DNA from: Candidatus Oxydemutatoraceae bacterium
GTDB taxonomy: Bacteria > Pseudomonadota > Gammaproteobacteria > Poriferisulfidales > Oxydemutatoraceae
Length of the DNA: 64,000 nucleotides
NCBI GenBank assembly: GCA_965220085.1
Contig: CBDCOZ010000002.1
Location: 64,001-128,000, forward strand
Direction: 5' to 3'
Shown: positions 1 through 64,000 of the stretch, one piece after another
Layout of the letters: each line of letters opens with the position of its first letter
How positions within the stretch are numbered: the stretch's first letter is position 1
Translations under genes and position numbers: made by a program
Notes under the pieces: model-generated
Databases searched by the model: none
What the model was told of the DNA's origin: nothing
What the model saw: the letters and a program-made list of their open reading frames with translations, nothing else

Positions 1-341
1 ACCGGCAACAGGCGGGCGGCAGCGGCCATGCCGGCCAACGGTTCGCCGTCTAAAAATGCCTCTGTCCCGCCAGCTATGCTTTTTCTGACGAGAATCGTTT
101 TGTGCTTGGATATGTCGGTCAGGCGTACGCTGACGGTCAGGCGGTCGCAACCGTTTTTTATCAGGTCTGCTTTGTAGCGGGTGCGAAAGCTGGTGCCGCG
201 CGACAGGATATCGATCGCTTCAAGCAGCGTCGTTTTGCCCGACCCGTTCGGGCCGCAAAAGAGATTGAGCCCGGGGTCGAGGTCGGCATGGATATTATTG
301 AAACACCGGAGTTTTTCTGCGAAAAGGGCGCGTATCGGCAC
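1..341 (-). CDS. recF: DNA replication/repair protein RecF (5' part, runs off window)
   Basis: Manual translation from GTG at 341: MPIRALFAEKLRCFNNIHADLDPGLNLFCGPNGSGKTTLLEAIDILSRGTSFRT. It contains the RecF Walker A region and lies directly downstream of dnaN. Not in the ORF track. Confidence 0.93.
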   Translation of the reverse strand, partial: MPIRALFAEKLRCFNNIHADLDPGLNLFCGPNGSGKTTLLEAIDILSRGTSFRTRYKADLIKNGCDRLTVSVRLTDISKHKTILVRKSIAGGTEAFLDGEPLAGMAAAARLLP

Positions 342-342
342 A

Positions 343-1503
343 TCACAGGCGCAACGGCATCACGACATAATCGTCGTTCCCGCCACCGTCGCCAATGATT
401 CGGATGGCATCCAGCGCGTCCTGCATTTGCAGAATGACCTTCTCCGTATCCACCGCTTTCATCACCTCGACCAGAAACCGCAGATTGAAGCCGGACATGA
501 GGTCATCCCCCTCAAAGGCCACTTCCTGCTCGACTTCCGCCGTATCGCCGCCGATAGATTCGGTCTGCAAGACGACCTTTTCACCGGAAAAGGAAAGTTT
601 CACGCTGTGGTCGTTGCGCGCCGAATCGGTCACCAGAATGGCAGCCGAGCGCATCAGCGAACTGAGCATATCTTGCCGGTCAATCGTTGCCTTGCGGGTG
701 GATTTCTGCGGGATAACACGCTGATAATCCGGAAACTTGCCGCTCAAGACTTTCGCGATAATAAAGGTATTTTCGTCAAAGATAACCTTGACTTGCCGCT
801 TGCCAATCTGAATGACGACCGGCGCATCGTCGCTGCCCCCCAACCCTTTTTCAATCTCCAGGACAAGTTGCCGCGGCAGGATGGCATCGACTTTCTCCTT
901 GCTTGTCTGCTCCACTTTCATGATGCTACGGGCGAGGCGGTGGCCATCGGTTGCAACCGCCGACAACTGGTCGCCATCGTGCTCCAGTAACAAGCCATTC
1001 AGGTAGTGCCTCGGATCGTGCTCACCCATAGAAAACGACACCTTGGCGAACATGTTCGCGAGGTCATCCTGACGCAGTGTGAGTTCGCATTGGGCCGGTT
1101 CTTCTTCCGCATCGGGAAAGCCCTCAACAGGCAAACTTTGCAACTTGTAGCGGCTTTTGTCACCCGGAAAGGTCACATCCACCTGGCACGCCATCGCCTC
1201 TTGCTCCTCATCCTCTTTTTCGAAGAAGTTAAGCGATATTTCTGGCTTTTCTGCCGAATTTCGCGCTATTTCGTACACTTTTTGGATGGGAAACAGCACT
1301 TCGGCCGGCTCCTCAACCTGAATGTTCGTGCAACGGCAACTCAACACATCGATAAAGGAACCGAAGCTGACGAAGCGACACGCCCCGTCTTCGGGAATGA
1401 TCTTGGCCATGACCTTGTGGGACTCGATGGCCTTGCCGTCGATAATCTTGCGCAAGCGCGAAAGGATGTCGACGAAGTCGGAAGTGGGTAATGTTATTCG
1501 CAT
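343..1503 (-). CDS. dnaN: DNA polymerase III beta sliding clamp
   Basis: Motifs RHYLNGLL, AVATDGHRLA, GKFPDYQRVIP and YVVMPLRL. Start chosen at ATG 1503 (MRITLP) because the ORF-track extension runs through DnaA boxes. Confidence 0.97.
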   Translation of the reverse strand: MRITLPTSDFVDILSRLRKIIDGKAIESHKVMAKIIPEDGACRFVSFGSFIDVLSCRCTNIQVEEPAEVLFPIQKVYEIARNSAEKPEISLNFFEKEDEEQEAMACQVDVTFPGDKSRYKLQSLPVEGFPDAEEEPAQCELTLRQDDLANMFAKVSFSMGEHDPRHYLNGLLLEHDGDQLSAVATDGHRLARSIMKVEQTSKEKVDAILPRQLVLEIEKGLGGSDDAPVVIQIGKRQVKVIFDENTFIIAKVLSGKFPDYQRVIPQKSTRKATIDRQDMLSSLMRSAAILVTDSARNDHSVKLSFSGEKVVLQTESIGGDTAEVEQEVAFEGDDLMSGFNLRFLVEVMKAVDTEKVILQMQDALDAIRIIGDGGGNDDYVVMPLRL

Positions 1504-1668
1504 AGTATTAATATATAGGTTATCAAGCTTATTGTTGTTATAACATGAAAAGTCTGTGGATAAAACCCCTGCGGCTTTTTCCACTGCGTTCTCTCACTCT
1601 CATCCCGTTGTGGATACCAGCTTGGATGAATTGTGAGTTGTGAGTTATGCCCGGTTTGCTCATATGTT
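1504..1668. promoter_or_regulatory. dnaA-dnaN intergenic DnaA-box cluster, candidate oriC part
   Basis: Perfect TGTGGATAA at 1555-1563, near-consensus TGTGGATAC at 1609-1617 and TTTTCCACT at ~1577, next to an AT-rich tract at ~1490-1550. Confidence 0.7.
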
Positions 1669-2991
1669 TTATGCAGTTAGTTCTTGTCGCAGGCGCATAA
1701 AAGCATTGTCAAGTTTCGGATCTTGTTTGCGAGAGATGGCCACCTTTCTGCACGCATAGAGCACCGTCGTATGGTCACGGCCGCCGAACGCTTCGCCGAT
1801 TGTCGGCAAGCTCGCCTGCGTGACATCTTTTGCAAGAGCCATGGCCATCTGCCGCGGGAAGACGATGATCTTCTTGCGGCTCTTTGACAACAAGTCGGCG
1901 ACGCGAAGATTATAAAACTGTGCGATGATCTTCTGCACATCTTCAATCGTGACCGCGCGGCGGTGCGACGCGAAGGCATCTCGCAGCGAGCTTTTAACCA
2001 ACGCCAGCGTTACCGGAGAAGCCAACGCCGTCGCGCTCGCGTACACCCGCCGCACCGCGCCTTCCAACTCGCGGATATTGGAATCAATGTTCTTCGCGAT
2101 GAAGAACGCGATATCCTGATCCATTTCCGAACCCAGGAGGGTGGCTTTGTTTTGCACGATGGCCACGCGCGTTTCAAGGTCCGGCGCTTCTATCGATTGC
2201 GTGAGTCCGCAACCGAACCGTGATCTCAACCGCTCTTGCAAACCGACGAGATCTTTCGGGTAACGATCACACGTCATAACGACTTGCTTTTTGCTTTGCA
2301 TCAGCGTGTTGAAGGTGTGAAAAAACTCTTCCTGACTTTGCTCCTTGCCGCTGAAGAACTGAACATCGTCAATGAGCAACACATCGATAGAGCGATAGAA
2401 CTTCTTGAATTTGTCCATCTTATTTTCCCGCAGCGCGCGCACCATATCGTGCACGAAGCGTTCCGAACTCATGTACAAAACGCGCGCGTTAGGATCCTTG
2501 CGCACGATTTCATTTCCGATCGCGTGCATCAAATGTGTCTTGCCAAGACCGACATCGCTGTAGAGAAAAAACGGATTCGCAACCGTGCCGGGATTGTTTG
2601 AAACTTGTTGCGCGGCAGCCTTTGCAATCTGGTTTGACTTGCCCTCGACAAAGGAATCAAGAGTCTGGTGCTGGTTCAAAAAAGAAGCCAATTTCTGCCG
2701 GTGCGACGCCTCTTCAAGGTGTTGATTATCCAGGCTTTTATCCACCTCTTTAAGCCCCTGAACAGAGACGCTCATACGCAGTTTAACCGACTTGTTTGTG
2801 GACAGTCTCAGCGTTTCTTGAATGGTTGTAAAACAGTTTTCTTTTACCCACGTCGCGATAGCTCCGTTCGGCGCGACGAGGTTCAAACTGTCATCGGCTT
2901 CGTATACTTCGAGCGGATGAACCCACATGTTCATGTCCTCTTCTTTGAGTTGACTTTCAAGTGTCTTCACACACTCTTGCCACAAATTCAT
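1669..2991 (-). CDS. dnaA: Chromosomal replication initiator DnaA
   Basis: Motifs NPFFLYSDVGLGKTHL, LLIDDVQF, SNIRELEGA and FGGRDHTTVLYA. ATG 2991 has an AAGGAGA RBS upstream. Confidence 0.98.
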   Translation of the reverse strand: MNLWQECVKTLESQLKEEDMNMWVHPLEVYEADDSLNLVAPNGAIATWVKENCFTTIQETLRLSTNKSVKLRMSVSVQGLKEVDKSLDNQHLEEASHRQKLASFLNQHQTLDSFVEGKSNQIAKAAAQQVSNNPGTVANPFFLYSDVGLGKTHLMHAIGNEIVRKDPNARVLYMSSERFVHDMVRALRENKMDKFKKFYRSIDVLLIDDVQFFSGKEQSQEEFFHTFNTLMQSKKQVVMTCDRYPKDLVGLQERLRSRFGCGLTQSIEAPDLETRVAIVQNKATLLGSEMDQDIAFFIAKNIDSNIRELEGAVRRVYASATALASPVTLALVKSSLRDAFASHRRAVTIEDVQKIIAQFYNLRVADLLSKSRKKIIVFPRQMAMALAKDVTQASLPTIGEAFGGRDHTTVLYACRKVAISRKQDPKLDNAFMRLRQELTA

Positions 2992-3567
2992 AATAAAAAT
3001 TCTCCTTAAAAGTTTGTTACTTTGTGCTGTTGTCAGGATGACAACACATGCATAGATTAAACGTAAAATGAACTTTGTCCACCCCCCTATAAAAGAGTTT
3101 GATACGCCAAGAGAAAATATTTTTTCTGTGCACAAACTGTGGAAAAAACACGTTTGCATGACCGTTTATCTTGAAAAATATACCGTTCGTCAGAAAAAAT
3201 CTTCTCACCTGATTGATTTAAATTTCATTACTGTATCCGAGAGAATTGCATCCCCCGGTTAAATGTGTTGTTAAATTGAATGTCATCACCGCACCCCAGA
3301 GTTGCGCCACCGTCTGTAAATAATCAGAGCGCCCGCCGGTTAAAAAGTTACCGGCCCCGCAGACTCAGGCAAGCGCGCCTGTGCCGTGATAAAAAACTTG
3401 ATTTTTGCCGAGGCATCTGCTTTAATCATCTGTCCGCTCCCGTTGGAGGGATGCCCAAAGCGTGGGGGCGGGAATGTGAGCGAGGCGCAACAAGGCCATA
3501 TTATAACAGGGACCCGGACTGTGGCATTTGCCAAAAACGGAGCCAGCCATTACAATCAGCGGCACTT
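2992..3567. promoter_or_regulatory. dnaA/rpmH divergent promoter region with DnaA-box-like sites (possible oriC part)
   Basis: AT-rich region with degenerate boxes TTGTCCACC ~3075, TGTGCACAA ~3127 and TGTGGAAAA ~3138. Confidence 0.55.
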
Positions 3568-3702
3568 ATGAAAAGAACATTTCAACCAAGCAACATCAAG
3601 AGGAAGCGCACCCACGGCTTTCGCGCGCGGATGCGCACGAAAGCGGGTCGCGCTGTTCTCAACGCTCGCCGTCGCAAAGGCAGAGCTCGGTTAATCCCCT
3701 GA
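3568..3702 (+). CDS. rpmH: 50S ribosomal protein L34
   Basis: [44 protein letters not shown]. Confidence 0.99.
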
Positions 3703-3707
3703 TTGTT

Positions 3708-4073
3708 TTGTCGTCAAGACACAGCGAGAAGTTTGGTCGTGAACATCGCCTGCGCAAAGCGACCGAGTACAAAACCATTTTGGACAAGCGGTCAACGAGC
3801 GACAAAACCATCGCCCGCCGATTCGTTTTTTTTGCGCGCGACAACACGCACGACACCGCCCGGCTTGGCATCGCGGTGGGAACGCGAGCGCTGAAAAGAG
3901 CCGTTCACCGCAACCGGATAAAGAGGATGGTGCGCGAAAGTTTCCGCAAAAACAGATACCGCCTGCCGGCGCGCGATTATGTCGTCATCTGCCGAGGCGG
4001 TCAGCCGCCGCGACTTCCCGGTTGTCGCGAAGCGCTGAAGTCATTCTGGGACACACAAGCGGGAGGCGCGTGA
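3708..4073 (+). CDS. rnpA: Ribonuclease P protein component
   Basis: FGREHRLRK...ARLGIAV...RAVHRNRIKRMVRESFR (RNR motif) and canonical synteny. The TTG start is approximate. Confidence 0.93.
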   Translation: MSSRHSEKFGREHRLRKATEYKTILDKRSTSDKTIARRFVFFARDNTHDTARLGIAVGTRALKRAVHRNRIKRMVRESFRKNRYRLPARDYVVICRGGQPPRLPGCREALKSFWDTQAGGA

Positions 4074-5767
4074 TGGGTAATCCGCGCCTGCTTCTGTATC
4101 TGTCGCTTGGGCTTGTCCTGTTCTTGCTTTGGACACGCTGGCAGGAGTGGAACGCTCCGCAACGTGCCGAAGAGCCGCCGCCCGTCTCGCAAGCGACGCA
4201 ACCGCCGGCGCAAGCGGAGGGAGGCGCTGTCGTCGATACGGTGCGCGATGACATGCCGAGCGCGGTCGCCGCGCGCGACGGCGAAGCGAGCGCCGCGCCG
4301 CAGCAATCGCCGCGACAATCGCAAAGCGATACGCTGGTCGTGACCACCGACTTGATGCGCGTGGAGATAGATACGCGCGGCGGAGATGTGACGAGCCTTG
4401 AGTTGTTGCAAGTGCCGATAGATTCCGAGCACAAAGACATTCCCTATCGCTTGCTTGCCGCTCGCGACCCGCGCTACATCATTCAATCGGGATTGTTGCA
4501 CGATCAAACCGGCGATGTGTCGCCGGAGGAGTTGAGCGCGCTGGCGCCGTCGCACCATGCGAACTATGAGATAGACGTATCCGAAGTGACGTTGCGCGAT
4601 GGCGCCGACACCGTGACCGCAACATTGCATTGGCGCAACGACACCGGCATCACGGTCAAAAAAGAATACGCGTTTCATCGCGGTCAATACAGTTTTGACG
4701 TGACCCACACGGTGCGCAACCGTTCGGCGACGACCTGGATCGGGCGGCAGTATCGACAGGTGCGCCGCGCCCCGCCGACCGATGAGTCGGCGCTCATCTA
4801 TACGTTTACCGGCGGCGCGTATTACGACGGCAAATACAACAAGGTCTCGTTTGAAGAGATGGACGAAGCCGCGTTGTCGCAGACGGTTCGCGGCGGCTGG
4901 GTGGCGATGTTGCAACATTACTTCTTCAGCGCGTTGCTGGCGGACACAAAAACCGACAGCGACATCTACACCCGTTCGGTGCAAGGCGACCACAGCCGGG
5001 AGTACATCATCGGCCTGCGTTCGCAAGCCTTGCGCATCGGCCCGGGCGATACGATGCAATTTGGCGGGCGCATTTTTTCCGGGCCAAAGATTCAAAACCA
5101 ACTCAGCGACATCGCGCCCGGGCTGGAGTTGGTAACCGACTACGGCATCTTCTCGGTGATTTCAAAACCGCTGTTCTGGTTGCTCGACAAATTCTTTTTG
5201 CTATCCGGCAACTGGGCGGTTGCGATCATCCTGCTGACGCTTTTGATTAAGCTCGTCTTCTACAAATTATCCGAGACAAGTTACAAATCCATGGCGCGCA
5301 TGCGCAAGTTGCAACCGAGCATCCTCGCCATGCGCGACCGCTACAAAGACGACCGTCAACAGATGCAAAAAGCGATGATGGAGTTTTACCGCAAAGAGAA
5401 GATCAACCCGCTCGGCGGCTGCCTGCCGATTCTGGTGCAGATACCGGTGTTCATCGCCCTGTACTGGGTGTTGCTGGAAAGCGTGGAGTTGCGTCAGGCG
5501 CCGTTTGTGCTGTGGATACAAGACCTCTCGGTGCGCGATCCGTATTTCGTTCTGCCCTTGCTGATGGGCGGCACGATGCTGATTCAGACCAAGTTGAACC
5601 CGACGCCGCCGGATCCGATACAGGCGCGCGTGATGATGTTGTTGCCGATCATATTCACCGCCTTCTTTGCGTTCTTCCCGGCCGGGCTGGTGCTGTACTG
5701 GCTCGTCAACAACGTTCTTTCCATTGCGCAACAGTGGGTCATCAACCGGCGGATCGCACAAGCATAG
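4073..5767 (+). CDS. yidC: Membrane protein insertase YidC
   Basis: Motifs WVAMLQHYF, DYG, SYKSMARMRKLQP, NPLGGCLPILVQIPVF and PAGLVLYWLVNN. TGATG overlap with rnpA. Confidence 0.98.
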   Translation: MGNPRLLLYLSLGLVLFLLWTRWQEWNAPQRAEEPPPVSQATQPPAQAEGGAVVDTVRDDMPSAVAARDGEASAAPQQSPRQSQSDTLVVTTDLMRVEIDTRGGDVTSLELLQVPIDSEHKDIPYRLLAARDPRYIIQSGLLHDQTGDVSPEELSALAPSHHANYEIDVSEVTLRDGADTVTATLHWRNDTGITVKKEYAFHRGQYSFDVTHTVRNRSATTWIGRQYRQVRRAPPTDESALIYTFTGGAYYDGKYNKVSFEEMDEAALSQTVRGGWVAMLQHYFFSALLADTKTDSDIYTRSVQGDHSREYIIGLRSQALRIGPGDTMQFGGRIFSGPKIQNQLSDIAPGLELVTDYGIFSVISKPLFWLLDKFFLLSGNWAVAIILLTLLIKLVFYKLSETSYKSMARMRKLQPSILAMRDRYKDDRQQMQKAMMEFYRKEKINPLGGCLPILVQIPVFIALYWVLLESVELRQAPFVLWIQDLSVRDPYFVLPLLMGGTMLIQTKLNPTPPDPIQARVMMLLPIIFTAFFAFFPAGLVLYWLVNNVLSIAQQWVINRRIAQA

Positions 5768-5781
5768 CGCTTGCGTTGCGG

Positions 5782-7348
5782 GTGTTTTATGATCGCACGG
5801 ACGAAACACGCCACTCGGATTTTGATTGTGCTGTCGGCGCTGACGCCGGCGCTCTCCGCTTGCATGAGCGATTGGCGCAACGCAGCGCTCGCGGGTGTTT
5901 TATGATCGTGCGAATGAAACACGCCGCTCGGGTTTTGATTGTGCTGTCGGCGCTGACGCCGGCGCTCTCCGCTTGCATGAGCGATTGGCGCAACGCAGCG
6001 CTCGCGAGAGTTTTATGATCGTGCGGATGAAACACGCCGCTCGGATTTTGATTGTGCTGTCGGCGCTGCCGCCGGCGCTCTCCGGCTGCATGAACGATTG
6101 GCGCAACACAGCGCTCGCAGGTGTTTTATGATCGTGCGAATGAAACACGCCGCTCGGATTTTGATTGTGCTGTCGGCGCTGCCGCCGGCGCTCTCCGCTT
6201 GCATGAGCGATTGGCGCAACGCAGCGCTCGCGAGAGTTTTATGATTGTGCGGATGAAACACACCGCTCGGATTTTGATTGTGCTATTGGCGCTGACACCG
6301 GCGCTCTCCGGTTGCATGAGCGATTGGCGCAACGCAGCGCTCGCGAGAGTTTTATGATCGTGCGGATGAAACACGCCACTCGGATTTTGATTGTGCTGTC
6401 GGCGCTGACGCCGGCGCTCTCCGCTTGCATGAGCGATTGGCGCAACACAGCGCTCGCGGGTGTTTTATAATCGTGCGAATGAAACACGCCGCTCGGATTT
6501 TGATTGTGCTGTCGGCGCTGATGCCGGCGCTCTCCGCTTGCATGAGCGATTGGCGCAACGCAGCGCTCGCGAGAGTTTTATGATCGTGCGGATGAAACAC
6601 GCCGCTCGGATTTTGATTGTGCTGTCGGCGCTGCCGCCGGCGCTCTCCGGCTGCATGAACGATTGGCGCAACACAGCGCTCGCAGGTGTTTTATGATCGC
6701 GCGAATGAAACACGCCACGCGGATTTTGATTGTGCTGTCGGCGCTGATGCCGGCGCTCTCCGCTTGCATGAGCGATTGGCGCAACGCAGCGCTCGCGAGA
6801 GTTTTATGATTGTGCGGATGAAACACACCGCTCGGATTTTGATTGTGCTATTGGCGCTGACACCGGCGCTCTCCGGTTGCATGAGCGATTGGCGCAACGC
6901 AGCGCTCGCGAGAGTTTTATGATCGTGCGGATGAAACACGCCACGCGGATTTTGATTGTGCTGTCGGCGCTGATGCCGGCGCTCTCCGCTTGCATGAGCG
7001 ATTGGCGCCAATAGCGCTCGCAGGTGTTTTATAATCGTGCGGATGAAACACGCCACTCGGATTTTGATTGTGCTATTGGCGCTGACACCGGCGCTCTCCG
7101 CTTGCATGAGCGATTGGCGCAACGCAGCGCTCGCAGGTGTTTTATGATCGTGCGGATGAAACATGCCGCTCGGATTTTGATTGTGCTGTCGGCGCTGATG
7201 CCGGCGCTCTCCGCTTGCATGAGCGACTGGCGCAACGCAGCGCTCGCGGGTGTTTTATGATCGCACGGACGAAACACGCCACTCGGATTTTGATTGTGCT
7301 GGCGGCGCTGACGCCGGCGCTCTCCGCTTGCATGAGCGATTGGCGCAT
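5782..7348 (+). repeat. Tandem array of 14 x ~113 bp copies of the 5' end (lipoprotein signal) of the DUF3750 gene
   Basis: Unit gttttatgatcgtgcggatgaaacacgcc...gattggcgcaacgcagcgctcgc recurs every 113 bp from ~5784 to ~7252 with mosaic SNPs. The last copy continues into the gene. Confidence 0.97.
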
Positions 7349-7814
7349 GGCATCGCGCGAGTCAATCGGCATCGCACCGCTTGCCGCCGACGAACCGGAG
7401 GCGGTGGTGCAAGTGTATGCGGCGGCGACGTTCGGATGGCGCGGCTGGTTTGCCGATCACACATGGGTCGCGACCAAGTCGGCGCAAGCCGAGCAGTACA
7501 CGGTCTATGAAGTGCTCGGCTGGCGGATCTATCGCGGCGACCCGATCGTGCGGATTGCGCAGGACTTGCCGGATCGCAAATGGTTCGGCTCCGAACCGAG
7601 AATCCTGATCGATCTGCGCGGCGCGGTGGCGGAGGCGGTCGCGGAAAAAGTGGACGAAGCCGCGCGCAGCTATCCGTATCACAACAAGTACCGCATGTGG
7701 CCGGGCCCAAACAGCAACACCTTCACCGCCTGGATCGCACACCAAGTCCCGGAGTTAGGGCTGGACTTGCCGCCGCGCGCCATCGGCAAGTCCTACCCGT
7801 TGGAGGCACACTAA
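7257..7814 (+). CDS. DUF3750-family putative lipoprotein
   Basis: Lipobox LSAC, VQVYAA..FGWRGWFADHTW, WFGSEP and YRMWPGPNSNTF. Confidence 0.8.
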   Translation: MIARTKHATRILIVLAALTPALSACMSDWRMASRESIGIAPLAADEPEAVVQVYAAATFGWRGWFADHTWVATKSAQAEQYTVYEVLGWRIYRGDPIVRIAQDLPDRKWFGSEPRILIDLRGAVAEAVAEKVDEAARSYPYHNKYRMWPGPNSNTFTAWIAHQVPELGLDLPPRAIGKSYPLEAH

Positions 7815-7832
7815 CTTCCGCCGGATAACTCC

Positions 7833-9200
7833 GTGAGCCGCCTGCCAGACAACGCGACGATTGCGGCGGTTGCCACGCCCGCGGGCTACGGCGGTGTCGG
7901 CATCGTGCGCATCAGCGGCGCGCGCGCGCGCACAATCGGTTTGCAACTGACCGCGCGACGCGCGCTGCAAGACCGCCGCGCGACCTTCTGCCGCTTCATC
8001 GCCGCCGACGGCGAGCCGATAGACGAAGGCATCGCCCTGCTGTTTGCGCGACCCCGCAGTTACACCGGCGAAGATGTGTTTGAAGCGCACGCCCACGGCG
8101 GCCCGGTCGTGTTAGAAATGCTGCTCGCCCGCGTCCTTGAATTGGGCGCGCGAATGGCCGAACCCGGCGAGTTCAGCCGGCGCGCGTTTCTCAACGGCAA
8201 GCGCGACCTCGCCCAACTGTCGGCGGTTGCCGACTTGATTAACAGCGCCAGCCAACAGGCCGCGCGCAGCGCCCGCCGTGTCGTGCAAGGCGAGTTCTCC
8301 GCGCAGGTGCGGGTCGTGTGCGAGGAGCTCAAGTCGTTGCGGGCGCTGATCGAGGCGACGCTGGATTTTCCCGACGAGGAAGACGTAACGGAAGACAACA
8401 CCCTGCAACAAACCTTGTGCGCCCGCGTCAAGGCGCTGGCACAGGCGGTGGCCGAGTTAGAACGGCGGGCGACGGGCGGGATGCGCTTGCACGAGGGCCT
8501 GGAGTTGGTCATCGCCGGCCAACCCAATGTCGGCAAGTCCAGTTTGCTCAACTGCCTCGCGCAGCGCGAGACGGCCATCGTCTGCGATGCGCCGGGGACG
8601 ACACGCGATGTCGTGCGGTGCGATATTTTGATCGACGGCATGCCGATGCGCGTTCTGGACACCGCAGGGCTTCGCCCGGGCGCCGATGCGGCGGAGCGCG
8701 AAGGCATTCGCCGGGCGCATCAAGCGATGGAGAGCGCCGATGTGGTGGTCGTCTTGGCGGATGCGACGGCGGGGCTTGGCGCGGCGGGGCGCGAGTTGCT
8801 GGATAAGTTGGCCGCCGCCGGCGCCAATGTGATCACCGCGTTGAATAAGAGCGACCTGCTCAAAGCGCCGCCGCCGGAGTCGGACACATTATATGTGTCT
8901 GCCAAAACCGGCGCCGGCATCGCTGCGCTGTGTGCGGCGATCAAAGAGAAAGCGGGGGTTGTCGATCTCGGCGAGGATACGCTGGTCGTGCAACGGCGGT
9001 ATCTGGATGCGTTGAGTCATGCGCGCAAAAACTTGGCGGCGCTCGCGCACAATCTTACGACAAGCGATGCCGATGTAGCGCTTGACATGCTCGCTCAAGA
9101 CTTGCGCGACACGCATCAAAGTTTGTCCGCGCTGCTCGGCGAGTACGCCACCGAGGACATGCTGGGCGATATCTTCTCGCGGTTTTGCATCGGCAAATAA
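7833..9200 (+). CDS. mnmE: tRNA modification GTPase MnmE (TrmE)
   Basis: Motifs TIAAVATPAG.GGVGIVRISG, GQPNVGKSS, GTTRD, DTAG, NKSD and C-terminal FSRFCIGK. Confidence 0.98.
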   Translation: MSRLPDNATIAAVATPAGYGGVGIVRISGARARTIGLQLTARRALQDRRATFCRFIAADGEPIDEGIALLFARPRSYTGEDVFEAHAHGGPVVLEMLLARVLELGARMAEPGEFSRRAFLNGKRDLAQLSAVADLINSASQQAARSARRVVQGEFSAQVRVVCEELKSLRALIEATLDFPDEEDVTEDNTLQQTLCARVKALAQAVAELERRATGGMRLHEGLELVIAGQPNVGKSSLLNCLAQRETAIVCDAPGTTRDVVRCDILIDGMPMRVLDTAGLRPGADAAEREGIRRAHQAMESADVVVVLADATAGLGAAGRELLDKLAAAGANVITALNKSDLLKAPPPESDTLYVSAKTGAGIAALCAAIKEKAGVVDLGEDTLVVQRRYLDALSHARKNLAALAHNLTTSDADVALDMLAQDLRDTHQSLSALLGEYATEDMLGDIFSRFCIGK

Positions 9201-10345
9201 GTCGTCACGGCGCGGGCCGGCGGATGCGCAGATACGCCGGATGGCGCGGCAAGCCGTTGCGCGTCAAGCCCTGATAGGGGGAGTTGTCAATCTCGGCGAG
9301 GACGCGCTGGTCGTGCAACGGCGGTATCTGGATGCGTTGAGTCATGCGCGCAAAAACTTGGCGGCGCTCGCGCACAATCTTACGACAAGCGATGCCGATG
9401 TAGCGCTTGACATGCTCGCTCAAGACTTGCGCGACACGCATCAAAGTTTGTCCGCGCTGCTCGGCGAGTACGCCACCGAGGACATGTTGGGCGATATCTT
9501 CTCGCGGTTTTGCATCGGCAAATAAGTCGTCACGGCGCGGGCCGGCGGATGCGCAGATACGCCGGATGGCGCGGCAGGCCGTTGCGCGTCAAGCCCTGAT
9601 AGGGGGAGTTGTCAATCTCGGCGAGGACGCGCTGGTCGTGCGGGGGCGGTATTTGGATGCGCTCGGTCATGCGCGCAAAAACTTGGCGGCGCTCGCGCAC
9701 AATCTTACGACAAGCGATGCCGATGTAGCGCTTGACATGCTCGCTCAAGACTTGCGCGACACGCATCAAAGTTTGTCCGCGTTGCTCGGCGAGTACGCCA
9801 CCGAGGACATGTTGGGCGATATCTTCTCGCGGTTTTGCATCGGCAAATAAGTCGTCACGGCGCGGGCCGGCGGATGCGCAGATACGCCTCGCGGTTTTGC
9901 ATCGGCAAGTAAGCCGTCACGGTGCGGGCCGGCGGATGCGCAGATACACTGGATGGCGCGGCAGGCCGTTGCGCGTCAAACCCTGATAGCGGTAAGTAAT
10001 CGTCGCGCCGACCGGCGCTGGTCGTGCGGGGGCGGTATTTGGATGCGCTCGGTCATGCGCGCAAAGACTTGGCAGCGCTCGCGCACAAACTCACGACAAG
10101 CGATGCCGGGTTAGCGCTTGACATGCTCACGCAAGACTTGCGCGACACCCATCAAAGTTTGTCCGCGTTGCTCGGCGAGTACGCCACCGAGGACATGTTG
10201 GGCGATATCTTCTCGCGGTTTTGCATCGGCAAGTAAGCCGTCACGGCGCGGGCCGGCGGATGCGCAGATACACCGGATGGCGCGGCAGGCCGTTGCGCGT
10301 CAAACCCTGATAGCGGTAAGTAATCGTCGCGCCGACCGGCGGCGG
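8954..10345. repeat. Nested tandem duplications of the convergent mnmE 3' end plus ligase 3' end (~325 bp unit)
   Basis: The mnmE tail (...FCIGK*) reappears ending at 9525, 9850, ~9912 (short) and 10236, each followed by the reverse-strand ligase tail (YQGLTRNGLPRHP.YLRIRRPAP). Confidence 0.95.
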
Positions 10346-11140
10346 GTCTTTGCGTTGCGCATCCGACAGGCCGCTGCCGATGCGAAAGACGCGCCCTTGC
10401 GGGGTGCGCACCCGCAGCGAGCCGGTCATGCCGGCGTATTTGCCGCGCCCCGGGCGGTGGCCGATAACGGTCGCTTCGGCATCATAAAACGGTTTGTATT
10501 TGAGCAAGTCTCTGCTGCGCCCGCTTTGATGATAGGAGTCTATCCGCCGCAACATCAGCCCTTCGCCGCCGCCGGCAACGGTCTCGTCAAAGAGCGCTTG
10601 CAACGCTTCGCGCGAGGCGACGGGCCGCTGTCGCACGACTTGCCAGAAAGCGTTTTTACTGGCGGCGACAAGCGCGCGCAGCGCCGCCTGCCGCTGCCGA
10701 AATGTTCCGGCGTGTGCGGGCAGGTCAAACACCATGAAACGAATCTCGCGCCAGCCATCGTGCGGTTGCTGTTTGCGCACGACCGAGACGGTCGCCTCAA
10801 ACTGCCCGCGCCCCAACCACAACTCACCGTCCAGCGCTGTGGCGGGAAGGTCGGCGACGAACCAGTGCGGCGCGGCGAACACATTGCCGCTGCGCGAGCG
10901 CAATCGTTGCCCGTCCCACACCGCGCGCACGCCATCGTATTTTTCACTGACCCAATACTCGGCGAGGTCCACCGTGTTGTCGTCGGGGCGATAGGCGTCG
11001 GCGAGCGACACTTCGGGCGCTGCTTTGGTCGCATCCGCCGCGTCCGCAACGGGGTGCGGTATCGCAACGCCGACGGCGAAGATCGCGCAGGCAATCAGGT
11101 TTGTCGTGCGCGTGAAAGTAACTGTAAAAATGTTCATCAT
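10241..11140 (-). CDS. Minimal ATP-dependent DNA ligase with N-terminal signal-like sequence (Lig E type)
   Basis: Motif I SEKYDGVRA, LDGELW, GGEGLMLR, LLKYKP and OB-fold IGSGLSD. Hydrophobic N-terminus ending VADA. Start uncertain (11137-11218). Confidence 0.9.
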   Translation of the reverse strand: MMNIFTVTFTRTTNLIACAIFAVGVAIPHPVADAADATKAAPEVSLADAYRPDDNTVDLAEYWVSEKYDGVRAVWDGQRLRSRSGNVFAAPHWFVADLPATALDGELWLGRGQFEATVSVVRKQQPHDGWREIRFMVFDLPAHAGTFRQRQAALRALVAASKNAFWQVVRQRPVASREALQALFDETVAGGGEGLMLRRIDSYHQSGRSRDLLKYKPFYDAEATVIGHRPGRGKYAGMTGSLRVRTPQGRVFRIGSGLSDAQRKDPPPVGATITYRYQGLTRNGLPRHPVYLRIRRPAP

Positions 11141-11397
11141 GGCCTTATAAAACACCATTACAAGGCCTGCGCCGCAACCAATATGCCGAAAGAGCCATTT
11201 TTTCCGATAAGCGGTCATGCATCATGCCGAAGCATTGCGGGGTTCCGGCTACAACACGATGCAATAGCAACACCGGCTACGGCATCAACGGTTTCTATGA
11301 AAGCGGGGATGTCTGGCGCAAGCAAAACGGTGCGCCAGATACGTGCGGAAAGTTTGCGGTTGCCATCGGGTTGCGCACTCGTCAGCTTCCAAGGAGC

Positions 11398-11560
11398 GTG
11401 TCGTGCGAGCGTTGCGGGTGGCTACGCTATCGCAGCGGGCCTGCGAGGAGGAGTGTGTCGTGCGAGCGCTGCGGGTGGCTGCGTTATCGCAGTCGGTTGC
11501 GAGAAGGGATGTGTCGTGCGAGCGCCGTGAGGTTCTTGCGCTATCGCAGCGGGCCTTCCA
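11398..11560. repeat. Three degenerate ~56 bp tandem copies spanning the stop codon of the 11541 gene
   Basis: gtgtcgtgcgagcg...gctatcgcag at ~11398, 11455 and 11511. Confidence 0.8.
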
Positions 11561-13019
11561 GAAAGACGCGCAGTCGCAAGCGCAGGTGCTCCACCAGATT
11601 GATGTTCATGGTGCGGGTTTCGGTGTTTGGGCCGCCATAGTTCATGGTGTAGGTGAAACTGGCGAAGTTGGGTGTGACTGCGGAGTCGGGCGGGGGGTAA
11701 TAGATGAGCCTTTGTACTGTGTTAGCCAGGAGGTTGCTGCCTCTTCTGTTGGTGATGGGCCTGGATGCGCCTGCAAGATGCAATGTGCCGGTGCCGGATT
11801 CTATGGTGGTGACTATTCTGATGCTGACCAGCATGCCGACATCCTCGCCCGGGAATGCGAAGTCGGATGGCTTGAACCTGTAGGGCTCTGATTCGCTGGC
11901 GGTAATCGGCACACTCACCGAATTGGCTCTGGCGATGACGTTGCCTGCGGAACAGCGCATCTCGGCGGTGTTTATGCCGTCGGTGAAACGGAGGCAGGCA
12001 CGGATGTATTGGCCGACATGTTCCCGCGCGGGCGTGAAGGTGGCGACGGTGGCCCCGTCGATGTCGGCGTATGTGCCGGCCTGGGCGAGGGCGGATTGCC
12101 ATTGCCAACTGCGTCTGTGGGTGGGGATGCCGTTGGCATCGGCTACGGTGCCTATGCCGGCGGTCAGTTCCACGCCTTCGTGATAGGCGATGCCCGATGC
12201 CGCTGTCACAGTCGCTGTGCCGGTGGCCGGCACTGCCGTGGCCGGCACCAAATCAATGGTGATGGTGCCATTGTTACTGCAACAATTTGTAGCGAAGATT
12301 GTTTCAGTCCTTATTGAATATTCAAAATTGGCATAGCCCGCCATGGCCGTGGCCCCATCGGGCGGCGTGTATGTGACAAGACCCTCTGCAAGTTCTTGAG
12401 CGGTAAAGCTCTGACCGGCGGATACGCTGTTGGAAATACCGGTAACACTAACAGTCATGGCTCCAAGGGCGGGCACAGATTGTGCGACCATCACTCCTAG
12501 CGCACTACCATCTTCATCGGTAAACGGGAAGTCATCCGCCGAGAAGACATATCTGCCGCCCGCCCGCACATAGATGGTGTTGTTATCTGCAACCGGGGCA
12601 TCATTGACATTGACCACAGCGGCGGCGGAGCTCCAGCATCGGGTCTCGTCGTTGCCGGCATCATCGTCAAAGGCGGCGCAGACGCGCAGAAACTTGCCGA
12701 CATGAGCCTGCAGGGGCGTGAAGGTGGCGGCGGTTTCCCCGGTTATGGCGGAGTAGGCGCTGTCCGCCGGGGTGCCGCTGGCCGGGGCATCGGCTTGTTG
12801 CCACTGCCAAGTCGGCGTGAAAGTGGTTATGCTGTCGGGGTCGTTTATGGTGCCCTGGGCGGCGGTCAGCACACTGTCCTCATTCGGTCCCGTCGTGGTC
12901 AGGTTGGTGCCGTCCGCCGCCGTGACGCCCGGTGTGCCAGTGGCGTTCTGCGCTTGCGCCTGAGCGCAGACAACAAACAGCGCCGGCAACAGAAGCGACC
13001 AAAGACTGCGCCGTATCAT
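11541..13019 (-). CDS. Secreted Ig/cadherin-like repeat protein (putative adhesin), paralog A
   Basis: Signal peptide (...AQAQA), two WQWQ..Y..I.G.T.ATFTP...HVG..(L/I)R.C..F modules, VNVNDAPVA, C-terminus HLRLRLRVFLEGPLR. True start may be ATG 13087 (see poly-C finding). Confidence 0.75.
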   Translation of the reverse strand: MIRRSLWSLLLPALFVVCAQAQAQNATGTPGVTAADGTNLTTTGPNEDSVLTAAQGTINDPDSITTFTPTWQWQQADAPASGTPADSAYSAITGETAATFTPLQAHVGKFLRVCAAFDDDAGNDETRCWSSAAAVVNVNDAPVADNNTIYVRAGGRYVFSADDFPFTDEDGSALGVMVAQSVPALGAMTVSVTGISNSVSAGQSFTAQELAEGLVTYTPPDGATAMAGYANFEYSIRTETIFATNCCSNNGTITIDLVPATAVPATGTATVTAASGIAYHEGVELTAGIGTVADANGIPTHRRSWQWQSALAQAGTYADIDGATVATFTPAREHVGQYIRACLRFTDGINTAEMRCSAGNVIARANSVSVPITASESEPYRFKPSDFAFPGEDVGMLVSIRIVTTIESGTGTLHLAGASRPITNRRGSNLLANTVQRLIYYPPPDSAVTPNFASFTYTMNYGGPNTETRTMNINLVEHLRLRLRVFLEGPLR

Positions 13020-13036
13020 CGTTGCCCGCCAGTGCA

Positions 13037-13067
<31 letters not shown>

Positions 13068-13189
13068 ATTAAATTTTTTCGATTCATGGTATCACTCCTA
13101 ATGTTTAGTCTTTATCTGGCAAATGCAGTCATGTAATATGTGCGCAAACAGCATTTAATGAGGCTCGGTAATAAGAGGCACAAACAACT

Positions 13190-13300
13190 CCGTTGTTTGT
13201 GTCCTTGATTAATCGTTTGTGGTCCCTTAAGTTGTTTGTGTGTCCTTGATTCATTGTTTGTAACTTCTTAAATTGTTTGTCCTCATAAACTGTTTGCAGA
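13190..13300. promoter_or_regulatory. AT-rich upstream region with (T/C)GTTTG motifs at ~20 bp periodicity
   Basis: GTTTG cores at ~13194, 13214, 13233, 13255, 13273 and 13291; GTGTCCTTGATT occurs twice. Confidence 0.5.
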
Positions 13301-13510
13301 CTGTTTAATGAATGCCGCACTCTTTAATAATGAGTACTGCTACTCTTAGCGCTGTCTACTCTACCACAAAGCGCAAGTCATTTGCAAGCACATCCTGCCT
13401 CGCCCTTGTGTGACTCCATAACACCTCCGTAGCGGCATACCTTTATGGGGCATGCTCGCTCCCTTGCGCGCGCCCCGCAACATTCCCTTCTCCGCCGTGG
13501 GCTGCTTGCG

Positions 13511-15082
13511 TTATCGCAACGGGTCTTCGAGGAAGAGGCGCAACCGCAAGCGCAGGTGCTCCACCAGATGGATGTTCATCGTGCGGGTTGCGGTGTTTGT
13601 GCCGCCATAGTTCATGGTGTAGGTGAAAGTGGCGAAGCTGGGGGTGGCGACGGAGTTGGCCGGGGGATAATAGGTGAGATTTTCTATTCCAGTATCTTGT
13701 ACGGAGTCGCCGTTTTCAACGGGCATTGGTCCCGCGCGAAATATGCCCTTGCCGGATGCTATCGTGGAGACTATTCTGATGCTTCTCAGATTGCCGGTGG
13801 GATCGCCCGGGAATGCGAAGTCGGATGCCTTGAAGGTGTAGGGCATGTTTGCGTTGGCGGAGATCGCCACACTCACCGAATTGGCTCCGGTGATGACGTT
13901 GCCGGCGGTGCACAGCGTGGGGGCGGCGGCGGTGCCGCCCTCGGCGTTGCCTCTGCCGTCGGTGAAACGGAGGCAGACGCGGATGTATTGGCCGATATGG
14001 TCTTGCCCGGGCGTGAAGGTGGCGGCGGTGGCCTCGTTGATGTCGGTGTATGCGCTGGCCTGGGTGGCGGACTGTTGCCACTGCCACATCAGGTTTCTGG
14101 CGTGGGGGATGCCGTTGGCATCGGTGATGCCGGTGGTACTGGCGGTCAGTTCCACACCCGCGCTATAAGCTACCGCTGTCACCGTCGGCGCACCGGTTGC
14201 CACCGATGTCGCGGACGACACCAGAGCGAAGGTGATGGTGCCTTCGTTGTCGTCACTGGCCCTCTGTGATGCGGTTGTTACTCCGGTGACAATTCTGTAG
14301 TCAAAGCTGGCATAATTTGCCATAGGCGTGGTGGGAGCAGGAGTGGGTAACCTGTACACGAAAGTAGGGAAAGCAATGGAGCCTACGCCAAGTCCTCGCC
14401 CGCTTGGTGTATCCTCTATTTCCGCAGTAATTCTAGCACTCGTTAAAACCCCTATGCCATAATCCAACTCACCGAGGGCGGGCGCACTCTGCACAAACAG
14501 AGCGTTGACGAAACTGTCGCCATCCTCATCGGTGAACGGGAAGTCACTCGCCTTAAAACTGTAAGTAGTGGTGCCCAGCGGAATGAAAACAATGTTGTCC
14601 AGCGCAATCGGGTCATCTTGCACATTGACCACAGCGGCGGCGGAGGTCCAGCATCGGATCTCGCGGTTGTTGGCATCATCGGTAAAGGAGGCGCAGACGC
14701 GCAGAAACTTGCCGACATGGGCTTGCAACGGCGTGAAGGTGGCGGCAGTGGCTCCGGCTATGTTGGCGTAGGCGCTGGCCGTCGGGACGCCGCTAGCCGG
14801 GGCATCGGCTTGTGACCACTGCCAAGTCGGCGTGAAAGTGGTGATGGTATCGGGGTCGTCTATCATGCCTCGGGATGCGGTCAGTTGGTTGTCCTCGTTG
14901 GGGCCCATCGTAGCCAGATTGGTGCTGTCGGCCGCTGTGACCGTCGGCGCGCCAGTGGCGTTCTGTGCTTGCGCTTGTGCGCAGACGGCAAACAACGCCG
15001 GCAACATCAGCGCCCAGAGGCTGCGCCGTATCATCGTTGCGCCCCGTTGCGCGGGGGTGATATCCGAAGTTTTACGATTCAT
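13511..15082 (-). CDS. Secreted Ig/cadherin-like repeat protein (putative adhesin), paralog B
   Basis: Same architecture as paralog A, near-identical Ig modules, divergent central domain, C-terminus HLRLRLRLFLEDPLR. Start could be 15034, 15082 or 15106. Confidence 0.75.
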   Translation of the reverse strand: MNRKTSDITPAQRGATMIRRSLWALMLPALFAVCAQAQAQNATGAPTVTAADSTNLATMGPNEDNQLTASRGMIDDPDTITTFTPTWQWSQADAPASGVPTASAYANIAGATAATFTPLQAHVGKFLRVCASFTDDANNREIRCWTSAAAVVNVQDDPIALDNIVFIPLGTTTYSFKASDFPFTDEDGDSFVNALFVQSAPALGELDYGIGVLTSARITAEIEDTPSGRGLGVGSIAFPTFVYRLPTPAPTTPMANYASFDYRIVTGVTTASQRASDDNEGTITFALVSSATSVATGAPTVTAVAYSAGVELTASTTGITDANGIPHARNLMWQWQQSATQASAYTDINEATAATFTPGQDHIGQYIRVCLRFTDGRGNAEGGTAAAPTLCTAGNVITGANSVSVAISANANMPYTFKASDFAFPGDPTGNLRSIRIVSTIASGKGIFRAGPMPVENGDSVQDTGIENLTYYPPANSVATPSFATFTYTMNYGGTNTATRTMNIHLVEHLRLRLRLFLEDPLR

Positions 15083-15162
15083 CACTATGGTTTTTGATAA
15101 TGGCATGTCTCATGCATGTACGATAAGTGTCGTACTATACCATAAAATGCGCGTCATCCGCT

Positions 15163-15403
15163 CATGTCTTTGTAGCTTGCCGCATTCCTTGTGCGCTCCT
15201 GATACTTGCCCTCGCCCTGCGGCGGCATAGCCTGCCCCGTCCGCAATGTCTTTGTATCTTGCGCCTCCTTGTGCGCCTGACACGCGCCCTCTCCTTGCGG
15301 CGGCACAGTGCCCGCCCCGTCCGCAATGCCTTTGTATCTTGCGCCTCCTTTGTGCGCCTGACATGCGCCTCGCCCTCGCCTGCGGCACAGCGCCCGCCCC
15401 GTC
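15163..15403. repeat. Three degenerate ~80 bp intergenic tandem repeats
   Basis: atg(t/c)ctttgta(t/g)cttg...tgcggc(g)gca(c/t)ag...gccccgtc at ~15163, 15243 and 15323. Confidence 0.8.
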
Positions 15404-15637
15404 TTGGCAGGGGTTCCAGGCGGCGCCTCCGCGCATCGCTGCGGATACGGAGTCTGACCGATGATGCCGGCGGCCTGTTTGCGGGTTCCAGGCGGCGCAT
15501 CCGGGCGTTGCTGCGGATGCCGCGCAAGCGCTCGCCGACAACCTGTGCCGGGGGCGCCCGGCATGTCGGAGCATCCCACACTCTCTTATACGGGCCGGCT
15601 TGTGCTATGCTTTGCGATTCTCTGATACTTTTTGGCA

Positions 15638-16477
15638 ATGAGTTTACGGCACAAGAGCAGAATGGTTTTACTGACGGCGGTGGCGGTGCTGCTGCCGGGT
15701 TGCGGTCATGCTATCTTTGAGCGGCTTGCGTTCGCGCCGGCCGCGCGGCTGTCGCCGACACAAAACCACTGCGACTATTACGAGTACGCCGACCGCACGT
15801 GCGAGGAGATCGGCAGCCGCGAAATTTTCTTTCCGTCGCTGGATGCGCAGATCGAATTGCAGGGGTTGTTCTTTCCCAACGCGCAGTCGGATCGCATCAT
15901 CGTCTACTTTCACGGCAACGGCGGGCATGTGTATATGCGCATCCCGTATCTGGTCAAACTGTCGCAGATTGCAAACGTCTTTATCTTGAGTTATCGCGGT
16001 TACGGCAAGAGTCAGGGCAAGCCCACCGAGGCGGGCATCTATCAGGACGCGCGCGCTGCGCTGCGGTATGTGCGCGCGCAACTGGGGTTTGCTGCGGACA
16101 AGACATACTTGTACGGCGGGTCGCTGGGGGCGGCGGTGGCGATAGAGGTCGCGCAGGATGCGACCTATGCCGGACACATTTTGATTGCGCCCTTTTTGAG
16201 CGGCAAGGCGATGGCCGAGAAGCGCGGGCTGGGGTGGGTGCCGGGGCTCGGCCGTCCGTTTGATTCGGTGAACAAGGTGGCGGATATCACCGCGCCGACG
16301 TTGTTCATTCACGGCACCGAGGATGCGATCGTGCCGTATGCGCAGGGCTACGCGCTCTATCAGGCGTTCCCGGGACGCAAGACGTTTAAGACGGTGGAGG
16401 GCGCCGGGCATACCGGCTTGATCCGCCATGTCGGCGATGAGTATTGGCGGTGGCTGCGGGAGTTCGTCGCGCCATAA
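15638..16477 (+). CDS. Alpha/beta hydrolase (BEM46/ABHD-like), putative lipoprotein
   Basis: YFHGNG, YRGYGKS.G.PTEAG, GGSLG nucleophile, IHGTEDAIVP, GAGH and lipobox-like LPGC. Confidence 0.9.
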   Translation: MSLRHKSRMVLLTAVAVLLPGCGHAIFERLAFAPAARLSPTQNHCDYYEYADRTCEEIGSREIFFPSLDAQIELQGLFFPNAQSDRIIVYFHGNGGHVYMRIPYLVKLSQIANVFILSYRGYGKSQGKPTEAGIYQDARAALRYVRAQLGFAADKTYLYGGSLGAAVAIEVAQDATYAGHILIAPFLSGKAMAEKRGLGWVPGLGRPFDSVNKVADITAPTLFIHGTEDAIVPYAQGYALYQAFPGRKTFKTVEGAGHTGLIRHVGDEYWRWLREFVAP

Positions 16478-16499
16478 TCGGTCGCGTGTAAAATGTTGC

Positions 16500-16990
16500 G
16501 AGCGCTCTATCGGGCGTTCCCCGGACGCAAGACGTTTAAGACGGCGGAGGGCGCCGGTCATGCCGGCTTGATCCGCCGAGTCGGCGACGAATACTGGCGG
16601 TGGATGCGGGAGTTCGTCGCGCAATGACGCGGCGCGTGTGAAATGTTGCGAGCACTCTATCAGGCGTTCTAATCGCGCCCTTTTTGAGCGGCAAGGCGAT
16701 GGCCGAACGGCGCGGGCTGGGGCGGGCGCCGGGGCTCGGTCGTCCGTTTGATTCGGTGAACAAGGTGGCGCATATCACCGCGCCGACGCTGTTCATTCAC
16801 GGCGCCGAGGCTGCGATCGTGCCGTATGAGCAGGGCTACGCGCTCTATCGGGCGTTCCCGGGAAACAAGACGTTTAAGAAGGCGGAGAGCGCCGGGCACA
16901 CCGGCTTGATTCGCCAAGTCGGCGACGAATACTGGCGGCGGATGCGGGAGTTCGTCGCGCAATAGTCGGTCGCGTGTAAAATGTTGCGAT
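16500..16990 (+). repeat. Two diverged partial duplicates of the hydrolase 3' end
   Basis: 16500-16650 copies ~16350-16500, and 16670-16990 copies ~16180-16500 (ORF 16684-16965 ...WRRMREFVAQ). Confidence 0.9.
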
Positions 16991-17016
16991 AGGAGCATTA
17001 AACCGGAGGGGGTACG

Positions 17017-18051
17017 ATGGAATACAGACAACTTGGAACTACGGACCTTCGCGTCAGCGTCATTTGTCTTGGCACGATGACGTGGGGCGAGCAGAACGAC
17101 GAGCGCGAGGGGCACGCGCAACTGGATTACGCGCTGGAGCGCGGCATCAATTTTATTGACACCGCCGAGATGTATCCGGTGCCGCCGTGCGCGGAAACGC
17201 AGGGGCGCACCGAGGCGATCATCGGCAACTGGCTTGCCAAGCGATCGGATCGCGATCAGTTGATTATCGCGAGCAAAGTATCCGGCCCCGGCATGCAGGA
17301 GTATCTGCGCGGCGGGCCGAAACTGGCGCGCGACCATCTGGAGCGGGCGCTGGCCGACAGCCTGACGCGGTTGCAGACCGATTACATAGACCTCTATCAG
17401 GTGCATTGGCCGGCGCGGCATACCAACTTCTTCGGGCGCTTGGGCTATACGCACGCCGATGATTCGGAGGCGACGCCGATTGCGGAGACTTTGGCGGCGC
17501 TGGATGAGATGGTCGCGGCGGGGAAGGTGCGCCACATCGGCATCTCCAACGAGACGGCGTGGGGGACTATGCATTGGGTGCGGCTTGCCGAGCAACATGG
17601 TCAGGCGCGCATCGTCTCGGTGCAGAATCCTTATAACCTGCTCAACCGCACCTTTGAGGTCGGCTTGGCGGAGGTGGCGCACCGCGAACATGTCGGGTTG
17701 CTCGCTTATTCGCCGCTGGGGTTTGGGGCGCTGAGCGGAAAATATCTCGGCGGGCGGAAGCCGCCGAAGGCGCGCCTGACCTTGTTTGAGCAGTTCAAAC
17801 GCTATACGAGCGCGCTCGGGGAGGAGGCGACGCGCCGCTATGTCGATGTCGCGCGCGCGGCCGGGCTGGACCCGGCGCAGATGGCGCTGGCGTATGTCAA
17901 TACGCGGTCTTTTTTGACCGCCAATATCATCGGGGCGACGACGATGGAACAACTTGCCGATGACATTGCGAGCGCGGAGGTCGCGCTGTCCGATGATGTG
18001 CTGGATCAAATAGAGGAGATTCATACCGCCATTCCCAATCCCAGCCCCTGA
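17017..18051 (+). CDS. tas: NADP(H)-dependent aldo-keto reductase Tas
   Basis: ICLGTMTWGEQN, INFIDTAEMYPVPP, LYQVHWP, IGISNET.WG, SVQNPYNLLNR and LAYSPL.FG.LSGKY. Confidence 0.92.
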   Translation: MEYRQLGTTDLRVSVICLGTMTWGEQNDEREGHAQLDYALERGINFIDTAEMYPVPPCAETQGRTEAIIGNWLAKRSDRDQLIIASKVSGPGMQEYLRGGPKLARDHLERALADSLTRLQTDYIDLYQVHWPARHTNFFGRLGYTHADDSEATPIAETLAALDEMVAAGKVRHIGISNETAWGTMHWVRLAEQHGQARIVSVQNPYNLLNRTFEVGLAEVAHREHVGLLAYSPLGFGALSGKYLGGRKPPKARLTLFEQFKRYTSALGEEATRRYVDVARAAGLDPAQMALAYVNTRSFLTANIIGATTMEQLADDIASAEVALSDDVLDQIEEIHTAIPNPSP

Positions 18052-19010
18052 TGCCGTACCCCGACATCAGGCCGGAGCATCATCGCGCCGAGGGCGACGG
18101 GCGTATCGTTAGCATCGCGCTGAACGGCGGCGCCGAGGGGGGCGCTGTGGCGCTTGGGCCGGAACTTTTGAACGGCGTTGGAAGGCAGTTTGAAAACTGG
18201 TATGCGACGCCCGCCGCGCCGGTGCGCGCGCATGAGAGCGGCGTGCGCTATGCGGCGAACGCGGACATGGCCTGCGGGTTTTTGCCGCTGCGGCGGGGGC
18301 AGCCGGTGGCCGAGACGACCGCGCGGTTTTATCGGGCGCTGTTTGCGATTCTCAAAGAGTGCGGCGACTTCGCGCCGCTTCGGGTCTGGCATTACCTGCC
18401 GGATTTGAGCGGCGCGGGCGAGCCGACGCCGTATCGGATGTTTTGCCGCGCGCGGGCGGCTGTCATCGGCGCGGTGAGTCCCGGGATGCTGTGCGCGGCG
18501 ACTGTCATCGGCAGCGGCGCGGAGCACGGCCTGCTGTATTTTCTGGGCGGCGAGCGGGGCGGGCGCGTGATTGATAACCCGCGCCAGACCAATCCGAGCG
18601 ATTATCCGGCGCAGTATGGCGACCCGCCGCCGCTGTTTGCGCGCGCCGTGTTGCACCGCAGCGCTGCTGCCTGCCGACTGTATATCTCAGGCACCGCGAG
18701 CATCGTCGGCCATCGCTCGTGCCATGCGGGCGACGCTGTGGCGCAACTGGATGAGGTGGCCGACAACCTGCAGGCGTTGCTGGCGGCTGCGGCTGAGGCG
18801 GAACCCGCGTTTGCCGACAAGACCTTGCGCGACCTGCGCAGCGCCCGCCTCTACCTGAAGCGCCGCGCGGATTATGACGCTGTTGCCCGCGCCTTGCCCG
18901 CCCGCTTCGGTGCGCTGCCTGACCTCAAAATCTTTCGCGGCGAGATCTGCCGCCCCGAGTTGCTGGCGGAGATGGAGGGGATGATTGAGCAGCGGCGGGA
19001 GGGGACGTGA
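18051..19010 (+). CDS. FkbO/Hyg5/XanB2-family chorismatase-like protein
   Basis: LRVWHY, NPRQ...YP.QYG..PP.FARA, ISGTASIVGH and ICRPELL.E.EG. Confidence 0.8.
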   Translation: MPYPDIRPEHHRAEGDGRIVSIALNGGAEGGAVALGPELLNGVGRQFENWYATPAAPVRAHESGVRYAANADMACGFLPLRRGQPVAETTARFYRALFAILKECGDFAPLRVWHYLPDLSGAGEPTPYRMFCRARAAVIGAVSPGMLCAATVIGSGAEHGLLYFLGGERGGRVIDNPRQTNPSDYPAQYGDPPPLFARAVLHRSAAACRLYISGTASIVGHRSCHAGDAVAQLDEVADNLQALLAAAAEAEPAFADKTLRDLRSARLYLKRRADYDAVARALPARFGALPDLKIFRGEICRPELLAEMEGMIEQRREGT

Positions 19011-19620
19011 TGCGGTGCGCGGATTATGACGCTGTTACCCGCGCCCTGCCCGCCCGCTTCGGTGCGCTGCCGAATCTTAAAATCTTTCGCGGCGAGATCT
19101 GCCGCCCCGAACTGCTGGCGGAGATGGAGGGGATGATTGAGTGCTGGCGGGAGGGGGCGTGATGCGGTGCGCGGATTATGACGCTGTTGCCCGCGCCTTG
19201 CCCGCCCGCTTCGGTGCGTTGCCGGAGCTTAAAACCTTTCGCGGCGAGATCTGCCGCCCCGAGTTGCTGGCGGAGATGGAGGGGATGATCGAGCAACGGC
19301 GGGATGTGATGCGGTGTGCGGATTATGACGCTGTTCCCCGCGCCTTGCCCGCCTGCTTCGGTGCGTTGCCGGAACTTAAAATCTTTCGCGGCGAGATCTG
19401 CCGCCCCGAACTGCTGGTGGAGATGGAAGGGATGATCGAGCACCGCCGGGAGGGGACGTGATGCGGTGCGCGGATTATGACGCTGTTACCCGCGCCTTGC
19501 CCGCCCGCTTCGGTGCGCTGCCGGAACTTAAAATCTTTCGCGGCGAGATCTGCCGCCCCGAACTGCTGGTGGAGATGGAAGGGATGATCGAGCACCGCCG
19601 GGAGGGGACGTGATGCGGTG
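18867..19620 (+). repeat. Five tandem ~150 bp copies of the chorismatase-like 3' end (first is the gene itself)
   Basis: gcggattatgacgctgtt at ~18867, 19019, 19171, 19318 and 19470. Confidence 0.95.
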
Positions 19621-19706
19621 CGGTGTGCGAGAGATTTGCGATGCCACATGCCATGACCGTTGTCACCGAGTTGGGGTGATGCGGTGCGCCCGACGGGGGG
19701 CTTGCG

Positions 19707-20522
19707 ATGCCTGAGTTGCCGGAGGTTGAAACGACTCGGCGCGGCATCACGCCGCATCTTGCGGGCAAGCACATCGGCGAGGCGGTCGTGCGCCAGCACC
19801 GCTTGCGCTTGCCGGTGACGCGCGGGCTCGCCGGCAAGGTCGGCGGGCAGCGGGTCGTGCGGGTGTCGCGGCGCGGCAAGTATATTCTGTTGCACTTGCA
19901 ACGCGGCTGCCTGCTCTTTCACCTCGGCATGTCCGGCAGTTTGCGCATCCTGCGAGAGGCGAGCGCGCCCGCCGCTCACGACCATCTGGACATCGTGATG
20001 AAGAACGGAACCGTCATGCGCTTTCGCGACCCGCGCCGCTTCGGTACCGTCCTGTGGCTGGCGGGCGACCCGTTGCGGCACAAGTTGCTGGCGCGCCTTG
20101 GGCCCGAACCGCTGGGCGACGAGTTCACCGGCGCGCATCTGCACCGCGCGGCGCAGGGGCGGCGCACGGCGGTGAAGAATCTGATTATGGACTCGCATGT
20201 CGTCGTCGGTGTCGGCAACATTTACGCGAGCGAGGCGCTGTTTGCGGCGGGCATCCATCCGGCGCGACCGGCGTGTCGCATCTCAAAGCCTCGCTACGAG
20301 CGACTTGCGGATGCCATCCGCGATGTGCTGGCGGAAGCAATCGCCGCCGGCGGAACTACGCTGCGCGACTTCATGCGCGAGGACGGGCGGCCCGGATACT
20401 TCAGTGTGAAGCTGTCGGTCTATCATCGTGCGGGAGAGGCGTGCCCGGTTTGTGCGACGCCGATTGCCAAGCGTGTCATCGGCCAGCGCGCGAGTTTTTA
20501 TTGTTCGCGTTGCCAGCGCTGA
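19707..20522 (+). CDS. mutM: Formamidopyrimidine-DNA glycosylase
   Basis: MPELPEVET, RRGKY, HLGMSG, DPRRFG, GVGNIYASE and C-terminal zinc finger CPVC..YCSRCQ. Confidence 0.98.
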   Translation: MPELPEVETTRRGITPHLAGKHIGEAVVRQHRLRLPVTRGLAGKVGGQRVVRVSRRGKYILLHLQRGCLLFHLGMSGSLRILREASAPAAHDHLDIVMKNGTVMRFRDPRRFGTVLWLAGDPLRHKLLARLGPEPLGDEFTGAHLHRAAQGRRTAVKNLIMDSHVVVGVGNIYASEALFAAGIHPARPACRISKPRYERLADAIRDVLAEAIAAGGTTLRDFMREDGRPGYFSVKLSVYHRAGEACPVCATPIAKRVIGQRASFYCSRCQR

Positions 20523-20686
20523 TGAGGGGCGCAAGGCGGAATTTTATGAGTGTTCCTAAATTAGTATTCGTTAATTCTTTTTCTCTTCCGTCATCCCATC
20601 GTTATATTTGGGAATGAAGGGAATCTCAATTCCCGAATCGGGATTGGACTTTGCGTCTATCCGGACAACCGAGGACCACGGAAGCG

Positions 20687-21379
20687 TCAAAGCAAACCGT
20701 TCTCCGAATCGTAGGCATAAACAAAGTCATGGCTGTTCCTCAATAATATCAATTGTTTTTTCTGAACAGTTTTCCCCGTCATTAAAAATACGCTTGCGGT
20801 TTCTTTCTCGGCAATGGTATCGCCAGCAGCTTCACGCCCCAACACATAGGGCTGTAGAAGAAAAAACACGGGAGCAAAATAGCAAAATAAGAAGAGAGGG
20901 ACATTTCGGGGTGCCCGCGGATGATTGAATGCCCAGTTAATAAAGTAGTGCCACGCTACAAAAACAAAAAGGAAAAGAAGCATCGGCGGAACTTTCCCAA
21001 AGCGATATGCCACCGTTCCCACAGCCAGCACAATCATAATGGGCAAGAAAATATCTGTCCCCCTCCAAATAAGCTTAGTGAATCGGGGGAATGGCGATCC
21101 TCGAATGAGCTCATCTTCGCTCTTGTACCCTTCTGCCCTGCGGCCAAACGCGATAAGTGTGACCGTGCCAATTATCACTATAATGAGACCCTCAACCCAT
21201 GCCAAGCTCCCCACTATGTCGGCAGACGAAATCGGAATTTCCCTAAGGGACACATCAAGCGCACTCCAAAATCCCCATTCCCAGAAAAAGGAATAACCTA
21301 GGGACAAAGCGCCAAGTAAGGCGATCCACTCAACGATGGATAGCCTCGCAAACAGTGTTGAACCGGATTTTTCCGCCAT
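20687..21379 (-). CDS. Hypothetical multi-pass membrane protein
   Basis: 230 aa, about five hydrophobic segments, GGAGG RBS, lower GC than its neighbours. Confidence 0.7.
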   Translation of the reverse strand: MAEKSGSTLFARLSIVEWIALLGALSLGYSFFWEWGFWSALDVSLREIPISSADIVGSLAWVEGLIIVIIGTVTLIAFGRRAEGYKSEDELIRGSPFPRFTKLIWRGTDIFLPIMIVLAVGTVAYRFGKVPPMLLFLFVFVAWHYFINWAFNHPRAPRNVPLFLFCYFAPVFFLLQPYVLGREAAGDTIAEKETASVFLMTGKTVQKKQLILLRNSHDFVYAYDSENGLL

Positions 21380-21456
21380 CTCGCGCCTCCCGTTACAAAA
21401 GCGCTATGGCTTTTTGATACTGCCCCGCATGGAGTGCGCATGCGGCGCGGGTTGTT

Positions 21457-22917
21457 TCATTGCTTGTTATCCTTCGGGTATGCCAGCGCCAGACAGCGCT
21501 CGGCAATCACCTTGAGCTTTTTGCTGAGGGGGTTTTTGTTGGCAGGCACGCGGGCGGCGATGATGTTTGTTAGGCCCCGCACCCCGTCTCGCGTGTACCA
21601 CACGGCGATAATAATAAGCGCAAAGCCCAGCGCCGTATCCAGCAACGCGTCTGTCCACGGCCCTTCGTTGAGGGATAGCTGAAGCAGCCAATAACCGCCC
21701 GCAACCACGATGGCGCCGACATAGCCCGCTACGAGCGCGGTGAGCGCGACCCAAGCGCAGATGTTGCCGGTATGTTTTAGTATGCGTTTGGCGTTGCTTC
21801 CTTCGTCGTAGCCGCGGAGGGCTTTTTGGCGTTGTTTTAGCTCGGCTTTGGCAGCCTCTCTGTTGTCGTAAGCCGGAGTGTATTCCGGGTCTATCTTCAG
21901 GGCCTTGCTGTAGTCTTTGATGGCGTCTTGGTATCGTTGTATCCTCGCTTTGCAGGTGCCTCTGATGTTGTAATTCGAGGCATCTTTCGGGTCGCGCTCT
22001 AGGGCTTTGTCAAAGTCTTTGATGGCCGCTCGGTATTGTTTGAGCGCGGTGTTGGCGGTGCCTCTGTTGCTGTATGTTTCGGCATCGTCCGCTCCAAGCT
22101 CTATCGCTTTGTCAAAGTCTTTGACGGCTGCTCGGTATTGTTTTAGCACGGTGTTGACGGCGCCTCTGTTGCTGTACGTCTCGGCATCGTTCGGGTCAAA
22201 CTCTATCGCTTTGTCGAAGTCTTTGATGGCCGCTCGGTATTGTCTTAGACTGATTTTGATGAGGGCTCTGTTGTTGTAAGGCGCGGCATCTTGCAGACAA
22301 AGTTCTGTGGCTTTGTCGAAGTCTTTGATGGCTTCTTGGTATTGTTTTAGCCTGCTTTTGCAGGTGCCTCGGTTGCTGTATGCCGCGGCGTATTCCGGGT
22401 TGATCTCCAGAGCCTTGTCGTAGTCTTGGAGGGCTTCTTGGTATTGCCTTGTCGCGGCTTTGACAATGCCTCTGCAGTTGTACGCCTTGGCGTATTCGGG
22501 GTTAATCTCAATGGCTTTGTCGTAGTCTTGGATGGCTTCTTCGTATTGTTTTAGCGAGGCTTTGGAGGCGCCTCTGTTGATGCAGGCTGTGGCATCCTCC
22601 GGATCAATTTCTATGGCTTTGTCGAAGTCTTTGATGGCCTCTTGGTGCTGTTCCAGATCGGCTTTGGCGAGGCCTCTGTTGTTGTAAACCACGGCATTTT
22701 CCATGTTGATTTCCAGAGCGATGCCGTAGTCTGCGACGGCCTCTTGGTATTTTTTTTGCTCGGTTTTGTCGGTGCCTTTGCTGTTGTACGCCTTGGCGTT
22801 TTTCAGATTGATCTCTATGGCTTGATCGAAGAGTCGGATGGCCTCTTGGTACTGCTCCGCACCGTAGGCTTTGTTTCCCCGTTCAAAAAGAGCGCGGCTT
22901 TTTTCGTCTTTGAACAT
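21457..22917 (-). CDS. TPR-repeat protein with C-terminal 2 TM segments
   Basis: ~10 TPRs (AY.NRG..K..L.QY..AI.D(F/Y)DKAIE), no signal peptide, two hydrophobic helices at the C-terminus. Confidence 0.9.
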   Translation of the reverse strand: MFKDEKSRALFERGNKAYGAEQYQEAIRLFDQAIEINLKNAKAYNSKGTDKTEQKKYQEAVADYGIALEINMENAVVYNNRGLAKADLEQHQEAIKDFDKAIEIDPEDATACINRGASKASLKQYEEAIQDYDKAIEINPEYAKAYNCRGIVKAATRQYQEALQDYDKALEINPEYAAAYSNRGTCKSRLKQYQEAIKDFDKATELCLQDAAPYNNRALIKISLRQYRAAIKDFDKAIEFDPNDAETYSNRGAVNTVLKQYRAAVKDFDKAIELGADDAETYSNRGTANTALKQYRAAIKDFDKALERDPKDASNYNIRGTCKARIQRYQDAIKDYSKALKIDPEYTPAYDNREAAKAELKQRQKALRGYDEGSNAKRILKHTGNICAWVALTALVAGYVGAIVVAGGYWLLQLSLNEGPWTDALLDTALGFALIIIAVWYTRDGVRGLTNIIAARVPANKNPLSKKLKVIAERCLALAYPKDNKQ

Positions 22918-23218
22918 TTGAATACCTCCTGAGGTCAGCAGGCGCTACCGGCGGCGGTCGGCGCCGCGCATTTGTAGCGCGATTAATTATGGCGGCTAAT
23001 TGTACCACCAGTAATGTGCCTGTCGGCAAGCGCATATGACGAACGGCAAAAGTGAGGGTTTATAAGCCGTAGCGCCGCAATTTGCTTGGCGGCGAGTGGC
23101 CGCGGTCGCCTGCAAAAGTGAGATGTTATAGCCCGCCGCGATCGCCCAGATTGTCCGAAAAAGCGAGGGTGTCATGACCCGTAGTCGTGCAAGATGCCTG
23201 TTGCCGAGTGCCCAGATT

Positions 23219-23370
23219 ATCCGGACATCGTGATGAAGCGCGGAACCGCTGTGCGCTTTCGTGACTCCCGCCGCTTCGGTATCGTCCTGCGGTTGTCGGG
23301 ATGAAGACTTCGCCGGCGAGCATTTGCAGTGCGCAAGTTTTTATTGTTCCCGCTGCCAGCGCTAGTGAAG
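23219..23370 (+). pseudogene. Degenerate internally deleted mutM fragment
   Basis: ggacatcgtgatgaag...cgccgcttcggta...agtttttattgttcccgctgccagcgct matches mutM 19985-20060 and 20490-20520. Confidence 0.85.
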
Positions 23371-23424
23371 GGAGCGGTATCCGAGGCAGCCCGGCGCTTC
23401 GCTTAGTCGCACAGGCGAACTCTG

Positions 23425-24366
23425 CTACTCGCTATCCGCACCCATGTTGCGGCCAAATGTTTTTGCCCATGTTATTGGACGAGAAAAGTTGCCGGGCGGC
23501 TCTTTGAATGTGCTTTGAATCAAGGCCTCCGGTATGCCACTCGGTGCGAGGAAGGGGTAAAGCGCCGGATCGCTTTTGCCCCCGCTGCGCTCATAGTGTT
23601 TGGTCACAGCCCGCTTGGAGCGGATATCCTCGCGCAGCGCCAGAGCATTAGTTTTGTCTTTGTCCGCCGAATGCGCCCAAAGATAAAACGGCACCAGTAC
23701 CAAAGTAGCCACCACGATAAAGGGAAGGATGCTGTGGGAGCCTTGGTCTTTCATCATTGCAATGCCGACCCATGTTGCCACACCGTAGAGGATTATAGAA
23801 GCAATAATCAAACATATTATAGAGTAGCGATGATACTTGGCTTTCGATTTATGGTCTTCTTCCATCTCTTCCATAATGGCATCGTAATCTGATGTTTCGC
23901 CTATGGCTTTTTCTGCGGCGCTCGGCTTGTCTTGCGACTCTCCCTCAAACTTTTGTTGTTGCTCCTTTAACTGTTCTTCATATTTTTGCGTTATTTTTTT
24001 CTGTTTGTCTTGTGTCAATAATAGTGTTTGTGCTACCGCTCTGTTGTGGATTGCATCAGAGAAACCCGGGTTAAGCTCTAGGGCCTTATCGTAGTCTTGA
24101 ATGGCTTCTCTGTATTGCTCTAACGTAACTTTGGTGGCGCCTCTGTTGTTGTAAGCATCGGCATATTCCGGGTTAAGCTCTATGGCCTTATCGTAGTCTT
24201 GGATGGCCTCTTGGTATTGTTTTAGATCAGCTTTGGCAATGCCTCTGTTGTTGTAAGCCTCGGCATCTTCCGGGTTGAGCTCTATGACCTTATCGTAGTC
24301 TTGGATGGCTTCTCGGTATTGCTTTAGCTTGGTTTCGGCACCTTTCGGGTTAGGCTCTATGGTCAT
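23425..24366 (-). pseudogene. C-terminal part of a split TPR-coiled-coil-2TM gene
   Basis: TPRs plus the family tail ADKDK..ALALREDIRSKRA, with a frameshifted end. It lacks the family start/leader, which lies at 25187. Confidence 0.7.
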
Positions 24367-24458
24367 ATCGCAGTCTTGGATGGCTTTTTAGTATTGTTTC
24401 AGAAACGCTTTGGCGGCGACTCTGTTGTTGTAAGCATCGGCATATTCCGGGTTGGGCT

Positions 24459-25187
24459 CTAGGCTAGGGCCTTATCGTAGTCTTGAATGGTTTCTCTGTA
24501 TTGCTCTAACGTAACTTTGGTGGCGCCTCTGTTGTTGTAAGCATCGGCATATTCCGGGTTAAGTTGTATGGCCTTATCGTAGTCCCGGATGGCTTCTTGG
24601 TATTGTTTTAGCCTGGCTTTGGCGACCCCTCTGCTGTTGTAAGCCTCGGCATATTTTGGGTTGAGTTGTATGGCCTTATCGTAGTCTTGGATGGCTTCTT
24701 GGTGTTGTTTTAGCTTAGTTTTGGCAAGGCCCCTGTTGGTGTAAGTTTGGGCATTGTCCGGTTCAATCTCTATGGCTTTGTCGTAGTCTCGGATGGCATC
24801 TTGGTATTGTTCTAGCGCGGCTTTGGCGACCCCTCTGTTGTTGTAAGCATCGGCAAGTTTTGGGTTAATCTCTATGGCTTTGTCGTAGTCTCGGATGGCG
24901 TCTTGGTATTGTTCTAGCGCGGCTTTGGCGTTGCCTCTGTTGTTGTAAAGATAATGGAGCAAGGTGAGTTCCGGCTTAAGCGCCAAAGCTTTGTCGTAGT
25001 CTTGGATGGCTTCTTGGTATTGTTTTAGCGCGGCTTTGGCGTCGCCCCGGACACAGTAAGCATCGACATGTTTCGAGTTGCGCGTTATGACCGCATCAAG
25101 AAGTCCTATGACTTCTTGATACTGTCCTGCCATGTAGGCGTCGCATCCTTCCTTAAAAAGATCTTGGTTTGTTTTGTCGTTGGTCAT
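24459..25187 (-). pseudogene. N-terminal part of the split TPR gene
   Basis: Family start MTNDKT with the shared leader. The last TPR (24465-24560) duplicates 24080-24180, followed by a stop and frameshifted TPR debris. Confidence 0.7.
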
Positions 25188-25371
25188 TTGAATATCCTCC
25201 TGGTTAGCAGGCGTTGCCAGTGGCAACTAGGTAATACGATAATATGGTGGCATTGTACCACCAGTAATGTGTCTGTCGGCGACCGACTATGACGAACGGC
25301 AAAAGTGAGGTGTTATAACCCGCAGCCCCGCAATTTGCTTGGCTCCGAGCGCCCATGCCGACCCGCAAAAG

Positions 25372-25555
25372 TGAGGAAGAACGGAGCCGCTGTGCGCTTT
25401 CGTGACCCGCCGTTTCGGTACCGTCCTGTGGCTGCCGGGCGACCCGTTGCGGCACAAGTTGCCGGTGCCTTGGGCCCGAACCGCCGGGCGAAGGTTTCAC
25501 CGGCGAGCATTTGCGGTGCGCAAGTTTTTATTGTTCTCGCTGCCCGCATTGATGC
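25372..25555 (+). pseudogene. Degenerate internally deleted mutM fragment
   Basis: Translates in part to RRFGTVLWLPGDPLRHKL, with the same deletion junction as the other remnants. Confidence 0.85.
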
Positions 25556-25610
25556 GCGTAGCGGTATCCGAGGCAGCCCGGCACTTCGCTTAGCCGCGCA
25601 AGCGAATCTG

Positions 25611-26392
25611 CTACTTGTTGCCGCCCTTCTTGTCCTCGCTACGGCGGTCAAGCGTTTTCGCTACTGCTTGAACAACGTTGGCGGGTTGCTCTTTGGATGT
25701 GCCTAGAATCAAGGCCGCCGTGCCGCTGTGTGTGTGGTGGTCAAATAGGCGCAGCAATGCTTGATTGCTTTCGCCCTCACTACGTTCGTAGTATGTGGTC
25801 AAAATAGTCAAAGCCCGCTTGGAGCGGGCATCCTCGCGCAGTGCCAGAGCACGAGCTTTGTCTCTGTCCGCCGACCGCACCCGAAGATAAAGCGGCACCA
25901 GCGCCAAAGTGACCACCGTGATAAAGGGAATGATACCGTAGGAATCATAGGAGTCTATCGCAAGCAACCCGCCGACATAAAATATTGCTACCGCACCATA
26001 GAAAAATTTGGATGTGCGAATCAAAACATCAAGAGATTGGGAATGATGATTATCTTTTGATTTATAGTCTGCTTCCATCTCTTTCATGATGGCATCGTAA
26101 TCCAGCGCTTCATCTATAGTTTCTTTTGTGTCTTGCAATCTGGCTTGCAGTTCTTGCTCAAACTTCTGTTTTTGTTCCTTTGGCTGCTCTTCATATTTTT
26201 GCGTTATTTTTTCTGTTTGTCTTGTGTCCATAATAGTGTTTGTGCCACCGCTCTGTTGTGGATTGCATCAGAGAAACCCGGGTTAAGCTCTAAGGCTTTA
26301 TCGTAGTCTTGGATGGCTCCTTCGTACTGCCCTGCATCGCAGGCTTTGTTTCCTCGTTCAAAAAAATCTCGGCTTGTTTTGTCGTCGGCCAT
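25611..26392 (-). pseudogene. TPR-2TM family gene, collapsed to ~1 TPR and frameshifted near 26230
   Basis: ORFs 26204-26392 (MADDKTS...) and 25611-26231 (family C-terminus ...LDRRSEDKKGGNK) are in different frames. Confidence 0.75.
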
Positions 26393-27113
26393 TTGAATAC
26401 CCTCTCAGGTTAGCAGGTGCTGCCGGCGGTCAGCGCACCCAAGGCCCGGGCGCAAGCGGCCACCCTCTCGCTCGGCGCCACCCTGTGCGCCGGCCACAGA
26501 GGCGGGCGCAGGGCTTGCGGTTGTTCCGACGCTCTGGGCGGCTTGCGCTGGCGGCGCAGTACGCGCTCGGCGCGCTCGCACTCCGTGCGCAAAGCGGTTG
26601 GCTTGCGCCTCGGATGTGTTTCTGCCGGGGTCGCGCACCGGCCTCACACGGGCGGCGCGGGGGCAAAGTTCCATCGGTCGCTTGCGACCGTTGTAACTTT
26701 GGCCGCCCGTTCATCCGGCGCTTCATGTTTGTGCCACGGAGCGCTGCGGCGCTCAACTCGAAAAGCGCCACAGCATAGACTATGAAGGTTTAAAAAGTTT
26801 CGTTATGCGGTGTCGCTCGTTGTTCGCGCGATGTTACGGGTTGCCGCTCAACTGATCGGCAAAAATAATTTTGTGTCAGTCGAATAACTCTCCGGGTTCC
26901 GTTGCTCGGGTCCGACAACAAGCTTCGCATTGCAAAAAGCGGAGCAGAGCGGCAATGCTTTCGCATGCCACTCTACTCCGGTCGATATCTGAGGAGATGT
27001 ATCGAGTCTTCTGCTCTGTCACGGTGACGAAAGTGTCAACCCACCGGACAGTTTTGTTACGCGCCAGGTGTCAGAGAAACATAGCCCCCGGTGCATAGTT
27101 GCAACTTTTTCAA

Positions 27114-27395
27114 TCACTCCCCAGATCTTGACGCTCGCATTATACGCATACTTGCCCCGCGTGTCATTGTCGACACTTTTGCCGCTTCAGCCGCTTTAGC
27201 CGGTTGCAACAGTATGCGACTAGCCTCTGCCTCGCACTGTTGCAGTTGCACATAATTCATGTCTTCGTGGCAACCGAGATACTGATACACATTGCGCTTG
27301 CCCGAATACATCGGATCCTCCCACCCAACAGCATGACTCGCAACAACAAGCGCAGGCGCAAAAGTCAGGATGATTAAAAGCGCTTTTTTGATATC
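27114..27395 (-). CDS. Small putative secreted hypothetical protein (start codon doubtful)
   Basis: KKALLIILTFAPALVVASHA signal-like stretch, but ATC where ATG is expected; its 5' end is duplicated at ~28160-28215. Confidence 0.35.
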   Translation of the reverse strand, partial: DIKKALLIILTFAPALVVASHAVGWEDPMYSGKRNVYQYLGCHEDMNYVQLQQCEAEASRILLQPAKAAEAAKVSTMTRGASMRIMRASRSGE

Positions 27396-27405
27396 AATCT
27401 CTTCC

Positions 27406-27912
27406 TTAAGCAGGTGGGGTGGCCTCACCGTTTTTGTTGTAGCCCCAGCAGACGGCCTCGCCGGAAGGTTTCAGGGCGCAGGTGTGGAAGAACCCGGCAC
27501 TGATGGATTGGAAGCGACCGGCGGGCGGTGTGGCCTGACCGAGTCCGTTGTTGCCCCAGCAGACGGCCTTGCCGGAGGGTTTCAGGGCGCAGGTGTGGTC
27601 GCGCCCGGCACTGATGGATTGGAAGCGACCGGCGGGCGGTGTGGCCATACCGGCGACGTTCACGCCCCAGCAGACGGCCTCGCCGGAGGGTTTCAGGGCG
27701 CAGGTGTGGCCGAACCCGGCACTGATGGATTGGAAGCGACCGGCGTCCGCGGCGGCCTGACCGTATTCGTTATCGCCCCAGCAGACGGCCTCGCCGGAGC
27801 GTTTCAGGGCGCAGGTGTGGACGAGCGCGGCACTGATCTGCGCATAAAAGTAATTAGCCCATGCCGGCATCGCCCACAGCAAAAGCAATATTAAAAAAAA
27901 TAATTTTTTCAT
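27406..27912 (-). CDS. Secreted RCC1/BLIP-II-like repeat protein, 4 repeats
   Basis: Signal peptide plus 37-aa repeats (F)QSISAGxxHTCALKPSGEAVCWGxNxxG; GAGGAG RBS. Confidence 0.88.
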   Translation of the reverse strand: MKKLFFLILLLLWAMPAWANYFYAQISAALVHTCALKRSGEAVCWGDNEYGQAAADAGRFQSISAGFGHTCALKPSGEAVCWGVNVAGMATPPAGRFQSISAGRDHTCALKPSGKAVCWGNNGLGQATPPAGRFQSISAGFFHTCALKPSGEAVCWGYNKNGEATPPA

Positions 27913-28216
27913 AGTTAAGTCTCCTCAAGAATCGAATGTTTAAACTTGCCAGTTCTGTCCGCTGGCATTATACACAGATTAAAGGTGCGGCTTGTGCAGA
28001 CTGCTCACAAGCCGCACAGCTCGAAGGCGCGCGCTGCTTTGCGTTGTTTGAGCGCGTCGATGTTGGGTCGTGATCATGGGGACGGCGCAGGCGTGACCTC
28101 TGTGGGTGTGCTCGGCGAAGACGAATCTCATCGCAGGGGGCCTTCTAGGAATAGGCGCAAGCGCAGGCGCAAAAGTCAGGATGATTAAAAGCGCTTTTTT
28201 GATATCAATCTCTTCC

Positions 28217-29056
28217 TTAAGAAGGTGGGGTGGCCTGACCGTATTTGTTCCCGCCCCAGCAGTCGGCCTCGCCGGAGGGTTTCAGGGCGCAGGTGTGCCA
28301 CCTGCCGGCACTGATGGATTGGAAGCGACCGGCGGGCGGTGTGGCCTGACCGTGTTTGTTGTAGCCCCAGCAGACGGCCTCGCCGGAGCGTTTCAGGGCG
28401 CAGGTGTGCTGGGCACCGGCACTGATGGATTGGAAGCGACCGGCGGGCGGGCGGGCCTCACCGTATTGGTTGTGGCCCCAGCAGACGGCCTTGCCGGAAG
28501 GTTTGAGGGCGCAGGTGTGGTCGTACCCGGCACTGATGGATTGGAAGCGACCGGCGTGCGGCCTGGCCTTGCCGTTTTCGCGGTTGCCCCAGCAGACGGC
28601 CTCGCCGGAGCGTTTCAGGGCGCAGGTGTGGTCCCTGCCGGCACTGATGGATTGGAAGCGACCGGCGGGCGGTGTGTCCCCACCGTGTAAGGACCAGCCC
28701 CAGCAGACGGCCTCGCCGGAGGGTTTCAGGGCGCAGGTGTAGAGGAGCCCGACACTGATGGATTGGAAGCGACCGGCGGGCGGGCTGGCCTGATCGAGTA
28801 CGTTGTAGCCCCAGCAGACGGCCTCGCCGGAGGGTTTCAGGGCGCAGGTGTGGTCCCAGCCGGCACTGATGGATTGGAAGCGACCGGCGTCCGCGGCGGC
28901 CTCACCGTATTCGTTGTCGCCCCAGCAGACGGCCTCGCCGGAGCGTTTCAGGGCGCAGGTGTGGCCGGACCCGGCACTGATCTGCGCATAAAAGTAATTA
29001 GCCCATGCCGGCATCGCCCCCAGCAAAAGCAACATTAAAAAAAATAATTTTTTCAT
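28217..29056 (-). CDS. Secreted RCC1/BLIP-II-like beta-propeller, 7 repeats
   Basis: Same leader and flanks as 27406-27912; seven 111-bp repeats. Confidence 0.9.
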   Translation of the reverse strand: MKKLFFLMLLLLGAMPAWANYFYAQISAGSGHTCALKRSGEAVCWGDNEYGEAAADAGRFQSISAGWDHTCALKPSGEAVCWGYNVLDQASPPAGRFQSISVGLLYTCALKPSGEAVCWGWSLHGGDTPPAGRFQSISAGRDHTCALKRSGEAVCWGNRENGKARPHAGRFQSISAGYDHTCALKPSGKAVCWGHNQYGEARPPAGRFQSISAGAQHTCALKRSGEAVCWGYNKHGQATPPAGRFQSISAGRWHTCALKPSGEADCWGGNKYGQATPPS

Positions 29057-29566
29057 AGTTAAGTCTCCTCAAGAATCGAATGTTTAAACTTGCCAGTTCT
29101 GTCCGCTGGCATTCAAAGTTTGCAATGCTACAACAGGTCGGCGCTGCCTGTCAATGAGCGCGATTAGGCGCTGCGGCGCTTAAGTTGGAAAGCGCCACAG
29201 CACAGACAGATTAAAGGTGCGGCTTGTCCAGTCTACACACAAGCCGCATAGATCGAAGGCGATTATAGATCACCCTCGCCGCCGCAACCGGTCGGCTCGC
29301 AACCGGTGCGCGTTGCTTTGTGTTGCTCGATGCTTACGACTTGGCTCGGTTGTTCGCGCCGTGTTCGGTGTCGGCCAGCGCGCTGAAGGATTCGCAATGC
29401 GTGTGGTATGGGTGACCGCGTTGCTCGAACCAAGCGCTTGGCTTGTCGTCGTGGTCGGCCTGCGCATTGTCGGCCAACTTGCGCAAGGCAATTTTTCTCT
29501 GCACTTTGTGTTGGTAGCATGGTCGCTCATTGTGCCACCTGCAATGTGCCTGCTAGAGACTACCTA

Positions 29567-29765
29567 GACCATCTGGACATCGTGATGAAGAACGGAACCG
29601 CCATGCGCTTTCGTGACCTCGCCGGTTTGGTGCCGTCCTGTGGCTGCCGGGCGACCCGTTGCGGCACAAGTTGCCGGCGCCTTGGGCCCGAACCGCCGGG
29701 CGAAGGTTTCACCGGCGAGCATTTGCGGTGCGCAAGTTTTTATTGTTCCCGTTGCCAGCACTGAT
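29567..29765 (+). pseudogene. Degenerate internally deleted mutM fragment
   Basis: DHLDIVMKNGT.MRFRD...LGPEP.G..FTG.HL joined to ASFYCSRCQ*. Confidence 0.9.
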
Positions 29766-29822
29766 GCGCATAGCGGTATCCGAGGTGGCCCGGCGCTTCG
29801 CTTAGTCGCACAGGCGAATCTG

Positions 29823-31829
29823 CTACTTGTTGCCGCCCTTCTTGTCCTCGCTACGGCGGTCAAGCGTTTCCGCGACTGCTTGAACAACGCTCGCGGGTTG
29901 CTCTTTGGATGTGCCTAGAATCAAGGCCGGTGTGCCGCTGTGTGTGTGGTGGTCAAACAGGCGTAGCAACGCTTGATTGTTTTCGCCTCCCCTACGCCCG
30001 TAGTGTTCAGTCAAAATAGTCAACGCCCGTTTGGAGCGGATATCCTCACGCAGTGCCAGAGCACGAGCTTTGTCTTTGTCCGCCGAACGCACCCGAAGAT
30101 AAAGCGGCACCAGCGCCAAAGTGACCACTGTGATAAAGGGGAGAATATCGTAGGGCTCACAGGAGGGCTCACAGGATTTTATTTCAATCAACCCAAAGAC
30201 ATAAAATGCTACTACTAAACCATAAAAAAGTATGGATGTGCGCATTAAAACCTTGAGAGATTGGGAATGATGCTCATCTTTTGATTTATAGTCTGCTTCC
30301 ATCTCTTTCATAGTGGCATCGTAATCCAGCGCTTCATCTATAGTTTCTTTTGTGTCTTGCAATTTGGCTTGCAATTCTTTGTCAAACTTCTGTTGTTGAT
30401 CTCCCAGTTGTTCTTCATATTTTTGCGTTATTTTTTCCTGCTCAAATAGTGCCCGTGATGCCATCCGCCTGCTGTGCGCTTCGGCAAGGTTCGGGTTCAA
30501 TCTTATGGCTTTGTCATAGTCTTGGATGGCTTCTTGGTATTGTTCTAGGGCGGTTTTGATGATGCCTCTGTTGTTATAAGCATCGGCATTTTCTGGGTCC
30601 AGTTTTATGGCTTCATCGTAGTCTTGGATAGCCTCTTGGTATTGTCTTAGCTTAGCTTTGGCGAGGCCTCTGTTGCTGTAAGCCATGGCAAATTTCGGGT
30701 TCAGTTTTATGGCTTTATCGTAGTCTTGGATAGCCTCTTGGTATTGTTTTAGATTAGCCTTGGTATTGCCCCTGCCACTGTAAGCCATGGCATCTTTCGG
30801 GTTGAGTTCTATGGCCTTATCGTAGTCTTGGATAGCCTCTTGGTATTGCGTTAGCTTAGCTTTGATGGTGCCTCTGCTGTAGTAGGCGCCGGCATATTCC
30901 GGATTAAGTTCTATGGCTTTATTGCAGTCTTGGATAGCTTCTTGATATTGCGTTAGCTCAGCTTTAGCGCCCCCTCTGTTGACGTAAGCTTCGGCGAGTT
31001 CCGGGTCAAGCTCTATGACCTTATCGTAGTCTCGGATGGCTTCTTGGTATTGTTGTATCTCCGCTTTGGCGTTGCCTCTGCCGAAGTAAGCCTCGGCAAA
31101 TTCCGGACTCAGTTCTATGGCTTTATCGTAGTCTTGGACGGCTCCTAGGTGCTGGCTTAGCGCAGCTTTTGCGACACCCCTGTTGTAGTAAGCATCGGCA
31201 TTTTCCGGCTTAAGTTCTATGGCTTTATCGTAGTCTTGGATGGCTTCTTGGTATTGCTCTAGCGCGGCTTTGGCGTTGCCTCTGTTGTAGTAAGCGCCGG
31301 CATATTCCGGGTTGAGATTTAGGGTCTTATCGTAGTCTTGGATGGCATCTTGGTATTGCTCTAGTCCAGCTTTGGCGTTACCTCTGTTGTTGTAAGCAGC
31401 GGCATCTTCTGGATTAATCTCTATAGCCTTATTGTGGTCTTGGATGGCTTCCTGGTATTGCTCTAGCTTAACTTTGGCGTTACCTCTGTTGGTGTAAGCC
31501 ATGGCATATTCTGGGTTGAGCTCTATGGCCTTATCGCAGTCTTGAATGGCATCTTGGTACTGCTCTAACTTGCCTTTGGCAACACCTTTGCTGTTGTAAT
31601 ACATGGCATCTTTTGGGTTGATCTCTATGGCTTTATCGTAGTCTTTGATGGCTTCTTGGTGCTGTTGTAGCTCATCTTTGATGAGGCCCCTGTTGTAGTA
31701 AGCATCGGCATATTCTGGGTTAAGTTCTATGGCTTTGCTAAAAAGCTCTATGGCTTCTTGATACTGTCCTGCTTCGTAGGCAACGTATCCTTTCTTAAAA
31801 AAATCTTGGCTTGTTTTGTCGTTGGTCAT
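29823..31829 (-). CDS. TPR-coiled-coil-2TM protein (~13 TPRs)
   Basis: Regular 34-aa TPRs and the conserved family tail. Confidence 0.92.
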   Translation of the reverse strand: MTNDKTSQDFFKKGYVAYEAGQYQEAIELFSKAIELNPEYADAYYNRGLIKDELQQHQEAIKDYDKAIEINPKDAMYYNSKGVAKGKLEQYQDAIQDCDKAIELNPEYAMAYTNRGNAKVKLEQYQEAIQDHNKAIEINPEDAAAYNNRGNAKAGLEQYQDAIQDYDKTLNLNPEYAGAYYNRGNAKAALEQYQEAIQDYDKAIELKPENADAYYNRGVAKAALSQHLGAVQDYDKAIELSPEFAEAYFGRGNAKAEIQQYQEAIRDYDKVIELDPELAEAYVNRGGAKAELTQYQEAIQDCNKAIELNPEYAGAYYSRGTIKAKLTQYQEAIQDYDKAIELNPKDAMAYSGRGNTKANLKQYQEAIQDYDKAIKLNPKFAMAYSNRGLAKAKLRQYQEAIQDYDEAIKLDPENADAYNNRGIIKTALEQYQEAIQDYDKAIRLNPNLAEAHSRRMASRALFEQEKITQKYEEQLGDQQQKFDKELQAKLQDTKETIDEALDYDATMKEMEADYKSKDEHHSQSLKVLMRTSILFYGLVVAFYVFGLIEIKSCEPSCEPYDILPFITVVTLALVPLYLRVRSADKDKARALALREDIRSKRALTILTEHYGRRGGENNQALLRLFDHHTHSGTPALILGTSKEQPASVVQAVAETLDRRSEDKKGGNK

Positions 31830-31945
31830 TTGAATACCCTCTCAGGTTAGCAGGTGCTACCGGCGGCCAGCATAGCACGTTTGTAGCACGATAGTATGGT
31901 GGCAATTGTACCACCTGCAATGTGCCCATCGCGACCGCCTACGCC

Positions 31946-31990
31946 CATCCGGACATCGTGATGAAGAACGGAATCGCTGTGCTTTCGCGA
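31946..31990 (+). pseudogene. Short mutM-derived remnant
   Basis: catccggacatcgtgatgaagaacggaatcgctgtgctttcgcgac. Confidence 0.7.
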
Positions 31991-32045
31991 CGAAAAATAA
32001 GACATATAGCTGGGGTGACTCGCTTAGTCGCACAAGTGAACTCCG

Positions 32046-33338
32046 CTACTTGCTATCGCCCTTCTTGTCCTCGCTACGGCGGTCAAGCGTTTCCGCTACC
32101 GCTTGAACAACGCTGGTGGGTTGCTCTTTGGATGTGCCCAGAATCAAGGCCGCTGTGCTACTGTGTGTGTGGTGGTCAAACAGGCGTAGCAATGCTTGGT
32201 TGCTTTCGCCCGCACTACGCTCGTAGTATTTAGTCAAAATGGTCAAAGCCCGCTTGGAGCGAATATCCTCGCGCAGTGCCAGAGCACGAGCTTTATCTCT
32301 GTCTGCGGAACGCACCCACAGATAAAAAGGCACCAGTATCAAAGTAGCCATTGTGATAAAGGGGAGGATGATACTATAGGAGTCGGTGGGGGTTACAAGC
32401 TTGTCAATTGCAATCATTTCATAGCCTAGGTATGCCACTACCCCATAGGTAGCAAGAGACATGAAAATGGAGAGTGCAAGAACCGCAAGATACCCCCGAC
32501 TTTTATTTTTATAGTCTCTTTCCATCTCTTCCAGAGTATCCTCATAATGTAGTAGCTCCTTAAAATTTTCTTCTTTATCTAATAATCTAGCTTGCAGCTC
32601 TTTGTCAAACTCCTCCTGTTGCTCCTCCAGCTGCTTTTCATATTTTTGCGTTATTTTTTTCTGCTCAAATAGTGCCCGTGATGCCATCCGCCTGCTGTGC
32701 GCTTCGGCAAGGTTCGGGTTCAGTTCTATGGCTTTGTCATAATCTTGGATGGCTTCTTGGTATTGGTTTAGGGCGGTTTTGATGATGCCTCTGTTGCCGT
32801 AAGCTTCGGCATTTTCTGGGTTCAGTTTTATGGCCTCATCGTAGTCTTGGATAGCCTCTCGGTATTGTTTTAGCTTAGCTTTGGCGAGGCCTCTGTTGCT
32901 GTAAGCACCGGCAAATTTCGGGTTCAGTTTTATGGCTTCATCGTAGTCTTGAATGGCTTCTTGGTATTGCTCTAGCTTATCTTTGCTAGTGCCTCTGTTG
33001 TTATAAGCCTTGGCATCTTCCGGGATGAGCTCTATGGTTTTATCGTAGTCTTGAATGGCTTCTTGGTATTGCTCCAGCCCGGCTTTGGCGAGGCCTCTGT
33101 TGCCGTAAGCTTCGGCATATTCCGGCTTAAGTTCTATGGCTTTATCGTAGTCTTGGATGGCTTCTTGGTATTGGTTTAGGTTAGCTTTGGCAACGCCTCT
33201 GTTGTTGTAAGCCTCGGCGAATTCTGGATCAAACTCTATGACCTTGCTAAAAAGCTCTATGGCTTCTTGATATTGTCCTGCGTCGTAGGCGACGCGTCCT
33301 CCCTCAAAAAAATCTTGGCTTGTTTCGTCGTCGCCCAT
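32046..33338 (-). CDS. TPR-coiled-coil-2TM protein (~6 TPRs)
   Basis: Paralog of 29823-31829 with a different first TM segment and loop. Confidence 0.92.
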   Translation of the reverse strand: MGDDETSQDFFEGGRVAYDAGQYQEAIELFSKVIEFDPEFAEAYNNRGVAKANLNQYQEAIQDYDKAIELKPEYAEAYGNRGLAKAGLEQYQEAIQDYDKTIELIPEDAKAYNNRGTSKDKLEQYQEAIQDYDEAIKLNPKFAGAYSNRGLAKAKLKQYREAIQDYDEAIKLNPENAEAYGNRGIIKTALNQYQEAIQDYDKAIELNPNLAEAHSRRMASRALFEQKKITQKYEKQLEEQQEEFDKELQARLLDKEENFKELLHYEDTLEEMERDYKNKSRGYLAVLALSIFMSLATYGVVAYLGYEMIAIDKLVTPTDSYSIILPFITMATLILVPFYLWVRSADRDKARALALREDIRSKRALTILTKYYERSAGESNQALLRLFDHHTHSSTAALILGTSKEQPTSVVQAVAETLDRRSEDKKGDSK

Positions 33339-33482
33339 TTGAATGTCCTCTCAGGTTAGCAGGTGTTGCCAGTGGCAACTAGGCAACACGATAGTATGGT
33401 GGCATTGTACCACCCGCAACATGCCCGCCGCGACCACCGCAAGCAAACACAAGCAACCCGCGTGCTTGAAAATAAATAAGCA

Positions 33483-33547
33483 CCGCAATGCGCCCACCGC
33501 GCACCCACCCGCAATGCGCCCGCCGCGCACCCACCCGCAATGCGTCA
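33483..33547. repeat. ~26 bp tandem repeat (2.5 copies)
   Basis: ccgcaatgcgccc(a/g)ccgcgcaccca repeated. Confidence 0.75.
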
Positions 33548-33708
33548 GGCCGCAACGTGCTTCCCGCAATGCCAAGCCCATTCCGAACCCTGCGCCCGCC
33601 GAAATGCCTTTGCGTATGCGGGCAACGCCAGCGTTATCGCGGCCTTTCTGAAAAGCGGCGGGCTTTCCTATATAATCGGGTCTTTATATGCGTAAGCAGG
33701 CACAAGCA

Positions 33709-35013
33709 ATGAACAGAGTCGTCTTATTTTTAGGTTGCATGGCGGTTTCGGTCGTTACCGCCGTTGTCTTTTTGTCAAAGGAATCGCACACGGTGCGCGC
33801 CAACGAAGCGGGCGGGTTGCCGTTGAAGGAGTTGCGGATGTTTAGCGACATCTACGCGCGGGTCAAACACAGTTATGTCGATGAGGTGGAAGACGAGGAA
33901 TTGATACGGGGCGCGATTGACGGGATGTTGGCGACGCTGGATCCCTACTCGGTGTACCTGAAGAAGCAGGCGCACGAGAATCTGCGGATTGGCACGACCG
34001 GCAAGTTCGGCGGGCTTGGCATCGTGGTGGATACCAAAGACGATTTCATCGAGGTCGTCTCGCCGATAGACGACACGCCGGCGAGCCGCGCCGGTCTGGA
34101 GGCGGGCGATATGATTGTGCGCATTGATGAGACGGTGACGAAGGGGATGGAGTTGTCCGAGGCGGTCGATATGATGCGCGGGGTGATTGGCACCAAAGTC
34201 AAGTTGCTGATAAGGCGCGAGGGCCTTGAGCAGCCGTTTGAGGCGGAACTGACGCGGGCGGAGATTAAGGTCAAGAGCGCGCGCGGGGTGTTGCTTGAGC
34301 CGGGCTATGGCTATGTGCGCCTCACGCGTTTTCAAACCAACACGAGCGCCGATATGGGAGCGCTGATTGCGAAGCTGACGAAGGAGAACAAGCAACCCCT
34401 GCAGGGGCTGATTCTGGATTTGCGCAACAACCCGGGCGGCTTGCTGGCCGCTGCGGTGCAAGTGGTGGATTATTTTGTCGGCAAAGGCGAGTTGGTGGTT
34501 TATACCAAAGGGCGGCGCGCGGACAGCATGCACGAGTATAAGTCGGCATCGCCGGATGCGTCCGGCGGGGTGCCGTTGGTCGTGCTGATAAACACCGGCT
34601 CGGCATCGGCGTCGGAGATTGTCTCGGGGGCGTTGCAGGATTTGCATCGCGCGACCGTGATGGGCGAGAAGTCTTACGGCAAGGGGTCGGTGCAGACGGT
34701 TCATCCGTTGCAGGATGAGACCGCGCTGAAGCTGACGACGGCGAAGTACTACACCCCCGCCGGCAAAGTGATACACGACAATGGCGTATCGCCCAATGTC
34801 GAGTCGGAGTTTGAGGAATTGAGCGACGAGGATGTGGCCGCGCGCAAGGAACTCAATATCTATAAGGATATGCTGAAGTGGCTTTCTTATGACTCGCAGG
34901 TGAAAACCGCTTTGATCAAACTGAAAGAGTTGGCGATGGGTACGGTGCCGCCTCAGCCGCCGGCAGCGCAACCGGCACAGCCGAACCAAGCGCCACCGCC
35001 GCCCGCGCCCTGA
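33709..35013 (+). CDS. ctpA: Carboxyl-terminal processing protease (S41A, PDZ)
   Basis: LDPYSVYL, GKFGGLGI, DLRNNPGGLL, SASASEIV.GALQD, KSYGKGSVQ and TTAKYYTP. Start 33688 or 33709. Confidence 0.93.
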   Translation: MNRVVLFLGCMAVSVVTAVVFLSKESHTVRANEAGGLPLKELRMFSDIYARVKHSYVDEVEDEELIRGAIDGMLATLDPYSVYLKKQAHENLRIGTTGKFGGLGIVVDTKDDFIEVVSPIDDTPASRAGLEAGDMIVRIDETVTKGMELSEAVDMMRGVIGTKVKLLIRREGLEQPFEAELTRAEIKVKSARGVLLEPGYGYVRLTRFQTNTSADMGALIAKLTKENKQPLQGLILDLRNNPGGLLAAAVQVVDYFVGKGELVVYTKGRRADSMHEYKSASPDASGGVPLVVLINTGSASASEIVSGALQDLHRATVMGEKSYGKGSVQTVHPLQDETALKLTTAKYYTPAGKVIHDNGVSPNVESEFEELSDEDVAARKELNIYKDMLKWLSYDSQVKTALIKLKELAMGTVPPQPPAAQPAQPNQAPPPPAP

Positions 35014-35185
35014 CCGCCAACCGCGCCTGACCGCAAATCGCGCCGTAATTATCCGGCTTGCGCTGACTGCACTCCCCCTTGCGCTAACTATTGCTCCCCC
35101 TTGCGGGGGAGCCGGCGTAGCTTCTTCTCTGCCCAGACAATAAAAGTTACGCAACCTTGCGAGAGCAGGGCCGGGCAGAAAAAGT

Positions 35186-36790
35186 TTATTCCTCGTTCTT
35201 CGCCTGTTTTTTCCGGATTTTCTCCATGAGAAGTTTGGCTTCCGCTTGTGCTGTCGCCAAGTCGTTAGCAGACAATAATCTGGCATCATCATCTCGGTAT
35301 TTCACTGATTGCTCGTACCCGTTCCCCGCCGCAATAGAATGCCAGATATATGCCTCCCGGTGGTTTTGCGCAACGCCCTTTCCGTTGTGATACATCACGC
35401 CGAGATTAAATTGCGCCTTGGCGTATCCCTGATTGGCGGCAAGTCGAAACCACTTCCCCGCTTCTACAGAATCTTGTTTAACGCCCTGCCCGTTGTGATA
35501 CATCAAGCCAAGGTTATATTGCGCAATGGCGTATTCTTGTTGGGCAGCGCGCCGATACCATCTCTCTGCTTCTGCATAATCCTGCTTAATGCCTCTGCCA
35601 TTGTAATACGTTGAACCGAGATTGTTTTGTGCGCTGGCGACTCCTTGTTCGGCGGCATGTTGAAACCACTTCCCTGCTTCTGCGTAATCTTGTTTAACGC
35701 CTATGCCATTGGCATACATCACGCCAAGATTATGTTGCGCAATGGCATATTCTTGTTGGGCAGCGCACCGATACCATTTCTCTGCTTCTGCATAATCCTG
35801 CTGAATGCCTTGCCCGCTTCCATACATCAAGCCAAGATTAAATTGCGCTCTGGCGTCTCCCTGATTGGCAGCGCACTGAAGCCACTTTACCGCTTTTGCA
35901 TAATCCTGCTTAACGCCCCGACCATAGTAATACATTATGCCAAGACCAAATTGCGCCTTGGCGTCTTCCCGTTCGGCGGCAAGTTGAAACCACTTTGCCG
36001 CTTCTGCATAGTCCTGCTGAATGTCCCGACCGTAGTAATACATCATGCCAAGATTAAATTGCGCTTTGGCATGCCCCCGATTGGCAGCGTACTGAAACCA
36101 CTTTGCCGCTTCTGCATAATCCTGCTGAATGCCCCGACCATAGTAATACATCTCGCCAAGATTAAATTGTGCTTTGATATCCTTCGCCTTCTCCTTTTCT
36201 TCGGTCTCGGCGAAAGTGTTATCTGCCGAGGGCGTCTCAGTTGTGGATTTCACTCCGCCATTCTCTTTACTGGCGGCAGCCGCATCAGGCGCCAAATCTT
36301 TTGCGGTTGATTCTTCATCCGCTTTCCCCTTCTTAAGGGAGGTGGTGGCCGCAGGTTCCCGTTCCGACGTAGAGTCTTGCGGGTAGATCTCTATGCCTTC
36401 ACCTCCAATTTTCTTCACTCGGCTGGTGAGCTCGCTTATTTCCGGCTCCAAATCTTTTGCGGTTAATCCTTCATCTACTTTCCCCTTCTTAAGGGAGGTG
36501 GTTGCCGCAGGTTCTGATTCCGACGCGGGTTGTTGCTTGTAGAGTTTTAGGCCTGCGATGCTCTTCAGCCGGTTGATGCTCTCGCTTATTTCCTCGGAGA
36601 ATTTGTTTACGAACCAGACGAATGCCCCGACAATTATGCCGACGTAAACAACGGTTGGAGACATAATGGAGTTCACCAGTTTGAGGAATGTATCTTGGAT
36701 TCCGATGACGTCGGCGAGCCAAAGAGAAAGGAAAGCGATGCCGACAAAAACAGCGACGAAAATAATGGCAGTGATAATTTTTTTGCGCAT
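35186..36790 (-). CDS. Sel1-like repeat protein with N-terminal 2TM anchor
   Basis: ~8 SLRs (AQFNLG.MY..G.G..QDY.EA.KW); the linker has an in-frame duplication (EPAATTSLKKGK twice). Confidence 0.92.
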   Translation of the reverse strand: MRKKIITAIIFVAVFVGIAFLSLWLADVIGIQDTFLKLVNSIMSPTVVYVGIIVGAFVWFVNKFSEEISESINRLKSIAGLKLYKQQPASESEPAATTSLKKGKVDEGLTAKDLEPEISELTSRVKKIGGEGIEIYPQDSTSEREPAATTSLKKGKADEESTAKDLAPDAAAASKENGGVKSTTETPSADNTFAETEEKEKAKDIKAQFNLGEMYYYGRGIQQDYAEAAKWFQYAANRGHAKAQFNLGMMYYYGRDIQQDYAEAAKWFQLAAEREDAKAQFGLGIMYYYGRGVKQDYAKAVKWLQCAANQGDARAQFNLGLMYGSGQGIQQDYAEAEKWYRCAAQQEYAIAQHNLGVMYANGIGVKQDYAEAGKWFQHAAEQGVASAQNNLGSTYYNGRGIKQDYAEAERWYRRAAQQEYAIAQYNLGLMYHNGQGVKQDSVEAGKWFRLAANQGYAKAQFNLGVMYHNGKGVAQNHREAYIWHSIAAGNGYEQSVKYRDDDARLLSANDLATAQAEAKLLMEKIRKKQAKNEE

Positions 36791-36825
36791 TGGTTTTTTT
36801 CTCTGACAGGATTCTATCACCTTTC

Positions 36826-36985
36826 CGTGGCGCACCCCCTCACCGACTCGCTGCGCTCGCCGACTCTCCCACGAGGGGAGAGTAAGCATGTCCTGCGCAA
36901 TCCGTAGCGCACCCCCTCACCGACTCGCTGCGCTCGCCGACTCCCCCACGAGGGGAGAGTAAGCATGTCCTGCGCAATCCGCTGC
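36826..36985. repeat. Two 77-bp BoxC-like palindromic repeats
   Basis: cgcaccccctcaccgactcgctgcgctcgccgactc(t/c)cccacgaggggagagtaagc, the same unit as the 48341 array. Confidence 0.85.
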
Positions 36986-36995
36986 GAGCGTTGAG

Positions 36996-39896
36996 TCATC
37001 CGTTTAAGCAGTCTTGGACGATGCTTGCCAGTTGCTGGTTATTGATGCGGGTCTGATAGCGTATGTCAACGTCAATGCCATCCCGACTCAAGGTGTCTTG
37101 CAATGCATCAAAGAATTTCTCAGCATACTTAATCTTGTTGCGTTCTGCTTCGGGTATGTTGGTTTCATACCGATGCCCTTTGGTTTCCACAACCAGAAAG
37201 AGCGTTTTGCCGTCTTCTTTTTCAATGAGGTAGGCGAAGTCGGGATTATAGGTTTTGTAGGGTGTCGGAATATTGATGCGCGGCAACTTGGCGAAGACGG
37301 TAATGCGGTTTCCGTCTATCTGTGCGGGGTCATTCCGGATGCTTTCTTTTTCTATGTTGGAATCATATACGACGGTATCGTACAAGAATTCTTCTCGCGG
37401 CTCATTACTGTCATCATAGAATTGTCCCAACAGGCTGCGCTTCAGTTCGGGTATCAGATTGCCGTCACTATCCTGCAATGAATTGGCAAGAACGGTGGTC
37501 CCCGTGAAACGATAGTTGACACTGCGGAGGATGCTCTTGTGTATCTCATCCTTCGCCAGACGAACCAGCAAAGTATGGGCCTTCTGCGGATTATTGACAA
37601 AATGTTGCCTTTTCAGTTTGCAGAACAGCCGCGCCACAAAATGCAACGGCAGGCATTCTTGCGTCGCCAGGGTATGCATAAATTCGGACAGTCCGTGTTT
37701 GGAAAAGTATCGGTCTGTTGCGTAGGCTCCGGAAGTTTCATCTTGAACGGATACCACATTCTGTCGGGTATCCAATCTCTTTCTGTCAACATATGATGTC
37801 GATGGTTCTATGTCGGCGGCATTAAACTGGTCACTGATGCTTTCTATCAGGCTTGCTTCGCATATTTCACCGTAGGTAATTTTGGCTTGGCGGTTGATGG
37901 TCTCCCAAAGGGCCCGGAACTTCTGCCATTGATTCTTTCGCACCCGCAGTGTCTTGGGGCGACGGTTTTTGTCAAGTATGTGGGTCTTGCTGTTGACGGC
38001 GAACACTTGCTTTGCAAAAGCCATGCGTTCGTCGGTCAGGACGCCGAACTTGTCGGGGTTGTTTTCTATGAAAGGCAATATCGGACTGCAAACTTTATAC
38101 GTGTCGCGTTTTTCGTCATGAGCAATGACTCCGCCGGTATCCAAGGCGACCATGATGTAATTGGCTTCTTGCTGGTTGAATCCTTTTCCCTTCAGTATCT
38201 CGTTATCTATTTCATCGCCAACTACCGACAAACTGGCTTCTTCCACTTCCTTTTGAATGCTATAGATAAACCCCTGCTCCTGTTGCGACACCACCATATC
38301 CAGCGCATTGATGCCGTAGAATTTTTCGACGTCTTCTCCCAAGTATTTGTGCGTCAGCCGCTTGCCGGCCTGATTGACGGCGATGCGCAATCCGCGACCG
38401 ACCTGCTGGCGACAACTGGTTTCATGTCCTGTGCTGGCTAACTTGCATATCGTGAAGACATTGGGGCTGTCCCAGCCTTCTTGCAATGCCCAGACCGAGA
38501 AGATGAAGCGCAACGGCTCATCCAGCGACAGCAGCCGTTCCTTGTCGTTGAGAATCAGTCGCACGCCTTCGCGCTCCTGCTGTTCTTTTGTCCCCTTGTC
38601 GCCGGAGAAGTAGCCGTTGTGCACGCATAATTCGCCGGCTTCAAAATCGCGATCCAGATAGCGGCGGTAGTTTTCGTTGTCGGTGTTGTCGTAGTATCGC
38701 TTCCGCAGCGTTCTGTATTCCTCTTCAAAGATGCGCTTGATAAGGGGGCTGTCGCCGCGAAAGTCATGAATGCCGGGAATAAAAAACAGCGCGAGCGCTT
38801 TTATGTTTTGCTCAAACAGGCCTTCCTCTTTTTCAAAGTGTCTCTGTATCGTGTGTCGTATCATCTGCCTCAGTTCGACTTCGCTCAGTTGGTAGTTGCC
38901 GGGTTGCGCTTGCAATATTTCCCCGTTGCTCAGAGCCACTTTGTCTTTGGTTATGCGAGTTACGCTGTGGCCTCCGTATTTCTGTATGTCGGTTTTTGCC
39001 CCCAAGTCATCCCCCACGCGCACTCTGGTTCTGTGCGGTTGCTCGTTGATCTGATACTCCACTTCGCAAAACTTCCTCCGCGGTTCGGTGCGTTTGACTG
39101 CCAACCCGCCTTCCTCTGCGCGCGCATAAATGGTATGTACGCCTATTTGCTTCACCAGATATTGATTGAACGCGCTGATGCTATCCAGCGCATAAACCAA
39201 GTTGGACAACTTGCTGTCTTCGTCTTTGGGGTATGTGGCTCCGAATCTCAGGCGCAAGCAGTCTCCCAGTTTGTCCAGCCCGCGCTTTGTTTCCGTGCCC
39301 TTAAGCAGATGCGGTTCGTCTATGATGATCACCGGCTTTTGAGCGGCGATGCCTTCCCAAGCGCTGCCAAATTGAAACAGCCCTTCGGTTTTTCGGTTGA
39401 TACGGTTGTCCTGCGAATTGAAAGCGCTGTTGGTAGTTATCAACACGCACAAATCGTTGCCGGCTATGAAATCATAATGCACGGTTCTCAAATCTTTGCC
39501 GGGATAGTCGATATAGCGAATGTGTTGTCCGTACAGGTTGTAAAAATACTCATCCGTCAGCCGTATGTTTTGGATGACACCCTGCTTGATAGCGGCGCGT
39601 GGCAGCACGATGATAAATTTTTTCTGGTTGAATCGCCGATGCAGTTCCAAAATGGTTTGCAGGTAGGCAAAGGTCTTGCCGGTCCCGGTCTCCATCAACA
39701 CATCCAAGCGCGGCTGGGGCGCCACGGGATACATTGACAGCGCGCCGGTACCGGTGTCGCCAAGGCGCTCTAAGTTCCGCACAAGATTCTCTGTGTTTAC
39801 GGCGCCGAGGTTGATGCCATCCAGCGCCGCCGCGATGTTGTCTATGCAGTCTTGCTGGTATTGTTGCTTCTCAAATAGCAAGCGCGCCTCCGTCAA
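36996..39896 (-). CDS. res: Type III restriction enzyme Res subunit
   Basis: METGTGKT, IIIDEPH, ALQEGWDSPNVF, QQVGRGLR and YNPDFAY..VVETKG. TTG start overlaps the mod stop. Confidence 0.93.
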   Translation of the reverse strand: MTEARLLFEKQQYQQDCIDNIAAALDGINLGAVNTENLVRNLERLGDTGTGALSMYPVAPQPRLDVLMETGTGKTFAYLQTILELHRRFNQKKFIIVLPRAAIKQGVIQNIRLTDEYFYNLYGQHIRYIDYPGKDLRTVHYDFIAGNDLCVLITTNSAFNSQDNRINRKTEGLFQFGSAWEGIAAQKPVIIIDEPHLLKGTETKRGLDKLGDCLRLRFGATYPKDEDSKLSNLVYALDSISAFNQYLVKQIGVHTIYARAEEGGLAVKRTEPRRKFCEVEYQINEQPHRTRVRVGDDLGAKTDIQKYGGHSVTRITKDKVALSNGEILQAQPGNYQLSEVELRQMIRHTIQRHFEKEEGLFEQNIKALALFFIPGIHDFRGDSPLIKRIFEEEYRTLRKRYYDNTDNENYRRYLDRDFEAGELCVHNGYFSGDKGTKEQQEREGVRLILNDKERLLSLDEPLRFIFSVWALQEGWDSPNVFTICKLASTGHETSCRQQVGRGLRIAVNQAGKRLTHKYLGEDVEKFYGINALDMVVSQQEQGFIYSIQKEVEEASLSVVGDEIDNEILKGKGFNQQEANYIMVALDTGGVIAHDEKRDTYKVCSPILPFIENNPDKFGVLTDERMAFAKQVFAVNSKTHILDKNRRPKTLRVRKNQWQKFRALWETINRQAKITYGEICEASLIESISDQFNAADIEPSTSYVDRKRLDTRQNVVSVQDETSGAYATDRYFSKHGLSEFMHTLATQECLPLHFVARLFCKLKRQHFVNNPQKAHTLLVRLAKDEIHKSILRSVNYRFTGTTVLANSLQDSDGNLIPELKRSLLGQFYDDSNEPREEFLYDTVVYDSNIEKESIRNDPAQIDGNRITVFAKLPRINIPTPYKTYNPDFAYLIEKEDGKTLFLVVETKGHRYETNIPEAERNKIKYAEKFFDALQDTLSRDGIDVDIRYQTRINNQQLASIVQDCLNG

Positions 39897-41752
39897 TAAA
39901 TGACAGTGATGTTGTCGCGATTGTGTGCGCCCAGATTGAGGAACTGTGACAGGTTGATATCCGCCCAGCCGTCCAGATTTATTTTGTAATCGCGATAGGG
40001 CTCCAAAGCATCGCCGGGCAGGTCGGCCAACATATAGAGTTCGCCATCGCTTTGATCTTTCTCTATTGCCTGATACAGCTTGTCTTCCACAATGCAACGC
40101 AGTTTGGTATGCAGAGGTTTGCAGGTCGCCGCCAGCATGTTTATCAGGGTGTCGTCGGTGGTTTTGCGGTGGCTATCGATAGACATTATCGGATTCGGCG
40201 CTGTGTTATCGGCCGTTTCCGCAATGCGCGGCTTGGGTTGCAAACTGAAAACTTTATAACCTATGTCCGGGCAAGAGCCGACCAAAGCCCCGCATTCTTG
40301 GCGGATTTTGTCCCCGGCGCGATTCAAACGTTCTATGCAAATGCCGGATATGACAGGCTCAAGATTATTGTCTTTGCAAAACTTGTGAGTCGCCGCGCTG
40401 CTCTTTCTATCTATGGCTTCATCCCATTGCACGAGTATGAATTTGCGATTGCCGCCGTCTTCCGCATTGAGTTGCATGACGGCATCGCCGGTCGTGCCGC
40501 TGCCGGCAAAGAGATCCATTACTATGTCTTCGCTGTCGGTGGCGTGAAACGCAAGCCGTTGTATGAGCGGCACCGGCTTTACCGAATCAAACCCGTGATC
40601 TTTAGACTGCATGATGCCGGAAAGGTTCTGCTTCGCCGATTCCGCCGTGCCTATATCCTTTGAAAAGAATGCCCAGAAGGGGTGCGCTCTTTCTTGTCGT
40701 TCATATTCTTTTCTCATTTTTATATGGAGCTTTCCTTTATAGAGAATCAGATCTCCGCGTTTTTCGTATTCATCAATCTTCTCTTTGCCGATCTTCCATT
40801 GCTTTCCTTTGTCAGGTTCTACCCCTAAGATGGGAAACCTCATGCTTTCTCTTGATCGCATACCCTTAGCGCTCATTTGTTCTACCAGCGCATAGCGAAA
40901 GCGCCCCTTGTCATCTTTTTCCAAATATGTTTTTTCGCCATTGCCTATCAGATTGAATCTGATTTTTTCTTGCATGGCATAGCAGAGAATATACTCTACT
41001 CTGGGCTGAAGTTTGTTGTAAGAGTCTTGTGTGTTTTGTGATTTTGTCTTTGACTCCCAGCCAATATTCCCGATAAAATTATTCTCCCCAAATATCTCAT
41101 CGCAGATAATTTTTAAGTTAGCCTGTTCGTTGTCGTCTATGCTGATGAAGATGACGCCATCATCGCGCAACAGATCACGGGCCAGTTTCAGGCGCGGGTA
41201 CATGAAACTGAGCCAACCGCTGTGGCTGCGAGTGCCGTATACATTGTGCAGAAAGTCGATGGCCTCTTCGTTTAAGCCATAGCGCTCTGTCAGTTCGGCA
41301 TCGCTCGTCTTGAAGTTGTCCTTGTATATGAAGTGTTCGGTGCGGGTGTTGTACGGCGGGTCTATGTAGATCATCTTTATCTTGCCGAAGTAGTTTTGAT
41401 AGAGAATCTTCAGCGCATCCAGGTTGTCGCCGCGGATGACGACATTTTCGGTATCGTCGGCGTTCTTGCTCTGTTGCGGTTCGGGCTTCAGTTCCATCAG
41501 GGTGGGTTCGTTAGCCTGCGCCCGCGCCAATCCCTTGCCGGCGAAAGTCAGTTCATAGCCCTGATTGTTGCTTGTGGTGTTGGCAGAATCTATGACATCG
41601 GTCAACGCTTTGGCATCCGCCTGCCCATCGCTGTTCACCAGACTGGGCAGCAGACTCTTGATCTGATCTATGAGCTTGTCTTGGCCCGCATCAGGGCCGG
41701 CGCCCTTTGTAGTGCGCACATGCAACTCTTTGGCTTGTTCTTTGTCAATCAT
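39893..41752 (-). CDS. mod: Type III DNA methyltransferase Mod subunit
   Basis: GDNLDALK, IYIDPPYNT, WLSFMYPRL and DLFAGSGTT, with an AT-rich central TRD. Confidence 0.95.
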   Translation of the reverse strand: MIDKEQAKELHVRTTKGAGPDAGQDKLIDQIKSLLPSLVNSDGQADAKALTDVIDSANTTSNNQGYELTFAGKGLARAQANEPTLMELKPEPQQSKNADDTENVVIRGDNLDALKILYQNYFGKIKMIYIDPPYNTRTEHFIYKDNFKTSDAELTERYGLNEEAIDFLHNVYGTRSHSGWLSFMYPRLKLARDLLRDDGVIFISIDDNEQANLKIICDEIFGENNFIGNIGWESKTKSQNTQDSYNKLQPRVEYILCYAMQEKIRFNLIGNGEKTYLEKDDKGRFRYALVEQMSAKGMRSRESMRFPILGVEPDKGKQWKIGKEKIDEYEKRGDLILYKGKLHIKMRKEYERQERAHPFWAFFSKDIGTAESAKQNLSGIMQSKDHGFDSVKPVPLIQRLAFHATDSEDIVMDLFAGSGTTGDAVMQLNAEDGGNRKFILVQWDEAIDRKSSAATHKFCKDNNLEPVISGICIERLNRAGDKIRQECGALVGSCPDIGYKVFSLQPKPRIAETADNTAPNPIMSIDSHRKTTDDTLINMLAATCKPLHTKLRCIVEDKLYQAIEKDQSDGELYMLADLPGDALEPYRDYKINLDGWADINLSQFLNLGAHNRDNITVIY

Positions 41753-42019
41753 GGAATAGTCCGGTTAAGTGTTTGGCAGTCCGTCAGTATAACCCACATC
41801 CCGACTCAAGGCGCTTTGCAATGAATCGTATATAATCCCCCTATGCTTGGGGAGGGGTTGCTCCGTTACCTGCGCAAAGAGGCGCTTTGGATTGTGTCTA
41901 TCCGACGACGGAAGTTCTTGCGCTTTGCGGACGGAGTACGGATGTGCCAATGAAAGACCCGCGCCAAGCCCCGAACAATCGCCAAGCATTTGCAATAATG
42001 ACAAGGATGAAAATTTAAC

Positions 42020-44311
42020 ATGTCCGATTCGTCGCTGTCGGTAGTCACGCTGGCCATGCAAGCCGCCGGAAGGTGGGCGCAGGATGAGCGCGACCACGCT
42101 CTTTCAATCCCTGGCGGCATCCTGAAGTACATCGACGAAGCGGGGAAACTGCGCCCTCCCCAAGTCAGAGCGATAGAGACGCACTTGTGGCTTAAATTCG
42201 CCGGCGGAAACAAAACGCTGACCGATATTGTCGCAGCCGGCCTGCTGACCGACAGCGGCATGGCGGAGAAGTACAGATACAACCGCCGCCCCGACTTGCT
42301 CTCGGATCCCATCCGCCAATTCTTCGTCGCTTTTGCCCAAAGCAACGGGGCGAGCGAATTGGCGCGCATGGCCCGCGACGATCCGCGCACTCGGAAGGAA
42401 TGGCGCGATGACCTTCGCAAATTGCTGCGCGATTACCCTTACCCCAATCGTCTCTACAGCCTGCCCATGGGGGCCGGCAAGACCTACCTGATGGCGGCAT
42501 TTATCTATTTGGATTTGCACCTGTCCCGAATCATGCCCGACGACGCCCGCTTTGCGCATAACTTTGCCGTGCTGGCGCCTCATGCGGCCAAGACCGCTAT
42601 CCTGCCTTCGCTAAAAACCATACGCGAGTTTAATCCGCGCTGGGTGTTGCCGCCCGCCGATGCTGACAAGGCGCGGCAAGAGATACATGTGGAAGTGTTG
42701 GACAGTCCCAAGTCGGCGAACAAGTCCATGCGGGCGGAAAACCCCAACTTGGCGCGTGTCAACCGGCTGGTGCTGATGCATAAGCGCGGCTTGGTCTTCA
42801 TCACCAACGCCGAGAAGGTGGTGCTGGAACAATACGACATGGATGAGCGGAATCTCGAACCGCTGGACAGCAAGACCATAGAAAGCAGGGCAAGGCACAA
42901 CGCCTTGCGGGACCGCATGGCCGAGATACCCGCCCTCGGCGTGTTCCTTGACGAGGCTCACCACGCCTACGCCGCCTCCGAGCAGAAGCAGAAAAAACTG
43001 CGCAAGGCGGTGGATGTGCTCAATGGCAAAAACAATCTGCGCGAAGTGAACGGCTTCTCCGGCACCCCCTTTGTCAAAACCAAAATAGAAATAGCCGGGC
43101 AAAGCATCCGTCTGACACAATTGCAAGATGTGATATACCACTTCCCGCTGGCGGCCGGCATCGGCCAATTTTTGAAGACGCCCGCCGTGCGCTTTTATGA
43201 GGATGTGCGCGAGGAGCAATTCATCTCCGCCGCGTTGGACGGTTTCTTCGGCGAGTACGACCGCACATACGCCAATGACGCTCGCAGCAAAATCGCCTTC
43301 TACTGCCCCTCGGTTGCCGACCTCAATACGAAGGCATTACCGACGGTGCGCCGATGGTACGGCAAACACCGCCCCGGGCAAGACGCTGAAATACTGACCT
43401 ACTACAGCGCCAACAAGGAGTATCCGTTGCCGCCGAGAGCGCTGACCGAGTTCCACAATCTGGACAGTCCGCACAGCGACAAGCGCGTCGTTCTGCTGGT
43501 GGCGGTAGGCACGGAGGGTTGGGACTGCCGCAACCTGACCGCCGTTGCATTGCCGCGCCACACCACCACAAAAAACTTCGTGCTACAAACCGCCTGCCGC
43601 TGTCTGCGCGAGGTGACAGACGCCGCAAAGGAACGCGCGCTGGTCTGCCTCGGCGAGGGCAATTACCGCCTGCTACAAGAGCAATTGAAAGCCATGCATC
43701 AAATGAGTGTCAATGGGTTCCAGTTGGGTCTGGCCAATCGCATGCCGGTACTGAAACGCAAACCGCGCTTGGGCAAGCTGGAGTACAAGCAGACAGACAG
43801 CCGCTTGATTGTGGAGACCAACCACAGCGAACATGACCCGATGGAGGCGCTGAAAGCGTTCAAGTTGAAAAAATTCACGGCGCGTGACGAATACAAATAC
43901 CAGCCGCGCGAAGGGAGAGGCGCCATTCGGGAAAGCGGCGGGCTGCCGTTCGCGCAATCGGTTGCCGATAGCGCCGGCGACGATACCACTTTGCGGCGCT
44001 ACAAAGATTTTTTGATCGCCTTGCAACGGGCGCTTTGGGGGTTGCGCACGGCGGCGGAGCTCAATCGTCAATATGGCGCGGAGTTGTTGCGCCAGTACCA
44101 AGAGTACGAGAACCGTCTGGAATGGTTTGCCAAACATCCCAAAGGCGGCGCTTGGATTTGTCGCCAATGGGTGCGCGCCATTGCCGCTTGCTTCGTCGCC
44201 GGAGCCAAGTATCGGCGCGAGGAACTGCATGAGGATGTCAGCATTGACTTGCTGGAGTGGGGCGCCCCTTCGCCGTCCATGACTCAAAAAAGCGGTAACT
44301 TCTTGCCCTAA
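42020..44311 (+). CDS. Type III Res-like SF2 helicase (N-terminal part; in-frame TAA at 44309-44311)
   Basis: LPMGAGKT, DEAHH, FSGTP, GTEGWD and QTACRCLRE. Confidence 0.8.
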   Translation: MSDSSLSVVTLAMQAAGRWAQDERDHALSIPGGILKYIDEAGKLRPPQVRAIETHLWLKFAGGNKTLTDIVAAGLLTDSGMAEKYRYNRRPDLLSDPIRQFFVAFAQSNGASELARMARDDPRTRKEWRDDLRKLLRDYPYPNRLYSLPMGAGKTYLMAAFIYLDLHLSRIMPDDARFAHNFAVLAPHAAKTAILPSLKTIREFNPRWVLPPADADKARQEIHVEVLDSPKSANKSMRAENPNLARVNRLVLMHKRGLVFITNAEKVVLEQYDMDERNLEPLDSKTIESRARHNALRDRMAEIPALGVFLDEAHHAYAASEQKQKKLRKAVDVLNGKNNLREVNGFSGTPFVKTKIEIAGQSIRLTQLQDVIYHFPLAAGIGQFLKTPAVRFYEDVREEQFISAALDGFFGEYDRTYANDARSKIAFYCPSVADLNTKALPTVRRWYGKHRPGQDAEILTYYSANKEYPLPPRALTEFHNLDSPHSDKRVVLLVAVGTEGWDCRNLTAVALPRHTTTKNFVLQTACRCLREVTDAAKERALVCLGEGNYRLLQEQLKAMHQMSVNGFQLGLANRMPVLKRKPRLGKLEYKQTDSRLIVETNHSEHDPMEALKAFKLKKFTARDEYKYQPREGRGAIRESGGLPFAQSVADSAGDDTTLRRYKDFLIALQRALWGLRTAAELNRQYGAELLRQYQEYENRLEWFAKHPKGGAWICRQWVRAIAACFVAGAKYRREELHEDVSIDLLEWGAPSPSMTQKSGNFLP

Positions 44312-44860
44312 GTGCGGCCCGGTGCCGAAGGGCTGGAGCGGTTGCGCAACCGGCCCGAAAGAATAGAAGGCCTGATGGAGTACGAAGGTTGCGACCCGCA
44401 GGACATTAGTTTTAACTATGCGCCTTATCAATTTGACAGCAATTTTGAAAAGCAGGCTATTCTTAGACTACTGACGGAGGAAGATCTGAAGGATAATAAC
44501 GTGGAACTCTATTACAATGGCATGACCGACCCCGACTTGAACAGCTTTGACATTCGCACACCGCACGGGCGCTACACGCCGGATTTTCTGTTGTTGCGTC
44601 GGCAAGGCAACCGCCCCTACGACAAAAACAAAGAAAAGCAGGCGCGCATCGCGCGCGTATTTATCATAGAGACCAAGGGCAAACCTTTTTATGACGACGA
44701 GTTCAAGGCGAAGGAAAACTTTGTCAAACAAATATTTGTGAAACGCAACCCGCATATTCATTACATGAACTTTGTGGACGAAGACAACAGCGGCAATTTT
44801 GAGACCCATATGGATACGTTCCGAGGCACGTTGTCCCGCTGGCTGGAGAAACCGCTATGA
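44312..44860 (+). CDS. PD-(D/E)XK nuclease domain of the Res-like gene, same frame as 42020-44311
   Basis: FDSNFEK, YTPDFLL...IIETKG; begins immediately after the TAA. Confidence 0.75.
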   Translation: MRPGAEGLERLRNRPERIEGLMEYEGCDPQDISFNYAPYQFDSNFEKQAILRLLTEEDLKDNNVELYYNGMTDPDLNSFDIRTPHGRYTPDFLLLRRQGNRPYDKNKEKQARIARVFIIETKGKPFYDDEFKAKENFVKQIFVKRNPHIHYMNFVDEDNSGNFETHMDTFRGTLSRWLEKPL

Positions 44861-46713
44861 GCCGACCGGCCCAACCATATGCGCTGCGTCCCGCAGCCGG
44901 GCAAGCCCTGCTCAATTATCAAAACCGTCTGCAGCCCCGCGAGATGCCGTTGTATGAAGCCGATACGATGGAGCAAGTGCGCGACGACAAAAGCGCGCAA
45001 CCCGACAGCTACCTGCTACAGAGCGACTGCCTGTCCGCCTGCGCTTGGCTGAAAGCGCAGAACCTGGAAGCGGACTTGGTGTACATAGACCCGCCCTTTG
45101 CCAGCGGCATCGACTACGCAAAAAAGATCTGGTTGCGCGGTCGAGGCAAACGAGACATGAACGGCGATTCCTCGCTGGGCGAGGAAGTCATGTACGGCGA
45201 CATCTGGAAAAAAGAGGATTATCTGAACTGGTTGTACGAGCGCCTGCTGGCCATCCGCGAGGTGATGAGCGAGGCCGGCAGCATCTATGCGCATCTGGAT
45301 TGGCACATCGGTCACTATGTCAAGATACTGATGGACGAGGTCTTTGGCGAGGACAATTTCCGCAACGAGATTGTGTGGCATTATCGGCGTTGGACTGCAC
45401 CAGGAAGCGGTTATCAAAATATGCATGATGTCATATTCTTTTATGGCAAGAGCAACGATATGATTTTCAATAAGGTAGAAGTTGACCCCACCGACGCAAA
45501 AAAAAGCACTATAGAAAGAGGGTATCATACTAATGTGGTTTCCGGATCTAATGGTAGCAGAGTGCGGCAAATACTGGTATACGACCAAGATAAAGTTGAC
45601 GATAAGATTCGTGAGGGAAAGCTGGATATTTCTAAATACGACCGCGTTGTTCCAGTAGATGCAACGAAAGTTATTGCGCCAGATGTATGGATAGATATTA
45701 ATTTCATTAATTCTCAGGCTAAAGAAAAAACGGGTTACCCCACCCAAAAACCCGAGGCTCTGCTGGAGCGCATCATCAAGGCGTCATCCGATGCGGGCAT
45801 GTTGGTGGCTGACTTCTTTTCGGGTAGCGGCACCACGGCAAAGGTGGCGCACGACTTGGGGCGGCGTTTTGTGACCAGCGATTTCGGTCAGAATGCGGTG
45901 CAGACCACCCGCGACCGGCTGGCGAAGGCCGGCGCACACTTTGATGTGCTGAAGGTGCGCGACGGGGTGCGCCTGTTTCGCAATCCGGCGCAGACCGAAG
46001 AGAAGATATTCCCCCTGCTAACCGGTTGGCAACCCGCCAAGGGCGACAAAAGCGAGGAAGGACTCAATCAATTCTGGGAGGGCAGCTACTCCGAGGGTAA
46101 TCGCCGGGTGCCGGTGAAGTATGCGGGGCTGGACAGGAAGTTGACCATGGATCTCATCGCCGCGGTGTTGGAGGAAGCGGGTCAGGCAGATGTTGATAAA
46201 GCACTCGTGTTGTATGCACATCGTGCAGATAATGTCACGCAACAGGCGGTGAATCGCGAAGCACAGCGGCATCAGCACAGCGATTGTCGCATCGTCATCC
46301 GCTCGCTGGATGAGTTGCTGGAGAGCAAATCCGGTCAAATCACTACGGAGGATAGCGTTGAGTTGGATGTGTGTCGGCAAAAAGATCAATGGCAGATCGC
46401 CATGCGCAAATACTACAGCCCTTATTTGACCGGCAAGGCGGACGAGCATAACGACCGCGCCGGTCTGGATACCGACAAGCGTATCGTCCTATCCGATCAG
46501 GGCTTTGAAGCGATTGAATGTTTGCAATTCGGAACGCTAAGCCCGAAAGGCGTTTGGCGAGGCAAACGGAAATTAGAGTTTCAGGCAAGCAGTGATGCGG
46601 TAGTGGATTCGGAGTATGCCGTGCCCAGCTCCGTGTCCCATCTGAAGATCCGCAATATTGCCGGCGATGAGATCATCGTGGATTTGGCCGCCGAAGCAAA
46701 ACGCTCCGAGTAA
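44857..46713 (+). CDS. Amino (probably N6-adenine) methyltransferase, Type III Mod-like
   Basis: YIDPPF, HLDWHIGHYVK, YPTQKPEALLERII and ADFFSGSGTT; AT-rich TRD at ~45390-45735. Confidence 0.9.
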   Translation: MSRPAQPYALRPAAGQALLNYQNRLQPREMPLYEADTMEQVRDDKSAQPDSYLLQSDCLSACAWLKAQNLEADLVYIDPPFASGIDYAKKIWLRGRGKRDMNGDSSLGEEVMYGDIWKKEDYLNWLYERLLAIREVMSEAGSIYAHLDWHIGHYVKILMDEVFGEDNFRNEIVWHYRRWTAPGSGYQNMHDVIFFYGKSNDMIFNKVEVDPTDAKKSTIERGYHTNVVSGSNGSRVRQILVYDQDKVDDKIREGKLDISKYDRVVPVDATKVIAPDVWIDINFINSQAKEKTGYPTQKPEALLERIIKASSDAGMLVADFFSGSGTTAKVAHDLGRRFVTSDFGQNAVQTTRDRLAKAGAHFDVLKVRDGVRLFRNPAQTEEKIFPLLTGWQPAKGDKSEEGLNQFWEGSYSEGNRRVPVKYAGLDRKLTMDLIAAVLEEAGQADVDKALVLYAHRADNVTQQAVNREAQRHQHSDCRIVIRSLDELLESKSGQITTEDSVELDVCRQKDQWQIAMRKYYSPYLTGKADEHNDRAGLDTDKRIVLSDQGFEAIECLQFGTLSPKGVWRGKRKLEFQASSDAVVDSEYAVPSSVSHLKIRNIAGDEIIVDLAAEAKRSE

Positions 46714-46734
46714 GCCTCGCACTGATATGTGCGC

Positions 46735-46988
46735 GGAAGTATAACATGGAGCGCAATTTGCTCCATATGTGCTCGGAAGTATAACATGGAGCGCGATTTG
46801 TTCCATATGTACTCGGAAGTATAACATGGAGCGTAATTTGTTCCATATGTGCTCGAAGGTATAATATGGAGTGCGATTTGCCCCATATGTGCTCGGAAGT
46901 ATAATATGGAGCGCAATTTGCTCCATATGCATCCGAAAGTATAATATGGAGCAAAATCTATTCCTTATATATCCGAAAGTATAATATG
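46735..46988 (+). repeat. Six-plus 40-bp tandem repeats, each with TATAA(C/T) and a hairpin, ending in the fic start codon
   Basis: ggaagtataacatggagcgcaatttgctccatatgtgctc at 46735, 46775, 46815, 46855, 46895, 46935 and partial at 46975. Confidence 0.93.
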
Positions 46989-48203
46989 ACCGACACTACT
47001 ATAGACCACTCCAACAGAGCAGGACAATACTTGCAACAGCCGACGGGATACAAGGCTTTCATCCCTCAGCCGTTGCCGCCCGCCAACCCTCCGATAAACC
47101 TGAACGCCGAGCAGCAAGCCCTGCTGTCTAAGGCCGACCAGATGCTGGGGCGTCTGGACGGCTCCATTCAGACATTGCCAAACCCAGACCTATTCGTCGC
47201 CATGTACACCCGTAAGGAAGCGGTTCTTTCCAGCAAGATTGAAGGTACACAAAGTTCATTGCACGACTTGCTGGCCGCCGAGGCGGGAGTTGCCGCGGAG
47301 CAGAAGTCTCCTGATGATGTGGGCGAGGTTATCAACCATGTGCGGGCTATGAATCACGGTCTGGAACGACTGCAAGAGCTCCCGATCTCAGTGCGGCTCA
47401 TCTGTGAGATACACGAGAATCTGTTGCGCGGGGTGCGCGGCGGACGTCTGGAGCCTGGCGAATTGCGCGCCTCGCAGAACTGGATCGGTCCTGCCGGTTG
47501 CGCATTGTCTGATGCCAGCTTCGTGCCGCCGCCGGCGGGCATTGTCCCCGAGGCGCTGGGAGAGTTGGAGAAGTTCCTCCACCGTCGCGATGATGCGTTG
47601 CCGACTTTGGTCGAGGTCGGTCTGGCCCATGCGCAGTTTGAAATGATTCATCCGTTCTTGGACGGCAATGGGCGCGTCGGGCGGTTGCTGATAACCTTTC
47701 TGCTTACAGAGCGCAACATCCTGAGCAAGCCTGTGCTGTATCTCTCTCACTTCTTTGATCGCTATCGGCCAGAGTACTACGAGCGCTTGCAAGCGGTACA
47801 CGACAGCGGCGCTTGGGAAAACTGGCTGGCATTCTTTTTCCGCGGGGTTGTTGCGGTGAGCGCCGATGCCACCGAAAGAAGCCGCCGCATCTTGCAGTTG
47901 CGCGAAGACCACTACCGCGCCATCGCCGGAAACTTTGGGCAGGCGGCGGGCAATGGCATCAAGGTCATTGAGCGGATGTTTGGCAATCCCATAGTGTCAG
48001 TCCGGAATGTCATGGAATGGACGGGCACTACTTATGCGGCCTCCAATAAACTGGTCGCGCGGATGGCGCGACTTGGCATCCTGAGAGAATTAACAGACCG
48101 TGCTCGCAACCGCATATTTATCTATGACCCCTATGTCCGACTGCTCGCCGACGACACCGAAGCATCGCCGACCGCCAGCGCCGCTTCCGGCACCCTGCTG
48201 TAA
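46986..48203 (+). CDS. Fic-family protein (Fic/DOC N-terminal domain, C-terminal wHTH)
   Basis: EAVLSSKIEGT and HPFLDGNGRVGR. Confidence 0.93.
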   Translation: MTDTTIDHSNRAGQYLQQPTGYKAFIPQPLPPANPPINLNAEQQALLSKADQMLGRLDGSIQTLPNPDLFVAMYTRKEAVLSSKIEGTQSSLHDLLAAEAGVAAEQKSPDDVGEVINHVRAMNHGLERLQELPISVRLICEIHENLLRGVRGGRLEPGELRASQNWIGPAGCALSDASFVPPPAGIVPEALGELEKFLHRRDDALPTLVEVGLAHAQFEMIHPFLDGNGRVGRLLITFLLTERNILSKPVLYLSHFFDRYRPEYYERLQAVHDSGAWENWLAFFFRGVVAVSADATERSRRILQLREDHYRAIAGNFGQAAGNGIKVIERMFGNPIVSVRNVMEWTGTTYAASNKLVARMARLGILRELTDRARNRIFIYDPYVRLLADDTEASPTASAASGTLL

Positions 48204-48340
48204 GTGACTCTCGCATTAACTGCGCTCCACCTTGCGGGGGAACTGCTCGCACTAAGTGCGGAGTCTAAGCCGCCGGCGAAGGGCGATGCAAAGAGGGGTA
48301 ATCTCTTGCAAGAGGCTTGGTGCTAAGCTTGTCAAAGTCC

Positions 48341-48870
48341 GCCCCCTCACCGACCCGCTGCGCTCGCCGACTCTCCCGCGAGGGGAGAGTAAGCGTGTCC
48401 CGCGCAATCCGTGGCGCACCCCCTCACCGACTCGCTGCGCTCGCCGACTTTCCCACGAGGGGAGAGTAAGCATGTCCCGCGCAATCCGTGGCGCACCCCC
48501 TCACCGACTCGCTGCGCTCGCCGACTTTCCCGCGAGGGGAGAGTAAGCATGTCCCGCGCAATCCGTGGCGCACCCCCTCACCGACTCGCTGCGCTCGCCG
48601 ACTCTCCCGCGAGGGGAGAGTAAGCATGTCCCGCGCAATCCGTGGCGCACCCCCTCACCGACTCGCTGCGCTCGCCGACTCTCCCGCGAGGGGAGAGTAA
48701 GCGTGTCCCGCGCAATCCGTGGCGCACCCCCTCACCGACTCGCTGCGCTCGCCGACTCTCCCGCGAGGGGAGAGTAAGCGTGTCCCGCGCAATCCGTGGC
48801 GCATCCCCTCACCGACTCGCTGCGCTCGCCGACTCTCCCGCGAGGGGAGAGTAAGCGTGTCCCGCGCAAT
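48341..48870. repeat. Seven tandem 77-bp BoxC-like palindromic repeats
   Basis: cccctcaccgac at ~48343, 48419, 48496, 48573, 48650, 48727 and 48804; ctctccc/gggagag stem. Confidence 0.95.
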
Positions 48871-48975
48871 ACGGTGCGAGTGTTGAGTCATCCGTTTAAG
48901 CGACGAAAAGCTCTAGCGCCGCGCCCAGGTCTCCCACCTACTCCGGCGGGGCAAAGGTTTAAGCGACGAAAAGTT

Positions 48976-50067
48976 TTACCGCCGCGCCCAGGTGTAGCGT
49001 TCTTTTAGCGCATTCCCGCACGAGAATTTTATTTTTCTGTCGTGTTGCAGACGGCCAACGACAATGCCCGGGGCGATGCCTATCTTATCGGCGAAGTCCT
49101 CAATGGCTTGAAGCGGGTATCCGCCAAGCCCCTCCTCAAGCAGAAACGCGTTGTACTCTGCCGGCGGGATAAGCATATTGCGCGCAAAAACATCAGCCTC
49201 TTCCTCCTCCTTTTCATACATCACACCACATTCCAAAAAAACTTTCTTGCGGCCGTGTTTGAGGATGTGCCCCGCCTCATGGAAAAAGGCGAACCACAGT
49301 TGGTCGTTGCTCTTGTAGCGCAGGCTCAGTTGAATCATCGCCTTGCCGTCAAACCAGCGTGTGCATCCGGACACCTTTGTCTTGGGCAGTTCGGGAACAA
49401 AAACCAAGGCGACACCGGCTTGCGCACAGTCCCGAATTAACTGCGGCTGAAAAACTTCGGGCTGTTCCCGCGTTAATTCCCGCGCCCGATTCAGCGCTTG
49501 TCTAAAAGCCGCGCGGTTGAAATTCGGGATGTCCATTTCAAGAGCCTCTATTTCTCCGCGACGGAGCCAGGCCGAAAGGGCATAGGAGTTCGCCTCAAAT
49601 CGCGCGGCTTGGCGGTAGGCTATTTTGGAAGCAACCTTCCATTGCGCCGGCGAAGCGATGCCGAAGAACTGCAGCACACTGTCGAGTTGATCTGTCGGAT
49701 TTCGGCGCTTGGCAATCCAGTCTTGTTTGATCATCTGCGCCACGGGAAACTTCTTGAGCCAGTTCAACCGGCCTTGCAGGCGCTTTTGCTCCGCCTGCCT
49801 GGCTTTAATGTCGTCATGATTTTGCTGCAGAGCGCTCCAAAAGTACGAAGGCTTATTGAATATGCGATGCAATTTGATGGCGGTGTCGGCCGTCACCGGC
49901 GCCTTGCCGCGGATGATCTCGTTAATCGCCTTCTTGCTGAGACCGGTGCGACCGGCCAACTCAACCTGCGTCATCCCGTAAGCCGCCAAATACTCCCCCA
50001 GCAATTCGCCGGGATGCGTAGCGGTGTCGGGGCGATAGTCGCTCTGACGAAGTGCGCTACTTGCCAT
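48976..50067 (-). CDS. higA: HigA-type antitoxin: XRE HTH plus ImmA/IrrE metallopeptidase
   Basis: HPGELL..MTQVELA.R...INEIIRGK and WFAFFHEAGH (HExxH). Confidence 0.88.
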   Translation of the reverse strand: MASSALRQSDYRPDTATHPGELLGEYLAAYGMTQVELAGRTGLSKKAINEIIRGKAPVTADTAIKLHRIFNKPSYFWSALQQNHDDIKARQAEQKRLQGRLNWLKKFPVAQMIKQDWIAKRRNPTDQLDSVLQFFGIASPAQWKVASKIAYRQAARFEANSYALSAWLRRGEIEALEMDIPNFNRAAFRQALNRARELTREQPEVFQPQLIRDCAQAGVALVFVPELPKTKVSGCTRWFDGKAMIQLSLRYKSNDQLWFAFFHEAGHILKHGRKKVFLECGVMYEKEEEEADVFARNMLIPPAEYNAFLLEEGLGGYPLQAIEDFADKIGIAPGIVVGRLQHDRKIKFSCGNALKERYTWARR

Positions 50068-50913
50068 GGGTATTCTCCACTCCGAGAATTTCAATGGTGT
50101 CTGCCTGTTTCCAATCCAGTCCTCCGTCGGGTTTTCTTGGGATGGGATTGTGAGCGGGCACAAATATCAAGCGCTGAATATCCGTTAAATCGACCGACAA
50201 CTGACATTGCCGCCCGCGCTTGCCGCCGGTCAACTCATGACAGCGCGCCGGAGGAGTTTTGGGAGGCCCCATGTCCGCAAGCGTTTTGGCGGCGGCTAGT
50301 TCGGCCATGCGTCTGCGTATTTTTTTGACCATGCTACCATACTCTTTACTTAAGATTGCGTTCGCTGTTAAAAGTTTTCTCAAGTTTTTTCGTTCGGGAT
50401 TGTGAGCGGGCACAAATATCAAGCGCTGAATATCCGTTAAATCGACCGACAACTGACATTGCCGCCCGCGCTTGCCGCCGGTCAACTCATGACAGCGCGC
50501 CGGAGGAGTTTTGGGAGGCCCCATGTCCGCAAGCGTTTTGGCGGCGGCTAGTTCGGCCATGCGTCTGCGTATTTTTTTGGCCATGCTACCATACTCTTTC
50601 TTAAGATTGCGTTCGCTGTTAAAAGTTTTCTCAAGTTTTTTCGTTCGGAAATGTGAGCGGGCACAAATATCAAGCGCTGAATATCCGTTAAATCGACCGA
50701 CAACTGACATTGCCGCCCGCGCTTGCCGCCGGTCAACTCATGACAGCGCGCCGGAGGAGTTTTGGGAGGCCCCATGTCCGCAAGCGTTTTGGCGGCGGCT
50801 AGTTCGGCCATGCGTCTGCGTATTTTTTTGGCCATGCTACCATACTCTTTCTTAAGATTGCGTTCGCTGTTAAAAGTTTTCTCAAGTTTTTTCGTTCGGA
50901 AATGGATAACCAT
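50057..50913 (-). pseudogene. higB: HigB-like (RelE/ParE fold) toxin gene disrupted by internal ~251-bp triplication
   Basis: RRMAELAAAKTLADM...PPARCHELTG..LSVDL occurs three times; a single start (50913) and a single C-terminus (IEILGVENTHGK). Confidence 0.85.
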
Positions 50914-51231
50914 ATTAGATAAGTTTAAGCACTATTCTACCATACTCATAGCAGAAAAAAGTAAACCCCATGCGTTATCTTTTTTAAGGCCCCCTCGTGT
51001 CGGAGGCCAAGCAAAATCGGGAGCGCCAAAGCCCTTTTGCCCTATTCAAAACCGCAGATTCGCCGATGGGCTTGAGCGCTTAGGCCGGCAGATTGCGGTC
51101 TTGGCATGGCAGACGGTGCGGAATTGGTTGCGGCGATTTGTATCAAGCCCTCTTCTGAAGGGAGCGGTTTAGTAAGAATCTCCTCTCGCACTAACCGCAC
51201 TCCGCCTTCGCAGGGGAATTACTCGCACTAA

Positions 51232-52392
51232 CTACAGTTGTATGATGCGTTCCATCATTGCAGGCAGCGGAACGATTTCAGTACCCTGAGATGTCTGGCG
51301 GGTGTCGGCGCCGGGGTAGACGATGAAGCTACGCTTAATGCGCAGGTCGGCGCATGCTTGGCGGAAGCCTTTGGAGAGTTTGGGAGCGGAGTTGCGCTTG
51401 ATTTCTATCGCCCAGAGTTTGCCGGCGCCCATCTCCAGTATCAGGTCTATCTCGGCACCGGCGGAAGTCCGGTAGAAGAAGCTTTGGGTACCCGGCGGCA
51501 AGACGCTGTGCAGATTGTCGATGACGAAACCCTCCCAACTGGCGCCGCTTGCGGGGTGATTGAGCAGGGCGGCGATGTCTTGCAAGCCCAGCAAGGCATG
51601 CGCCATGCCGCTGTCGCGGATGTATATCTTGGGTGATTTGATCAGGCGCTTGCCGACATTGCCGTGCCACGGCGGCAGGCGACGTAGCAACAGCAACTCT
51701 TCGAGCAAACCCAGATAGCGGTTCACAGTCTGCCCGCTGATGCCAAGCGCTCTCGCCAGAGTCGCAACATTGAGCAGGCTGCCTTGGCGATGTGCGAGCG
51801 CCGCCCAGAAGCGGCGCAGCACGGGCGCCGGAATGCGCGCATCCAGTTGCGTGATGTCGCGCTCCAGATAGGCGGTGAGGAAGCGGCGGCGGCAGCCCAT
51901 GCTGCTCGCATCATCTGTGGCCAGATAACTTTCCGGAAAGCCGCCGCGCAACCACAGCCGATTGTGGTCGTCCGCATCCCGTAGCGACAGCGGGGTCATC
52001 TCCAGATAGGCTATGCGCCCCGCCAGACTTTCGCCGGGCTGGCGCAACAGCGTCCCGGACGCCGAGCCCAGAAACAGGAACTGACCATTGTCGCGGCGCT
52101 CCGGCAGGTCGCGGTCTATGATGTTGCGAATCGGCGCGAAGATGTCGGGAATCTGCTGTATCTCATCCAGTATCACCAGGCAGTCCCGATGACTGGCGCA
52201 AAACAAATCAATGTCCTCGACCTCGCTTCGGTCGGCGGGGTTTTCCAAATCCTTGTAGACCGCATCCCGCATTTTTGCTATCTGCCGCGCGAGGGCGGTC
52301 TTGCCTACCTGCCGCGGGCCCAGCAAGGCCACGGCGGGGTAGCGCCGCAGGTGATCCAGCACCTTTAGGAATAGTGACTCTCGTGCAATCAT
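51232..52392 (-). CDS. AAA_14 ATPase with DUF4143 domain (COG1373)
   Basis: GPRQVGKT, LDEIQ, ESLAGR, RGGFP, KSPKIYIRDSG and EIDL..AIEIK. Confidence 0.92.
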   Translation of the reverse strand: MIARESLFLKVLDHLRRYPAVALLGPRQVGKTALARQIAKMRDAVYKDLENPADRSEVEDIDLFCASHRDCLVILDEIQQIPDIFAPIRNIIDRDLPERRDNGQFLFLGSASGTLLRQPGESLAGRIAYLEMTPLSLRDADDHNRLWLRGGFPESYLATDDASSMGCRRRFLTAYLERDITQLDARIPAPVLRRFWAALAHRQGSLLNVATLARALGISGQTVNRYLGLLEELLLLRRLPPWHGNVGKRLIKSPKIYIRDSGMAHALLGLQDIAALLNHPASGASWEGFVIDNLHSVLPPGTQSFFYRTSAGAEIDLILEMGAGKLWAIEIKRNSAPKLSKGFRQACADLRIKRSFIVYPGADTRQTSQGTEIVPLPAMMERIIQL

Positions 52393-52520
52393 CCTTGCAA
52401 TCCTATAAGCATGGTTGCAATATTGCAAGGATTAGCGGGCTGGTATGTGAGGGCAATGCAAGATTTTCACTCCTCCGCAAGGGGAAGTGATGGGCTACGG
52501 CGGGCGAATATTTCGCAGGT

Positions 52521-52552
52521 AACTATAAAAAAGTCTTGACTTTTTTATAGTT
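52521..52552. promoter_or_regulatory. Perfect 15-bp-arm AT-rich palindrome, putative operator
   Basis: aactataaaaaagtc-tt-gacttttttatagtt; related copy at 56311-56340. Confidence 0.6.
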
Positions 52553-52623
52553 CGGTATGAAAAAGTCAGGCGCCGGATGCGCTGGGGAGAGGCGTATCGC
52601 CTGCGCTGCGGATGTATGCGGGA

Positions 52624-53200
52624 CTATACTCTCCCCTCGCGGGAGAGTCGGCAAGCGTAGTGCGCCGGAGAGGGGGAAAGCTCTCGCAAGATGCCTAGTG
52701 GCAATGTGCAAGATGTCCGGTTCTGTCTCCGGGAGTATCCGGACAAAGAAATTTTAATTCTTGTTTTCCGCCTGTTTTCTCGAATTTTTTCCAGACGGCA
52801 CACGGCTTCGGCTTGCGCTGCCTCCAAGCTGCTGGCGGACAATAACTTGGCGACGTCGTCTCGGCATTTCGCCGATCGCTTATACCCATTCCCTGCCGCA
52901 ATGGAATACCAGATATATGCCTCCTTATAGTTTTGTGCAACGCTCTGACCGTTGACATACATCAAGCCGAGATTGTTTTGTGCGCTGGCGTCCCCCTGTT
53001 CGGCGGCGCGTCGATACCATTTCACCGCTTTCTTATAATCTTGCTCAACGCCTTTGCCAGCTAAACACATCCAGCCGAGCTCAAATTGCGCTTTGGCATC
53101 CCCCGCTTTTGCTTTTTCTCTGGTTTCGTCAAAAGAACCACCTGTCGAGGGCGTTTCATTTTTCAATTTGTCGGAACGGCGGAAAACCGGAAATAATGTC
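52624..53200 (-). pseudogene. Sel1-like repeat gene remnant (2 SLRs)
   Basis: GDAKAQFELG...NYKEAYIWYSIAAGNG; no clear start; frameshift at the family C-terminus (~52775). Confidence 0.65.
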
Positions 53201-53206
53201 CGAACC

Positions 53207-53241
53207 CTTGTCGTTCCCAAGTACCGCTTGGGAACGACAAG
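53207..53241. terminator. Perfect 15-bp stem hairpin just downstream of the imm-like gene (terminator or REP-like)
   Basis: cttgtcgttcccaag-taccg-cttgggaacgacaag; no clear U-tract. Confidence 0.45.
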
Positions 53242-53246
53242 AACGG

Positions 53247-53543
53247 TTAATTGTCCGCCCGCGGATGCCCACAGCCGGGACACGCAGTCGCATGCGGTGA
53301 AATTTTCTTGCCGCACATCTGACACGCAATAAGCGAACTCGACGAATCCTGCTCCTCTCTGGTTTCTTTGGGCCTTGTGTTATCGCTACAAGCCAAAGCC
53401 AAAGCGATAGCCCAACCGACCCCAGTCCATCCGAGGAAAAAATTGACGACAAATATCGGCGCGGTGTTTTTGTGCTCGCGGTTCGCTGCGACTATCGTCG
53501 GCAGAAAGTAAAGTGCGATGGCGATGGGGATGAGAAATTCCAT
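53247..53543 (-). CDS. Superinfection immunity (T4 Imm-like) membrane protein with C-terminal zinc ribbon
   Basis: LYFLPTIVA..REH.N...IFVVNFFLGWT.VGW..AL plus CQMC...CPGCGHP. Confidence 0.85.
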   Translation of the reverse strand: MEFLIPIAIALYFLPTIVAANREHKNTAPIFVVNFFLGWTGVGWAIALALACSDNTRPKETREEQDSSSSLIACQMCGKKISPHATACPGCGHPRADN

Positions 53544-53654
53544 TTTTGATCAGTGGGAATTGAATGGGATGGACACCGATTTGGAGGGATTCTATCATAA
53601 AATGAGTGTTTGATGCCATGTGACATATTGGACATGGGGCAAATATTGTGTGTG

Positions 53655-53957
53655 TCATGGGTGATTGAGGCTCTTATTGTAATCCTCTATGATTTTGTGG
53701 GCCATTTCCTTTGTGAGTGCGCCAGTTACGGCATCTTTGGGCACCTCATGGCTCACCTCCTTGTCCATATGGCGCTCCCGCAACTCCGCGCACAATCGCT
53801 CTGGCTTATCGTACAGGCTAGCTCGGGCAAGCTGAGAAAGCATATCTTGGATTGCGGTTACTTCCCCATCGGTCAGCCCACCGCCGAAGACCGCACTTGT
53901 CAGGCGGGTACCTTTGTTTACCTGCCCTCTTATCCGTTCCTTAAAAGTCTGTGCCAT
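53655..53957 (-). CDS. Hypothetical protein
   Basis: 100-aa ORF co-oriented downstream of the methylase; no recognised motif. Confidence 0.5.
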   Translation of the reverse strand: MAQTFKERIRGQVNKGTRLTSAVFGGGLTDGEVTAIQDMLSQLARASLYDKPERLCAELRERHMDKEVSHEVPKDAVTGALTKEMAHKIIEDYNKSLNHP

Positions 53958-54000
53958 TTCCCCATCTGTGGCCCCCTGCAACTGCGCCGCCGCGGGATGG

Positions 54001-54915
54001 TCATCGCGCCGCCGGGCATTGCCCGCCGTCCATCCATGACAGGTCGCGGGAGATTGCGAGTTCGGTCATGGTGGCATGATGGGTGTTTTTCATCGCCACC
54101 GGGCGCGCCGCAAAGCCGTATTTGGCGGCCAGCTGCCGCACCTCAGGGGCGTTGTTGTGGGTCATCACAAAGTCGCCGGACAGGGCGGCGCACAGGGCAA
54201 ACAGGCGGTCGTGGTCCAGGCTGTGGTGCGCATACAGGCGGCGGCCGGCATTTTTGCCGCCGGCGGTGTATGGCGGGTCTATGAAGAATGCGGCATCGGC
54301 GTCGGCGGCATGGCGGCGGAGGCAGGCCATGCCATCGCCATGCTCAAAGCGCAGGTGATGGCGCATCCGACAGATGGCGCGCAACCTTTTGGCCAGGGTC
54401 TGCGGATACCATCTGGAGGCCAGCCCGCGGCCGCCCTCGCCGGCCCTGGTCAGCCCGGAGCCAGCGGCCAGTATGCCGCCGTGCAGGGTGCGATTGCGCA
54501 CTATGGTCTGGAATGCGCGCTCCCTGAGGCAGCCGGGCTGCGCCCGAATGACTGCGATGACCGCATCCCTGGACATCTCAAATGCCAGTATGCGCCGGGC
54601 CAGCCACTCGCCATCGCCGGCCATCAGCGTCTGCCAGACCGCCGCCACCGCATCGTCCAGCTCCACCATCAGGGCGCGCCCGACCAGGCCCTCGGCCACC
54701 GCCGTCAGCGAGATTATGCCGCCCCCGGCAAAGGGCTCCACCAGCAACGGCGGCCGCGCCCGGCGCGCGCCCAGCCATTGGCGCAGACGCGGCACAAACC
54801 AGGTCTTGCCGCCGGCATAGCGAAACGGGCTGCGATGCGGCACAGAGGCCGGATTGACCAGATTGGCGGGAGAGGAGACCTCATGCACACCATCAAAAAG
54901 AGCGGCCTGTTGCAC
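54001..54915 (-). CDS. Dam-family (D12 class) DNA methyltransferase
   Basis: SPFRYAGGKTW, EPFAGGG and FIDPPY. Start GTG 54915 or ATG 54948. Confidence 0.92.
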   Translation of the reverse strand: MQQAALFDGVHEVSSPANLVNPASVPHRSPFRYAGGKTWFVPRLRQWLGARRARPPLLVEPFAGGGIISLTAVAEGLVGRALMVELDDAVAAVWQTLMAGDGEWLARRILAFEMSRDAVIAVIRAQPGCLRERAFQTIVRNRTLHGGILAAGSGLTRAGEGGRGLASRWYPQTLAKRLRAICRMRHHLRFEHGDGMACLRRHAADADAAFFIDPPYTAGGKNAGRRLYAHHSLDHDRLFALCAALSGDFVMTHNNAPEVRQLAAKYGFAARPVAMKNTHHATMTELAISRDLSWMDGGQCPAAR

Positions 54916-54917
54916 GG

Positions 54918-55810
54918 CTAATTGCCCCCCAGAGGGGAATCCATGCACCTGTTCACAGGCTCGACTTCCAGCTTTTCGTCCACTTTGGCCTGCAAGGTGC
55001 CAAGAAATGCATCTATTCTACCCACTTTTGGCCGGGTTATGCCACGCAGAGCGGCATCAAATTTTGTATGCAGGGTTTTATGGTGCCGCAGCGTATAGCC
55101 GCCATTGTCCGGTGCCATCTCCAGCCGGTAAACAAGCCATGCCATATCAGCATCCGCCTGTGGTACCGCCTCCATCTCTGGCAGGGTATTGAAAAACGGC
55201 TCGTCCATGGCGACCGCCATTTTCTTGCCCCAAGCATGAAAAATGGCACCCTTGAACATCAGTTGAGGTGCCAGCCGCTTGCGGGAGGATGACAAGAAAT
55301 CCGGTCTGGGGTAGTTGGGCTGGTCGCGCCAATCCATCAGTGCGCGCCCTTGGCAGTCTTCCATGTAATGGGCAAAGGGTCTTCGCACATTGCCGATATG
55401 TACACTGCCTGAATCTCAAGGGCACCAAAATCGCAGACTCTGCCATGCTCGTTGTATGCAACCAGAATCATATCCACATTGCCAGCAGATTGGCCATTGC
55501 CATCAGCCAGCCGCACCTCGGTAAGCGAAGTCCAACGGGCACCATTGGGGAAGAAGAAACGCGCCGCATCATCGGCTATAAGCCAATCCTCACGGAAGCG
55601 AATCGGGCAAGTTATAACGGTCCCCGCATCACTGTTTATGCTACAAATGCCCAGAGGGTCTTTGGCCTTGTCCTTGGTGCAGTTTGGCACCTTGTTGTTG
55701 AACGGGCATAGCTTGTTTGTGCGAAACCGCCTGGCCCTGTCGCTGGCATCTGCCGGCAGATGCCCGAACACCTCAGCCAAGGGATGCTTTGGCTCTCCCG
55801 AATACGGCAT
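54918..55810 (-). pseudogene. NotI-family restriction endonuclease, frameshifted near 55392
   Basis: LAEVFG, CPF..C.K..G.CS..CP.RF, GNVD and EIQAVYIS, then a frame change to RPDFLSSSRKRLAPQL..KG. Confidence 0.8.
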
Positions 55811-56265
55811 CAGCCCATGATGGGGTGCTGAGTGGCGGTCGCCGCACTGGTCTCGGCTGTCTGTAGCATGGCGTTTGCCAGCTCCGGGGTGCGGCGCACG
55901 GGCTGGTCTGCCAGCGAGTCGCCGGTCTTGCGAAAGGCATCCAGCCGCGCGCTGCCGGTCACCAGCAGAGCCGGGGGCAGACCTTCCACATCGCAGATGC
56001 CCTTCAGCCAGGCTTTCCAGCCGTGCCTCTTGTGCAGTTCATCAAAGATTATCAGGGCGCGCTGCCTGTCCCAACTCTTGTCGCGAAGCACTTGCCGATG
56101 CTCGGCCGAATCATAGTTGATGTATTGATAATCCGACTCCAACATGCGTGCCAAAGTGGTTTTGCCGCACTGACGCGGCCCGGTGACCAGAGCTATCTTG
56201 TCTGCCAGTGCTTCGGCTAGCGGCTGTTGCAGATATCGCGGGACGGGGTTGTCGGCGTTTATCAT
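55810..56265 (-). pseudogene. Truncated AAA_14 ATPase (N-terminal third)
   Basis: GPRQCGKTT, FDELHK and TGSARLD..GDSLA, after which homology stops. Confidence 0.8.
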
Positions 56266-56715
56266 GTGTTGCGTTTGTGGCGTTGAATTATGCTGACTAT
56301 TTTATGGTTAGCTATAAAATAGTCAAGACTTTTTTATAGTTGGGTGGCAAAAAGTCAAGCTCTGAATATGCTGGCGAGAGGCGTATTGCTTGTGCTACGG
56401 GCATATGCGGTATGGTAGTGTCGGTGGTGTCTTAGCTATGCGCACATTGGCGCAACCGGATGTTACCGCAGACAAGCATTGGAACCTTGTTTGCAGAAAA
56501 TGGATGGGGTGGCTTATAATTTTCCGCATGAAGAGCGAGTTCACGCAATCCATTTCTGACACACCGCGTTTCGCCGATAGTGCGGATACCGGTGTTTTCC
56601 AAACAGACTGCCCTGCACAAGGCAATGCGCATCGTTCCGTCGGAGGAAAAGGATTCGGTAGTACTGGGTCAGAGTGGAAAGCGATGCATGAGACAATGAC
56701 AATGGAGATGAAACA

Positions 56716-58587
56716 ATGAGCAACAACATCGATGCCGGCACGAAAACTGTCAGGATGGTCCTCGGACAAAAATACTCCGTGGATTTCTACCAGCGGGAAT
56801 ACAAGTGGAGAGACAAGCAAGTCGAAGAGTTGGTGAACGACTTGGTGGGCGCTTTCATTCCTCAGTGGGCGCCGGAGCACGATTCGCAGATGATTCGCAA
56901 CTATCGCGGCTACTTTCTTGGCTCCATAATCGTGAGCGACCGCGACGGCATTCATTATATTGTGGATGGGCAACAACGCCTCACTACCTTGACTCTGCTG
57001 CTTATCGCTCTGCTCGGCAGGATGGACGAAGAGCGGCGGGGACAGCTGGCGGACCTCATCCGCTCTGTTCAATTCGGAGAGAAGAAATTCAATCTGGATA
57101 TCCCAGAGCGGGAGGAATGTCTTACCGCTCTTTACGATGGGGCCCCCTTTGACGAGGAGGGGCAACCCGAGTCCGTCCGCAACATTTTGCGGCGGTATCG
57201 GGAGATTGAAGATTTGCTGGATGGGCTCAAGGCGGATGAGGAGGATTTCCCGTTTCCCTATTTTGCCGATTGGCTGATTGAGTTGGTGTGCCTTGTGGAA
57301 ATCAAGGCTACTTCGGACGAGGATGCCTACACCGTCTTTGAGACAATGAACGATCGTGGCCTGTCGCTCACGCCGACCGAAATGCTGAAAGGGTATCTTC
57401 TGGCCAAAATCCCTGATTCGGAAACTCGCAGAGAAGCAGAGGGTGTCTGGAAGGAGCAGGTGGGTAAGCTTGTGGATTACGGCAAGGACGAGGACGCTGA
57501 CGCTATTAAAGCATGGTTGCGCGGACGACATGCGAACAGCATTCGCGAGCGCAAGCGCAACGCCGCACCTCGGGATTTTGACCGCATCGGGTCGGAATTC
57601 CATCGCTGGGTTCGGGACAAAGAACGTGTCCTCGAGCTGAAAAGCAGCTGCGACTTTAAGCGCTTTATCGCCAAAGAATTTAAATTCTACTCGGATTGGT
57701 ATCTCCGCCTGCGCCGTGCGGCGGACGATATTTCCACCGCCGGAGATGACGGTTTGGAAAGTGTCTGCCACAATGCCGAATTCAGGTTCACTTTGCAATA
57801 CCCGGCATTGTTGGCCGTGTTGTCCCCGGACGAATCAGACGCTATCGCGCTACCCAAGTTGCGGGTGACCTCCGCATATCTGGATATCTTGATTCACCGT
57901 CGCATCTGGAGCGGAAGAACCATCAGTTACAGCGCGATGACTTACGCGATGTACCTTCTGATGCGCGAATTGCGCAATAAGGATGCGCACGCCATTGCCG
58001 AATGCCTTGTCGATCGGCTGGATGATCCGTTCATGTCTGCGGATGTTTTTTCAAAACATCCGCACTTCCGCTTGCACGGACAAAACAAGCCCGCAGTGCG
58101 CCGCATACTCGCTCGCATAACTGCTGTGTTGGAGCAGTGGGCGACCGGTGAGAATTATATCCAACGCTACGCAGAGTACGCGAAATACGAGATCGAACAC
58201 ATCTGGGCGGATAAGTTCGCACAGCACAGGCACGATTCCGAGTTTGATAATGAAACTGATTTTTATGAATTCCGTAATCGCATTGGCGGATTGTTGCTTC
58301 TCCGCAAGTCAGATAACGCCTCCTACAATGACAAGCCCTATGCCGGGGCTGATGGCAAGCGAGAGTTCTACCTTCGCCAGAACCTGCTGGCCCAATCCTT
58401 GCACGAAAAATGCTATGAGAATAATCCGGGGTTTTTGCGCCGCACAAAGGACAAATACAACTTACCGTTCAAGCCGCACTCGGAATTTAAGAAAAGCGAC
58501 TTGGAAGAGCGGCAGGCGCTGTATGTCCAAATCGCCGAGCAGATTTGGAACCCTGCTCGCCTATTGGAATTGGCGAACGGGGATTAA
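56716..58587 (+). CDS. DUF262-DUF1524 protein (GmrSD-type modification-dependent restriction nuclease)
   Basis: YQREYKW, VDGQQRLTT, FETMNDRG and EHIW...RIGGLLLL...NAS. Confidence 0.9.
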   Translation: MSNNIDAGTKTVRMVLGQKYSVDFYQREYKWRDKQVEELVNDLVGAFIPQWAPEHDSQMIRNYRGYFLGSIIVSDRDGIHYIVDGQQRLTTLTLLLIALLGRMDEERRGQLADLIRSVQFGEKKFNLDIPEREECLTALYDGAPFDEEGQPESVRNILRRYREIEDLLDGLKADEEDFPFPYFADWLIELVCLVEIKATSDEDAYTVFETMNDRGLSLTPTEMLKGYLLAKIPDSETRREAEGVWKEQVGKLVDYGKDEDADAIKAWLRGRHANSIRERKRNAAPRDFDRIGSEFHRWVRDKERVLELKSSCDFKRFIAKEFKFYSDWYLRLRRAADDISTAGDDGLESVCHNAEFRFTLQYPALLAVLSPDESDAIALPKLRVTSAYLDILIHRRIWSGRTISYSAMTYAMYLLMRELRNKDAHAIAECLVDRLDDPFMSADVFSKHPHFRLHGQNKPAVRRILARITAVLEQWATGENYIQRYAEYAKYEIEHIWADKFAQHRHDSEFDNETDFYEFRNRIGGLLLLRKSDNASYNDKPYAGADGKREFYLRQNLLAQSLHEKCYENNPGFLRRTKDKYNLPFKPHSEFKKSDLEERQALYVQIAEQIWNPARLLELANGD

Positions 58588-58611
58588 GTGCGGATGCGAT
58601 GCGTGCTTCCG

Positions 58612-59817
58612 TCAGTTTGACGGAGGGCGGCTTCTTAGCACCACGGTCACATGCGTCTCGCGCACCCGGAATTCCGGGGCGGGGTTGCCGTTGCGCTCCA
58701 TCGAGCGGCGGATGGCGCCGATGCCGAAGCCGAAGCGCTCGATCAACTCCGCTGCCCGCATCGCTTCCGCTAACTTTCTGTTGCGATAATCGGTCAATCC
58801 TTCCTCTCCGAAACTGTCGGCGGTCACCCGTCCGTAAGGCCCGCCGGGGTTGCGGATTTCCACGCGGTCTTCAAACCAGTAGCATTGGGTTGGCGCGTTA
58901 GTGCCTTCGTAAGAGCGATGTAAAACCGCGTTACGGATGGCTTGTTGCAGAGCGATGAAAGGATAGTCGGGAGAATCCACCCGATGTTTTTCGCCGATGA
59001 CGGCCGAAGTTCGGATGTGGGTTTTCATTAGCGATTCAATGTCGCTGATTTGCTGAAAGACTGTTCCATGAATTTGCTTGTGATCAATGGCCTCAGCGGC
59101 GGAAACAATGTCTGTCCCGGGACAGCGCAGGAATTGAATGTAAGCGCCGCCCAGCCACTCTTGTGGCTCCTTGCCAAAGCATAAGATTCCGGCGTTATTG
59201 ACATTGCCTGCGGTGTTCATGAATCCGAGGGATTGCAGTTGGCGGGAAATGTCGCGATTGTTTTCGGCGAGCGTGTCCGCCGACACCGCCTTGGTTAAGT
59301 AGTCCTGAAACGCATACGGGTTCAAGTCGTTCGGCGCGGCGGGCGGACGGGCGGGACGCTGGTCAAAAGTCAGGTCGGCGGCGACGCGTTTTTCATTCAG
59401 ACGGACTTCATCATTGGGGCTGGCGATGGCCGCGCTGGAGCCAATGCGAACCCAACAGCGTCCGTCATAGCGCACTGGCGGATCAATAACGGGCTCCACA
59501 ATCACAACGGCGACATCCGCGCCTTGCAAGTGTCGCTTTTGCGCCGTCATGGTCGGTAGCGGGAGAATCTTTTTGTTGTGTCGCAATCCCGTCAGCATCC
59601 GCAGGAGGTCATCGTCCACGGGCAACTGCCCGGTCGGCTCGCCCTTGTCGTTCACCCCGATGAAAAGGATGCCCGGCTTGCCGTGACCGGACAGGTCGTT
59701 CGCAAAGGCGCAAATCGCCTTGCAGAGTTTGTCCGTATCCGTTTCGGACACGGCAAACCCTGCCCGCTCGGACTCCCCCTCGCACAGAAACTCTAGCAGT
59801 TGTTCGTCGGTCAGCAT
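58612..59817 (-). CDS. AlbA_2 (Schlafen-like) plus HATPase_c_4 domain protein
   Basis: ICAFAND...LFIGVNDKG, AIRNAVLHRSY, EIRNPGG, YRNRKLAE and IERFGFG. Confidence 0.88.
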   Translation of the reverse strand: MLTDEQLLEFLCEGESERAGFAVSETDTDKLCKAICAFANDLSGHGKPGILFIGVNDKGEPTGQLPVDDDLLRMLTGLRHNKKILPLPTMTAQKRHLQGADVAVVIVEPVIDPPVRYDGRCWVRIGSSAAIASPNDEVRLNEKRVAADLTFDQRPARPPAAPNDLNPYAFQDYLTKAVSADTLAENNRDISRQLQSLGFMNTAGNVNNAGILCFGKEPQEWLGGAYIQFLRCPGTDIVSAAEAIDHKQIHGTVFQQISDIESLMKTHIRTSAVIGEKHRVDSPDYPFIALQQAIRNAVLHRSYEGTNAPTQCYWFEDRVEIRNPGGPYGRVTADSFGEEGLTDYRNRKLAEAMRAAELIERFGFGIGAIRRSMERNGNPAPEFRVRETHVTVVLRSRPPSN

Positions 59818-59882
59818 TTGGGAATTATAACGACCTCGCAATTCAACCGGCGCTTGTGGCCATAGCACTCGCACGAACCTGC

Positions 59883-60003
59883 ACTCTCCCCTCGCGGGAG
59901 AGTCGGCAAGCGTAGCGCGCCGGAGAGGGGAATCTTTCGCAAGATGCCTAGTGGCAATGTGCAAGATGTCCGGTTCTATCCCCGGGAGTATCCGGATAAA
60001 GAG
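59883..60003. repeat. BoxC-like palindrome plus Sel1 downstream flank, duplicate of 52628-52750
   Basis: actctcccctcgcgggagagtcggcaagcgtag...gcaagatgcctagtggcaatgtgcaagatgtccggttct. Confidence 0.85.
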
Positions 60004-60006
60004 ATC

Positions 60007-61257
60007 TTATTCTTCGCTCTTCGCCTGTTTCTCTCGGATTTTCTCTAGGCGGCGCGTAGCTTCGGCTTGCGCTTGTGCCAAATCACCAGCAGATAATAAC
60101 TTGGCATTATTATTCCGGTATTTCACTGAGTCTTCCTCCCCATTCGCCGCTGCAATGGAGTGCCAGATATACGCTTCCTTGTAGTTTTGCGCAACGCCCT
60201 GACCCTTGTGATACATCACGCCGAGATTAAATTGTGCATCGGCGGTTCCCTGTTCGGCAGCAAGGCGATACCACTTTACCGCCTCCTTATCGTTTTGCAC
60301 GACGCCCTGACCGTTGTCATACATCACGCCGAGATTAAATTGTGCATCGGCATCTCCCTGTTCGGCAGCGCGTCGATACCACTTTACCGCCTCTTTATCG
60401 TTTTGCACGACGCCCTGACCGTTGTCATACATCACGCCGAGATTAAATTGTGCATCGGCATCTCCCTGTTTGGCAGCAAGGCGATACCACTTCATCGCCT
60501 CCGCATAATCTTGCGCAACGCCCTGACCGTCGTGATACATCAAGCCGAGATTGTTTTGTGCGATGGCGGTTCCCTGTTCGGCAGCAAGGCGATACCACTT
60601 GAGCGCTTGCGCAAAATCTTTCTCAACGCCTTGTCCGTTTTGATACATCACGCCAAGATTAAATTGCGCATTGGTATGTCCCTGTTCGGCGGCGCGTCGA
60701 AGCCATCTCTCCGCTTCCTTATAGTCTTGCACAACGCTTTGGCCGTTGTAATACATCACACCGAGATCATTTTGTGCTTTAGCGTCTCCCGCTTCCGCCT
60801 TTTCTTTGATTTCGGCGAAAGAATCACCTTCCGCGGCTGTCTTGGCTATTGGTTCTGCCCCACTTTTCTCTTTATCAGTGGTAGCCGAATCAGACGCTGG
60901 ATCTTTTGTGGTTAATCTCTCATCTACTTTTGTCTTCTCAAGAGAGGCGGTTGTCGTAGACTTCTGTTCCAACATATGTCGTTTCGGGTAGGCCTCTATG
61001 CCTCCACCTCCAATTTTCTTTATTCGGCTAATAGTTTCGCTTACTTCCTCGTAGAATTTGTTCACGAACCAGACGAGAACTCCGACGATTATGATGGTGA
61101 CAACAACGGGTGAGGACAGACTAGAGTCCACCAGCTGGATGAATTCGTCTTGGATTCCGATGAGGTTAGCGAGCCAGAGAGAAAGGAAAGCGACGGCGAC
61201 AAAAACGACGACGGCGAGCGCAATGGTGAAAACGACGATGGCGATTCTTTTGTACAT
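60007..61257 (-). CDS. Sel1-like repeat protein with N-terminal 2TM anchor (paralog of 35186-36790)
   Basis: ~6 SLRs, two of them near-identical 108-bp copies; shared N- and C-termini. Confidence 0.92.
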   Translation of the reverse strand: MYKRIAIVVFTIALAVVVFVAVAFLSLWLANLIGIQDEFIQLVDSSLSSPVVVTIIIVGVLVWFVNKFYEEVSETISRIKKIGGGGIEAYPKRHMLEQKSTTTASLEKTKVDERLTTKDPASDSATTDKEKSGAEPIAKTAAEGDSFAEIKEKAEAGDAKAQNDLGVMYYNGQSVVQDYKEAERWLRRAAEQGHTNAQFNLGVMYQNGQGVEKDFAQALKWYRLAAEQGTAIAQNNLGLMYHDGQGVAQDYAEAMKWYRLAAKQGDADAQFNLGVMYDNGQGVVQNDKEAVKWYRRAAEQGDADAQFNLGVMYDNGQGVVQNDKEAVKWYRLAAEQGTADAQFNLGVMYHKGQGVAQNYKEAYIWHSIAAANGEEDSVKYRNNNAKLLSAGDLAQAQAEATRRLEKIREKQAKSEE

Positions 61258-61479
61258 TCGGTTTTTCCTTTGGCAGAATTCTATCACTTCTCCGTAGTGT
61301 ATCCCCTCTCCAGCGAGCGAAGCTCGCTGACTCTCCCGCAAGGGGAGAGTGCTACCAGTGCGAGCAACTTAAATATGCTTATTCCACCGCATTAATCAAG
61401 ACTCTCCCGCAAGGGGGAGCACACAGTGCGAGGGAGGCGGTTGAGCAAGCGGGTTAGGAGAGGCAATTAAGCAAGCAGG

Positions 61480-64000
61480 CTAGGAGGCGAGGGTGGCTTC
61501 AATAATATCCTGCATATAGTTTTGCTCATCCAAAAAGTACACGCCATCGCGTTTCCATTGCTCCAGCGGACGCTGCTCTCCTATATTCCCTCGCGCAGTC
61601 ACGGACAATATGTATGCATGCAAATGAATACTGGAATCCTTCTCGCGTATTTTTTGCTCTATACCCTTGATGTTGTGGTGTAACTGCACCTTTCTTTTCT
61701 CCTTGTCGCCATACCTGCTTAACCCCTTGGGGTCCAGAAAGACGACATGTTGCTGCGTGCCCTTTTTCAGCCATATTATGAAGTCGGGGTAATAATGAAA
61801 ATCATCAAAGAATGACACACCCCGCCCGCGACTCATGTTGCGTAGCAGATACAGCTCCCAACCCTGAAGGCAGGAATTTTCTTCCCCGGCTAGTTCCACC
61901 AGAGAGTCAACAGCCTTTTTCTCATCCGGGTTCAAGGCAACCGGCTGTACGGTTATCTGGCAATCTTTAAGGGCAGACAGCAGGGGCTTGTACGCATGGA
62001 TGTCCGTCATAATGGCACCCACACCCACACCAGTGGCATAAGGGCTCACACCAGTGGCATAAGGGCTAATACTGCGTCCTGTTCTTCTCAAGTTTTCTTC
62101 CAGCCGCTTCACATCCCGTATCAGTTTCTCCTGTGCGGCACTGACCAGCAACTTGTACTCCTTGACAATGTTAGGGTGGTTTTTATCCAGCTTGACCACC
62201 TCAAGATGTTCTTTTTCCCATTTGCTTCGGCGGGTGCGCCAAAGCCTCTCGGCGTATCGGGTAATCAAGTCTATGGCCAAATCTTCCAGTTCGCGCAGTG
62301 CTGACAAATCATTAATCACATTACGACGATTCGGTGGCATGTATAGCTCATACCAGCCTGTCTGCTCTAAAAACCTGTCTATCGCCTGCCGTTCAATCGT
62401 CAGGTTGTGCCAATTGTTGCGGCGTTTGTGCTCCAGCAGTTTTTCATAGATACGCGCCTTGTCAAAAAAACCGGTTTGCCAAGGTTCCAGATTCATCTTG
62501 ACTTCATCTGCCTCCGGCACATCCCCTACCGAGCCAGAATCAACCTTCTGCAAAGACGAATACAGGTTCAGCACCACCGGTTCAGCATCTTTTGCGGGGC
62601 CGCAAAGTACCGGTCGCTCCGCAGAGCATTCAAACTTTTCGCCACCCTTGACGCGAATCAGCTTCAGGCCCTTTTGCCTGCCAAAATTCCATGCAACCGG
62701 CAACGTGAAAATTTTCAGCTCTGTATCTATGCCCGCTTCTTCCATCAGCGTTTTAAAAGTCTGCATATAGTTCGCCCGCAGACCGAAAATATTCAGCGTC
62801 TCCAGCTTGACCAGATCCGTACCGTCTGATGGCAATTCAGCGCCGCTTTTCTGGTGCCGTTTCAGGCTCATCTTCCAGCCGCGCAAGCGCACACCACGGC
62901 CGAACATCTGAATTATCTCCGGCCCCTCGCCGACACCCACATGCATCAGCCCCATGGTGCTGACGCGCCAGGAATTCCAGCCAGCGATAAATCGCCGTGC
63001 GCCGATGACGATATTGACTGTGGAATCCGGGCGGTCTACATCTGCAAACAAGCGCTTTGCGAAGCCGGCCTCGCGTTCTATTTTCAGGTCAGGGTTGCCC
63101 AACTCTGTCAGCAGTTTGTGCAATTTGGTGGAATCGCCAACATTAACCACGCCGAAGGTAGGGTTATCACCACAGCGCAAATGCATCTCGCCTTCGCCCC
63201 TGGCCAGATACGCCACATGCAGGTGCCCGCGCCCGTGAAACAATGCCATGCATATATCGTCATATATGTTAGTTGTCTTACACTGCTTCAGATAATCAAA
63301 GCGGCCAGAAAAATAATCCTTGCCAGCTTCATCGTGCAACCCGGTTTTACCCTGCAACAGGGCATCAATTACAGGTTGCACATTGTCGGCATGCGCCAGT
63401 ACCCAGCCGAGAAAATCCAGTATACGCACCACATCAGAAGTCGTCTCTTTGGCCGCATTGCTGGAGCCGATAACAGTCCTGCCAAGGAACACCCACAGCG
63501 GTCTGGTAATGTTGAAGTCCTGCCACTGTGCCCCTTTGTCCTGCCAAATACGATACTGCTGGTAAAAAATCAGCAGGCACCCCAGCAGATAAATGTTGCT
63601 GTTGTGCTCTCCCATATCTTCCTGCAGGTTGGATATGGAGTAGTCTTTGCCGTAGCCATCCTGGTGAAAGTGGCGATAGGCGTAATCAAACAGCAGGCAC
63701 TTACCGTAGAAGGCCAGCATCTCTTTGTCCTTGCCCGCCACCTGGTTGAAGGTGGCGGAATACTCAAATGTGAAGCCGCCTCGTGCCAACTCCTTGCGCC
63801 GCTTGCGCCACACCCTGCCGGATGCGCCCAGATGCCCCTCATCCACCAATACCAGATTGTCATCACCGAAAGCACTGGATGCGACGCGCTTGATGCCCTT
63901 TTTCTCAGCCAGTTTGTTCAGGTCAATGATCTCTATATGCCGGAATAGCCCGGGTCTGGCATCAGCAGAGAACAGCCGTGCCTCCAGACCACTGTGCTTC
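61480..64000 (-). CDS. Type III Res-like DEAD-box helicase-nuclease (5' end outside window)
   Basis: IIDLNKL, LVDEGH, FEYSATF, GWNSWRVS.MGL, QMFGRGVRL and YYPDFI..FLDPKG. Confidence 0.88.
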   Translation of the reverse strand, partial: KHSGLEARLFSADARPGLFRHIEIIDLNKLAEKKGIKRVASSAFGDDNLVLVDEGHLGASGRVWRKRRKELARGGFTFEYSATFNQVAGKDKEMLAFYGKCLLFDYAYRHFHQDGYGKDYSISNLQEDMGEHNSNIYLLGCLLIFYQQYRIWQDKGAQWQDFNITRPLWVFLGRTVIGSSNAAKETTSDVVRILDFLGWVLAHADNVQPVIDALLQGKTGLHDEAGKDYFSGRFDYLKQCKTTNIYDDICMALFHGRGHLHVAYLARGEGEMHLRCGDNPTFGVVNVGDSTKLHKLLTELGNPDLKIEREAGFAKRLFADVDRPDSTVNIVIGARRFIAGWNSWRVSTMGLMHVGVGEGPEIIQMFGRGVRLRGWKMSLKRHQKSGAELPSDGTDLVKLETLNIFGLRANYMQTFKTLMEEAGIDTELKIFTLPVAWNFGRQKGLKLIRVKGGEKFECSAERPVLCGPAKDAEPVVLNLYSSLQKVDSGSVGDVPEADEVKMNLEPWQTGFFDKARIYEKLLEHKRRNNWHNLTIERQAIDRFLEQTGWYELYMPPNRRNVINDLSALRELEDLAIDLITRYAERLWRTRRSKWEKEHLEVVKLDKNHPNIVKEYKLLVSAAQEKLIRDVKRLEENLRRTGRSISPYATGVSPYATGVGVGAIMTDIHAYKPLLSALKDCQITVQPVALNPDEKKAVDSLVELAGEENSCLQGWELYLLRNMSRGRGVSFFDDFHYYPDFIIWLKKGTQQHVVFLDPKGLSRYGDKEKRKVQLHHNIKGIEQKIREKDSSIHLHAYILSVTARGNIGEQRPLEQWKRDGVYFLDEQNYMQDIIEATLAS

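Follow-up and report, generated by a model that had tools for sequence, protein, structure and literature searches.

What accounts for a tandem array of small lipoprotein-like reading frames lying between two housekeeping genes, yidC and mnmE, in the genome of a Candidatus Oxydemutatoraceae bacterium? An earlier note on the window, meaning the whole 64,000-nucleotide stretch of DNA that was analysed, had described a chain of mini-ORFs in 113-bp units behind yidC, had taken the units to be duplicates of a lipoprotein signal peptide, and had proposed that the chain is a source of about 13 lipopeptides. The descriptive part of this account is upheld by our analysis, and the proposed function is not. 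Tandem Repeats Finder (TRF) recovers a single array with a period of 113, 13.9 copies and 91% matches (score 2608), whose units are arranged head-to-tail in the following setting (all coordinates are those of the window):

4022..5767, + strand: yidC, taken as the longest ORF with its start not refined (Pfam PF14849, PF02096)
5778..7347, + strand: tandem array of a 113-bp unit in 13.9 copies (TRF, unit alignment)
7257, + strand: unit 14, the true start of the DUF3750 lipoprotein gene, comprising 90 nt of that gene
7257..7814, + strand: DUF3750 lipoprotein gene, 185 aa (Pfam PF12570, E 4e-50)
7833..9200, + strand: mnmE, 3' of the DUF3750 gene (Pfam)

Alignment of the units reveals that each is composed of the spacer between yidC and the DUF3750 gene together with the initial 90-93 nt of the latter, and the last of them is the genuine gene start, which confirms that a lipoprotein signal peptide has been duplicated. 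The protein encoded downstream matches PF12570 with 170.2 bits (cut-off 25) over profile positions 1-128 of 128, and 9 of 18 DUF3750 homologues carry a lipobox followed by a conserved DWR(T)ASRES motif. Anchoring on the start motif locates 14 unit starts, which are spaced by 113 bp in 12 instances and by 112 bp in one, and the TAG stop of yidC is 21 nt upstream of the first unit's ATG. A BLAST comparison of two units with the whole genome placed all 15 HSPs inside the array and found no copy outside it. The 3' end of mnmE carries a second tandem array.

The units that precede the genuine start form a chain of decoy mini-ORFs, and the features of this chain are as follows:

5789..7260, + strand: chain of 13 decoy mini-ORFs, each encoding a signal peptide with its lipobox and a tail of 13 residues
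5789, 5902, 6015, 6128, 6241, 6354 and 6467, + strand: starts of mini-ORFs 1-7
6580, 6693, 6806, 6919, 7031 and 7144, + strand: starts of mini-ORFs 8-13
6467..6469, + strand: first codon of unit 7 changed from ATG to ATA, with an ATG remaining at codon 5
7031-7033, + strand: first codon of unit 12 changed from ATG to ATA, with an ATG remaining at codon 5
6919..7014, + strand: unit 11, shortened to 112 bp by a 1-bp deletion and bearing clustered substitutions, in which an in-frame TAG yields a product of 31 aa
5902..7030, + strand: higher-order duplication of units 2-6 (5902-6466) as units 7-11 (6467-7030), with 97.3% identity

Intact 38-codon ORFs that begin with ATG are present in 10 of the 13 units, and the other three carry lesions (start loss in two, a frameshift in one); the frameshift is the 1-bp deletion that had already been seen to end one peptide early. 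The TAG of unit 11 could conceivably be a relic of the yidC stop, and hence an ancestral state, on the strength of a similarity that is short. The stop codon of each mini-ORF overlaps the following start by 4 nt, as is characteristic of a translationally coupled ORF chain, and the junction reads ATGA in 11 of 13 cases and ATAA in two. This overlap arises because the native start itself reads ATGA and because the unit length of 113 is 2 mod 3. The ATAA copies had been described as retaining a second ATG (MKH). These copies do have an ATG at codon 5, but it is a derived ACG-to-ATG change that is confined to interior units and absent from the native gene.

We judged signal peptides by eye and with a regular expression for the SPase II lipobox rule ([LVI][ASTVI][GAS]C after a charged n-region and an h-region). 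By this rule, a basic n-region, a hydrophobic core and a lipobox occur in all 13 units (LSAC in 9 and LSGC in 4), and the Cys is lost in none, as had been claimed. Among the signal peptides, residue 19 is T, P or M, residue 16 is S or L, and the lipobox has either A or G; the only two lipobox changes among units are both from Ala to Gly, which the rule permits.

The relationships among the units record how the array grew. Unit pairs 3/8 and 5/10 are identical in sequence, and the mean difference between units separated by a lag of five is 4.5, versus 7.9-10.1 at other lags. Edge units 1 and 14 differ from each other at only one of 90 columns, versus a mean of 8.6 per 113 for interior units (Poisson P=0.008), and a simple neutral clock fails to account for this gap.

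Comparison with other genomes bears on the origin of the gene and its array. In all 17 same-family loci, yidC directly adjoins mnmE with no DUF3750 gene between them, and a search with this query found DUF3750 in none of 18 same-family genomes. Because yidC adjoins mnmE in every one of the 17 loci, the DUF3750 gene is a lineage-specific insertion. In other organisms, all 18 DUF3750 loci compared lack an array at the start of the gene, and the present array, for which the earlier note had suggested searching relatives, did not appear in metagenome and genome contig scans that covered 7 and 10 loci, respectively, from diverse phyla at no more than 61% protein identity. Judged by these sequences, the array is private to this genome among the loci compared. 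A description of tandem amplification of a lipoprotein signal peptide was not found among the papers that literature searches listed.

Such arrays are far from rare elsewhere in this genome. When an array is defined by a period of at least 40 and a match of at least 88%, the 2.49-Mb genome holds 186 of them, which cover 85.8 kb (3.4%) at a density of 74.6 per Mb and which can be sorted into 49 that copy a gene start, 61 that copy only a gene tail, 20 that are intergenic and 56 that are intragenic. A representative of a second genus of the family, G009, has 95.7 per Mb (1.4 Mb sampled), and the densities in G001, G015 and G003 are 5, 0 and 15 per Mb, respectively (200 kb each). Two genera of the family are therefore array-rich (75-96 per Mb) and three sister genera are not (0-15 per Mb). 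We compared the repair genes of the two array-rich genomes, this one and G009, with those of the other three, which with five genomes is a weak test. All five encode mutS, mutL, xseA, uvrD, rho, the Pol I 5'-nuclease and dnaQ. In contrast to these, recJ is confined to G009 and G003, full-length recQ to G001, and an ATP-dependent ligase to this genome and G001, and a second 5'-nuclease is absent only from G009. No gene checked tracks array richness across the five genomes.

If duplications that copy a gene start were filtered by translation, then periods that keep the decoys coupled might be over-represented. With gene and start calls that are crude (greedy longest ORFs) throughout these tests, start-copying arrays that hold some 3 copies or more, a cut-off picked post hoc, have a period of 2 mod 3 in 16 of 24 cases in this genome (P=0.0009). 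A replication stated in advance gave 13 of 24 in G009 (P=0.028), and in the pooled data 29 of 48 start-copying arrays have such a period, versus 26 of 72 tail-only and intergenic arrays (Fisher P=0.007). This excess hints that frame-compatible arrays survive preferentially. Two further tests based on the same calls gave results no different from chance. In 7 of 21 co-directional junction arrays, the decoy ORF ends at the duplicated stop of the upstream gene, which equals the expected 1/3 (P=0.58), and decoys terminate at or before the next start in 24 of 53 actual frames versus 58 of 106 alternative frames.

Taken together, these observations lead us to conclude, with a probability of roughly 0.7, that the array is a locally born minisatellite in an array-prone genome, and that lipopeptides, if they are made, are unselected by-products. 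The process would have begun with a founding tandem duplication of the spacer plus the first 30 or so DUF3750 codons, probably through microhomology or replication slippage, and unequal recombination or slippage then expanded the array to 13 extra units, including the recent five-unit re-duplication that is visible in the alignment. The array density shows that this lineage forms or tolerates arrays of this kind exceptionally often. It is also logical that the array should persist, because neither flanking gene is disrupted by a duplication that spans a gene boundary. Each copy forms a decoy mini-ORF because it brings with it the native ribosome-binding context, start codon and lipoprotein signal peptide. 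Ribosomes may thus terminate and restart along the chain, such that translation would continue through the 1.5-kb insert, which would then not have to shut off DUF3750 and mnmE by Rho-dependent polarity (Rho is encoded), and this frame compatibility probably aided the survival and growth of the array.

Several known systems share parts of this arrangement. The closest known analogue is the MIRU-VNTR loci of mycobacteria, where short units stand in tandem between co-oriented genes and the MIRU ORF shares 4 nt with the downstream start, an arrangement thought to limit the effect on downstream expression (PMC12548453). The array resembles these loci in having tandem units between co-oriented genes and a unit ORF with a 4-nt overlap of the next start. 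However, MIRUs are described there as dispersed, apparently mobile and present at many loci (PMC12548453), whereas the unit studied here is a local gene junction found nowhere else, and its ORF copies the signal peptide of the downstream gene itself. The same source attributes translational coupling at ATGA overlaps to termination-reinitiation (PMC12548453). The mini-ORF stops likewise overlap the next start by 4 nt, and the putative reinitiation here would differ in coupling decoy copies of one gene start rather than genes for partner proteins.

As to mechanism, a report on microhomology-mediated tandem duplication describes a single-copy segment that is duplicated and then expanded (bioRxiv 10.64898/2026.02.28.708716), a course that the present array also seems to have followed. 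The tail of the unit resembles the 3' end of yidC plus the spacer, and so this near-repeat could have served as the microhomology. The present case differs from the one reported in that the founding junction is not readable with certainty in an array of 91% identity, and in that long-period arrays are far denser than in three relatives. A burst of repeats confined to one branch of a symbiont group has a parallel in the whitefly endosymbiont Portiera, which shows a lineage-specific burst of intergenic tandem repeats that the sister lineage lacks (PMC3673631). There, 7-bp microsatellites make up most of the repeats, and their proliferation went along with the loss of dnaQ, mutL and further genes for replication and repair (PMC3673631), whereas the units here span 40-500 bp and the genome encodes mutS, mutL, dnaQ, xseA, uvrD and the Pol I 5'-nuclease.

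Among the alternatives to a neutral minisatellite, the one that survives best, which we nevertheless consider unlikely, is that the array acts as a copy-number tuner or contingency locus, wherein the number of units would govern the share of the yidC transcript and of its ribosome flux that arrives at DUF3750 and mnmE, and slippage would make this level variable within the population. A promoter-like site is located at 3528-3556, a scan of the + strand found neither promoter-like nor terminator-like sites inside the array or between yidC and mnmE, and the region from yidC to mnmE, including the array, looks like one operon. This placement would suit a tuner, as would the block re-duplication, which is a recent change in copy number, and the additional array at the end of mnmE. 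Yet a change in copy number is unable to switch the frame of the genuine gene on or off, and the occurrence of 186 arrays throughout the genome argues for a general mutational process rather than regulation specific to this locus. An extension of the minisatellite reading, which we regard as improbable, holds that the lineage keeps start-copying arrays only if their decoys relay ribosomes, such that the arrays would serve as translated leaders that shield downstream genes from Rho, and the present one would incidentally supply the envelope with up to 12 variant mini-lipopeptides that may have gained a role, for example at the host interface.

The proposal that the units are a selected factory, translated and processed by Lgt and LspA into roughly 14-residue lipopeptides with a function of their own, is in our estimation highly improbable. 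It draws support from the intact lipoboxes and mostly intact ORFs, and both lgt and lspA are encoded in the genome, such that lipopeptide processing is possible in principle. There is also a precedent for small tandem lipoprotein genes in the entericidin A/B locus of E. coli, where neighbouring genes specify tiny lipoproteins whose signal peptide is of the SPase II type. The array similarly consists of adjacent, very small lipoprotein ORFs with such a signal peptide. But entericidins A and B are two diverged, conserved genes, whereas the array comprises 13 near-identical recent copies that display no selection signal, no family match and a non-amphipathic tail.

The pattern of substitutions bears on whether the mini-ORFs are selected. 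In the mini-ORF frame there are 11 synonymous, 15 nonsynonymous and 0 stop changes, versus a neutral expectation of 8.0:17.3:0.7 (P=0.11), and the best score in a six-frame comparison belongs to an antisense frame (P=0.06). The dN/dS among copies, estimated at about 0.63 from the substitution counts, reflects a synonymous excess that is slight and non-significant, in the direction of weak constraint, and leans toward a factory. Frame-specific purifying selection on the mini-ORFs is thus not evident, and the pattern fits neutrality. Even the retained Cys codon is uninformative, because 26 substitution events over 113 columns predict about 0.7 hits in its 3 nt. The start losses and the frameshift, as well as the restriction of the array to this genome, also count against selected products, as do the automatic origin of the ATGA overlap from start sequence and unit length and the fact that this is just one of the 49 start-copying arrays among 186.

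Moreover, the mature peptide lacks the amphipathic character that had been ascribed to it: for the 13 residues that follow the Cys, the helical hydrophobic moment is 0.11, a value exceeded by 92% of shuffled versions. This 13-residue tail is a junction sequence made by duplication, in which the conserved motif is cut as DWR|TASRES. The mini-peptides have no Pfam match at E up to 10, and the only NCBIfam match, to the signal-sequence part of LptM, is sub-threshold (E 0.17) and was dismissed as generic signal-peptide similarity. Similarly, the array has no Rfam match at E up to 0.1, and its fold z-score of +1.1 indicates no greater stability than that of shuffled sequence.

An error of repeat assembly, whether in the array or in its copy number, is very doubtful: contigs built from short words do end within the array and no single record spans it, but the units carry distinct variants in an ordered higher-order pattern, and six unitigs of the array have a per-occurrence depth of 30-38 versus 23-32 in single-copy flanks in run X1, which is probably the source sample of the genome and so does not give independent support. 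Five Hi-C reads that align to the stretch are 90-95% alike, cover it in part and derive from other organisms. Together with the contigs of one study, the Hi-C run gave no joints and no variants. A reservoir from which recombination swaps variant signal peptides onto the DUF3750 protein is just as hard to credit, for although the units vary in residues 16 and 19 and in the lipobox, and recombination within the array is evident, units 14 and 1 are the least diverged pair, which argues that the gene is not sampling interior variants, no benefit is apparent, and the frequency of arrays across the genome counts against this idea.

Annotators should not record the 13 mini-ORFs as lipoprotein genes unless expression is demonstrated. 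If the excess of 2 mod 3 periods holds with proper annotation, then the array-rich genomes of this family constitute a natural experiment on how translation limits the survival of duplications. More generally, a tandem duplication that crosses a gene boundary yields ready-made, translatable mini-genes complete with a signal peptide and a lipobox, and this offers one way for novel small peptides, secreted or lipidated, to emerge.

The region between yidC and the gene for a DUF3750 protein contains a head-to-tail array (window 5778-7347) of a 113-bp unit in 13.9 copies, with 91% matches and a TRF score of 2608. Its 14 unit starts are spaced by 113 bp in twelve cases and by 112 bp in one. The genes around it are arranged as follows.

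dnaA, minus strand: beside the rpmH-rnpA-yidC side of the array
rpmH and rnpA: between dnaA and yidC
4022-5767: yidC (Pfam YidC_periplas and 60KD_IMP)
7257-7814: gene for the DUF3750 protein, 185 aa (PF12570, E 4e-50)
7833-9200: mnmE, downstream of the DUF3750 gene

Each of units 1-13 carries one mini-ORF, and unit 14 is the true 5' end of the DUF3750 gene. In ten of these 13 units the mini-ORF is intact, with 38 codons and an ATG start. The first codon is ATA in units 7 and 12. Unit 11 has lost 1 bp and carries a cluster of substitutions, and an in-frame TAG ends its ORF after 31 codons. A lipobox is present in all 13 (LSAC in nine, LSGC in four), and the unit junctions read ATGA eleven times and ATAA twice. 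The arrangement of 113-bp units, mini-ORFs, lipoboxes and ATGA overlaps described in the earlier note is therefore borne out. No promoter-like or terminator-like sites were found inside the array. Reads from sequencing run X1 recover it, with a depth per occurrence of 30-38 for six array unitigs versus 23-32 in the flanks, although X1 is probably the source sample of the genome and its support is thus not independent. On the far side of yidC, the dnaA region and the dnaA-rpmH spacer (window 1500-3500) have a G+C content of 0.45-0.53, compared with 0.56-0.67 in neighbouring genes.

We propose that the array is a minisatellite that arose locally, in a genome prone to such arrays, and that its mini-ORFs, here called decoys, are by-products. 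The unit is composed of the 21-nt spacer before the DUF3750 gene and approximately 30 first codons of that gene, and the genome has no copy of it outside the array, where all 15 of the 15 BLAST HSPs lie. Because a lipobox leads directly into the conserved DWR(T)ASRES motif in 9 of 18 DUF3750 homologues from other organisms, we concluded that the signal peptide is native to the DUF3750 family. The duplication breakpoint splits this motif after DWR, and the next eight residues of each decoy are junction sequence. The decoy tail is similar to the 3' end of yidC together with the spacer, and this near-repeat may therefore have served as the microhomology for the founding duplication. The origin of the array agrees with a published scheme in which microhomology mediates a tandem duplication that later expands (bioRxiv 10.64898/2026.02.28.708716).

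None of the 18 homologous loci from other organisms carries an array over the DUF3750 gene start. All 17 same-family genomes in which mnmE was matched have yidC as its immediate neighbour, the aligned ends being 3-233 nt apart with no DUF3750 gene in between. The query used here found DUF3750 in none of 18 genomes of the same family and in 1 of 22 of the same order. The DUF3750 gene has thus been inserted, in this lineage specifically, into a conserved gene pair, and the array postdates that insertion. The distribution of DUF3750 is patchy, and its best matches (45-61% identity) come from Gammaproteobacteria, Alphaproteobacteria, and Bdellovibrio-like and Geobacter-like MAGs. About half of the matches have a lipobox, and the remainder have a plain signal or anchor.

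The units themselves record a recent expansion. Units 3 and 8 have the same sequence, and so do units 5 and 10. The mean unit difference is 4.5 at lag 5 versus 7.9-10.1 at other lags, and units 2-6, taken as a block, share 97.3% identity with units 7-11, so a 565-bp block was recently re-duplicated. The edge units, 1 (5789-5901) and 14 (7257-7346), differ at one of 90 columns and have in common four states missing from interior units. Both read ACG where interior units carry a second ATG, and this ATG is therefore derived. Interior units differ on average at 8.6 of 113 columns. A single clock would predict about 6.9 differences between the two edge units (Poisson P for one or fewer = 0.008), and the shortfall suggests either conversion between the edges or a faster-changing, possibly hypermutable, interior. 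Among 26 substitution events there are 21 transitions, and 16 events are G>A or C>T.

An alternative explanation, favoured in the earlier note, is that the array is a chain of coupled ORFs producing lipopeptides. The genome does encode Lgt and LspA, and decoys, if translated, could be processed by these enzymes. As a neutrality test, the 26 events were redistributed randomly over the unit, each retaining its substitution type. In the mini-ORF frame, 11 changes are synonymous, 15 are nonsynonymous and none creates a stop, versus 8.0, 17.3 and 0.7 expected (P = 0.11 for 11 or more synonymous). When all six frames are compared, an antisense frame ranks best (12 synonymous, P = 0.06) and the mini-ORF frame second (P = 0.10), and hence no frame-specific selection is evident among the six. 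With 26 events over 113 columns, only about 0.7 hits are expected per codon, and the fact that all 13 units keep the Cys is therefore uninformative. One substitution has struck the start codon and is now present in two units, and one further unit is frameshifted. The supposed amphipathic tail is not borne out either, given that the helical hydrophobic moment of the 13 residues after the Cys (0.11) is lower than that of 92% of shuffles. No Pfam family matches the mini-peptides at E values up to 10, and NCBIfam gives a single sub-threshold match, to a signal-sequence model. Thus, the earlier reading was right about origin and anatomy, but a lipopeptide factory is unsupported in view of the lack of frame-specific selection, the non-amphipathic tail and the lesions.

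The array would be tolerated for two reasons: neither flanking gene is disrupted, and its reading frame allows ribosomes to stop at every successive start. The native DUF3750 start reads ATGA, and a unit length of 2 mod 3 brings the decoy frame onto that TGA. Of the other two length classes, one fuses all units in frame and the other reads approximately 78 codons across the next start; both would be harmful. With one benign class of three, this array had about a 1 in 3 chance of coming out harmless. Termination at each next start would keep the 1.5-kb insert translated and spare DUF3750 and mnmE from Rho-dependent polarity. Rho is encoded in the genome and, according to one review, loads onto untranslated RNA (PMC12548453). 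The nearest comparable case is the MIRU-VNTR locus, whose ORF is coupled to the downstream gene by a 4-nt overlap (PMC12548453). MIRUs form a dispersed family, whereas the 113-bp unit is confined to one array.

Further arrays lie in the window. A second junction array (8954-10271; units of 325 and 386 bp) copies the last ~80 mnmE codons, with extra tail copies at 93-96% identity, and also the tail of a convergent ATP-dependent DNA-ligase gene (10241-11218, minus strand). In G009, a genome from another genus of the family, the mnmE 3' end has its own 208-bp array of six units (L030 2749-3997), and the family has thus seen two amplifications of this gene end, the one in G009 being independent. 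In contrast to the 113-bp unit, a 77-bp unit is a dispersed repeat family, present at 97-98% match in two separate arrays (36824-36981, 2.1 copies; 48342-48870, 6.9 copies). Units of 102 bp and 108 bp, 70-85% identical, form long runs (21820-25046, 30504-33218, 35377-36176 and 60172-60767) on apparent minus-strand genes; judging by the periods alone, these genes may encode protein repeats of 34 and 36 residues, of the TPR or Sel1 kind. Elsewhere in the genome (C3:133724-134111), partial second matches to the uvrD and lspA tails beside the full genes represent another junction duplication. Other arrays in the window are:

18865-19622: 152-bp unit, 5 copies, high identity
46725-46988: 40-bp unit, 5.7 copies, high identity
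50149-50904: 251-bp unit, 3 copies, 99% match

A scan of the whole genome (2.49 Mb, 3 contigs) yielded 352 tandem arrays at a TRF score of 80 or more, of which 278 have a period of at least 40. Requiring also at least 88% matches leaves 186 arrays, covering 85.8 kb or 3.4% of the genome. The DUF3750-start array, one more example of a phenomenon that recurs across this genome, ranks fourth both by score and by copy number, and at 91% match is more diverged than the median array (95%).

Classes of the 186 arrays, assigned with a crude gene set of greedy longest ORFs
Inside genes: 56 (45 with period 0 mod 3)
Copying a gene tail only: 61
Copying a gene start: 49
Intergenic: 20

Array density in five genera of the family
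Present genome (G000), whole: 74.6 per Mb
G009, 1.4 Mb sampled (tiles L035-L044 and L092-L151): 95.7 per Mb
G001, 200 kb sampled: 5 per Mb
G015, 200 kb sampled: 0 per Mb
G003, 200 kb sampled: 15 per Mb

Array richness is therefore lineage-specific, separating G000 and G009 from three other genera at 0-15 per Mb. A burst of tandem repeats specific to one lineage is also on record for Portiera, where it goes together with the loss of dnaQ, mutL and other genes (PMC3673631). In the present genome dnaQ and mutL are retained, and none of the other repair or replication gene candidates checked tracks array richness.

Period lengths suggest a role of reading frame among start-copying arrays. An A at +4 follows 35% of crude gene starts genome-wide, so an exact stop/start overlap is expected by chance in about 12% of such arrays, and it is observed in 9 of 53 rows. 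Two direct checks for a translational filter gave chance-level results. Among 21 co-directional arrays, 7 have a decoy ORF that closes on a duplicated stop of the upstream gene (P = 0.58), and termination no later than the next start applies to 24 of 53 actual frames versus 58 of 106 alternative frames. Periods of 0, 1 and 2 mod 3 occur in 10, 15 and 24 start-copying arrays of G000, and in 5, 3 and 16 of those with about three or more copies (P = 0.0009), a cut-off picked after seeing these data. Reused unchanged on G009 as a replication, with 25 of 134 arrays within 1.5 kb of a tile edge left out, it gives 5, 6 and 13 (P = 0.028), versus 8, 9 and 4 for tail-only and 4, 2 and 1 for intergenic arrays. 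When the two genomes are pooled, the period is 2 mod 3 in 29 of 48 start-copying arrays versus 26 of 72 tail-only and intergenic arrays (Fisher one-sided P = 0.007), and no such bias is seen in the latter classes. This modest but replicated evidence, obtained with crude gene calls, suggests that frame influences the persistence or growth of start-copying arrays. Such a bias implies translation, and we infer that the decoys are translated. The pattern at the level of the genome, including this frame bias, is more interesting than the single array.

Follow-up and report, generated by a model that had tools for sequence, protein, structure and literature searches.

Short head-to-tail duplications at gene junctions in a Candidatus Oxydemutatoraceae genome: probably a striking yet largely ordinary blend of copying errors and selection

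Tandem arrays in the window

The window (the whole 64-kb stretch of DNA analysed here, from Candidatus Oxydemutatoraceae bacterium, G000) carries 22 merged tandem arrays with a period of at least 20, the top count among the 40 64-kb bins of the genome (range 3–22); 20 shuffled windows together gave three rows of such period. The features discussed below are:

5778–7359, + strand: array of 113 bp × 13.9 (~14 units), 91%, between yidC and the DUF3750 gene
7257–7814, + strand: intact DUF3750 gene (185 aa), starting inside the last 113-bp unit
8948–10341: nested arrays (periods 325, 62 and 386 bp) at the convergent mnmE/ATP-dependent ligase junction
11391–11563, − strand: array of 57 bp × 3, 78%, 3′ tail of a cadherin-like (adhesin) gene
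15164–15403: intergenic array of 80 bp × 2.9, 84%
16184–16989, + strand: alpha/beta hydrolase 3′ end and two echoes (150 and 318 bp)
18853–19622, + strand: array of 152 bp × 5, chorismatase-like 3′ end, upstream of mutM
19980–33438: old kb-scale duplications (70–90%) of TPR and RCC1 genes
30152–30176, − strand: 12-bp in-frame duplication (SCEP × 2)
36824–36981: array of 77 bp × 2, dispersed REP-like hairpin
46725–46988, + strand: array of 40 bp × 5.7 (~6 units) upstream of fic, ending at the fic ATG
48342–48873: array of 77 bp × 6.9, the same REP-like hairpin as at 36824–36981, in the convergent fic/HTH-IrrE gap
48895–48992, − strand: degenerate short echo (~36 bp, offset ~62) of the HTH-IrrE (higA-like) 3′ end
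50144–50904, − strand: array of 251 bp × 3 within the higB-like gene (50913–50057)
62026–62067, − strand: 21-bp in-frame duplication (SPYATGV × 2)

An earlier sequence-only reading had described most of these loci as 'gene-end echoes', and those at DUF3750, mnmE/ligase, the hydrolase, the chorismatase and RCC1 were recovered as such. In the 113-bp array, 13 mini-ORFs are coupled in a chain (12 with 38 aa and one with 31 aa; 11 ATG and two ATA starts), each stop overlapping the next start and each mini-ORF repeating the signal-peptide-like start of DUF3750. At the mnmE/ligase junction, with an ancestral gap of ~4 bp, the 3′ ends of both genes are copied, and the microhomology read at ~10015 is present with 3 bases (GCG, 10015–10017) rather than five. 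Each hydrolase echo is covered by an in-frame ATG ORF (44 aa and 88 aa), the chorismatase units are 50-aa mini-ORFs with overlapping stops, and the kb-scale RCC1 duplication stands at 87–90%.

Other loci had to be redrawn. The adhesin tail is indeed tripled, but it belongs to a dispersed family with 197 matches. The TPR duplications are present on the kilobase scale, but the mutM pieces at 23215, 25371 and 29567, inside old (70–85%) TPR duplications, are internal (aa 92–163) and not copies of the 3′ end. At fic, the copied DNA is upstream sequence ending at the ATG and not the gene's 5′ end; the higA-like echo is degenerate and of ~36 bp instead of ~63 bp; and the array in higB splits the gene into truncated ORFs, so that its parental ORF is not intact. 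Among the duplications within ORFs, SCEPSCEP (30176) and SPYATGV × 2 (62067) hold, but an exact in-frame repeat is found in 0/3 Sel1 proteins, where only a degenerate one was noticed by eye. The absence of mobile elements is correct in that no transposase was found among the 69 window ORFs scanned, but the window does contain REP-like arrays, and there are IS copies in other parts of the genome. Two 77-bp arrays (36824–36981 and 48342–48870) were absent from the earlier list; their REP-like repeat has 78 matches in 44 1-kb bins and a predicted folding energy of −30.6 kcal/mol (a single value, with no shuffle control). A TATAAT-like box and an inverted repeat were noticed in the 40-bp unit upstream of fic.

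Load and placement of arrays in the genome

The arrays are real and genome-wide. Strict tandem arrays (n = 227) make up ~6% of the 2.49 Mb genome, a density of 9.1 per 100 kb, and TRF with the settings of the Ehrlichia study gave 668 rows (6.47% as union, 8.62% summed). Most relatives have 0–4 arrays per 100 kb and the outgroup 0 in 1.54 Mb, in line with the proposed lineage-level excess of local tandem duplication; a search for related loci yielded distant outgroups alone, which served as controls.

It is hardly credible that faulty assembly or the stacking of strain haplotypes produced the arrays. The only sample with the full stretch, X1, may be the source sample itself, and the raw Hi-C reads contributed one read on the stretch, no long read spanning an array being seen. 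However, X1 unitigs, whose construction used a different method, agree with the echoes at 0 differences (16189–16704 and 16677–18894), depth in array bins is not lowered, and no unit-skipping joints of the mnmE, hydrolase or chorismatase arrays occur among the joints listed. In a second sample a 0-difference piece (18890–19045) crosses a joint, with 29 letters on one side, under the 31-letter rule. The copies are not identical, as had been claimed: between them lie 411 variants, of which 308 (75%) are transitions and 103 transversions, with a third-position excess, and only 10/193 copies have gaps. Furthermore, an artefact would not follow the reading frame, and the other single-contig relatives carry few arrays.

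Generation of the copies by mobile elements, REP-like repeats or reverse transcriptase also appears very improbable. The genome does hold ~10 copies of an rve-type IS, eight of an IS1595-type IS and two reverse transcriptase genes, and 91/227 arrays have units that occur elsewhere in it, but in the other 136/227 the unit is unique local sequence without a distant copy (mean length of unique units 149 bp, median identity 93–96%). An IS copy is found within 3 kb of 3/122 unique arrays, where ~5 were expected, and IS proximity was rejected. In 87 tails the position of the stop codon is spread evenly along the unit, so that there is no fixed breakpoint, and breakpoints are not tied to transcript ends. 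A reverse-transcriptase origin was rejected on the lack of a fixed breakpoint and on the absence of a reverse transcriptase match in two other duplicators, G009 and G013.

Placement relative to genes, as called with a simple in-house caller, is far from random. Unique-unit arrays occupy 50/204 convergent, 62/1129 co-directional and 4/201 divergent junctions. When 134 unique-unit arrays were compared with 100 random placements, 50 were convergent (null 7.5, maximum 15), 70 co-directional (null 34.1) and four divergent (null 10.3), and only 10 lay within genes (null 82), so that they are mainly outside coding sequence. A TRF-free test agreed in direction: 3′ ends are echoed at 70/388 convergent and 45/1054 co-directional positions, 5′ ends at 26/1054 co-directional and 1/382 divergent ones. 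The symmetric copying of both gene ends implied by the earlier reading is not borne out, with 51 echoes of the 3′ end only versus six of the 5′ end only. No clear replication-strand bias was found (22 leading versus 26 lagging, background 0.66 leading). Head-to-tail copies of 50–500 bases persist almost only between genes, mostly at tail-to-tail or ribosome-relaying sites.

The closest known parallel is Ehrlichia ruminantium, whose long-period tandem repeats were reportedly described by Collins in 2005 and Frutos in 2006. In the available excerpts (PMC3287509, PMC10710844), tandem repeats make up 6.3% of that genome, with a mean period of 139 bp and a 92% match, and vary in copy number. The present genome is similar in load (6.5%) and unit length (149 bp), in that the arrays are mostly noncoding and in the lack of a dedicated element, but it is GC-rich, gammaproteobacterium-like and tightly packed with genes, and copy-number variation has been demonstrated in E. 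ruminantium and not here. The strong convergent bias and the reading-frame rule described below are features of the present genome. The MIRUs (MIRU-VNTR) of mycobacteria (PMC12548453) are short units repeated in tandem between the genes of operons; the small ORF of the unit is coupled to the following gene through a −4 overlap, which limits polar effects; coupled unit ORFs are found here in the DUF3750 and chorismatase chains and in 20/26 co-directional echoes. MIRUs are one dispersed, apparently mobile family, whereas the unit here is a local junction copy (136/227 without a distant copy). In the 77-bp arrays, a dispersed hairpin is copied in tandem in intergenic DNA at the 3′ ends of genes. 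They resemble REP/BIME elements, which are dispersed hairpin repeats, but make up a minority of the arrays. The tandem-duplicator phenotype of BRCA1-deficient tumours shares scattered head-to-tail copies, microhomology and the sparing of most genes; its units span kilobases and are linked to the known loss of a repair function, whereas those found here are of 40–600 bp and no cause was found. The literature search, with thin coverage of subscription journals, found no paper that describes arrays at the convergent junctions of a bacterial genome.

Joints, relatives and the source of the copies

Overlaps of at least 4 bp occur at 25/71 joints versus 2.9% of simulated ones, so that the proposed junction microhomology is enriched, but it is not the rule, with negative overlaps at 30/71 (29% in the null). 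Partial copies could mimic microhomology at joints. The arrays are young and mostly species-specific, and must therefore also be being lost: between G009 and G013, 13/15 matched units lack an array at the matching place. Independent hits on the same gene end occur, as for mnmE (period 325 bp here, 208 bp in G009) and mutS (147 bp here, 231 bp in G013). A shared ancestral array of G009 and G013 at mutS was discarded, since the equal 231-bp period is a coincidence and the units do not match.

These observations are probably best explained by short template-switch duplications, often with microhomology, on which selection acts as a filter, removing those that break genes or cause polarity. Head-to-tail duplications of ~40–600 bp would be made at an unusually high rate without a dedicated element, most likely through replication slippage or template switching, at joints ranging from no homology to 4–14 bp of microhomology, plus small inserts. 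Once two copies are present, misalignment or unequal exchange may add or remove units and mix SNPs between them. RecA-independent template switching and repeat expansion in E. coli (PMC7145654, PMC8735627) are a plausible source of units, expansion and mosaic copies, but were demonstrated on plasmid repeats in mutants, whereas here no corresponding gene loss sets the duplicators apart.

A specific repair defect, for example RarA-driven RecA-independent recombination left unchecked by RecQ, RecJ or ExoI, is an improbable cause of the trait. In what could be consulted of the same literature, RarA is necessary for the bulk of RecA-independent recombination between short repeats (PMC8735627), and loss of Uup and RadD increases repeat expansion (PMC7145654). 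In G000, recJ, sbcB, sbcD, recQ, radA, recC, recD, radD and uup were not found, and the four genomes with raised unique-array density (G000, G004, G009 and G013) all have rarA and miss recQ. However, G019, G024 and G028 have the same combination (rarA and no recQ match) with one, one and zero arrays in 100, 100 and 40 kb; recJ occurs in the duplicators G009 and G013 but not in genera g2 and g3, whose density is low; and radA, radD and uup (0/31 genomes, the radD and uup searches having no positive control) and ExoI (2/31) do not split high from low density. Single repair genes were rejected as the cause (mutS over the cut-off in 25/31, recJ 15/31, recQ over the cut-off in 5/31, rarA 15/31), including rarA, which was promising on five genomes and failed on 31. 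Genes for XseA, a Y-family polymerase, DprA, DinG/YoaA, Mfd, GyrA/ParC, TopA and DEDD exonucleases were present in 5/5 genomes without separating them. The repair defect suggested by the earlier reading is thus not supported: mutS, mutL and recA are present, no causal loss restricted to duplicators was found among the families tested, and no cause of the high rate emerged among the genes tested. The repair-gene losses may be permissive, not sufficient. G005 was dropped as a dense genome, 8/9 of its arrays being one dispersed 98/107-bp element.

Reading frame and convergent junctions

The pattern of surviving copies is one of selection, in agreement with the earlier proposal that duplications last where genes stay usable. 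Two rules structuring it, the convergent junctions and the in-frame translational coupling, had been missed. Intragenic arrays are in frame in 45/45 cases, a count that is partly built in, since an array that broke the frame would abolish the gene call as well, and only in-frame copies would last within genes, except in dispensable ones such as higB. Co-directional echoes are opened by an in-frame ATG in 20/26 cases versus 11/52 control frames (p = 4e-6), and 12/16 fusions are in phase (p = 8e-4); convergent echoes show no such excess (15/59 versus 23/118 in controls, p = 0.44). Rho is present in the genome and, in the part consulted of PMC12548453, Rho polarity acts on untranslated RNA. Within operons, copies would last mainly where each unit has a start codon in the frame of the copied tail, which would pass the ribosomes along and so escape Rho polarity. 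At tail-to-tail junctions nothing downstream is at stake, and copies may accumulate without a frame rule, whereas promoter-side junctions would seldom tolerate them. The rule was not seen in the relatives G009 (in-frame ATG in 1/5) and G013 (2/8), where numbers are small. The echoes are probably decaying by-products and not cassettes. Their pN/pS of 0.39 is about what a constrained parent and neutral echoes would yield, and the synonymous share (0.45 versus 0.30 neutral) fits a constrained parent. That they are selected mini-proteins is not supported, because 225/411 variants alter an amino acid.

Selection may not be all that acts at convergent junctions. Tight, terminator-poor junctions could be hotspots, at which head-on RNA polymerases, R-loops or supercoils stall forks and so seed or expand duplications, or arrays could be kept as a transcript-insulating spacer, with selection against gene damage on top; this is a minority reading, possible but rather unlikely. 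Arrays are found at 33/100 convergent gaps of up to 30 bp, 7/34 of 31–100 bp and 4/34 of 101–300 bp (trend p = 1.2e-4 against target size and p = 0.003 among native-like genes). Per 10 kb of target, gaps of up to 30 bp hold ~21 arrays, those of 101–1000 bp 2–3.5. A pure safe-harbour filter predicts an excess in wider gaps, so that the reverse trend counts against it. At convergent gaps, gene-touching arrays are enriched 16-fold (42 versus 2.6 expected) and wholly intergenic ones barely (8 versus ~4.9), and an intrinsic-terminator-like hairpin is found at 0/35 array-bearing and 4/87 array-free short junctions. Site preference also differs between congeners of similar gene order, which a fixed filter does not predict: arrays lie at 14/58 convergent gene ends in G009 and at 2/66 in G013 (p = 7e-4), and G013, an equally active duplicator with 45 arrays in 500 kb, shows no convergent bias, with three such arrays against a null of 2.5. 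On the other side, wide gaps may conceal decayed arrays, RNAs or genes missed by the caller; in G009 the trend with gap size does not reach significance (4/7 versus 7/18, p = 0.25); mfd, gyrA/parC and topA are alike across the five genomes tested; and, in the available excerpt of PMC12125540, transcription in E. coli does not draw gyrase specifically to convergent regions. Most arrays lack conservation between species, which speaks against their being an insulator that is needed.

A third of the tight convergent junctions here bear an array, and the congener of one biased genome duplicates equally and ignores such junctions. It is possible, though rather unlikely, that several lineages of the family independently became short-span tandem duplicators, in some of which tight tail-to-tail junctions became transcription-driven hotspots or gained self-made insulating spacers. 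If so, the family would be a natural case among bacteria where the site of structural mutation depends on gene orientation, with near relatives serving as ready controls.

On the preferred reading, of template-switch duplications sorted by selection, the overall pattern is a striking yet largely ordinary blend of copying errors and selection. Arrays of this kind would collapse in short-read assemblies, so that reports of the trait may be too few. Junk DNA normally disappears from bacterial genomes, and its gain at a quarter of the convergent junctions shows how intergenic DNA can arise, while through the frame rule selection against polarity can be read off naturally across the whole genome. 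Since the trait is scattered patchily over close relatives whose genomes are complete, comparison can test what causes both the high rate and the site preference.

Array load and the nature of the copies

The genome (2.49 Mb in three contigs, 99% complete, GC approx. 56%) contributes to the window (C2:64001-128000) the gene order dnaN-dnaA-rpmH-yidC-mnmE, followed by TPR, RCC1 and Sel1 repeat genes and then by a cluster of restriction and toxin-antitoxin genes. Its load of repeat proteins points to a bacterium that is host-associated and marine; the relatives of its MnmE are gammaproteobacterial (39-49% identity). The features concerned are:

window:10241-11158, ATP-dependent DNA ligase of the OB_2 type, convergent on mnmE and adjoining the origin region
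window:36996-59964, defence cluster with type III restriction-modification genes, second methylase, Fic, AAA-DUF4143, D12 methylase, GmrSD and AlbA_2
within window:36996-59964, HTH-IrrE gene with a broken HigB-like partner
window:54918-55810, NotI-like nuclease split across two ORFs, in the same cluster
G000:C3:1659677-1660556, 1577994-1578454 and 648591-648970 (contig C3 of the window's own genome), 56-58-bp arrays of up to 16 copies, dispersed units at gene 3' ends

TRF and self-BLAST of the window recovered the arrays listed by the sequence-only reading at or near their expected places, with 22 merged arrays of period at least 20 versus 3 rows in total over 20 shuffled windows. Genome-wide, 394 such arrays cover 9.1% of the bases, and 227 (9.1 per 100 kb) are strict ones (period at least 40, at least 85% alike). 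Run as in PMC3287509, TRF gives a tandem-repeat union of 6.47% of the genome; the table of that paper has Ehrlichia ruminantium at 6.3% and E. coli at 0.38%.

Several labels required correction. The mutM echoes, taken for 3' end copies, are internal mutM pieces inside old TPR duplications, and the higB array sits within higB and breaks the gene. At fic the array is present with upstream DNA as its unit, rather than the 5' gene terminus, and the microhomology at 10015 exists but is 3 bases long, shorter than initially read. The adhesin 3' array was also found, its tail being one among 197 dispersed hits; at least the first two of the C3 arrays resemble it, so that this tail has been amplified repeatedly. 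Two further 77-bp arrays, previously overlooked, consist of a REP-like hairpin that is dispersed in the genome. A 27-G run (window:13037-13063; poly-C in the reading direction), which would fit a phase-variation switch, lies immediately upstream of the start called for the minus-strand adhesin-like gene, and a 41-bp repeat occurs twice at window:13198-13280. In a unitig (depth 17.9) of the sequencing run X1, a joint at 13261 leads back to 13231, with 13 other letters; it may represent a paralogue or an additional unit within the population.

Among 193 echo copies, derived from 76 gene tails, 411 distinct variants were counted, of which 308 are transitions and 103 are transversions; 178 variants lie at third codon positions, and gaps are found in 10 copies. 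This spectrum is biological. X1, which may be the source sample, was compared over 14 kb: its unitigs match the hydrolase echoes with 0 differences and, for the three main arrays, list no joint skipping a unit. One raw read falls on the stretch. An assembly artefact is an unlikely origin of the arrays.

The synonymous share of the echo variants is 45% versus 30% under neutrality, and pN/pS is 0.39, about the value of a constrained parent with neutral echoes (our estimate for two copies, 0.42). The echoes look like decaying by-products. Joint overlaps were sought in 88 arrays, obtained for 83, and fell within -20 to +25 in 71. Among the latter the overlap is at least 4 bp in 25 (2.9% simulated), a count that partial copies can inflate, 0-3 bp in 16 and negative in 30 (29% in simulation). 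In clean two-copy arrays the joints have either 2-10 bp of overlap or small inserts.

Placement relative to genes and reading frame

Placement was analysed with 1987 genes called by a self-trained script and 134 arrays of at most 600 bp whose unit has no distant copy (the 227 strict arrays minus 91 dispersed and 2 longer ones). The 3' end alone is covered by 51 arrays (null, 8.0) and the 5' end alone by 6 (null, 9.2), which does not fit symmetric gene-end echoes; the asymmetry arises because arrays concentrate at convergent junctions. Compared with 100 random placements, convergent junctions hold 50 arrays versus 7.5 expected (maximum 15), co-directional ones 70 versus 34.1, divergent ones 4 versus 10.3 and gene interiors 10 versus 82. 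By junction, arrays are borne by 50/204 convergent, 62/1129 co-directional and 4/201 divergent ones. The ranking is the same in a TRF-free test (convergent 3' ends, 70/388; co-directional 3', 45/1054; co-directional 5', 26/1054; divergent 5', 1/382). Core genes with echoed tails include mutS, uvrD, polA and rho. Stop codon positions are spread evenly over the unit, so that a fixed breakpoint does not exist.

The strongest evidence for selection shaping this pattern is a reading-frame rule. Co-directional echoes carry an opening in-frame ATG in 20/26 cases versus 11/52 control frames (p = 4e-6), convergent ones in 15/59 versus 23/118 (p = 0.44), and 12 of the 16 arrays that span a stop and the next start give an in-phase fusion. 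Within the window, the 113-bp array forms 13 chained mini-ORFs, each stop overlapping the next start, up to the DUF3750 start at 7257, and the chorismatase and hydrolase echoes are likewise in frame. Rho is encoded in the genome; polarity, as described in PMC12548453, arises from Rho loading on untranslated RNA. The rule was not evident, on small numbers, in the relatives G009 (1/5) and G013 (2/8).

Tight convergent junctions

Arrays occur at 33/100 convergent junctions with an ancestral gap of at most 30 bp, 7/34 at 31-100 bp and 4/34 at 101-300 bp (p = 1.2e-4 versus target size); among native-like genes the figures are 26/64, 6/26 and 1/11. The excess at the tightest junctions is not explained by the selection filter. 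Tight convergent junctions almost never carry intrinsic terminators (0/35 with arrays, 4/87 without), and the convergent bias recurs in G009 (14 arrays versus 1.0 expected) and is missing from G013 (3 versus 2.5; convergent gene ends with echoes, 14/58 in G009 versus 2/66 in G013, p = 7e-4). Such observations would be compatible with a hotspot linked to transcription, or with arrays that act as insulators. However, the gap trend is non-significant in G009 and could come from hidden features inside wide gaps, and in E. coli transcription does not specifically attract gyrase to convergent regions (PMC12125540).

Distribution among relatives and possible causes

Relatives were sampled in 22 of 30 cases (40-100 kb each). 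Array density was 12 per 100 kb in G009 and 11 in G013, values upheld when 500 kb of each genome was scanned (59 and 45 arrays), 4 in G004 and G008, and 0-3 in the remaining genomes except G005, where 8/9 arrays are one dispersed element; no array was found in 1.54 Mb around 80 distant mnmE loci serving as outgroup. The duplication trait is therefore patchy rather than family-wide. The dispersed G005 element (98/107 bp; loci L151-L153) recurs over 100 kb at 8 sites, as arrays of 2-3 copies. G009 and G013 are 81% alike across 65.7 kb, and for 13/15 matched units the other genome lacks an array; mnmE and mutS ends were struck independently in different genomes, with other periods. At G009:C1:1632817-1634158 a dnaQ-like gene stands twice in tandem with a 5' fragment, a whole-gene tandem duplication of a proofreading subunit in a duplicator genome. 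The mnmE match of G010 (60 contigs) is in three pieces (G010:C26:28262-29776), through either frameshifts or assembly errors.

A specific repair defect, suggested earlier, found no counterpart in gene content, as no tested family separates dense from sparse genomes. G000 has recA, recFOR, ruvABC, recG, mutS, mutL, uvrD, xseA, dnaQ and an AddA-like helicase, and E. coli queries did not find recJ, sbcB, sbcD, recQ, radA, recC, recD or mutH. In the order as a whole (31 genomes), radA, radD and uup were found in no genome and ExoI in 2, and recJ and rarA are lost by whole genera; the repair set is pared down throughout the order. RarA-driven, RecA-independent recombination without recQ is an unlikely cause of the high duplication rate: each of the four denser genomes carries rarA without recQ, in keeping with the role of RarA in such recombination reported in PMC8735627, but the sparse G019, G024 and G028 share this state. 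Mobile elements, at first taken to be absent, are present in the genome (approx. 10 rve-type and 8 IS1595-type IS copies) but do not lie close to arrays, with 3 of 122 arrays near an IS versus approximately 5 expected. Two reverse transcriptase genes are found in G000 (C3:1925765-1926349 and C1:170091-170651), and none was found in G009 or G013.

Among known systems, Ehrlichia ruminantium is alike in repeat load and unit size, and MIRU in coupling to the next gene; MIRU differs in being one dispersed unit, which the G000 arrays are not. A literature search reaching few subscription papers returned no report of this pattern in such a genome. The tandem arrays are real and their mechanism is mostly ordinary: the pattern is a variant of known tandem-repeat genomes, with one testable oddity, the tight convergent junctions.

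Follow-up and report, generated by a model that had tools for sequence, protein, structure and literature searches.

Near-identical scaffold DNA and hypervariable loop codons in two tandem RCC1/BLIP-II-like propeller genes of a Candidatus Oxydemutatoraceae bacterium

How can the DNA of a repeat protein stay nearly the same from repeat to repeat, synonymous sites included, when a few codons in every repeat differ almost without restriction? This question is raised by two neighboring genes, here called A and B, in a window of 64,000 nt that covers positions 64,001-128,000 of the forward strand of contig CBDCOZ010000002.1 (Candidatus Oxydemutatoraceae bacterium, assembly GCA_965220085.1, 2.49 Mb). 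An earlier note on this DNA, made from the letters of the window, had described RCC1/BLIP-II-like repeats with frozen framework DNA and two scrambled stretches per repeat. It had proposed a secreted binder system that diversifies by repeat shuffling, with a hint of output from a diversity-generating retroelement (DGR).

Gene layout and predicted fold

Genes A and B form a tandem pair on the minus strand (Table 1), and each protein consists of a leader and repeats only. The repeats measure exactly 37 codons, the anchor spacing is 37 codons throughout, and TRF reported a period of 111 at 27436-27837 and 28227-28981, which agrees with the 11 repeats of 111 bp counted previously, seven of them in A and four in B. 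The first blades of the two genes, B1 and A1, differ at 6/96 nt, and the tail codons of B4 are common to A7. The candidate promoter of A is located in a stretch that is absent from the upstream region of B. For the small ORF downstream of B, paralogous copies were observed on contig C1.

Table 1. Features of the A/B locus, with positions counted from the first nucleotide of the window.
Feature	Positions	Strand	Basis
Gene A: 7-blade RCC1_2/BLIP-II-like propeller, 279 aa, leader-bearing (putatively secreted)	28217..29056	-	ORF, PF13540, AlphaFold, Foldseek
Gene A array, blades A1-A7 (7 x 111 bp)	28220..28996	-	HTC-anchor register, TRF period 111
Gene B: 4-blade paralogue of A, 168 aa, leader as in A, tail resembling the last blade of A	27406..27912	-	ORF, PF13540
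Gene B array, blades B1-B4 (4 x 111 bp)	27409..27852	-	Anchor register, TRF period 111
Leader of A, codons 1-20: Lys-Lys, hydrophobic run, Ala-x-Ala-type end; signal-peptide-like	28997..29056	-	Translation, by inspection
Leader of B: 2/60 nt differ from the A leader, both non-synonymous	27853..27912	-	A/B comparison
5' untranslated segment of A (57 nt); the B counterpart is 100% identical	29057..29113	-	A/B comparison
5' untranslated segment of B (57 nt); the A counterpart is 100% identical	27913..27969	-	A/B comparison
59 nt past the A stop codon; 100% match to the 59 nt past the B stop; remnant of the beginning of the small downstream gene	28158..28216	-	A/B comparison
59 nt past the B stop codon, the beginning of the downstream small ORF	27347..27405	-	A/B comparison
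Sigma-70-like promoter match (10/12) upstream of A, consensus match only	29125..29154	-	Consensus scan
Downstream 104-aa ORF, signal-peptide-like start, without Pfam family	27114..27428	-	ORF

The family assignment of the repeats proved correct. PF13540 (RCC1_2) matched A with 237.1 bits (E 3.4e-72, 7 stretches) and B with 138.3 bits (E 3.8e-41, 4 stretches), with a curated cut-off of 22, and the best sequence match was BLIP-II (E 4.4e-29). AlphaFold modeled A as a seven-bladed, closed, all-beta propeller of 21 strands, i.e. 7 x 3 (pLDDT 95, pTM 0.89), and the top Foldseek match of A was BLIP-II (3qhy_B, TM 0.79/0.81, 30% identity), with BLIP-II chains on all of ranks 1-5. Residues 1-20 of A, corresponding to the leader, were helical and of low confidence in the model (pLDDT 58-63). 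As judged by eye, a signal-peptide-like leader is present at the N terminus as the secretion claim required, and A and B are probably exported via a Sec-type signal peptide. A TALE-like nucleic-acid reader was considered and rejected, as the predicted protein is an all-beta closed propeller with a putative export leader and not an alpha-helical superhelix; the antibody and TALE analogies drawn previously hold as functional metaphors only.

Framework and loop codons across the repeats

The dipeptides before HTC and the loops after WG that had been listed for the repeats agreed with the translation, and the contrast between these two stretches and their surroundings was confirmed in numbers. Core framework codons 12-26 showed a pS of 0.047 and a pN of 0.035 across the 11 repeats, whereas the five hypervariable codons per blade (10, 11, 27, 29 and 30), a set defined independently from homologues, showed a pN of 0.595 and a pS of 0.259 and are thereby close to saturation. 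The resulting pN/pS of 2.3 comes from only 5 codons x 11 repeats, which are paralogous and not positional orthologues. Loop pN was 12.7 times the framework pS. Variable nucleotides were found at 14/15 positions in hypervariable codons versus 6/45 in codons 12-26 (Fisher p = 2.9e-8), and repeat identity was 12% in the loops and 83% in the remainder.

The near-invariance of the framework blocks, synonymous sites included, was evident also from the DNA itself. Both framework blocks quoted in the earlier note were recovered: the 26-mer occurred exactly nine times, and the 17-mer occurred exactly ten times and once more with one mismatch, with none of either expected in shuffles. At 4-fold sites of codons for invariant residues, the mean pairwise diversity was 0.026. 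Codons other than the GC-rich choice were fixed as well, namely AGT (11/11 repeats), CAA (9/9) and GGT (9/9), and therefore the synonymous freezing is not simple codon bias. Within the hypervariable codons the diversity was 0.71, 0.60 and 0.30 at codon positions 1, 2 and 3, respectively, and this drop at position 3 points to selection at the amino-acid level rather than to local mutation that is blind to codon position.

In the AlphaFold model of A, the dipeptide occupies the turn that links strand 1 to strand 2 (e.g. residues 67-68 between E62-65 and E69-73) and the other three variable sites come directly after strand 3. Since the strand 1-2 turn and the end of strand 3 are on one side of an antiparallel meander, all five sites of a blade would share one propeller face, as read from the predicted strand topology rather than from coordinates. 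In the alignment to BLIP-II, the dipeptide fell over aromatic loop residues and site 30 over the Trp following the first WG. We take these BLIP-II residues to be binding hot spots.

The same positions vary elsewhere in the family. In 22 homologues from other organisms, each with at least 6 ungapped repeats, the five hypervariable positions had the highest within-protein entropy (2.3-2.5 bits), and the variability profiles of the window genes and the homologues were correlated (Spearman rho 0.67, p = 5e-6). For nine homologues the core pS ranged from 0.09 to 0.60 and the loop pN from 0.51 to 0.67, which on these sequences puts genes A and B at the most homogenized end of a continuum. The nearest neighbor of each window repeat was another window repeat (11/11). 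A search of 40 relatives for a close orthologue gave none, with any match in 4/40 only and a best identity of 50%, and neither a close orthologue nor a second strain was present in genome_contigs (best 54%) or metagenome_contigs (best 49%). As a result, selection was inferred from the paralogous repeats. An independent tandem pair in one of the relatives (G008) showed a weak excess of change at the hypervariable sites, with 4/35 hypervariable versus 12/249 other codons changed and a dN of 0.047 versus 0.022.

Explanations for the pattern

Concerted evolution combined with diversifying selection on one propeller face is the best reading of these results, and we regard it as probable. According to this reading, A and B would be exported, disulfide-braced, BLIP-II-like beta-propeller binders in tandem. 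Inside each array and from one array to the other, unequal crossing-over and gene conversion would keep the scaffold DNA near-identical and would also alter the blade count, and selection on the protein would hold five loop residues per blade different. With the strand 1-2 turn and the three residues just past strand 3 on one face of the ring, five residues in each of 7 blades would add up to about 35 diversified residues that the larger protein could display as a single binding surface, possibly to a host, phage or competitor molecule. The repeat shuffling suggested in the earlier note received partial support: there are signs of exchange within and between the arrays in the blade numbers (7 versus 4), in the identical flanks and in the four gametes seen in 19/66 informative site pairs, to which recurrent mutation may have contributed too. 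We infer from the data above that exchange is ongoing, that diversifying selection is the cause of the loop differences, and that the proteins are exported and function in binding.

A one-off, recent amplification from a single blade, followed by a burst of positive selection and no continuing exchange, is unlikely but deserves attention as the next candidate. It would account for the very low framework pS. Propellers are described as continuously amplified from single blades, the RCC1/BLIP-II group included (PMC9218822), and according to TRF young tandem duplications abound in the present genome. However, such a history demands that loop replacements exceed synonymous changes about 13-fold, and the four gametes speak against it. 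In addition, divergence is greatest in the first and last blades, and the 57 and 59 nt that flank A and B are 100% identical, yet A1 differs from B1 in its loops; these observations fit repeated exchange better.

It is also conceivable, although improbable, that the loops have not diversified adaptively at all and are merely unconstrained next to a scaffold kept by purifying selection and homogenization. In old, diverged members of the family the loop pN is similar to the framework pS, which reaches 0.60 in the homologues, and the same sites vary in all 22 of them. In the long run the loop sites may thus just be free of constraint, as far as these sequences tell. In A and B, however, homogenization that wiped out synonymous differences should have wiped out neutral loop differences as well, whereas the loops are far less alike than the remainder of the repeats. 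The deficit at codon position 3 of the loop codons and the pN/pS above 1 likewise indicate selection on the residues.

Furthermore, we considered whether the arrays, or gene B as a whole, could be a mis-join or collapse of a strain-variable repeat during assembly. The read-level data comprised unitigs of two runs, one of them informative, about 1/100 of a Hi-C run and three reads of a raw run. Unitig depth was 2.7-6 over the 5' end of B (27793-27946) versus 16-230 in other bins, and one unitig had 26 unplaced letters between framework pieces, both of which would fit an artefact. Unitigs with 0 differences nevertheless covered the B-specific stretches 27366-27462 and 27512-27633 and the A-specific stretches 28423-28554 and 28935-29113, both genes are intact, in frame and exact multiples of 111 bp, and the assembly consists of 3 contigs with 99% completeness, which makes an artefact very improbable. 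Joints at 28016, 28171 and vicinity were not counted as structural variants, as they coincide with a dispersed short repeat. In the informative run the unitigs listed no loop variants at or above 10% in the arrays, bearing in mind that contigs drop rare variants.

Targeted hypermutation of the loops by a DGR or another programmed mutator was the last explanation to be weighed. DGR targets, like A and B, vary at no more than a handful of codons, there on a binding surface and here on a putative one, and the change in A and B is restricted to short stretches. The hint at an AAC template came from the 17/22 dipeptide codons that end in C, a count that proved correct. However, third-base C was found in 36/55 hypervariable codons and in 192/297 other codons, i.e. 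65% each, so the DGR-like NNC appearance is codon bias, as had been allowed for in the form of a GC3 effect; site 29 is NNA in 10/11 repeats. The searches that had been proposed for further copies, an A-rich template and a reverse transcriptase (RT) gave no support either. A protein search of the genome returned only A and B, and a genome-wide blastn (word size 7) gave no template copy and no A-rich template; the best outside match (49 nt, 82% identity) fell in the leader, and no outside match exceeded 56 nt. The only two RVT_1 matches in the genome, on contigs C3 and C1 and thus on other contigs than the arrays, were both best to retron RT models (PADLOC RT_VI, 8.4e-64, and RT_IX, 1.4e-117). 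DGRs, unlike this locus, have a DGR-type RT, a template repeat, an adenine-specific pattern and a different target fold. As neither a DGR-type RT, nor a template, nor an adenine-specific pattern beyond codon composition was found, and as codon position 3 shows half the variability of positions 1 and 2 and the unitigs list no loop variants, a DGR was rejected and programmed hypermutation is exceedingly improbable; it would be wrong to list the locus among new mutator systems.

Relation to known propellers and biological meaning

BLIP-II proper binds and inhibits class A beta-lactamases, and nothing in the present results indicates such an activity for A and B. The BLIP-II of Streptomyces exfoliatus (PDB 1jtd, 3qhy) resembles A in being a stand-alone seven-bladed propeller of about 270 aa with blades of about 37-40 aa; BLIP-II is secreted and A putatively so, and a BLIP-II blade consists of three strands (PMC6121496). 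In contrast to A and B, the blades of BLIP-II are mutually diverged and, according to the alignment, devoid of the cysteine pair.

Two Cys residues per blade are invariant in A and B, and the entropy at both is 0 in the 22 homologues. A similar pair occurs in the ectodomain of the plant receptor kinase CRINKLY4 (CR4/ACR4; PDB 7a0j, 7a0k), which is extracellular and, like A, seven-bladed and RCC1/BLIP-II-like with two Cys per blade. The pair of A and B aligned with the Cys residues of PpCR4 (E 1.5e-21, four blades in the alignment shown). Since the CR4 pair is reported to form one disulfide per blade (bioRxiv 10.1101/2020.08.10.245050), the A and B blades may by analogy be disulfide-braced. CR4 differs from A in its pore-filling N-terminal strand, cysteine-rich domain, membrane span and kinase, and in blades that are not near-identical; no CR4-type extra domain was found in the 279 aa of A.

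The closest parallel to the pattern itself is found in the fungal HNWD genes het-d and het-e of Podospora anserina, whose WD40 repeats have near-identical DNA, with few codons per repeat under diversifying selection on the interaction face, and show variable repeat number and exchange within and between paralogues (PMC1805685). A and B share with them the frozen repeat DNA, the few hypervariable codons, the difference in blade number and the signs of exchange, with a pN/pS that for A and B is taken from paralogous repeats. On the other hand, HNWD proteins are intracellular, NACHT-fused and eukaryotic, with WD40 blades of four strands; population data exist for them, and RIP may contribute mutations in these fungi. 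A and B are small, stand-alone, bacterial and putatively exported, and an NLR/STAND signaling fusion is absent from both, which consist of leader and repeats only.

Among highly repetitive propellers the RCC1/BLIP-II group is the third largest (10%) and mostly bacterial (Pereira and Lupas 2022, PMC9218822), with reports also of paralogues whose sole difference is the number of blades (PMC9218822). Four-blade fragments of a seven-blade parent were shown to form dimeric eight-blade propellers (WRAP, Afanasieva et al. 2019, PMC6805158), and these dimers parallel the predicted homodimer of B, for which the model score was 0.45 versus 0.02 for the best control. This score supports a B homodimer at the level of a model, and the earlier idea of the 4-repeat copy as an oligomeric variant stands to that extent. 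The solved four-blade dimers are engineered WD40 fragments, whereas B is a natural RCC1-type gene. The contrast between loops and scaffold was measured here for RCC1/BLIP-II propellers, and the word 'hypervariable' is absent from the main texts of PMC9218822 and PMC6805158. A literature search that extended to articles without their supplements gave no earlier description of hypervariable RCC1 blades in bacteria, and in the parts of the literature consulted on eukaryotic-like RCC1 proteins of sponge symbionts it turned up nothing on the A/B family. Close relatives of A and B may figure in the supplement of PMC9218822.

Taken further, the data could be fitted to an RT-free, recombination-based repertoire of secreted binders, with 37-residue two-Cys blades across phyla in sponge-type microbiomes, loop 'codes' reshuffled both inside each tandem gene and from gene to gene, and partial copies of the 4-blade type that dimerize. 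Such a repertoire would be a source of new specificities, directed at host, phage or competitor molecules, and an extracellular bacterial counterpart of the fungal NLR repeats; we offer it as a speculation with a rather small chance of being right.

The observation that raised the question is confirmed, and the pattern matches a known route to new binding surfaces and not a new mutation machine. The A/B pair is a clean natural case, beyond WD40, of scaffold homogenization together with loop diversification, and gene B is a natural four-blade gene suited to probing the oligomeric assembly of propellers. Should diversifying selection indeed act on the loop face, these proteins would be naturally occurring binding scaffolds, open to further evolution, in an uncultured bacterium of the symbiont type, and their targets would reveal what such bacteria must recognize outside the cell.

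Loop and framework divergence in the propeller genes

Based on Pfam searches, the neighbouring genes A and B both encode RCC1_2 propellers (PF13540), with seven stretches in A (E 3.4e-72) and four in B (E 3.8e-41), and every repeat in both is exactly 37 codons long. Their 20-codon leaders are near-identical and by inspection resemble a Sec signal peptide. The earlier note had described a frozen framework with scrambled loops, and we confirmed this observation: one framework block occurs nine times exactly, the other ten times exactly and once with one mismatch, while none is expected by chance, and the dipeptides and loops it gave agree with the translation of A and B.

Location of the propeller genes and of other features discussed
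Feature	Location	Strand	Description
Gene A	28217-29056	minus	279 aa; leader, then 7 repeats only
Gene B	27406-27912	minus	168 aa; leader, then 4 repeats only
Run of repeat proteins around the propeller genes	21457-26231, 29823-33338; also 35186-36889	minus	
Retron-type reverse transcriptase L004	Same genome (G000), contig C3, 1925765-1926349		Small ORFs adjoin; PADLOC RT_VI 8.4e-64
Retron-type reverse transcriptase L005	Same genome (G000), contig C1, 170091-170651		Small ORFs adjoin; PADLOC RT_IX 1.4e-117
L006 and L010	Relative's genome G008, contig 1, about 416000-419500		Tandem 769-aa paralogues

Over codons 6-37 of the 11 repeats, 40 of the 96 aligned nucleotides are variable. To avoid circularity, the hypervariable codons were defined from homologues in other organisms, namely 22 proteins with at least six ungapped 37-residue repeats each, in which the within-protein entropy was maximal (2.3-2.5 bits) at exactly codons 10, 11, 27, 29 and 30. 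The homologue entropy correlated with the profile of the window (Spearman rho = 0.67, p = 5e-6). Variation was found at 14 of the 15 nucleotide positions in these loop codons, whereas codons 12-26 had 6 variable positions out of 45 (Fisher p = 2.9e-8), a clustering that exceeds chance. With the Nei-Gojobori method, pN and pS were 0.595 and 0.259 in the loop codons and 0.035 and 0.047 in codons 12-26, values that come from paralogous repeats and few codons. Invariant codons had a diversity of 0.026 at their 4-fold sites. Codons other than the GC-rich choice are frozen as well (AGT in 11/11 repeats, CAA in 9/9, GGT in 9/9) despite a GC3 of 0.76-0.79, so the frozen synonymous sites are not due to codon bias.

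In old, diverged homologues the loops look unconstrained, which speaks against the selection reading. The diversity at positions 1, 2 and 3 of the loop codons of A and B was 0.71, 0.60 and 0.30, and this deficit at position 3 points to residues being under selection rather than to position-blind mutation. Among nine homologues the core pS ranged from 0.09 to 0.60 with loop pN steady at 0.51-0.67, so A and B represent the most homogenised end of a continuum, with an Acidimicrobiales protein as a close second. The tandem pair L006 and L010 in a relative, in which seven RCC1_2 blades of 40 residues are combined with an N-terminal domain and a collagen-like Gly-x-y stretch, is identical at 698 of 768 aligned residues and showed only a weak loop excess, with 4/35 loop codons changed compared to 12/249 others. 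Searches of 40 relatives, genome contigs and metagenome contigs returned neither a close orthologue nor a second strain, and no loop variants within the arrays were found in unitigs from one informative run, in which rare variants drop out of contigs. These points count against the reading of exchange plus selection.

Probable exchange between repeats, and the surroundings of A and B

A and B share the 57 nt upstream of their start codons and the 59 nt downstream of their stop codons at 100% identity, and their leaders differ at 2/60 nt. Between A1 and B1, the first blades of the two genes, 6/96 nt differ, four of these within codons 9-11, and B ends in a blade with the same unusual tail codons as A7. 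Divergence is greatest in the first and last blades, four gametes were observed at 19 of 66 informative site pairs, and at non-loop positions the nearest neighbour of all 11 repeats is another repeat of the window. Taken together, this is the pattern expected from concerted evolution with the loops kept apart (mean identity 0.83 outside loops versus 0.12 in loops). Unequal crossing-over or gene conversion would homogenise the blades while the loops stay different, and exactly the same combination is reported by Paoletti et al. for the WD40 repeats of fungal het-d/het-e (PMC1805685).

The flanks of the propeller genes (26443-27409, 27970-28171 and 29089-29261) recur with 87-97% identity on contig C1 of the same genome (locus L078, 24000-40000), where the gene between them is a different one, a Cys-rich lipoprotein-like ORF of 58 aa (10778-10954 in L078). 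A similar leader was seen on other C1 ORFs. It seems that promoter/leader and downstream modules are used repeatedly next to different genes for secreted proteins. A dispersed repeat of ~35-40 bp lies at 28130-28172, and segment 28100-28216 gave 44 blastn-short matches over all three contigs; this repeat explains the loose ends and joints of unitigs at 28132-28171. The repeat proteins around A and B include five ORFs with matches to TPR families, whose C-terminal tails by eye are paralogous in translation, ORF 25611-26231, which has the same tail without a Pfam match, and a Sel1-repeat protein that comes next, all on the same strand. Many more young tandem arrays are present in the window (5778-7347, 8954-10271, 18865-19622, 48342-48870 and 50149-50904), among them one of 113 bp x 13.9 (91% matches), one of 77 bp x 6.9 (98%) and one of 251 bp x 3 (99%).

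The earlier note had also found the dipeptide codons reminiscent of AAC-templated output of a diversity-generating retroelement (DGR), while allowing that GC3 bias could explain them. Its count of 17 NNC codons among 22 dipeptide codons was right; third-base C was found in 36/55 loop codons and 192/297 other codons, 65% in both. In the genome searched (2.49 Mb, three contigs, 99% complete) RVT_1 matches just two proteins, both short retron-type enzymes on contigs other than that of the window; these are probably defence retrons with no connection with the propeller genes. Sensitive blastn of A and B against the whole genome detected no DGR template (of 151 rows, 111 lay outside the locus, and of these none exceeded 56 nt, the best being 49 nt at 82% in the leader), and a protein search of the genome for further propeller copies returned A and B alone. 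Given the equal C-ending of loop and other codons, the retron type of the reverse transcriptases, the lack of a template in this search and the position-3 deficit, we consider a DGR refuted at this locus.

Predicted fold, putative binding face and the four-blade copy

The AlphaFold2 model of A, from a 38-sequence alignment, had a pLDDT of 95.0 and a pTM of 0.89, with 21 strands after the leader, three per blade. Foldseek ranked BLIP-II chains 1-5 (top 3qhy_B, E 6.2e-22, TM 0.79/0.81, 30% identity), with UVR8, plant CR4 and RCC1 below, and phmmer against PDB sequences also placed BLIP-II first (4.4e-29). In the model the variable dipeptide lies in the strand 1-2 turn and the other three variable sites follow directly after strand 3; from the antiparallel-meander topology, these are predicted to share one face, and the little-varying strand 2-3 turn is predicted to lie on the opposite face. 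In sequence alignment, loop aromatics of BLIP-II fall at the variable sites, and we take these to be its binding hot spots. The propeller, the secreted binder and the repeat shuffling of the earlier interpretation are supported or plausible, and its DGR-like part is not.

A homodimer model of mature B scored 0.45 compared to 0.02 for the best of three controls; the homodimer mark, which B passed, was reached by 21/30 proteins solved as one-chain pairs and 0/23 solved as single chains. The runs showed at least 98% contact agreement and a partner pLDDT of at least 87, with blade 1 of one copy contacting blade 4 of the other in a closed eight-blade ring. The model supports, but does not show, self-binding of B as a dimer, and the pass may reflect likeness to engineered WD40 four-blade dimers that have been solved (PDB 6R5Y, PMC6805158). 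Gene B may encode a working protein, or it may be a copy in decay or serve A as a source of blades. In sequencing run X1, unitig depth was 2.7-6 over the 5' end of B (27793-27946) compared to 16-230 in other bins; the corresponding part of A had 90-152. Either B-specific leader variants are rare in the sample, or the low depth is an artefact of the unitigs. One unitig has 26 unplaced letters between framework pieces.

Cysteine pair and family relationships

Two cysteines per blade are invariant across the family (entropy 0 in 22 homologues). The per-blade Cys pair of the plant CRINKLY4 (CR4) ectodomain (PDB 7a0k/7a0j) aligns with that of protein A, and in CR4 each pair is described as forming one disulfide per blade (10.1101/2020.08.10.245050). 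The Cys pair in A and B is consistent with an extracytoplasmic protein. The same preprint terms these disulfides unique to CR4, and the CR4 origin paper (PMC4617170) does not mention bacteria; CR4 may be a member of a wider family, the bacterial two-Cys blades. A Mesostigma protein was among the matches listed for the propeller family.

Of 8000 candidates scored in a word-based search, 1937 had E <=0.001, with 31-55% identity among the 120 matches listed. The nearest genomic relatives, at <=54%, were mostly MAGs labelled Dehalococcoidia, Tepidiformaceae, Acidimicrobiia, Poriferisodalis and Spongiisociaceae. In the catalogue of Pereira and Lupas, RCC1/BLIP-II makes up 10% of the highly repetitive propellers and is mostly bacterial, and paralogues that differ in blade number alone are recorded (PMC9218822). 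A and B are highly repetitive RCC1/BLIP-II propellers that probably evolve like the fungal highly-conserved-repeat receptors, and their value lies in the clean contrast of loop and scaffold, the natural pair of seven and four blades, and a family that crosses phyla.
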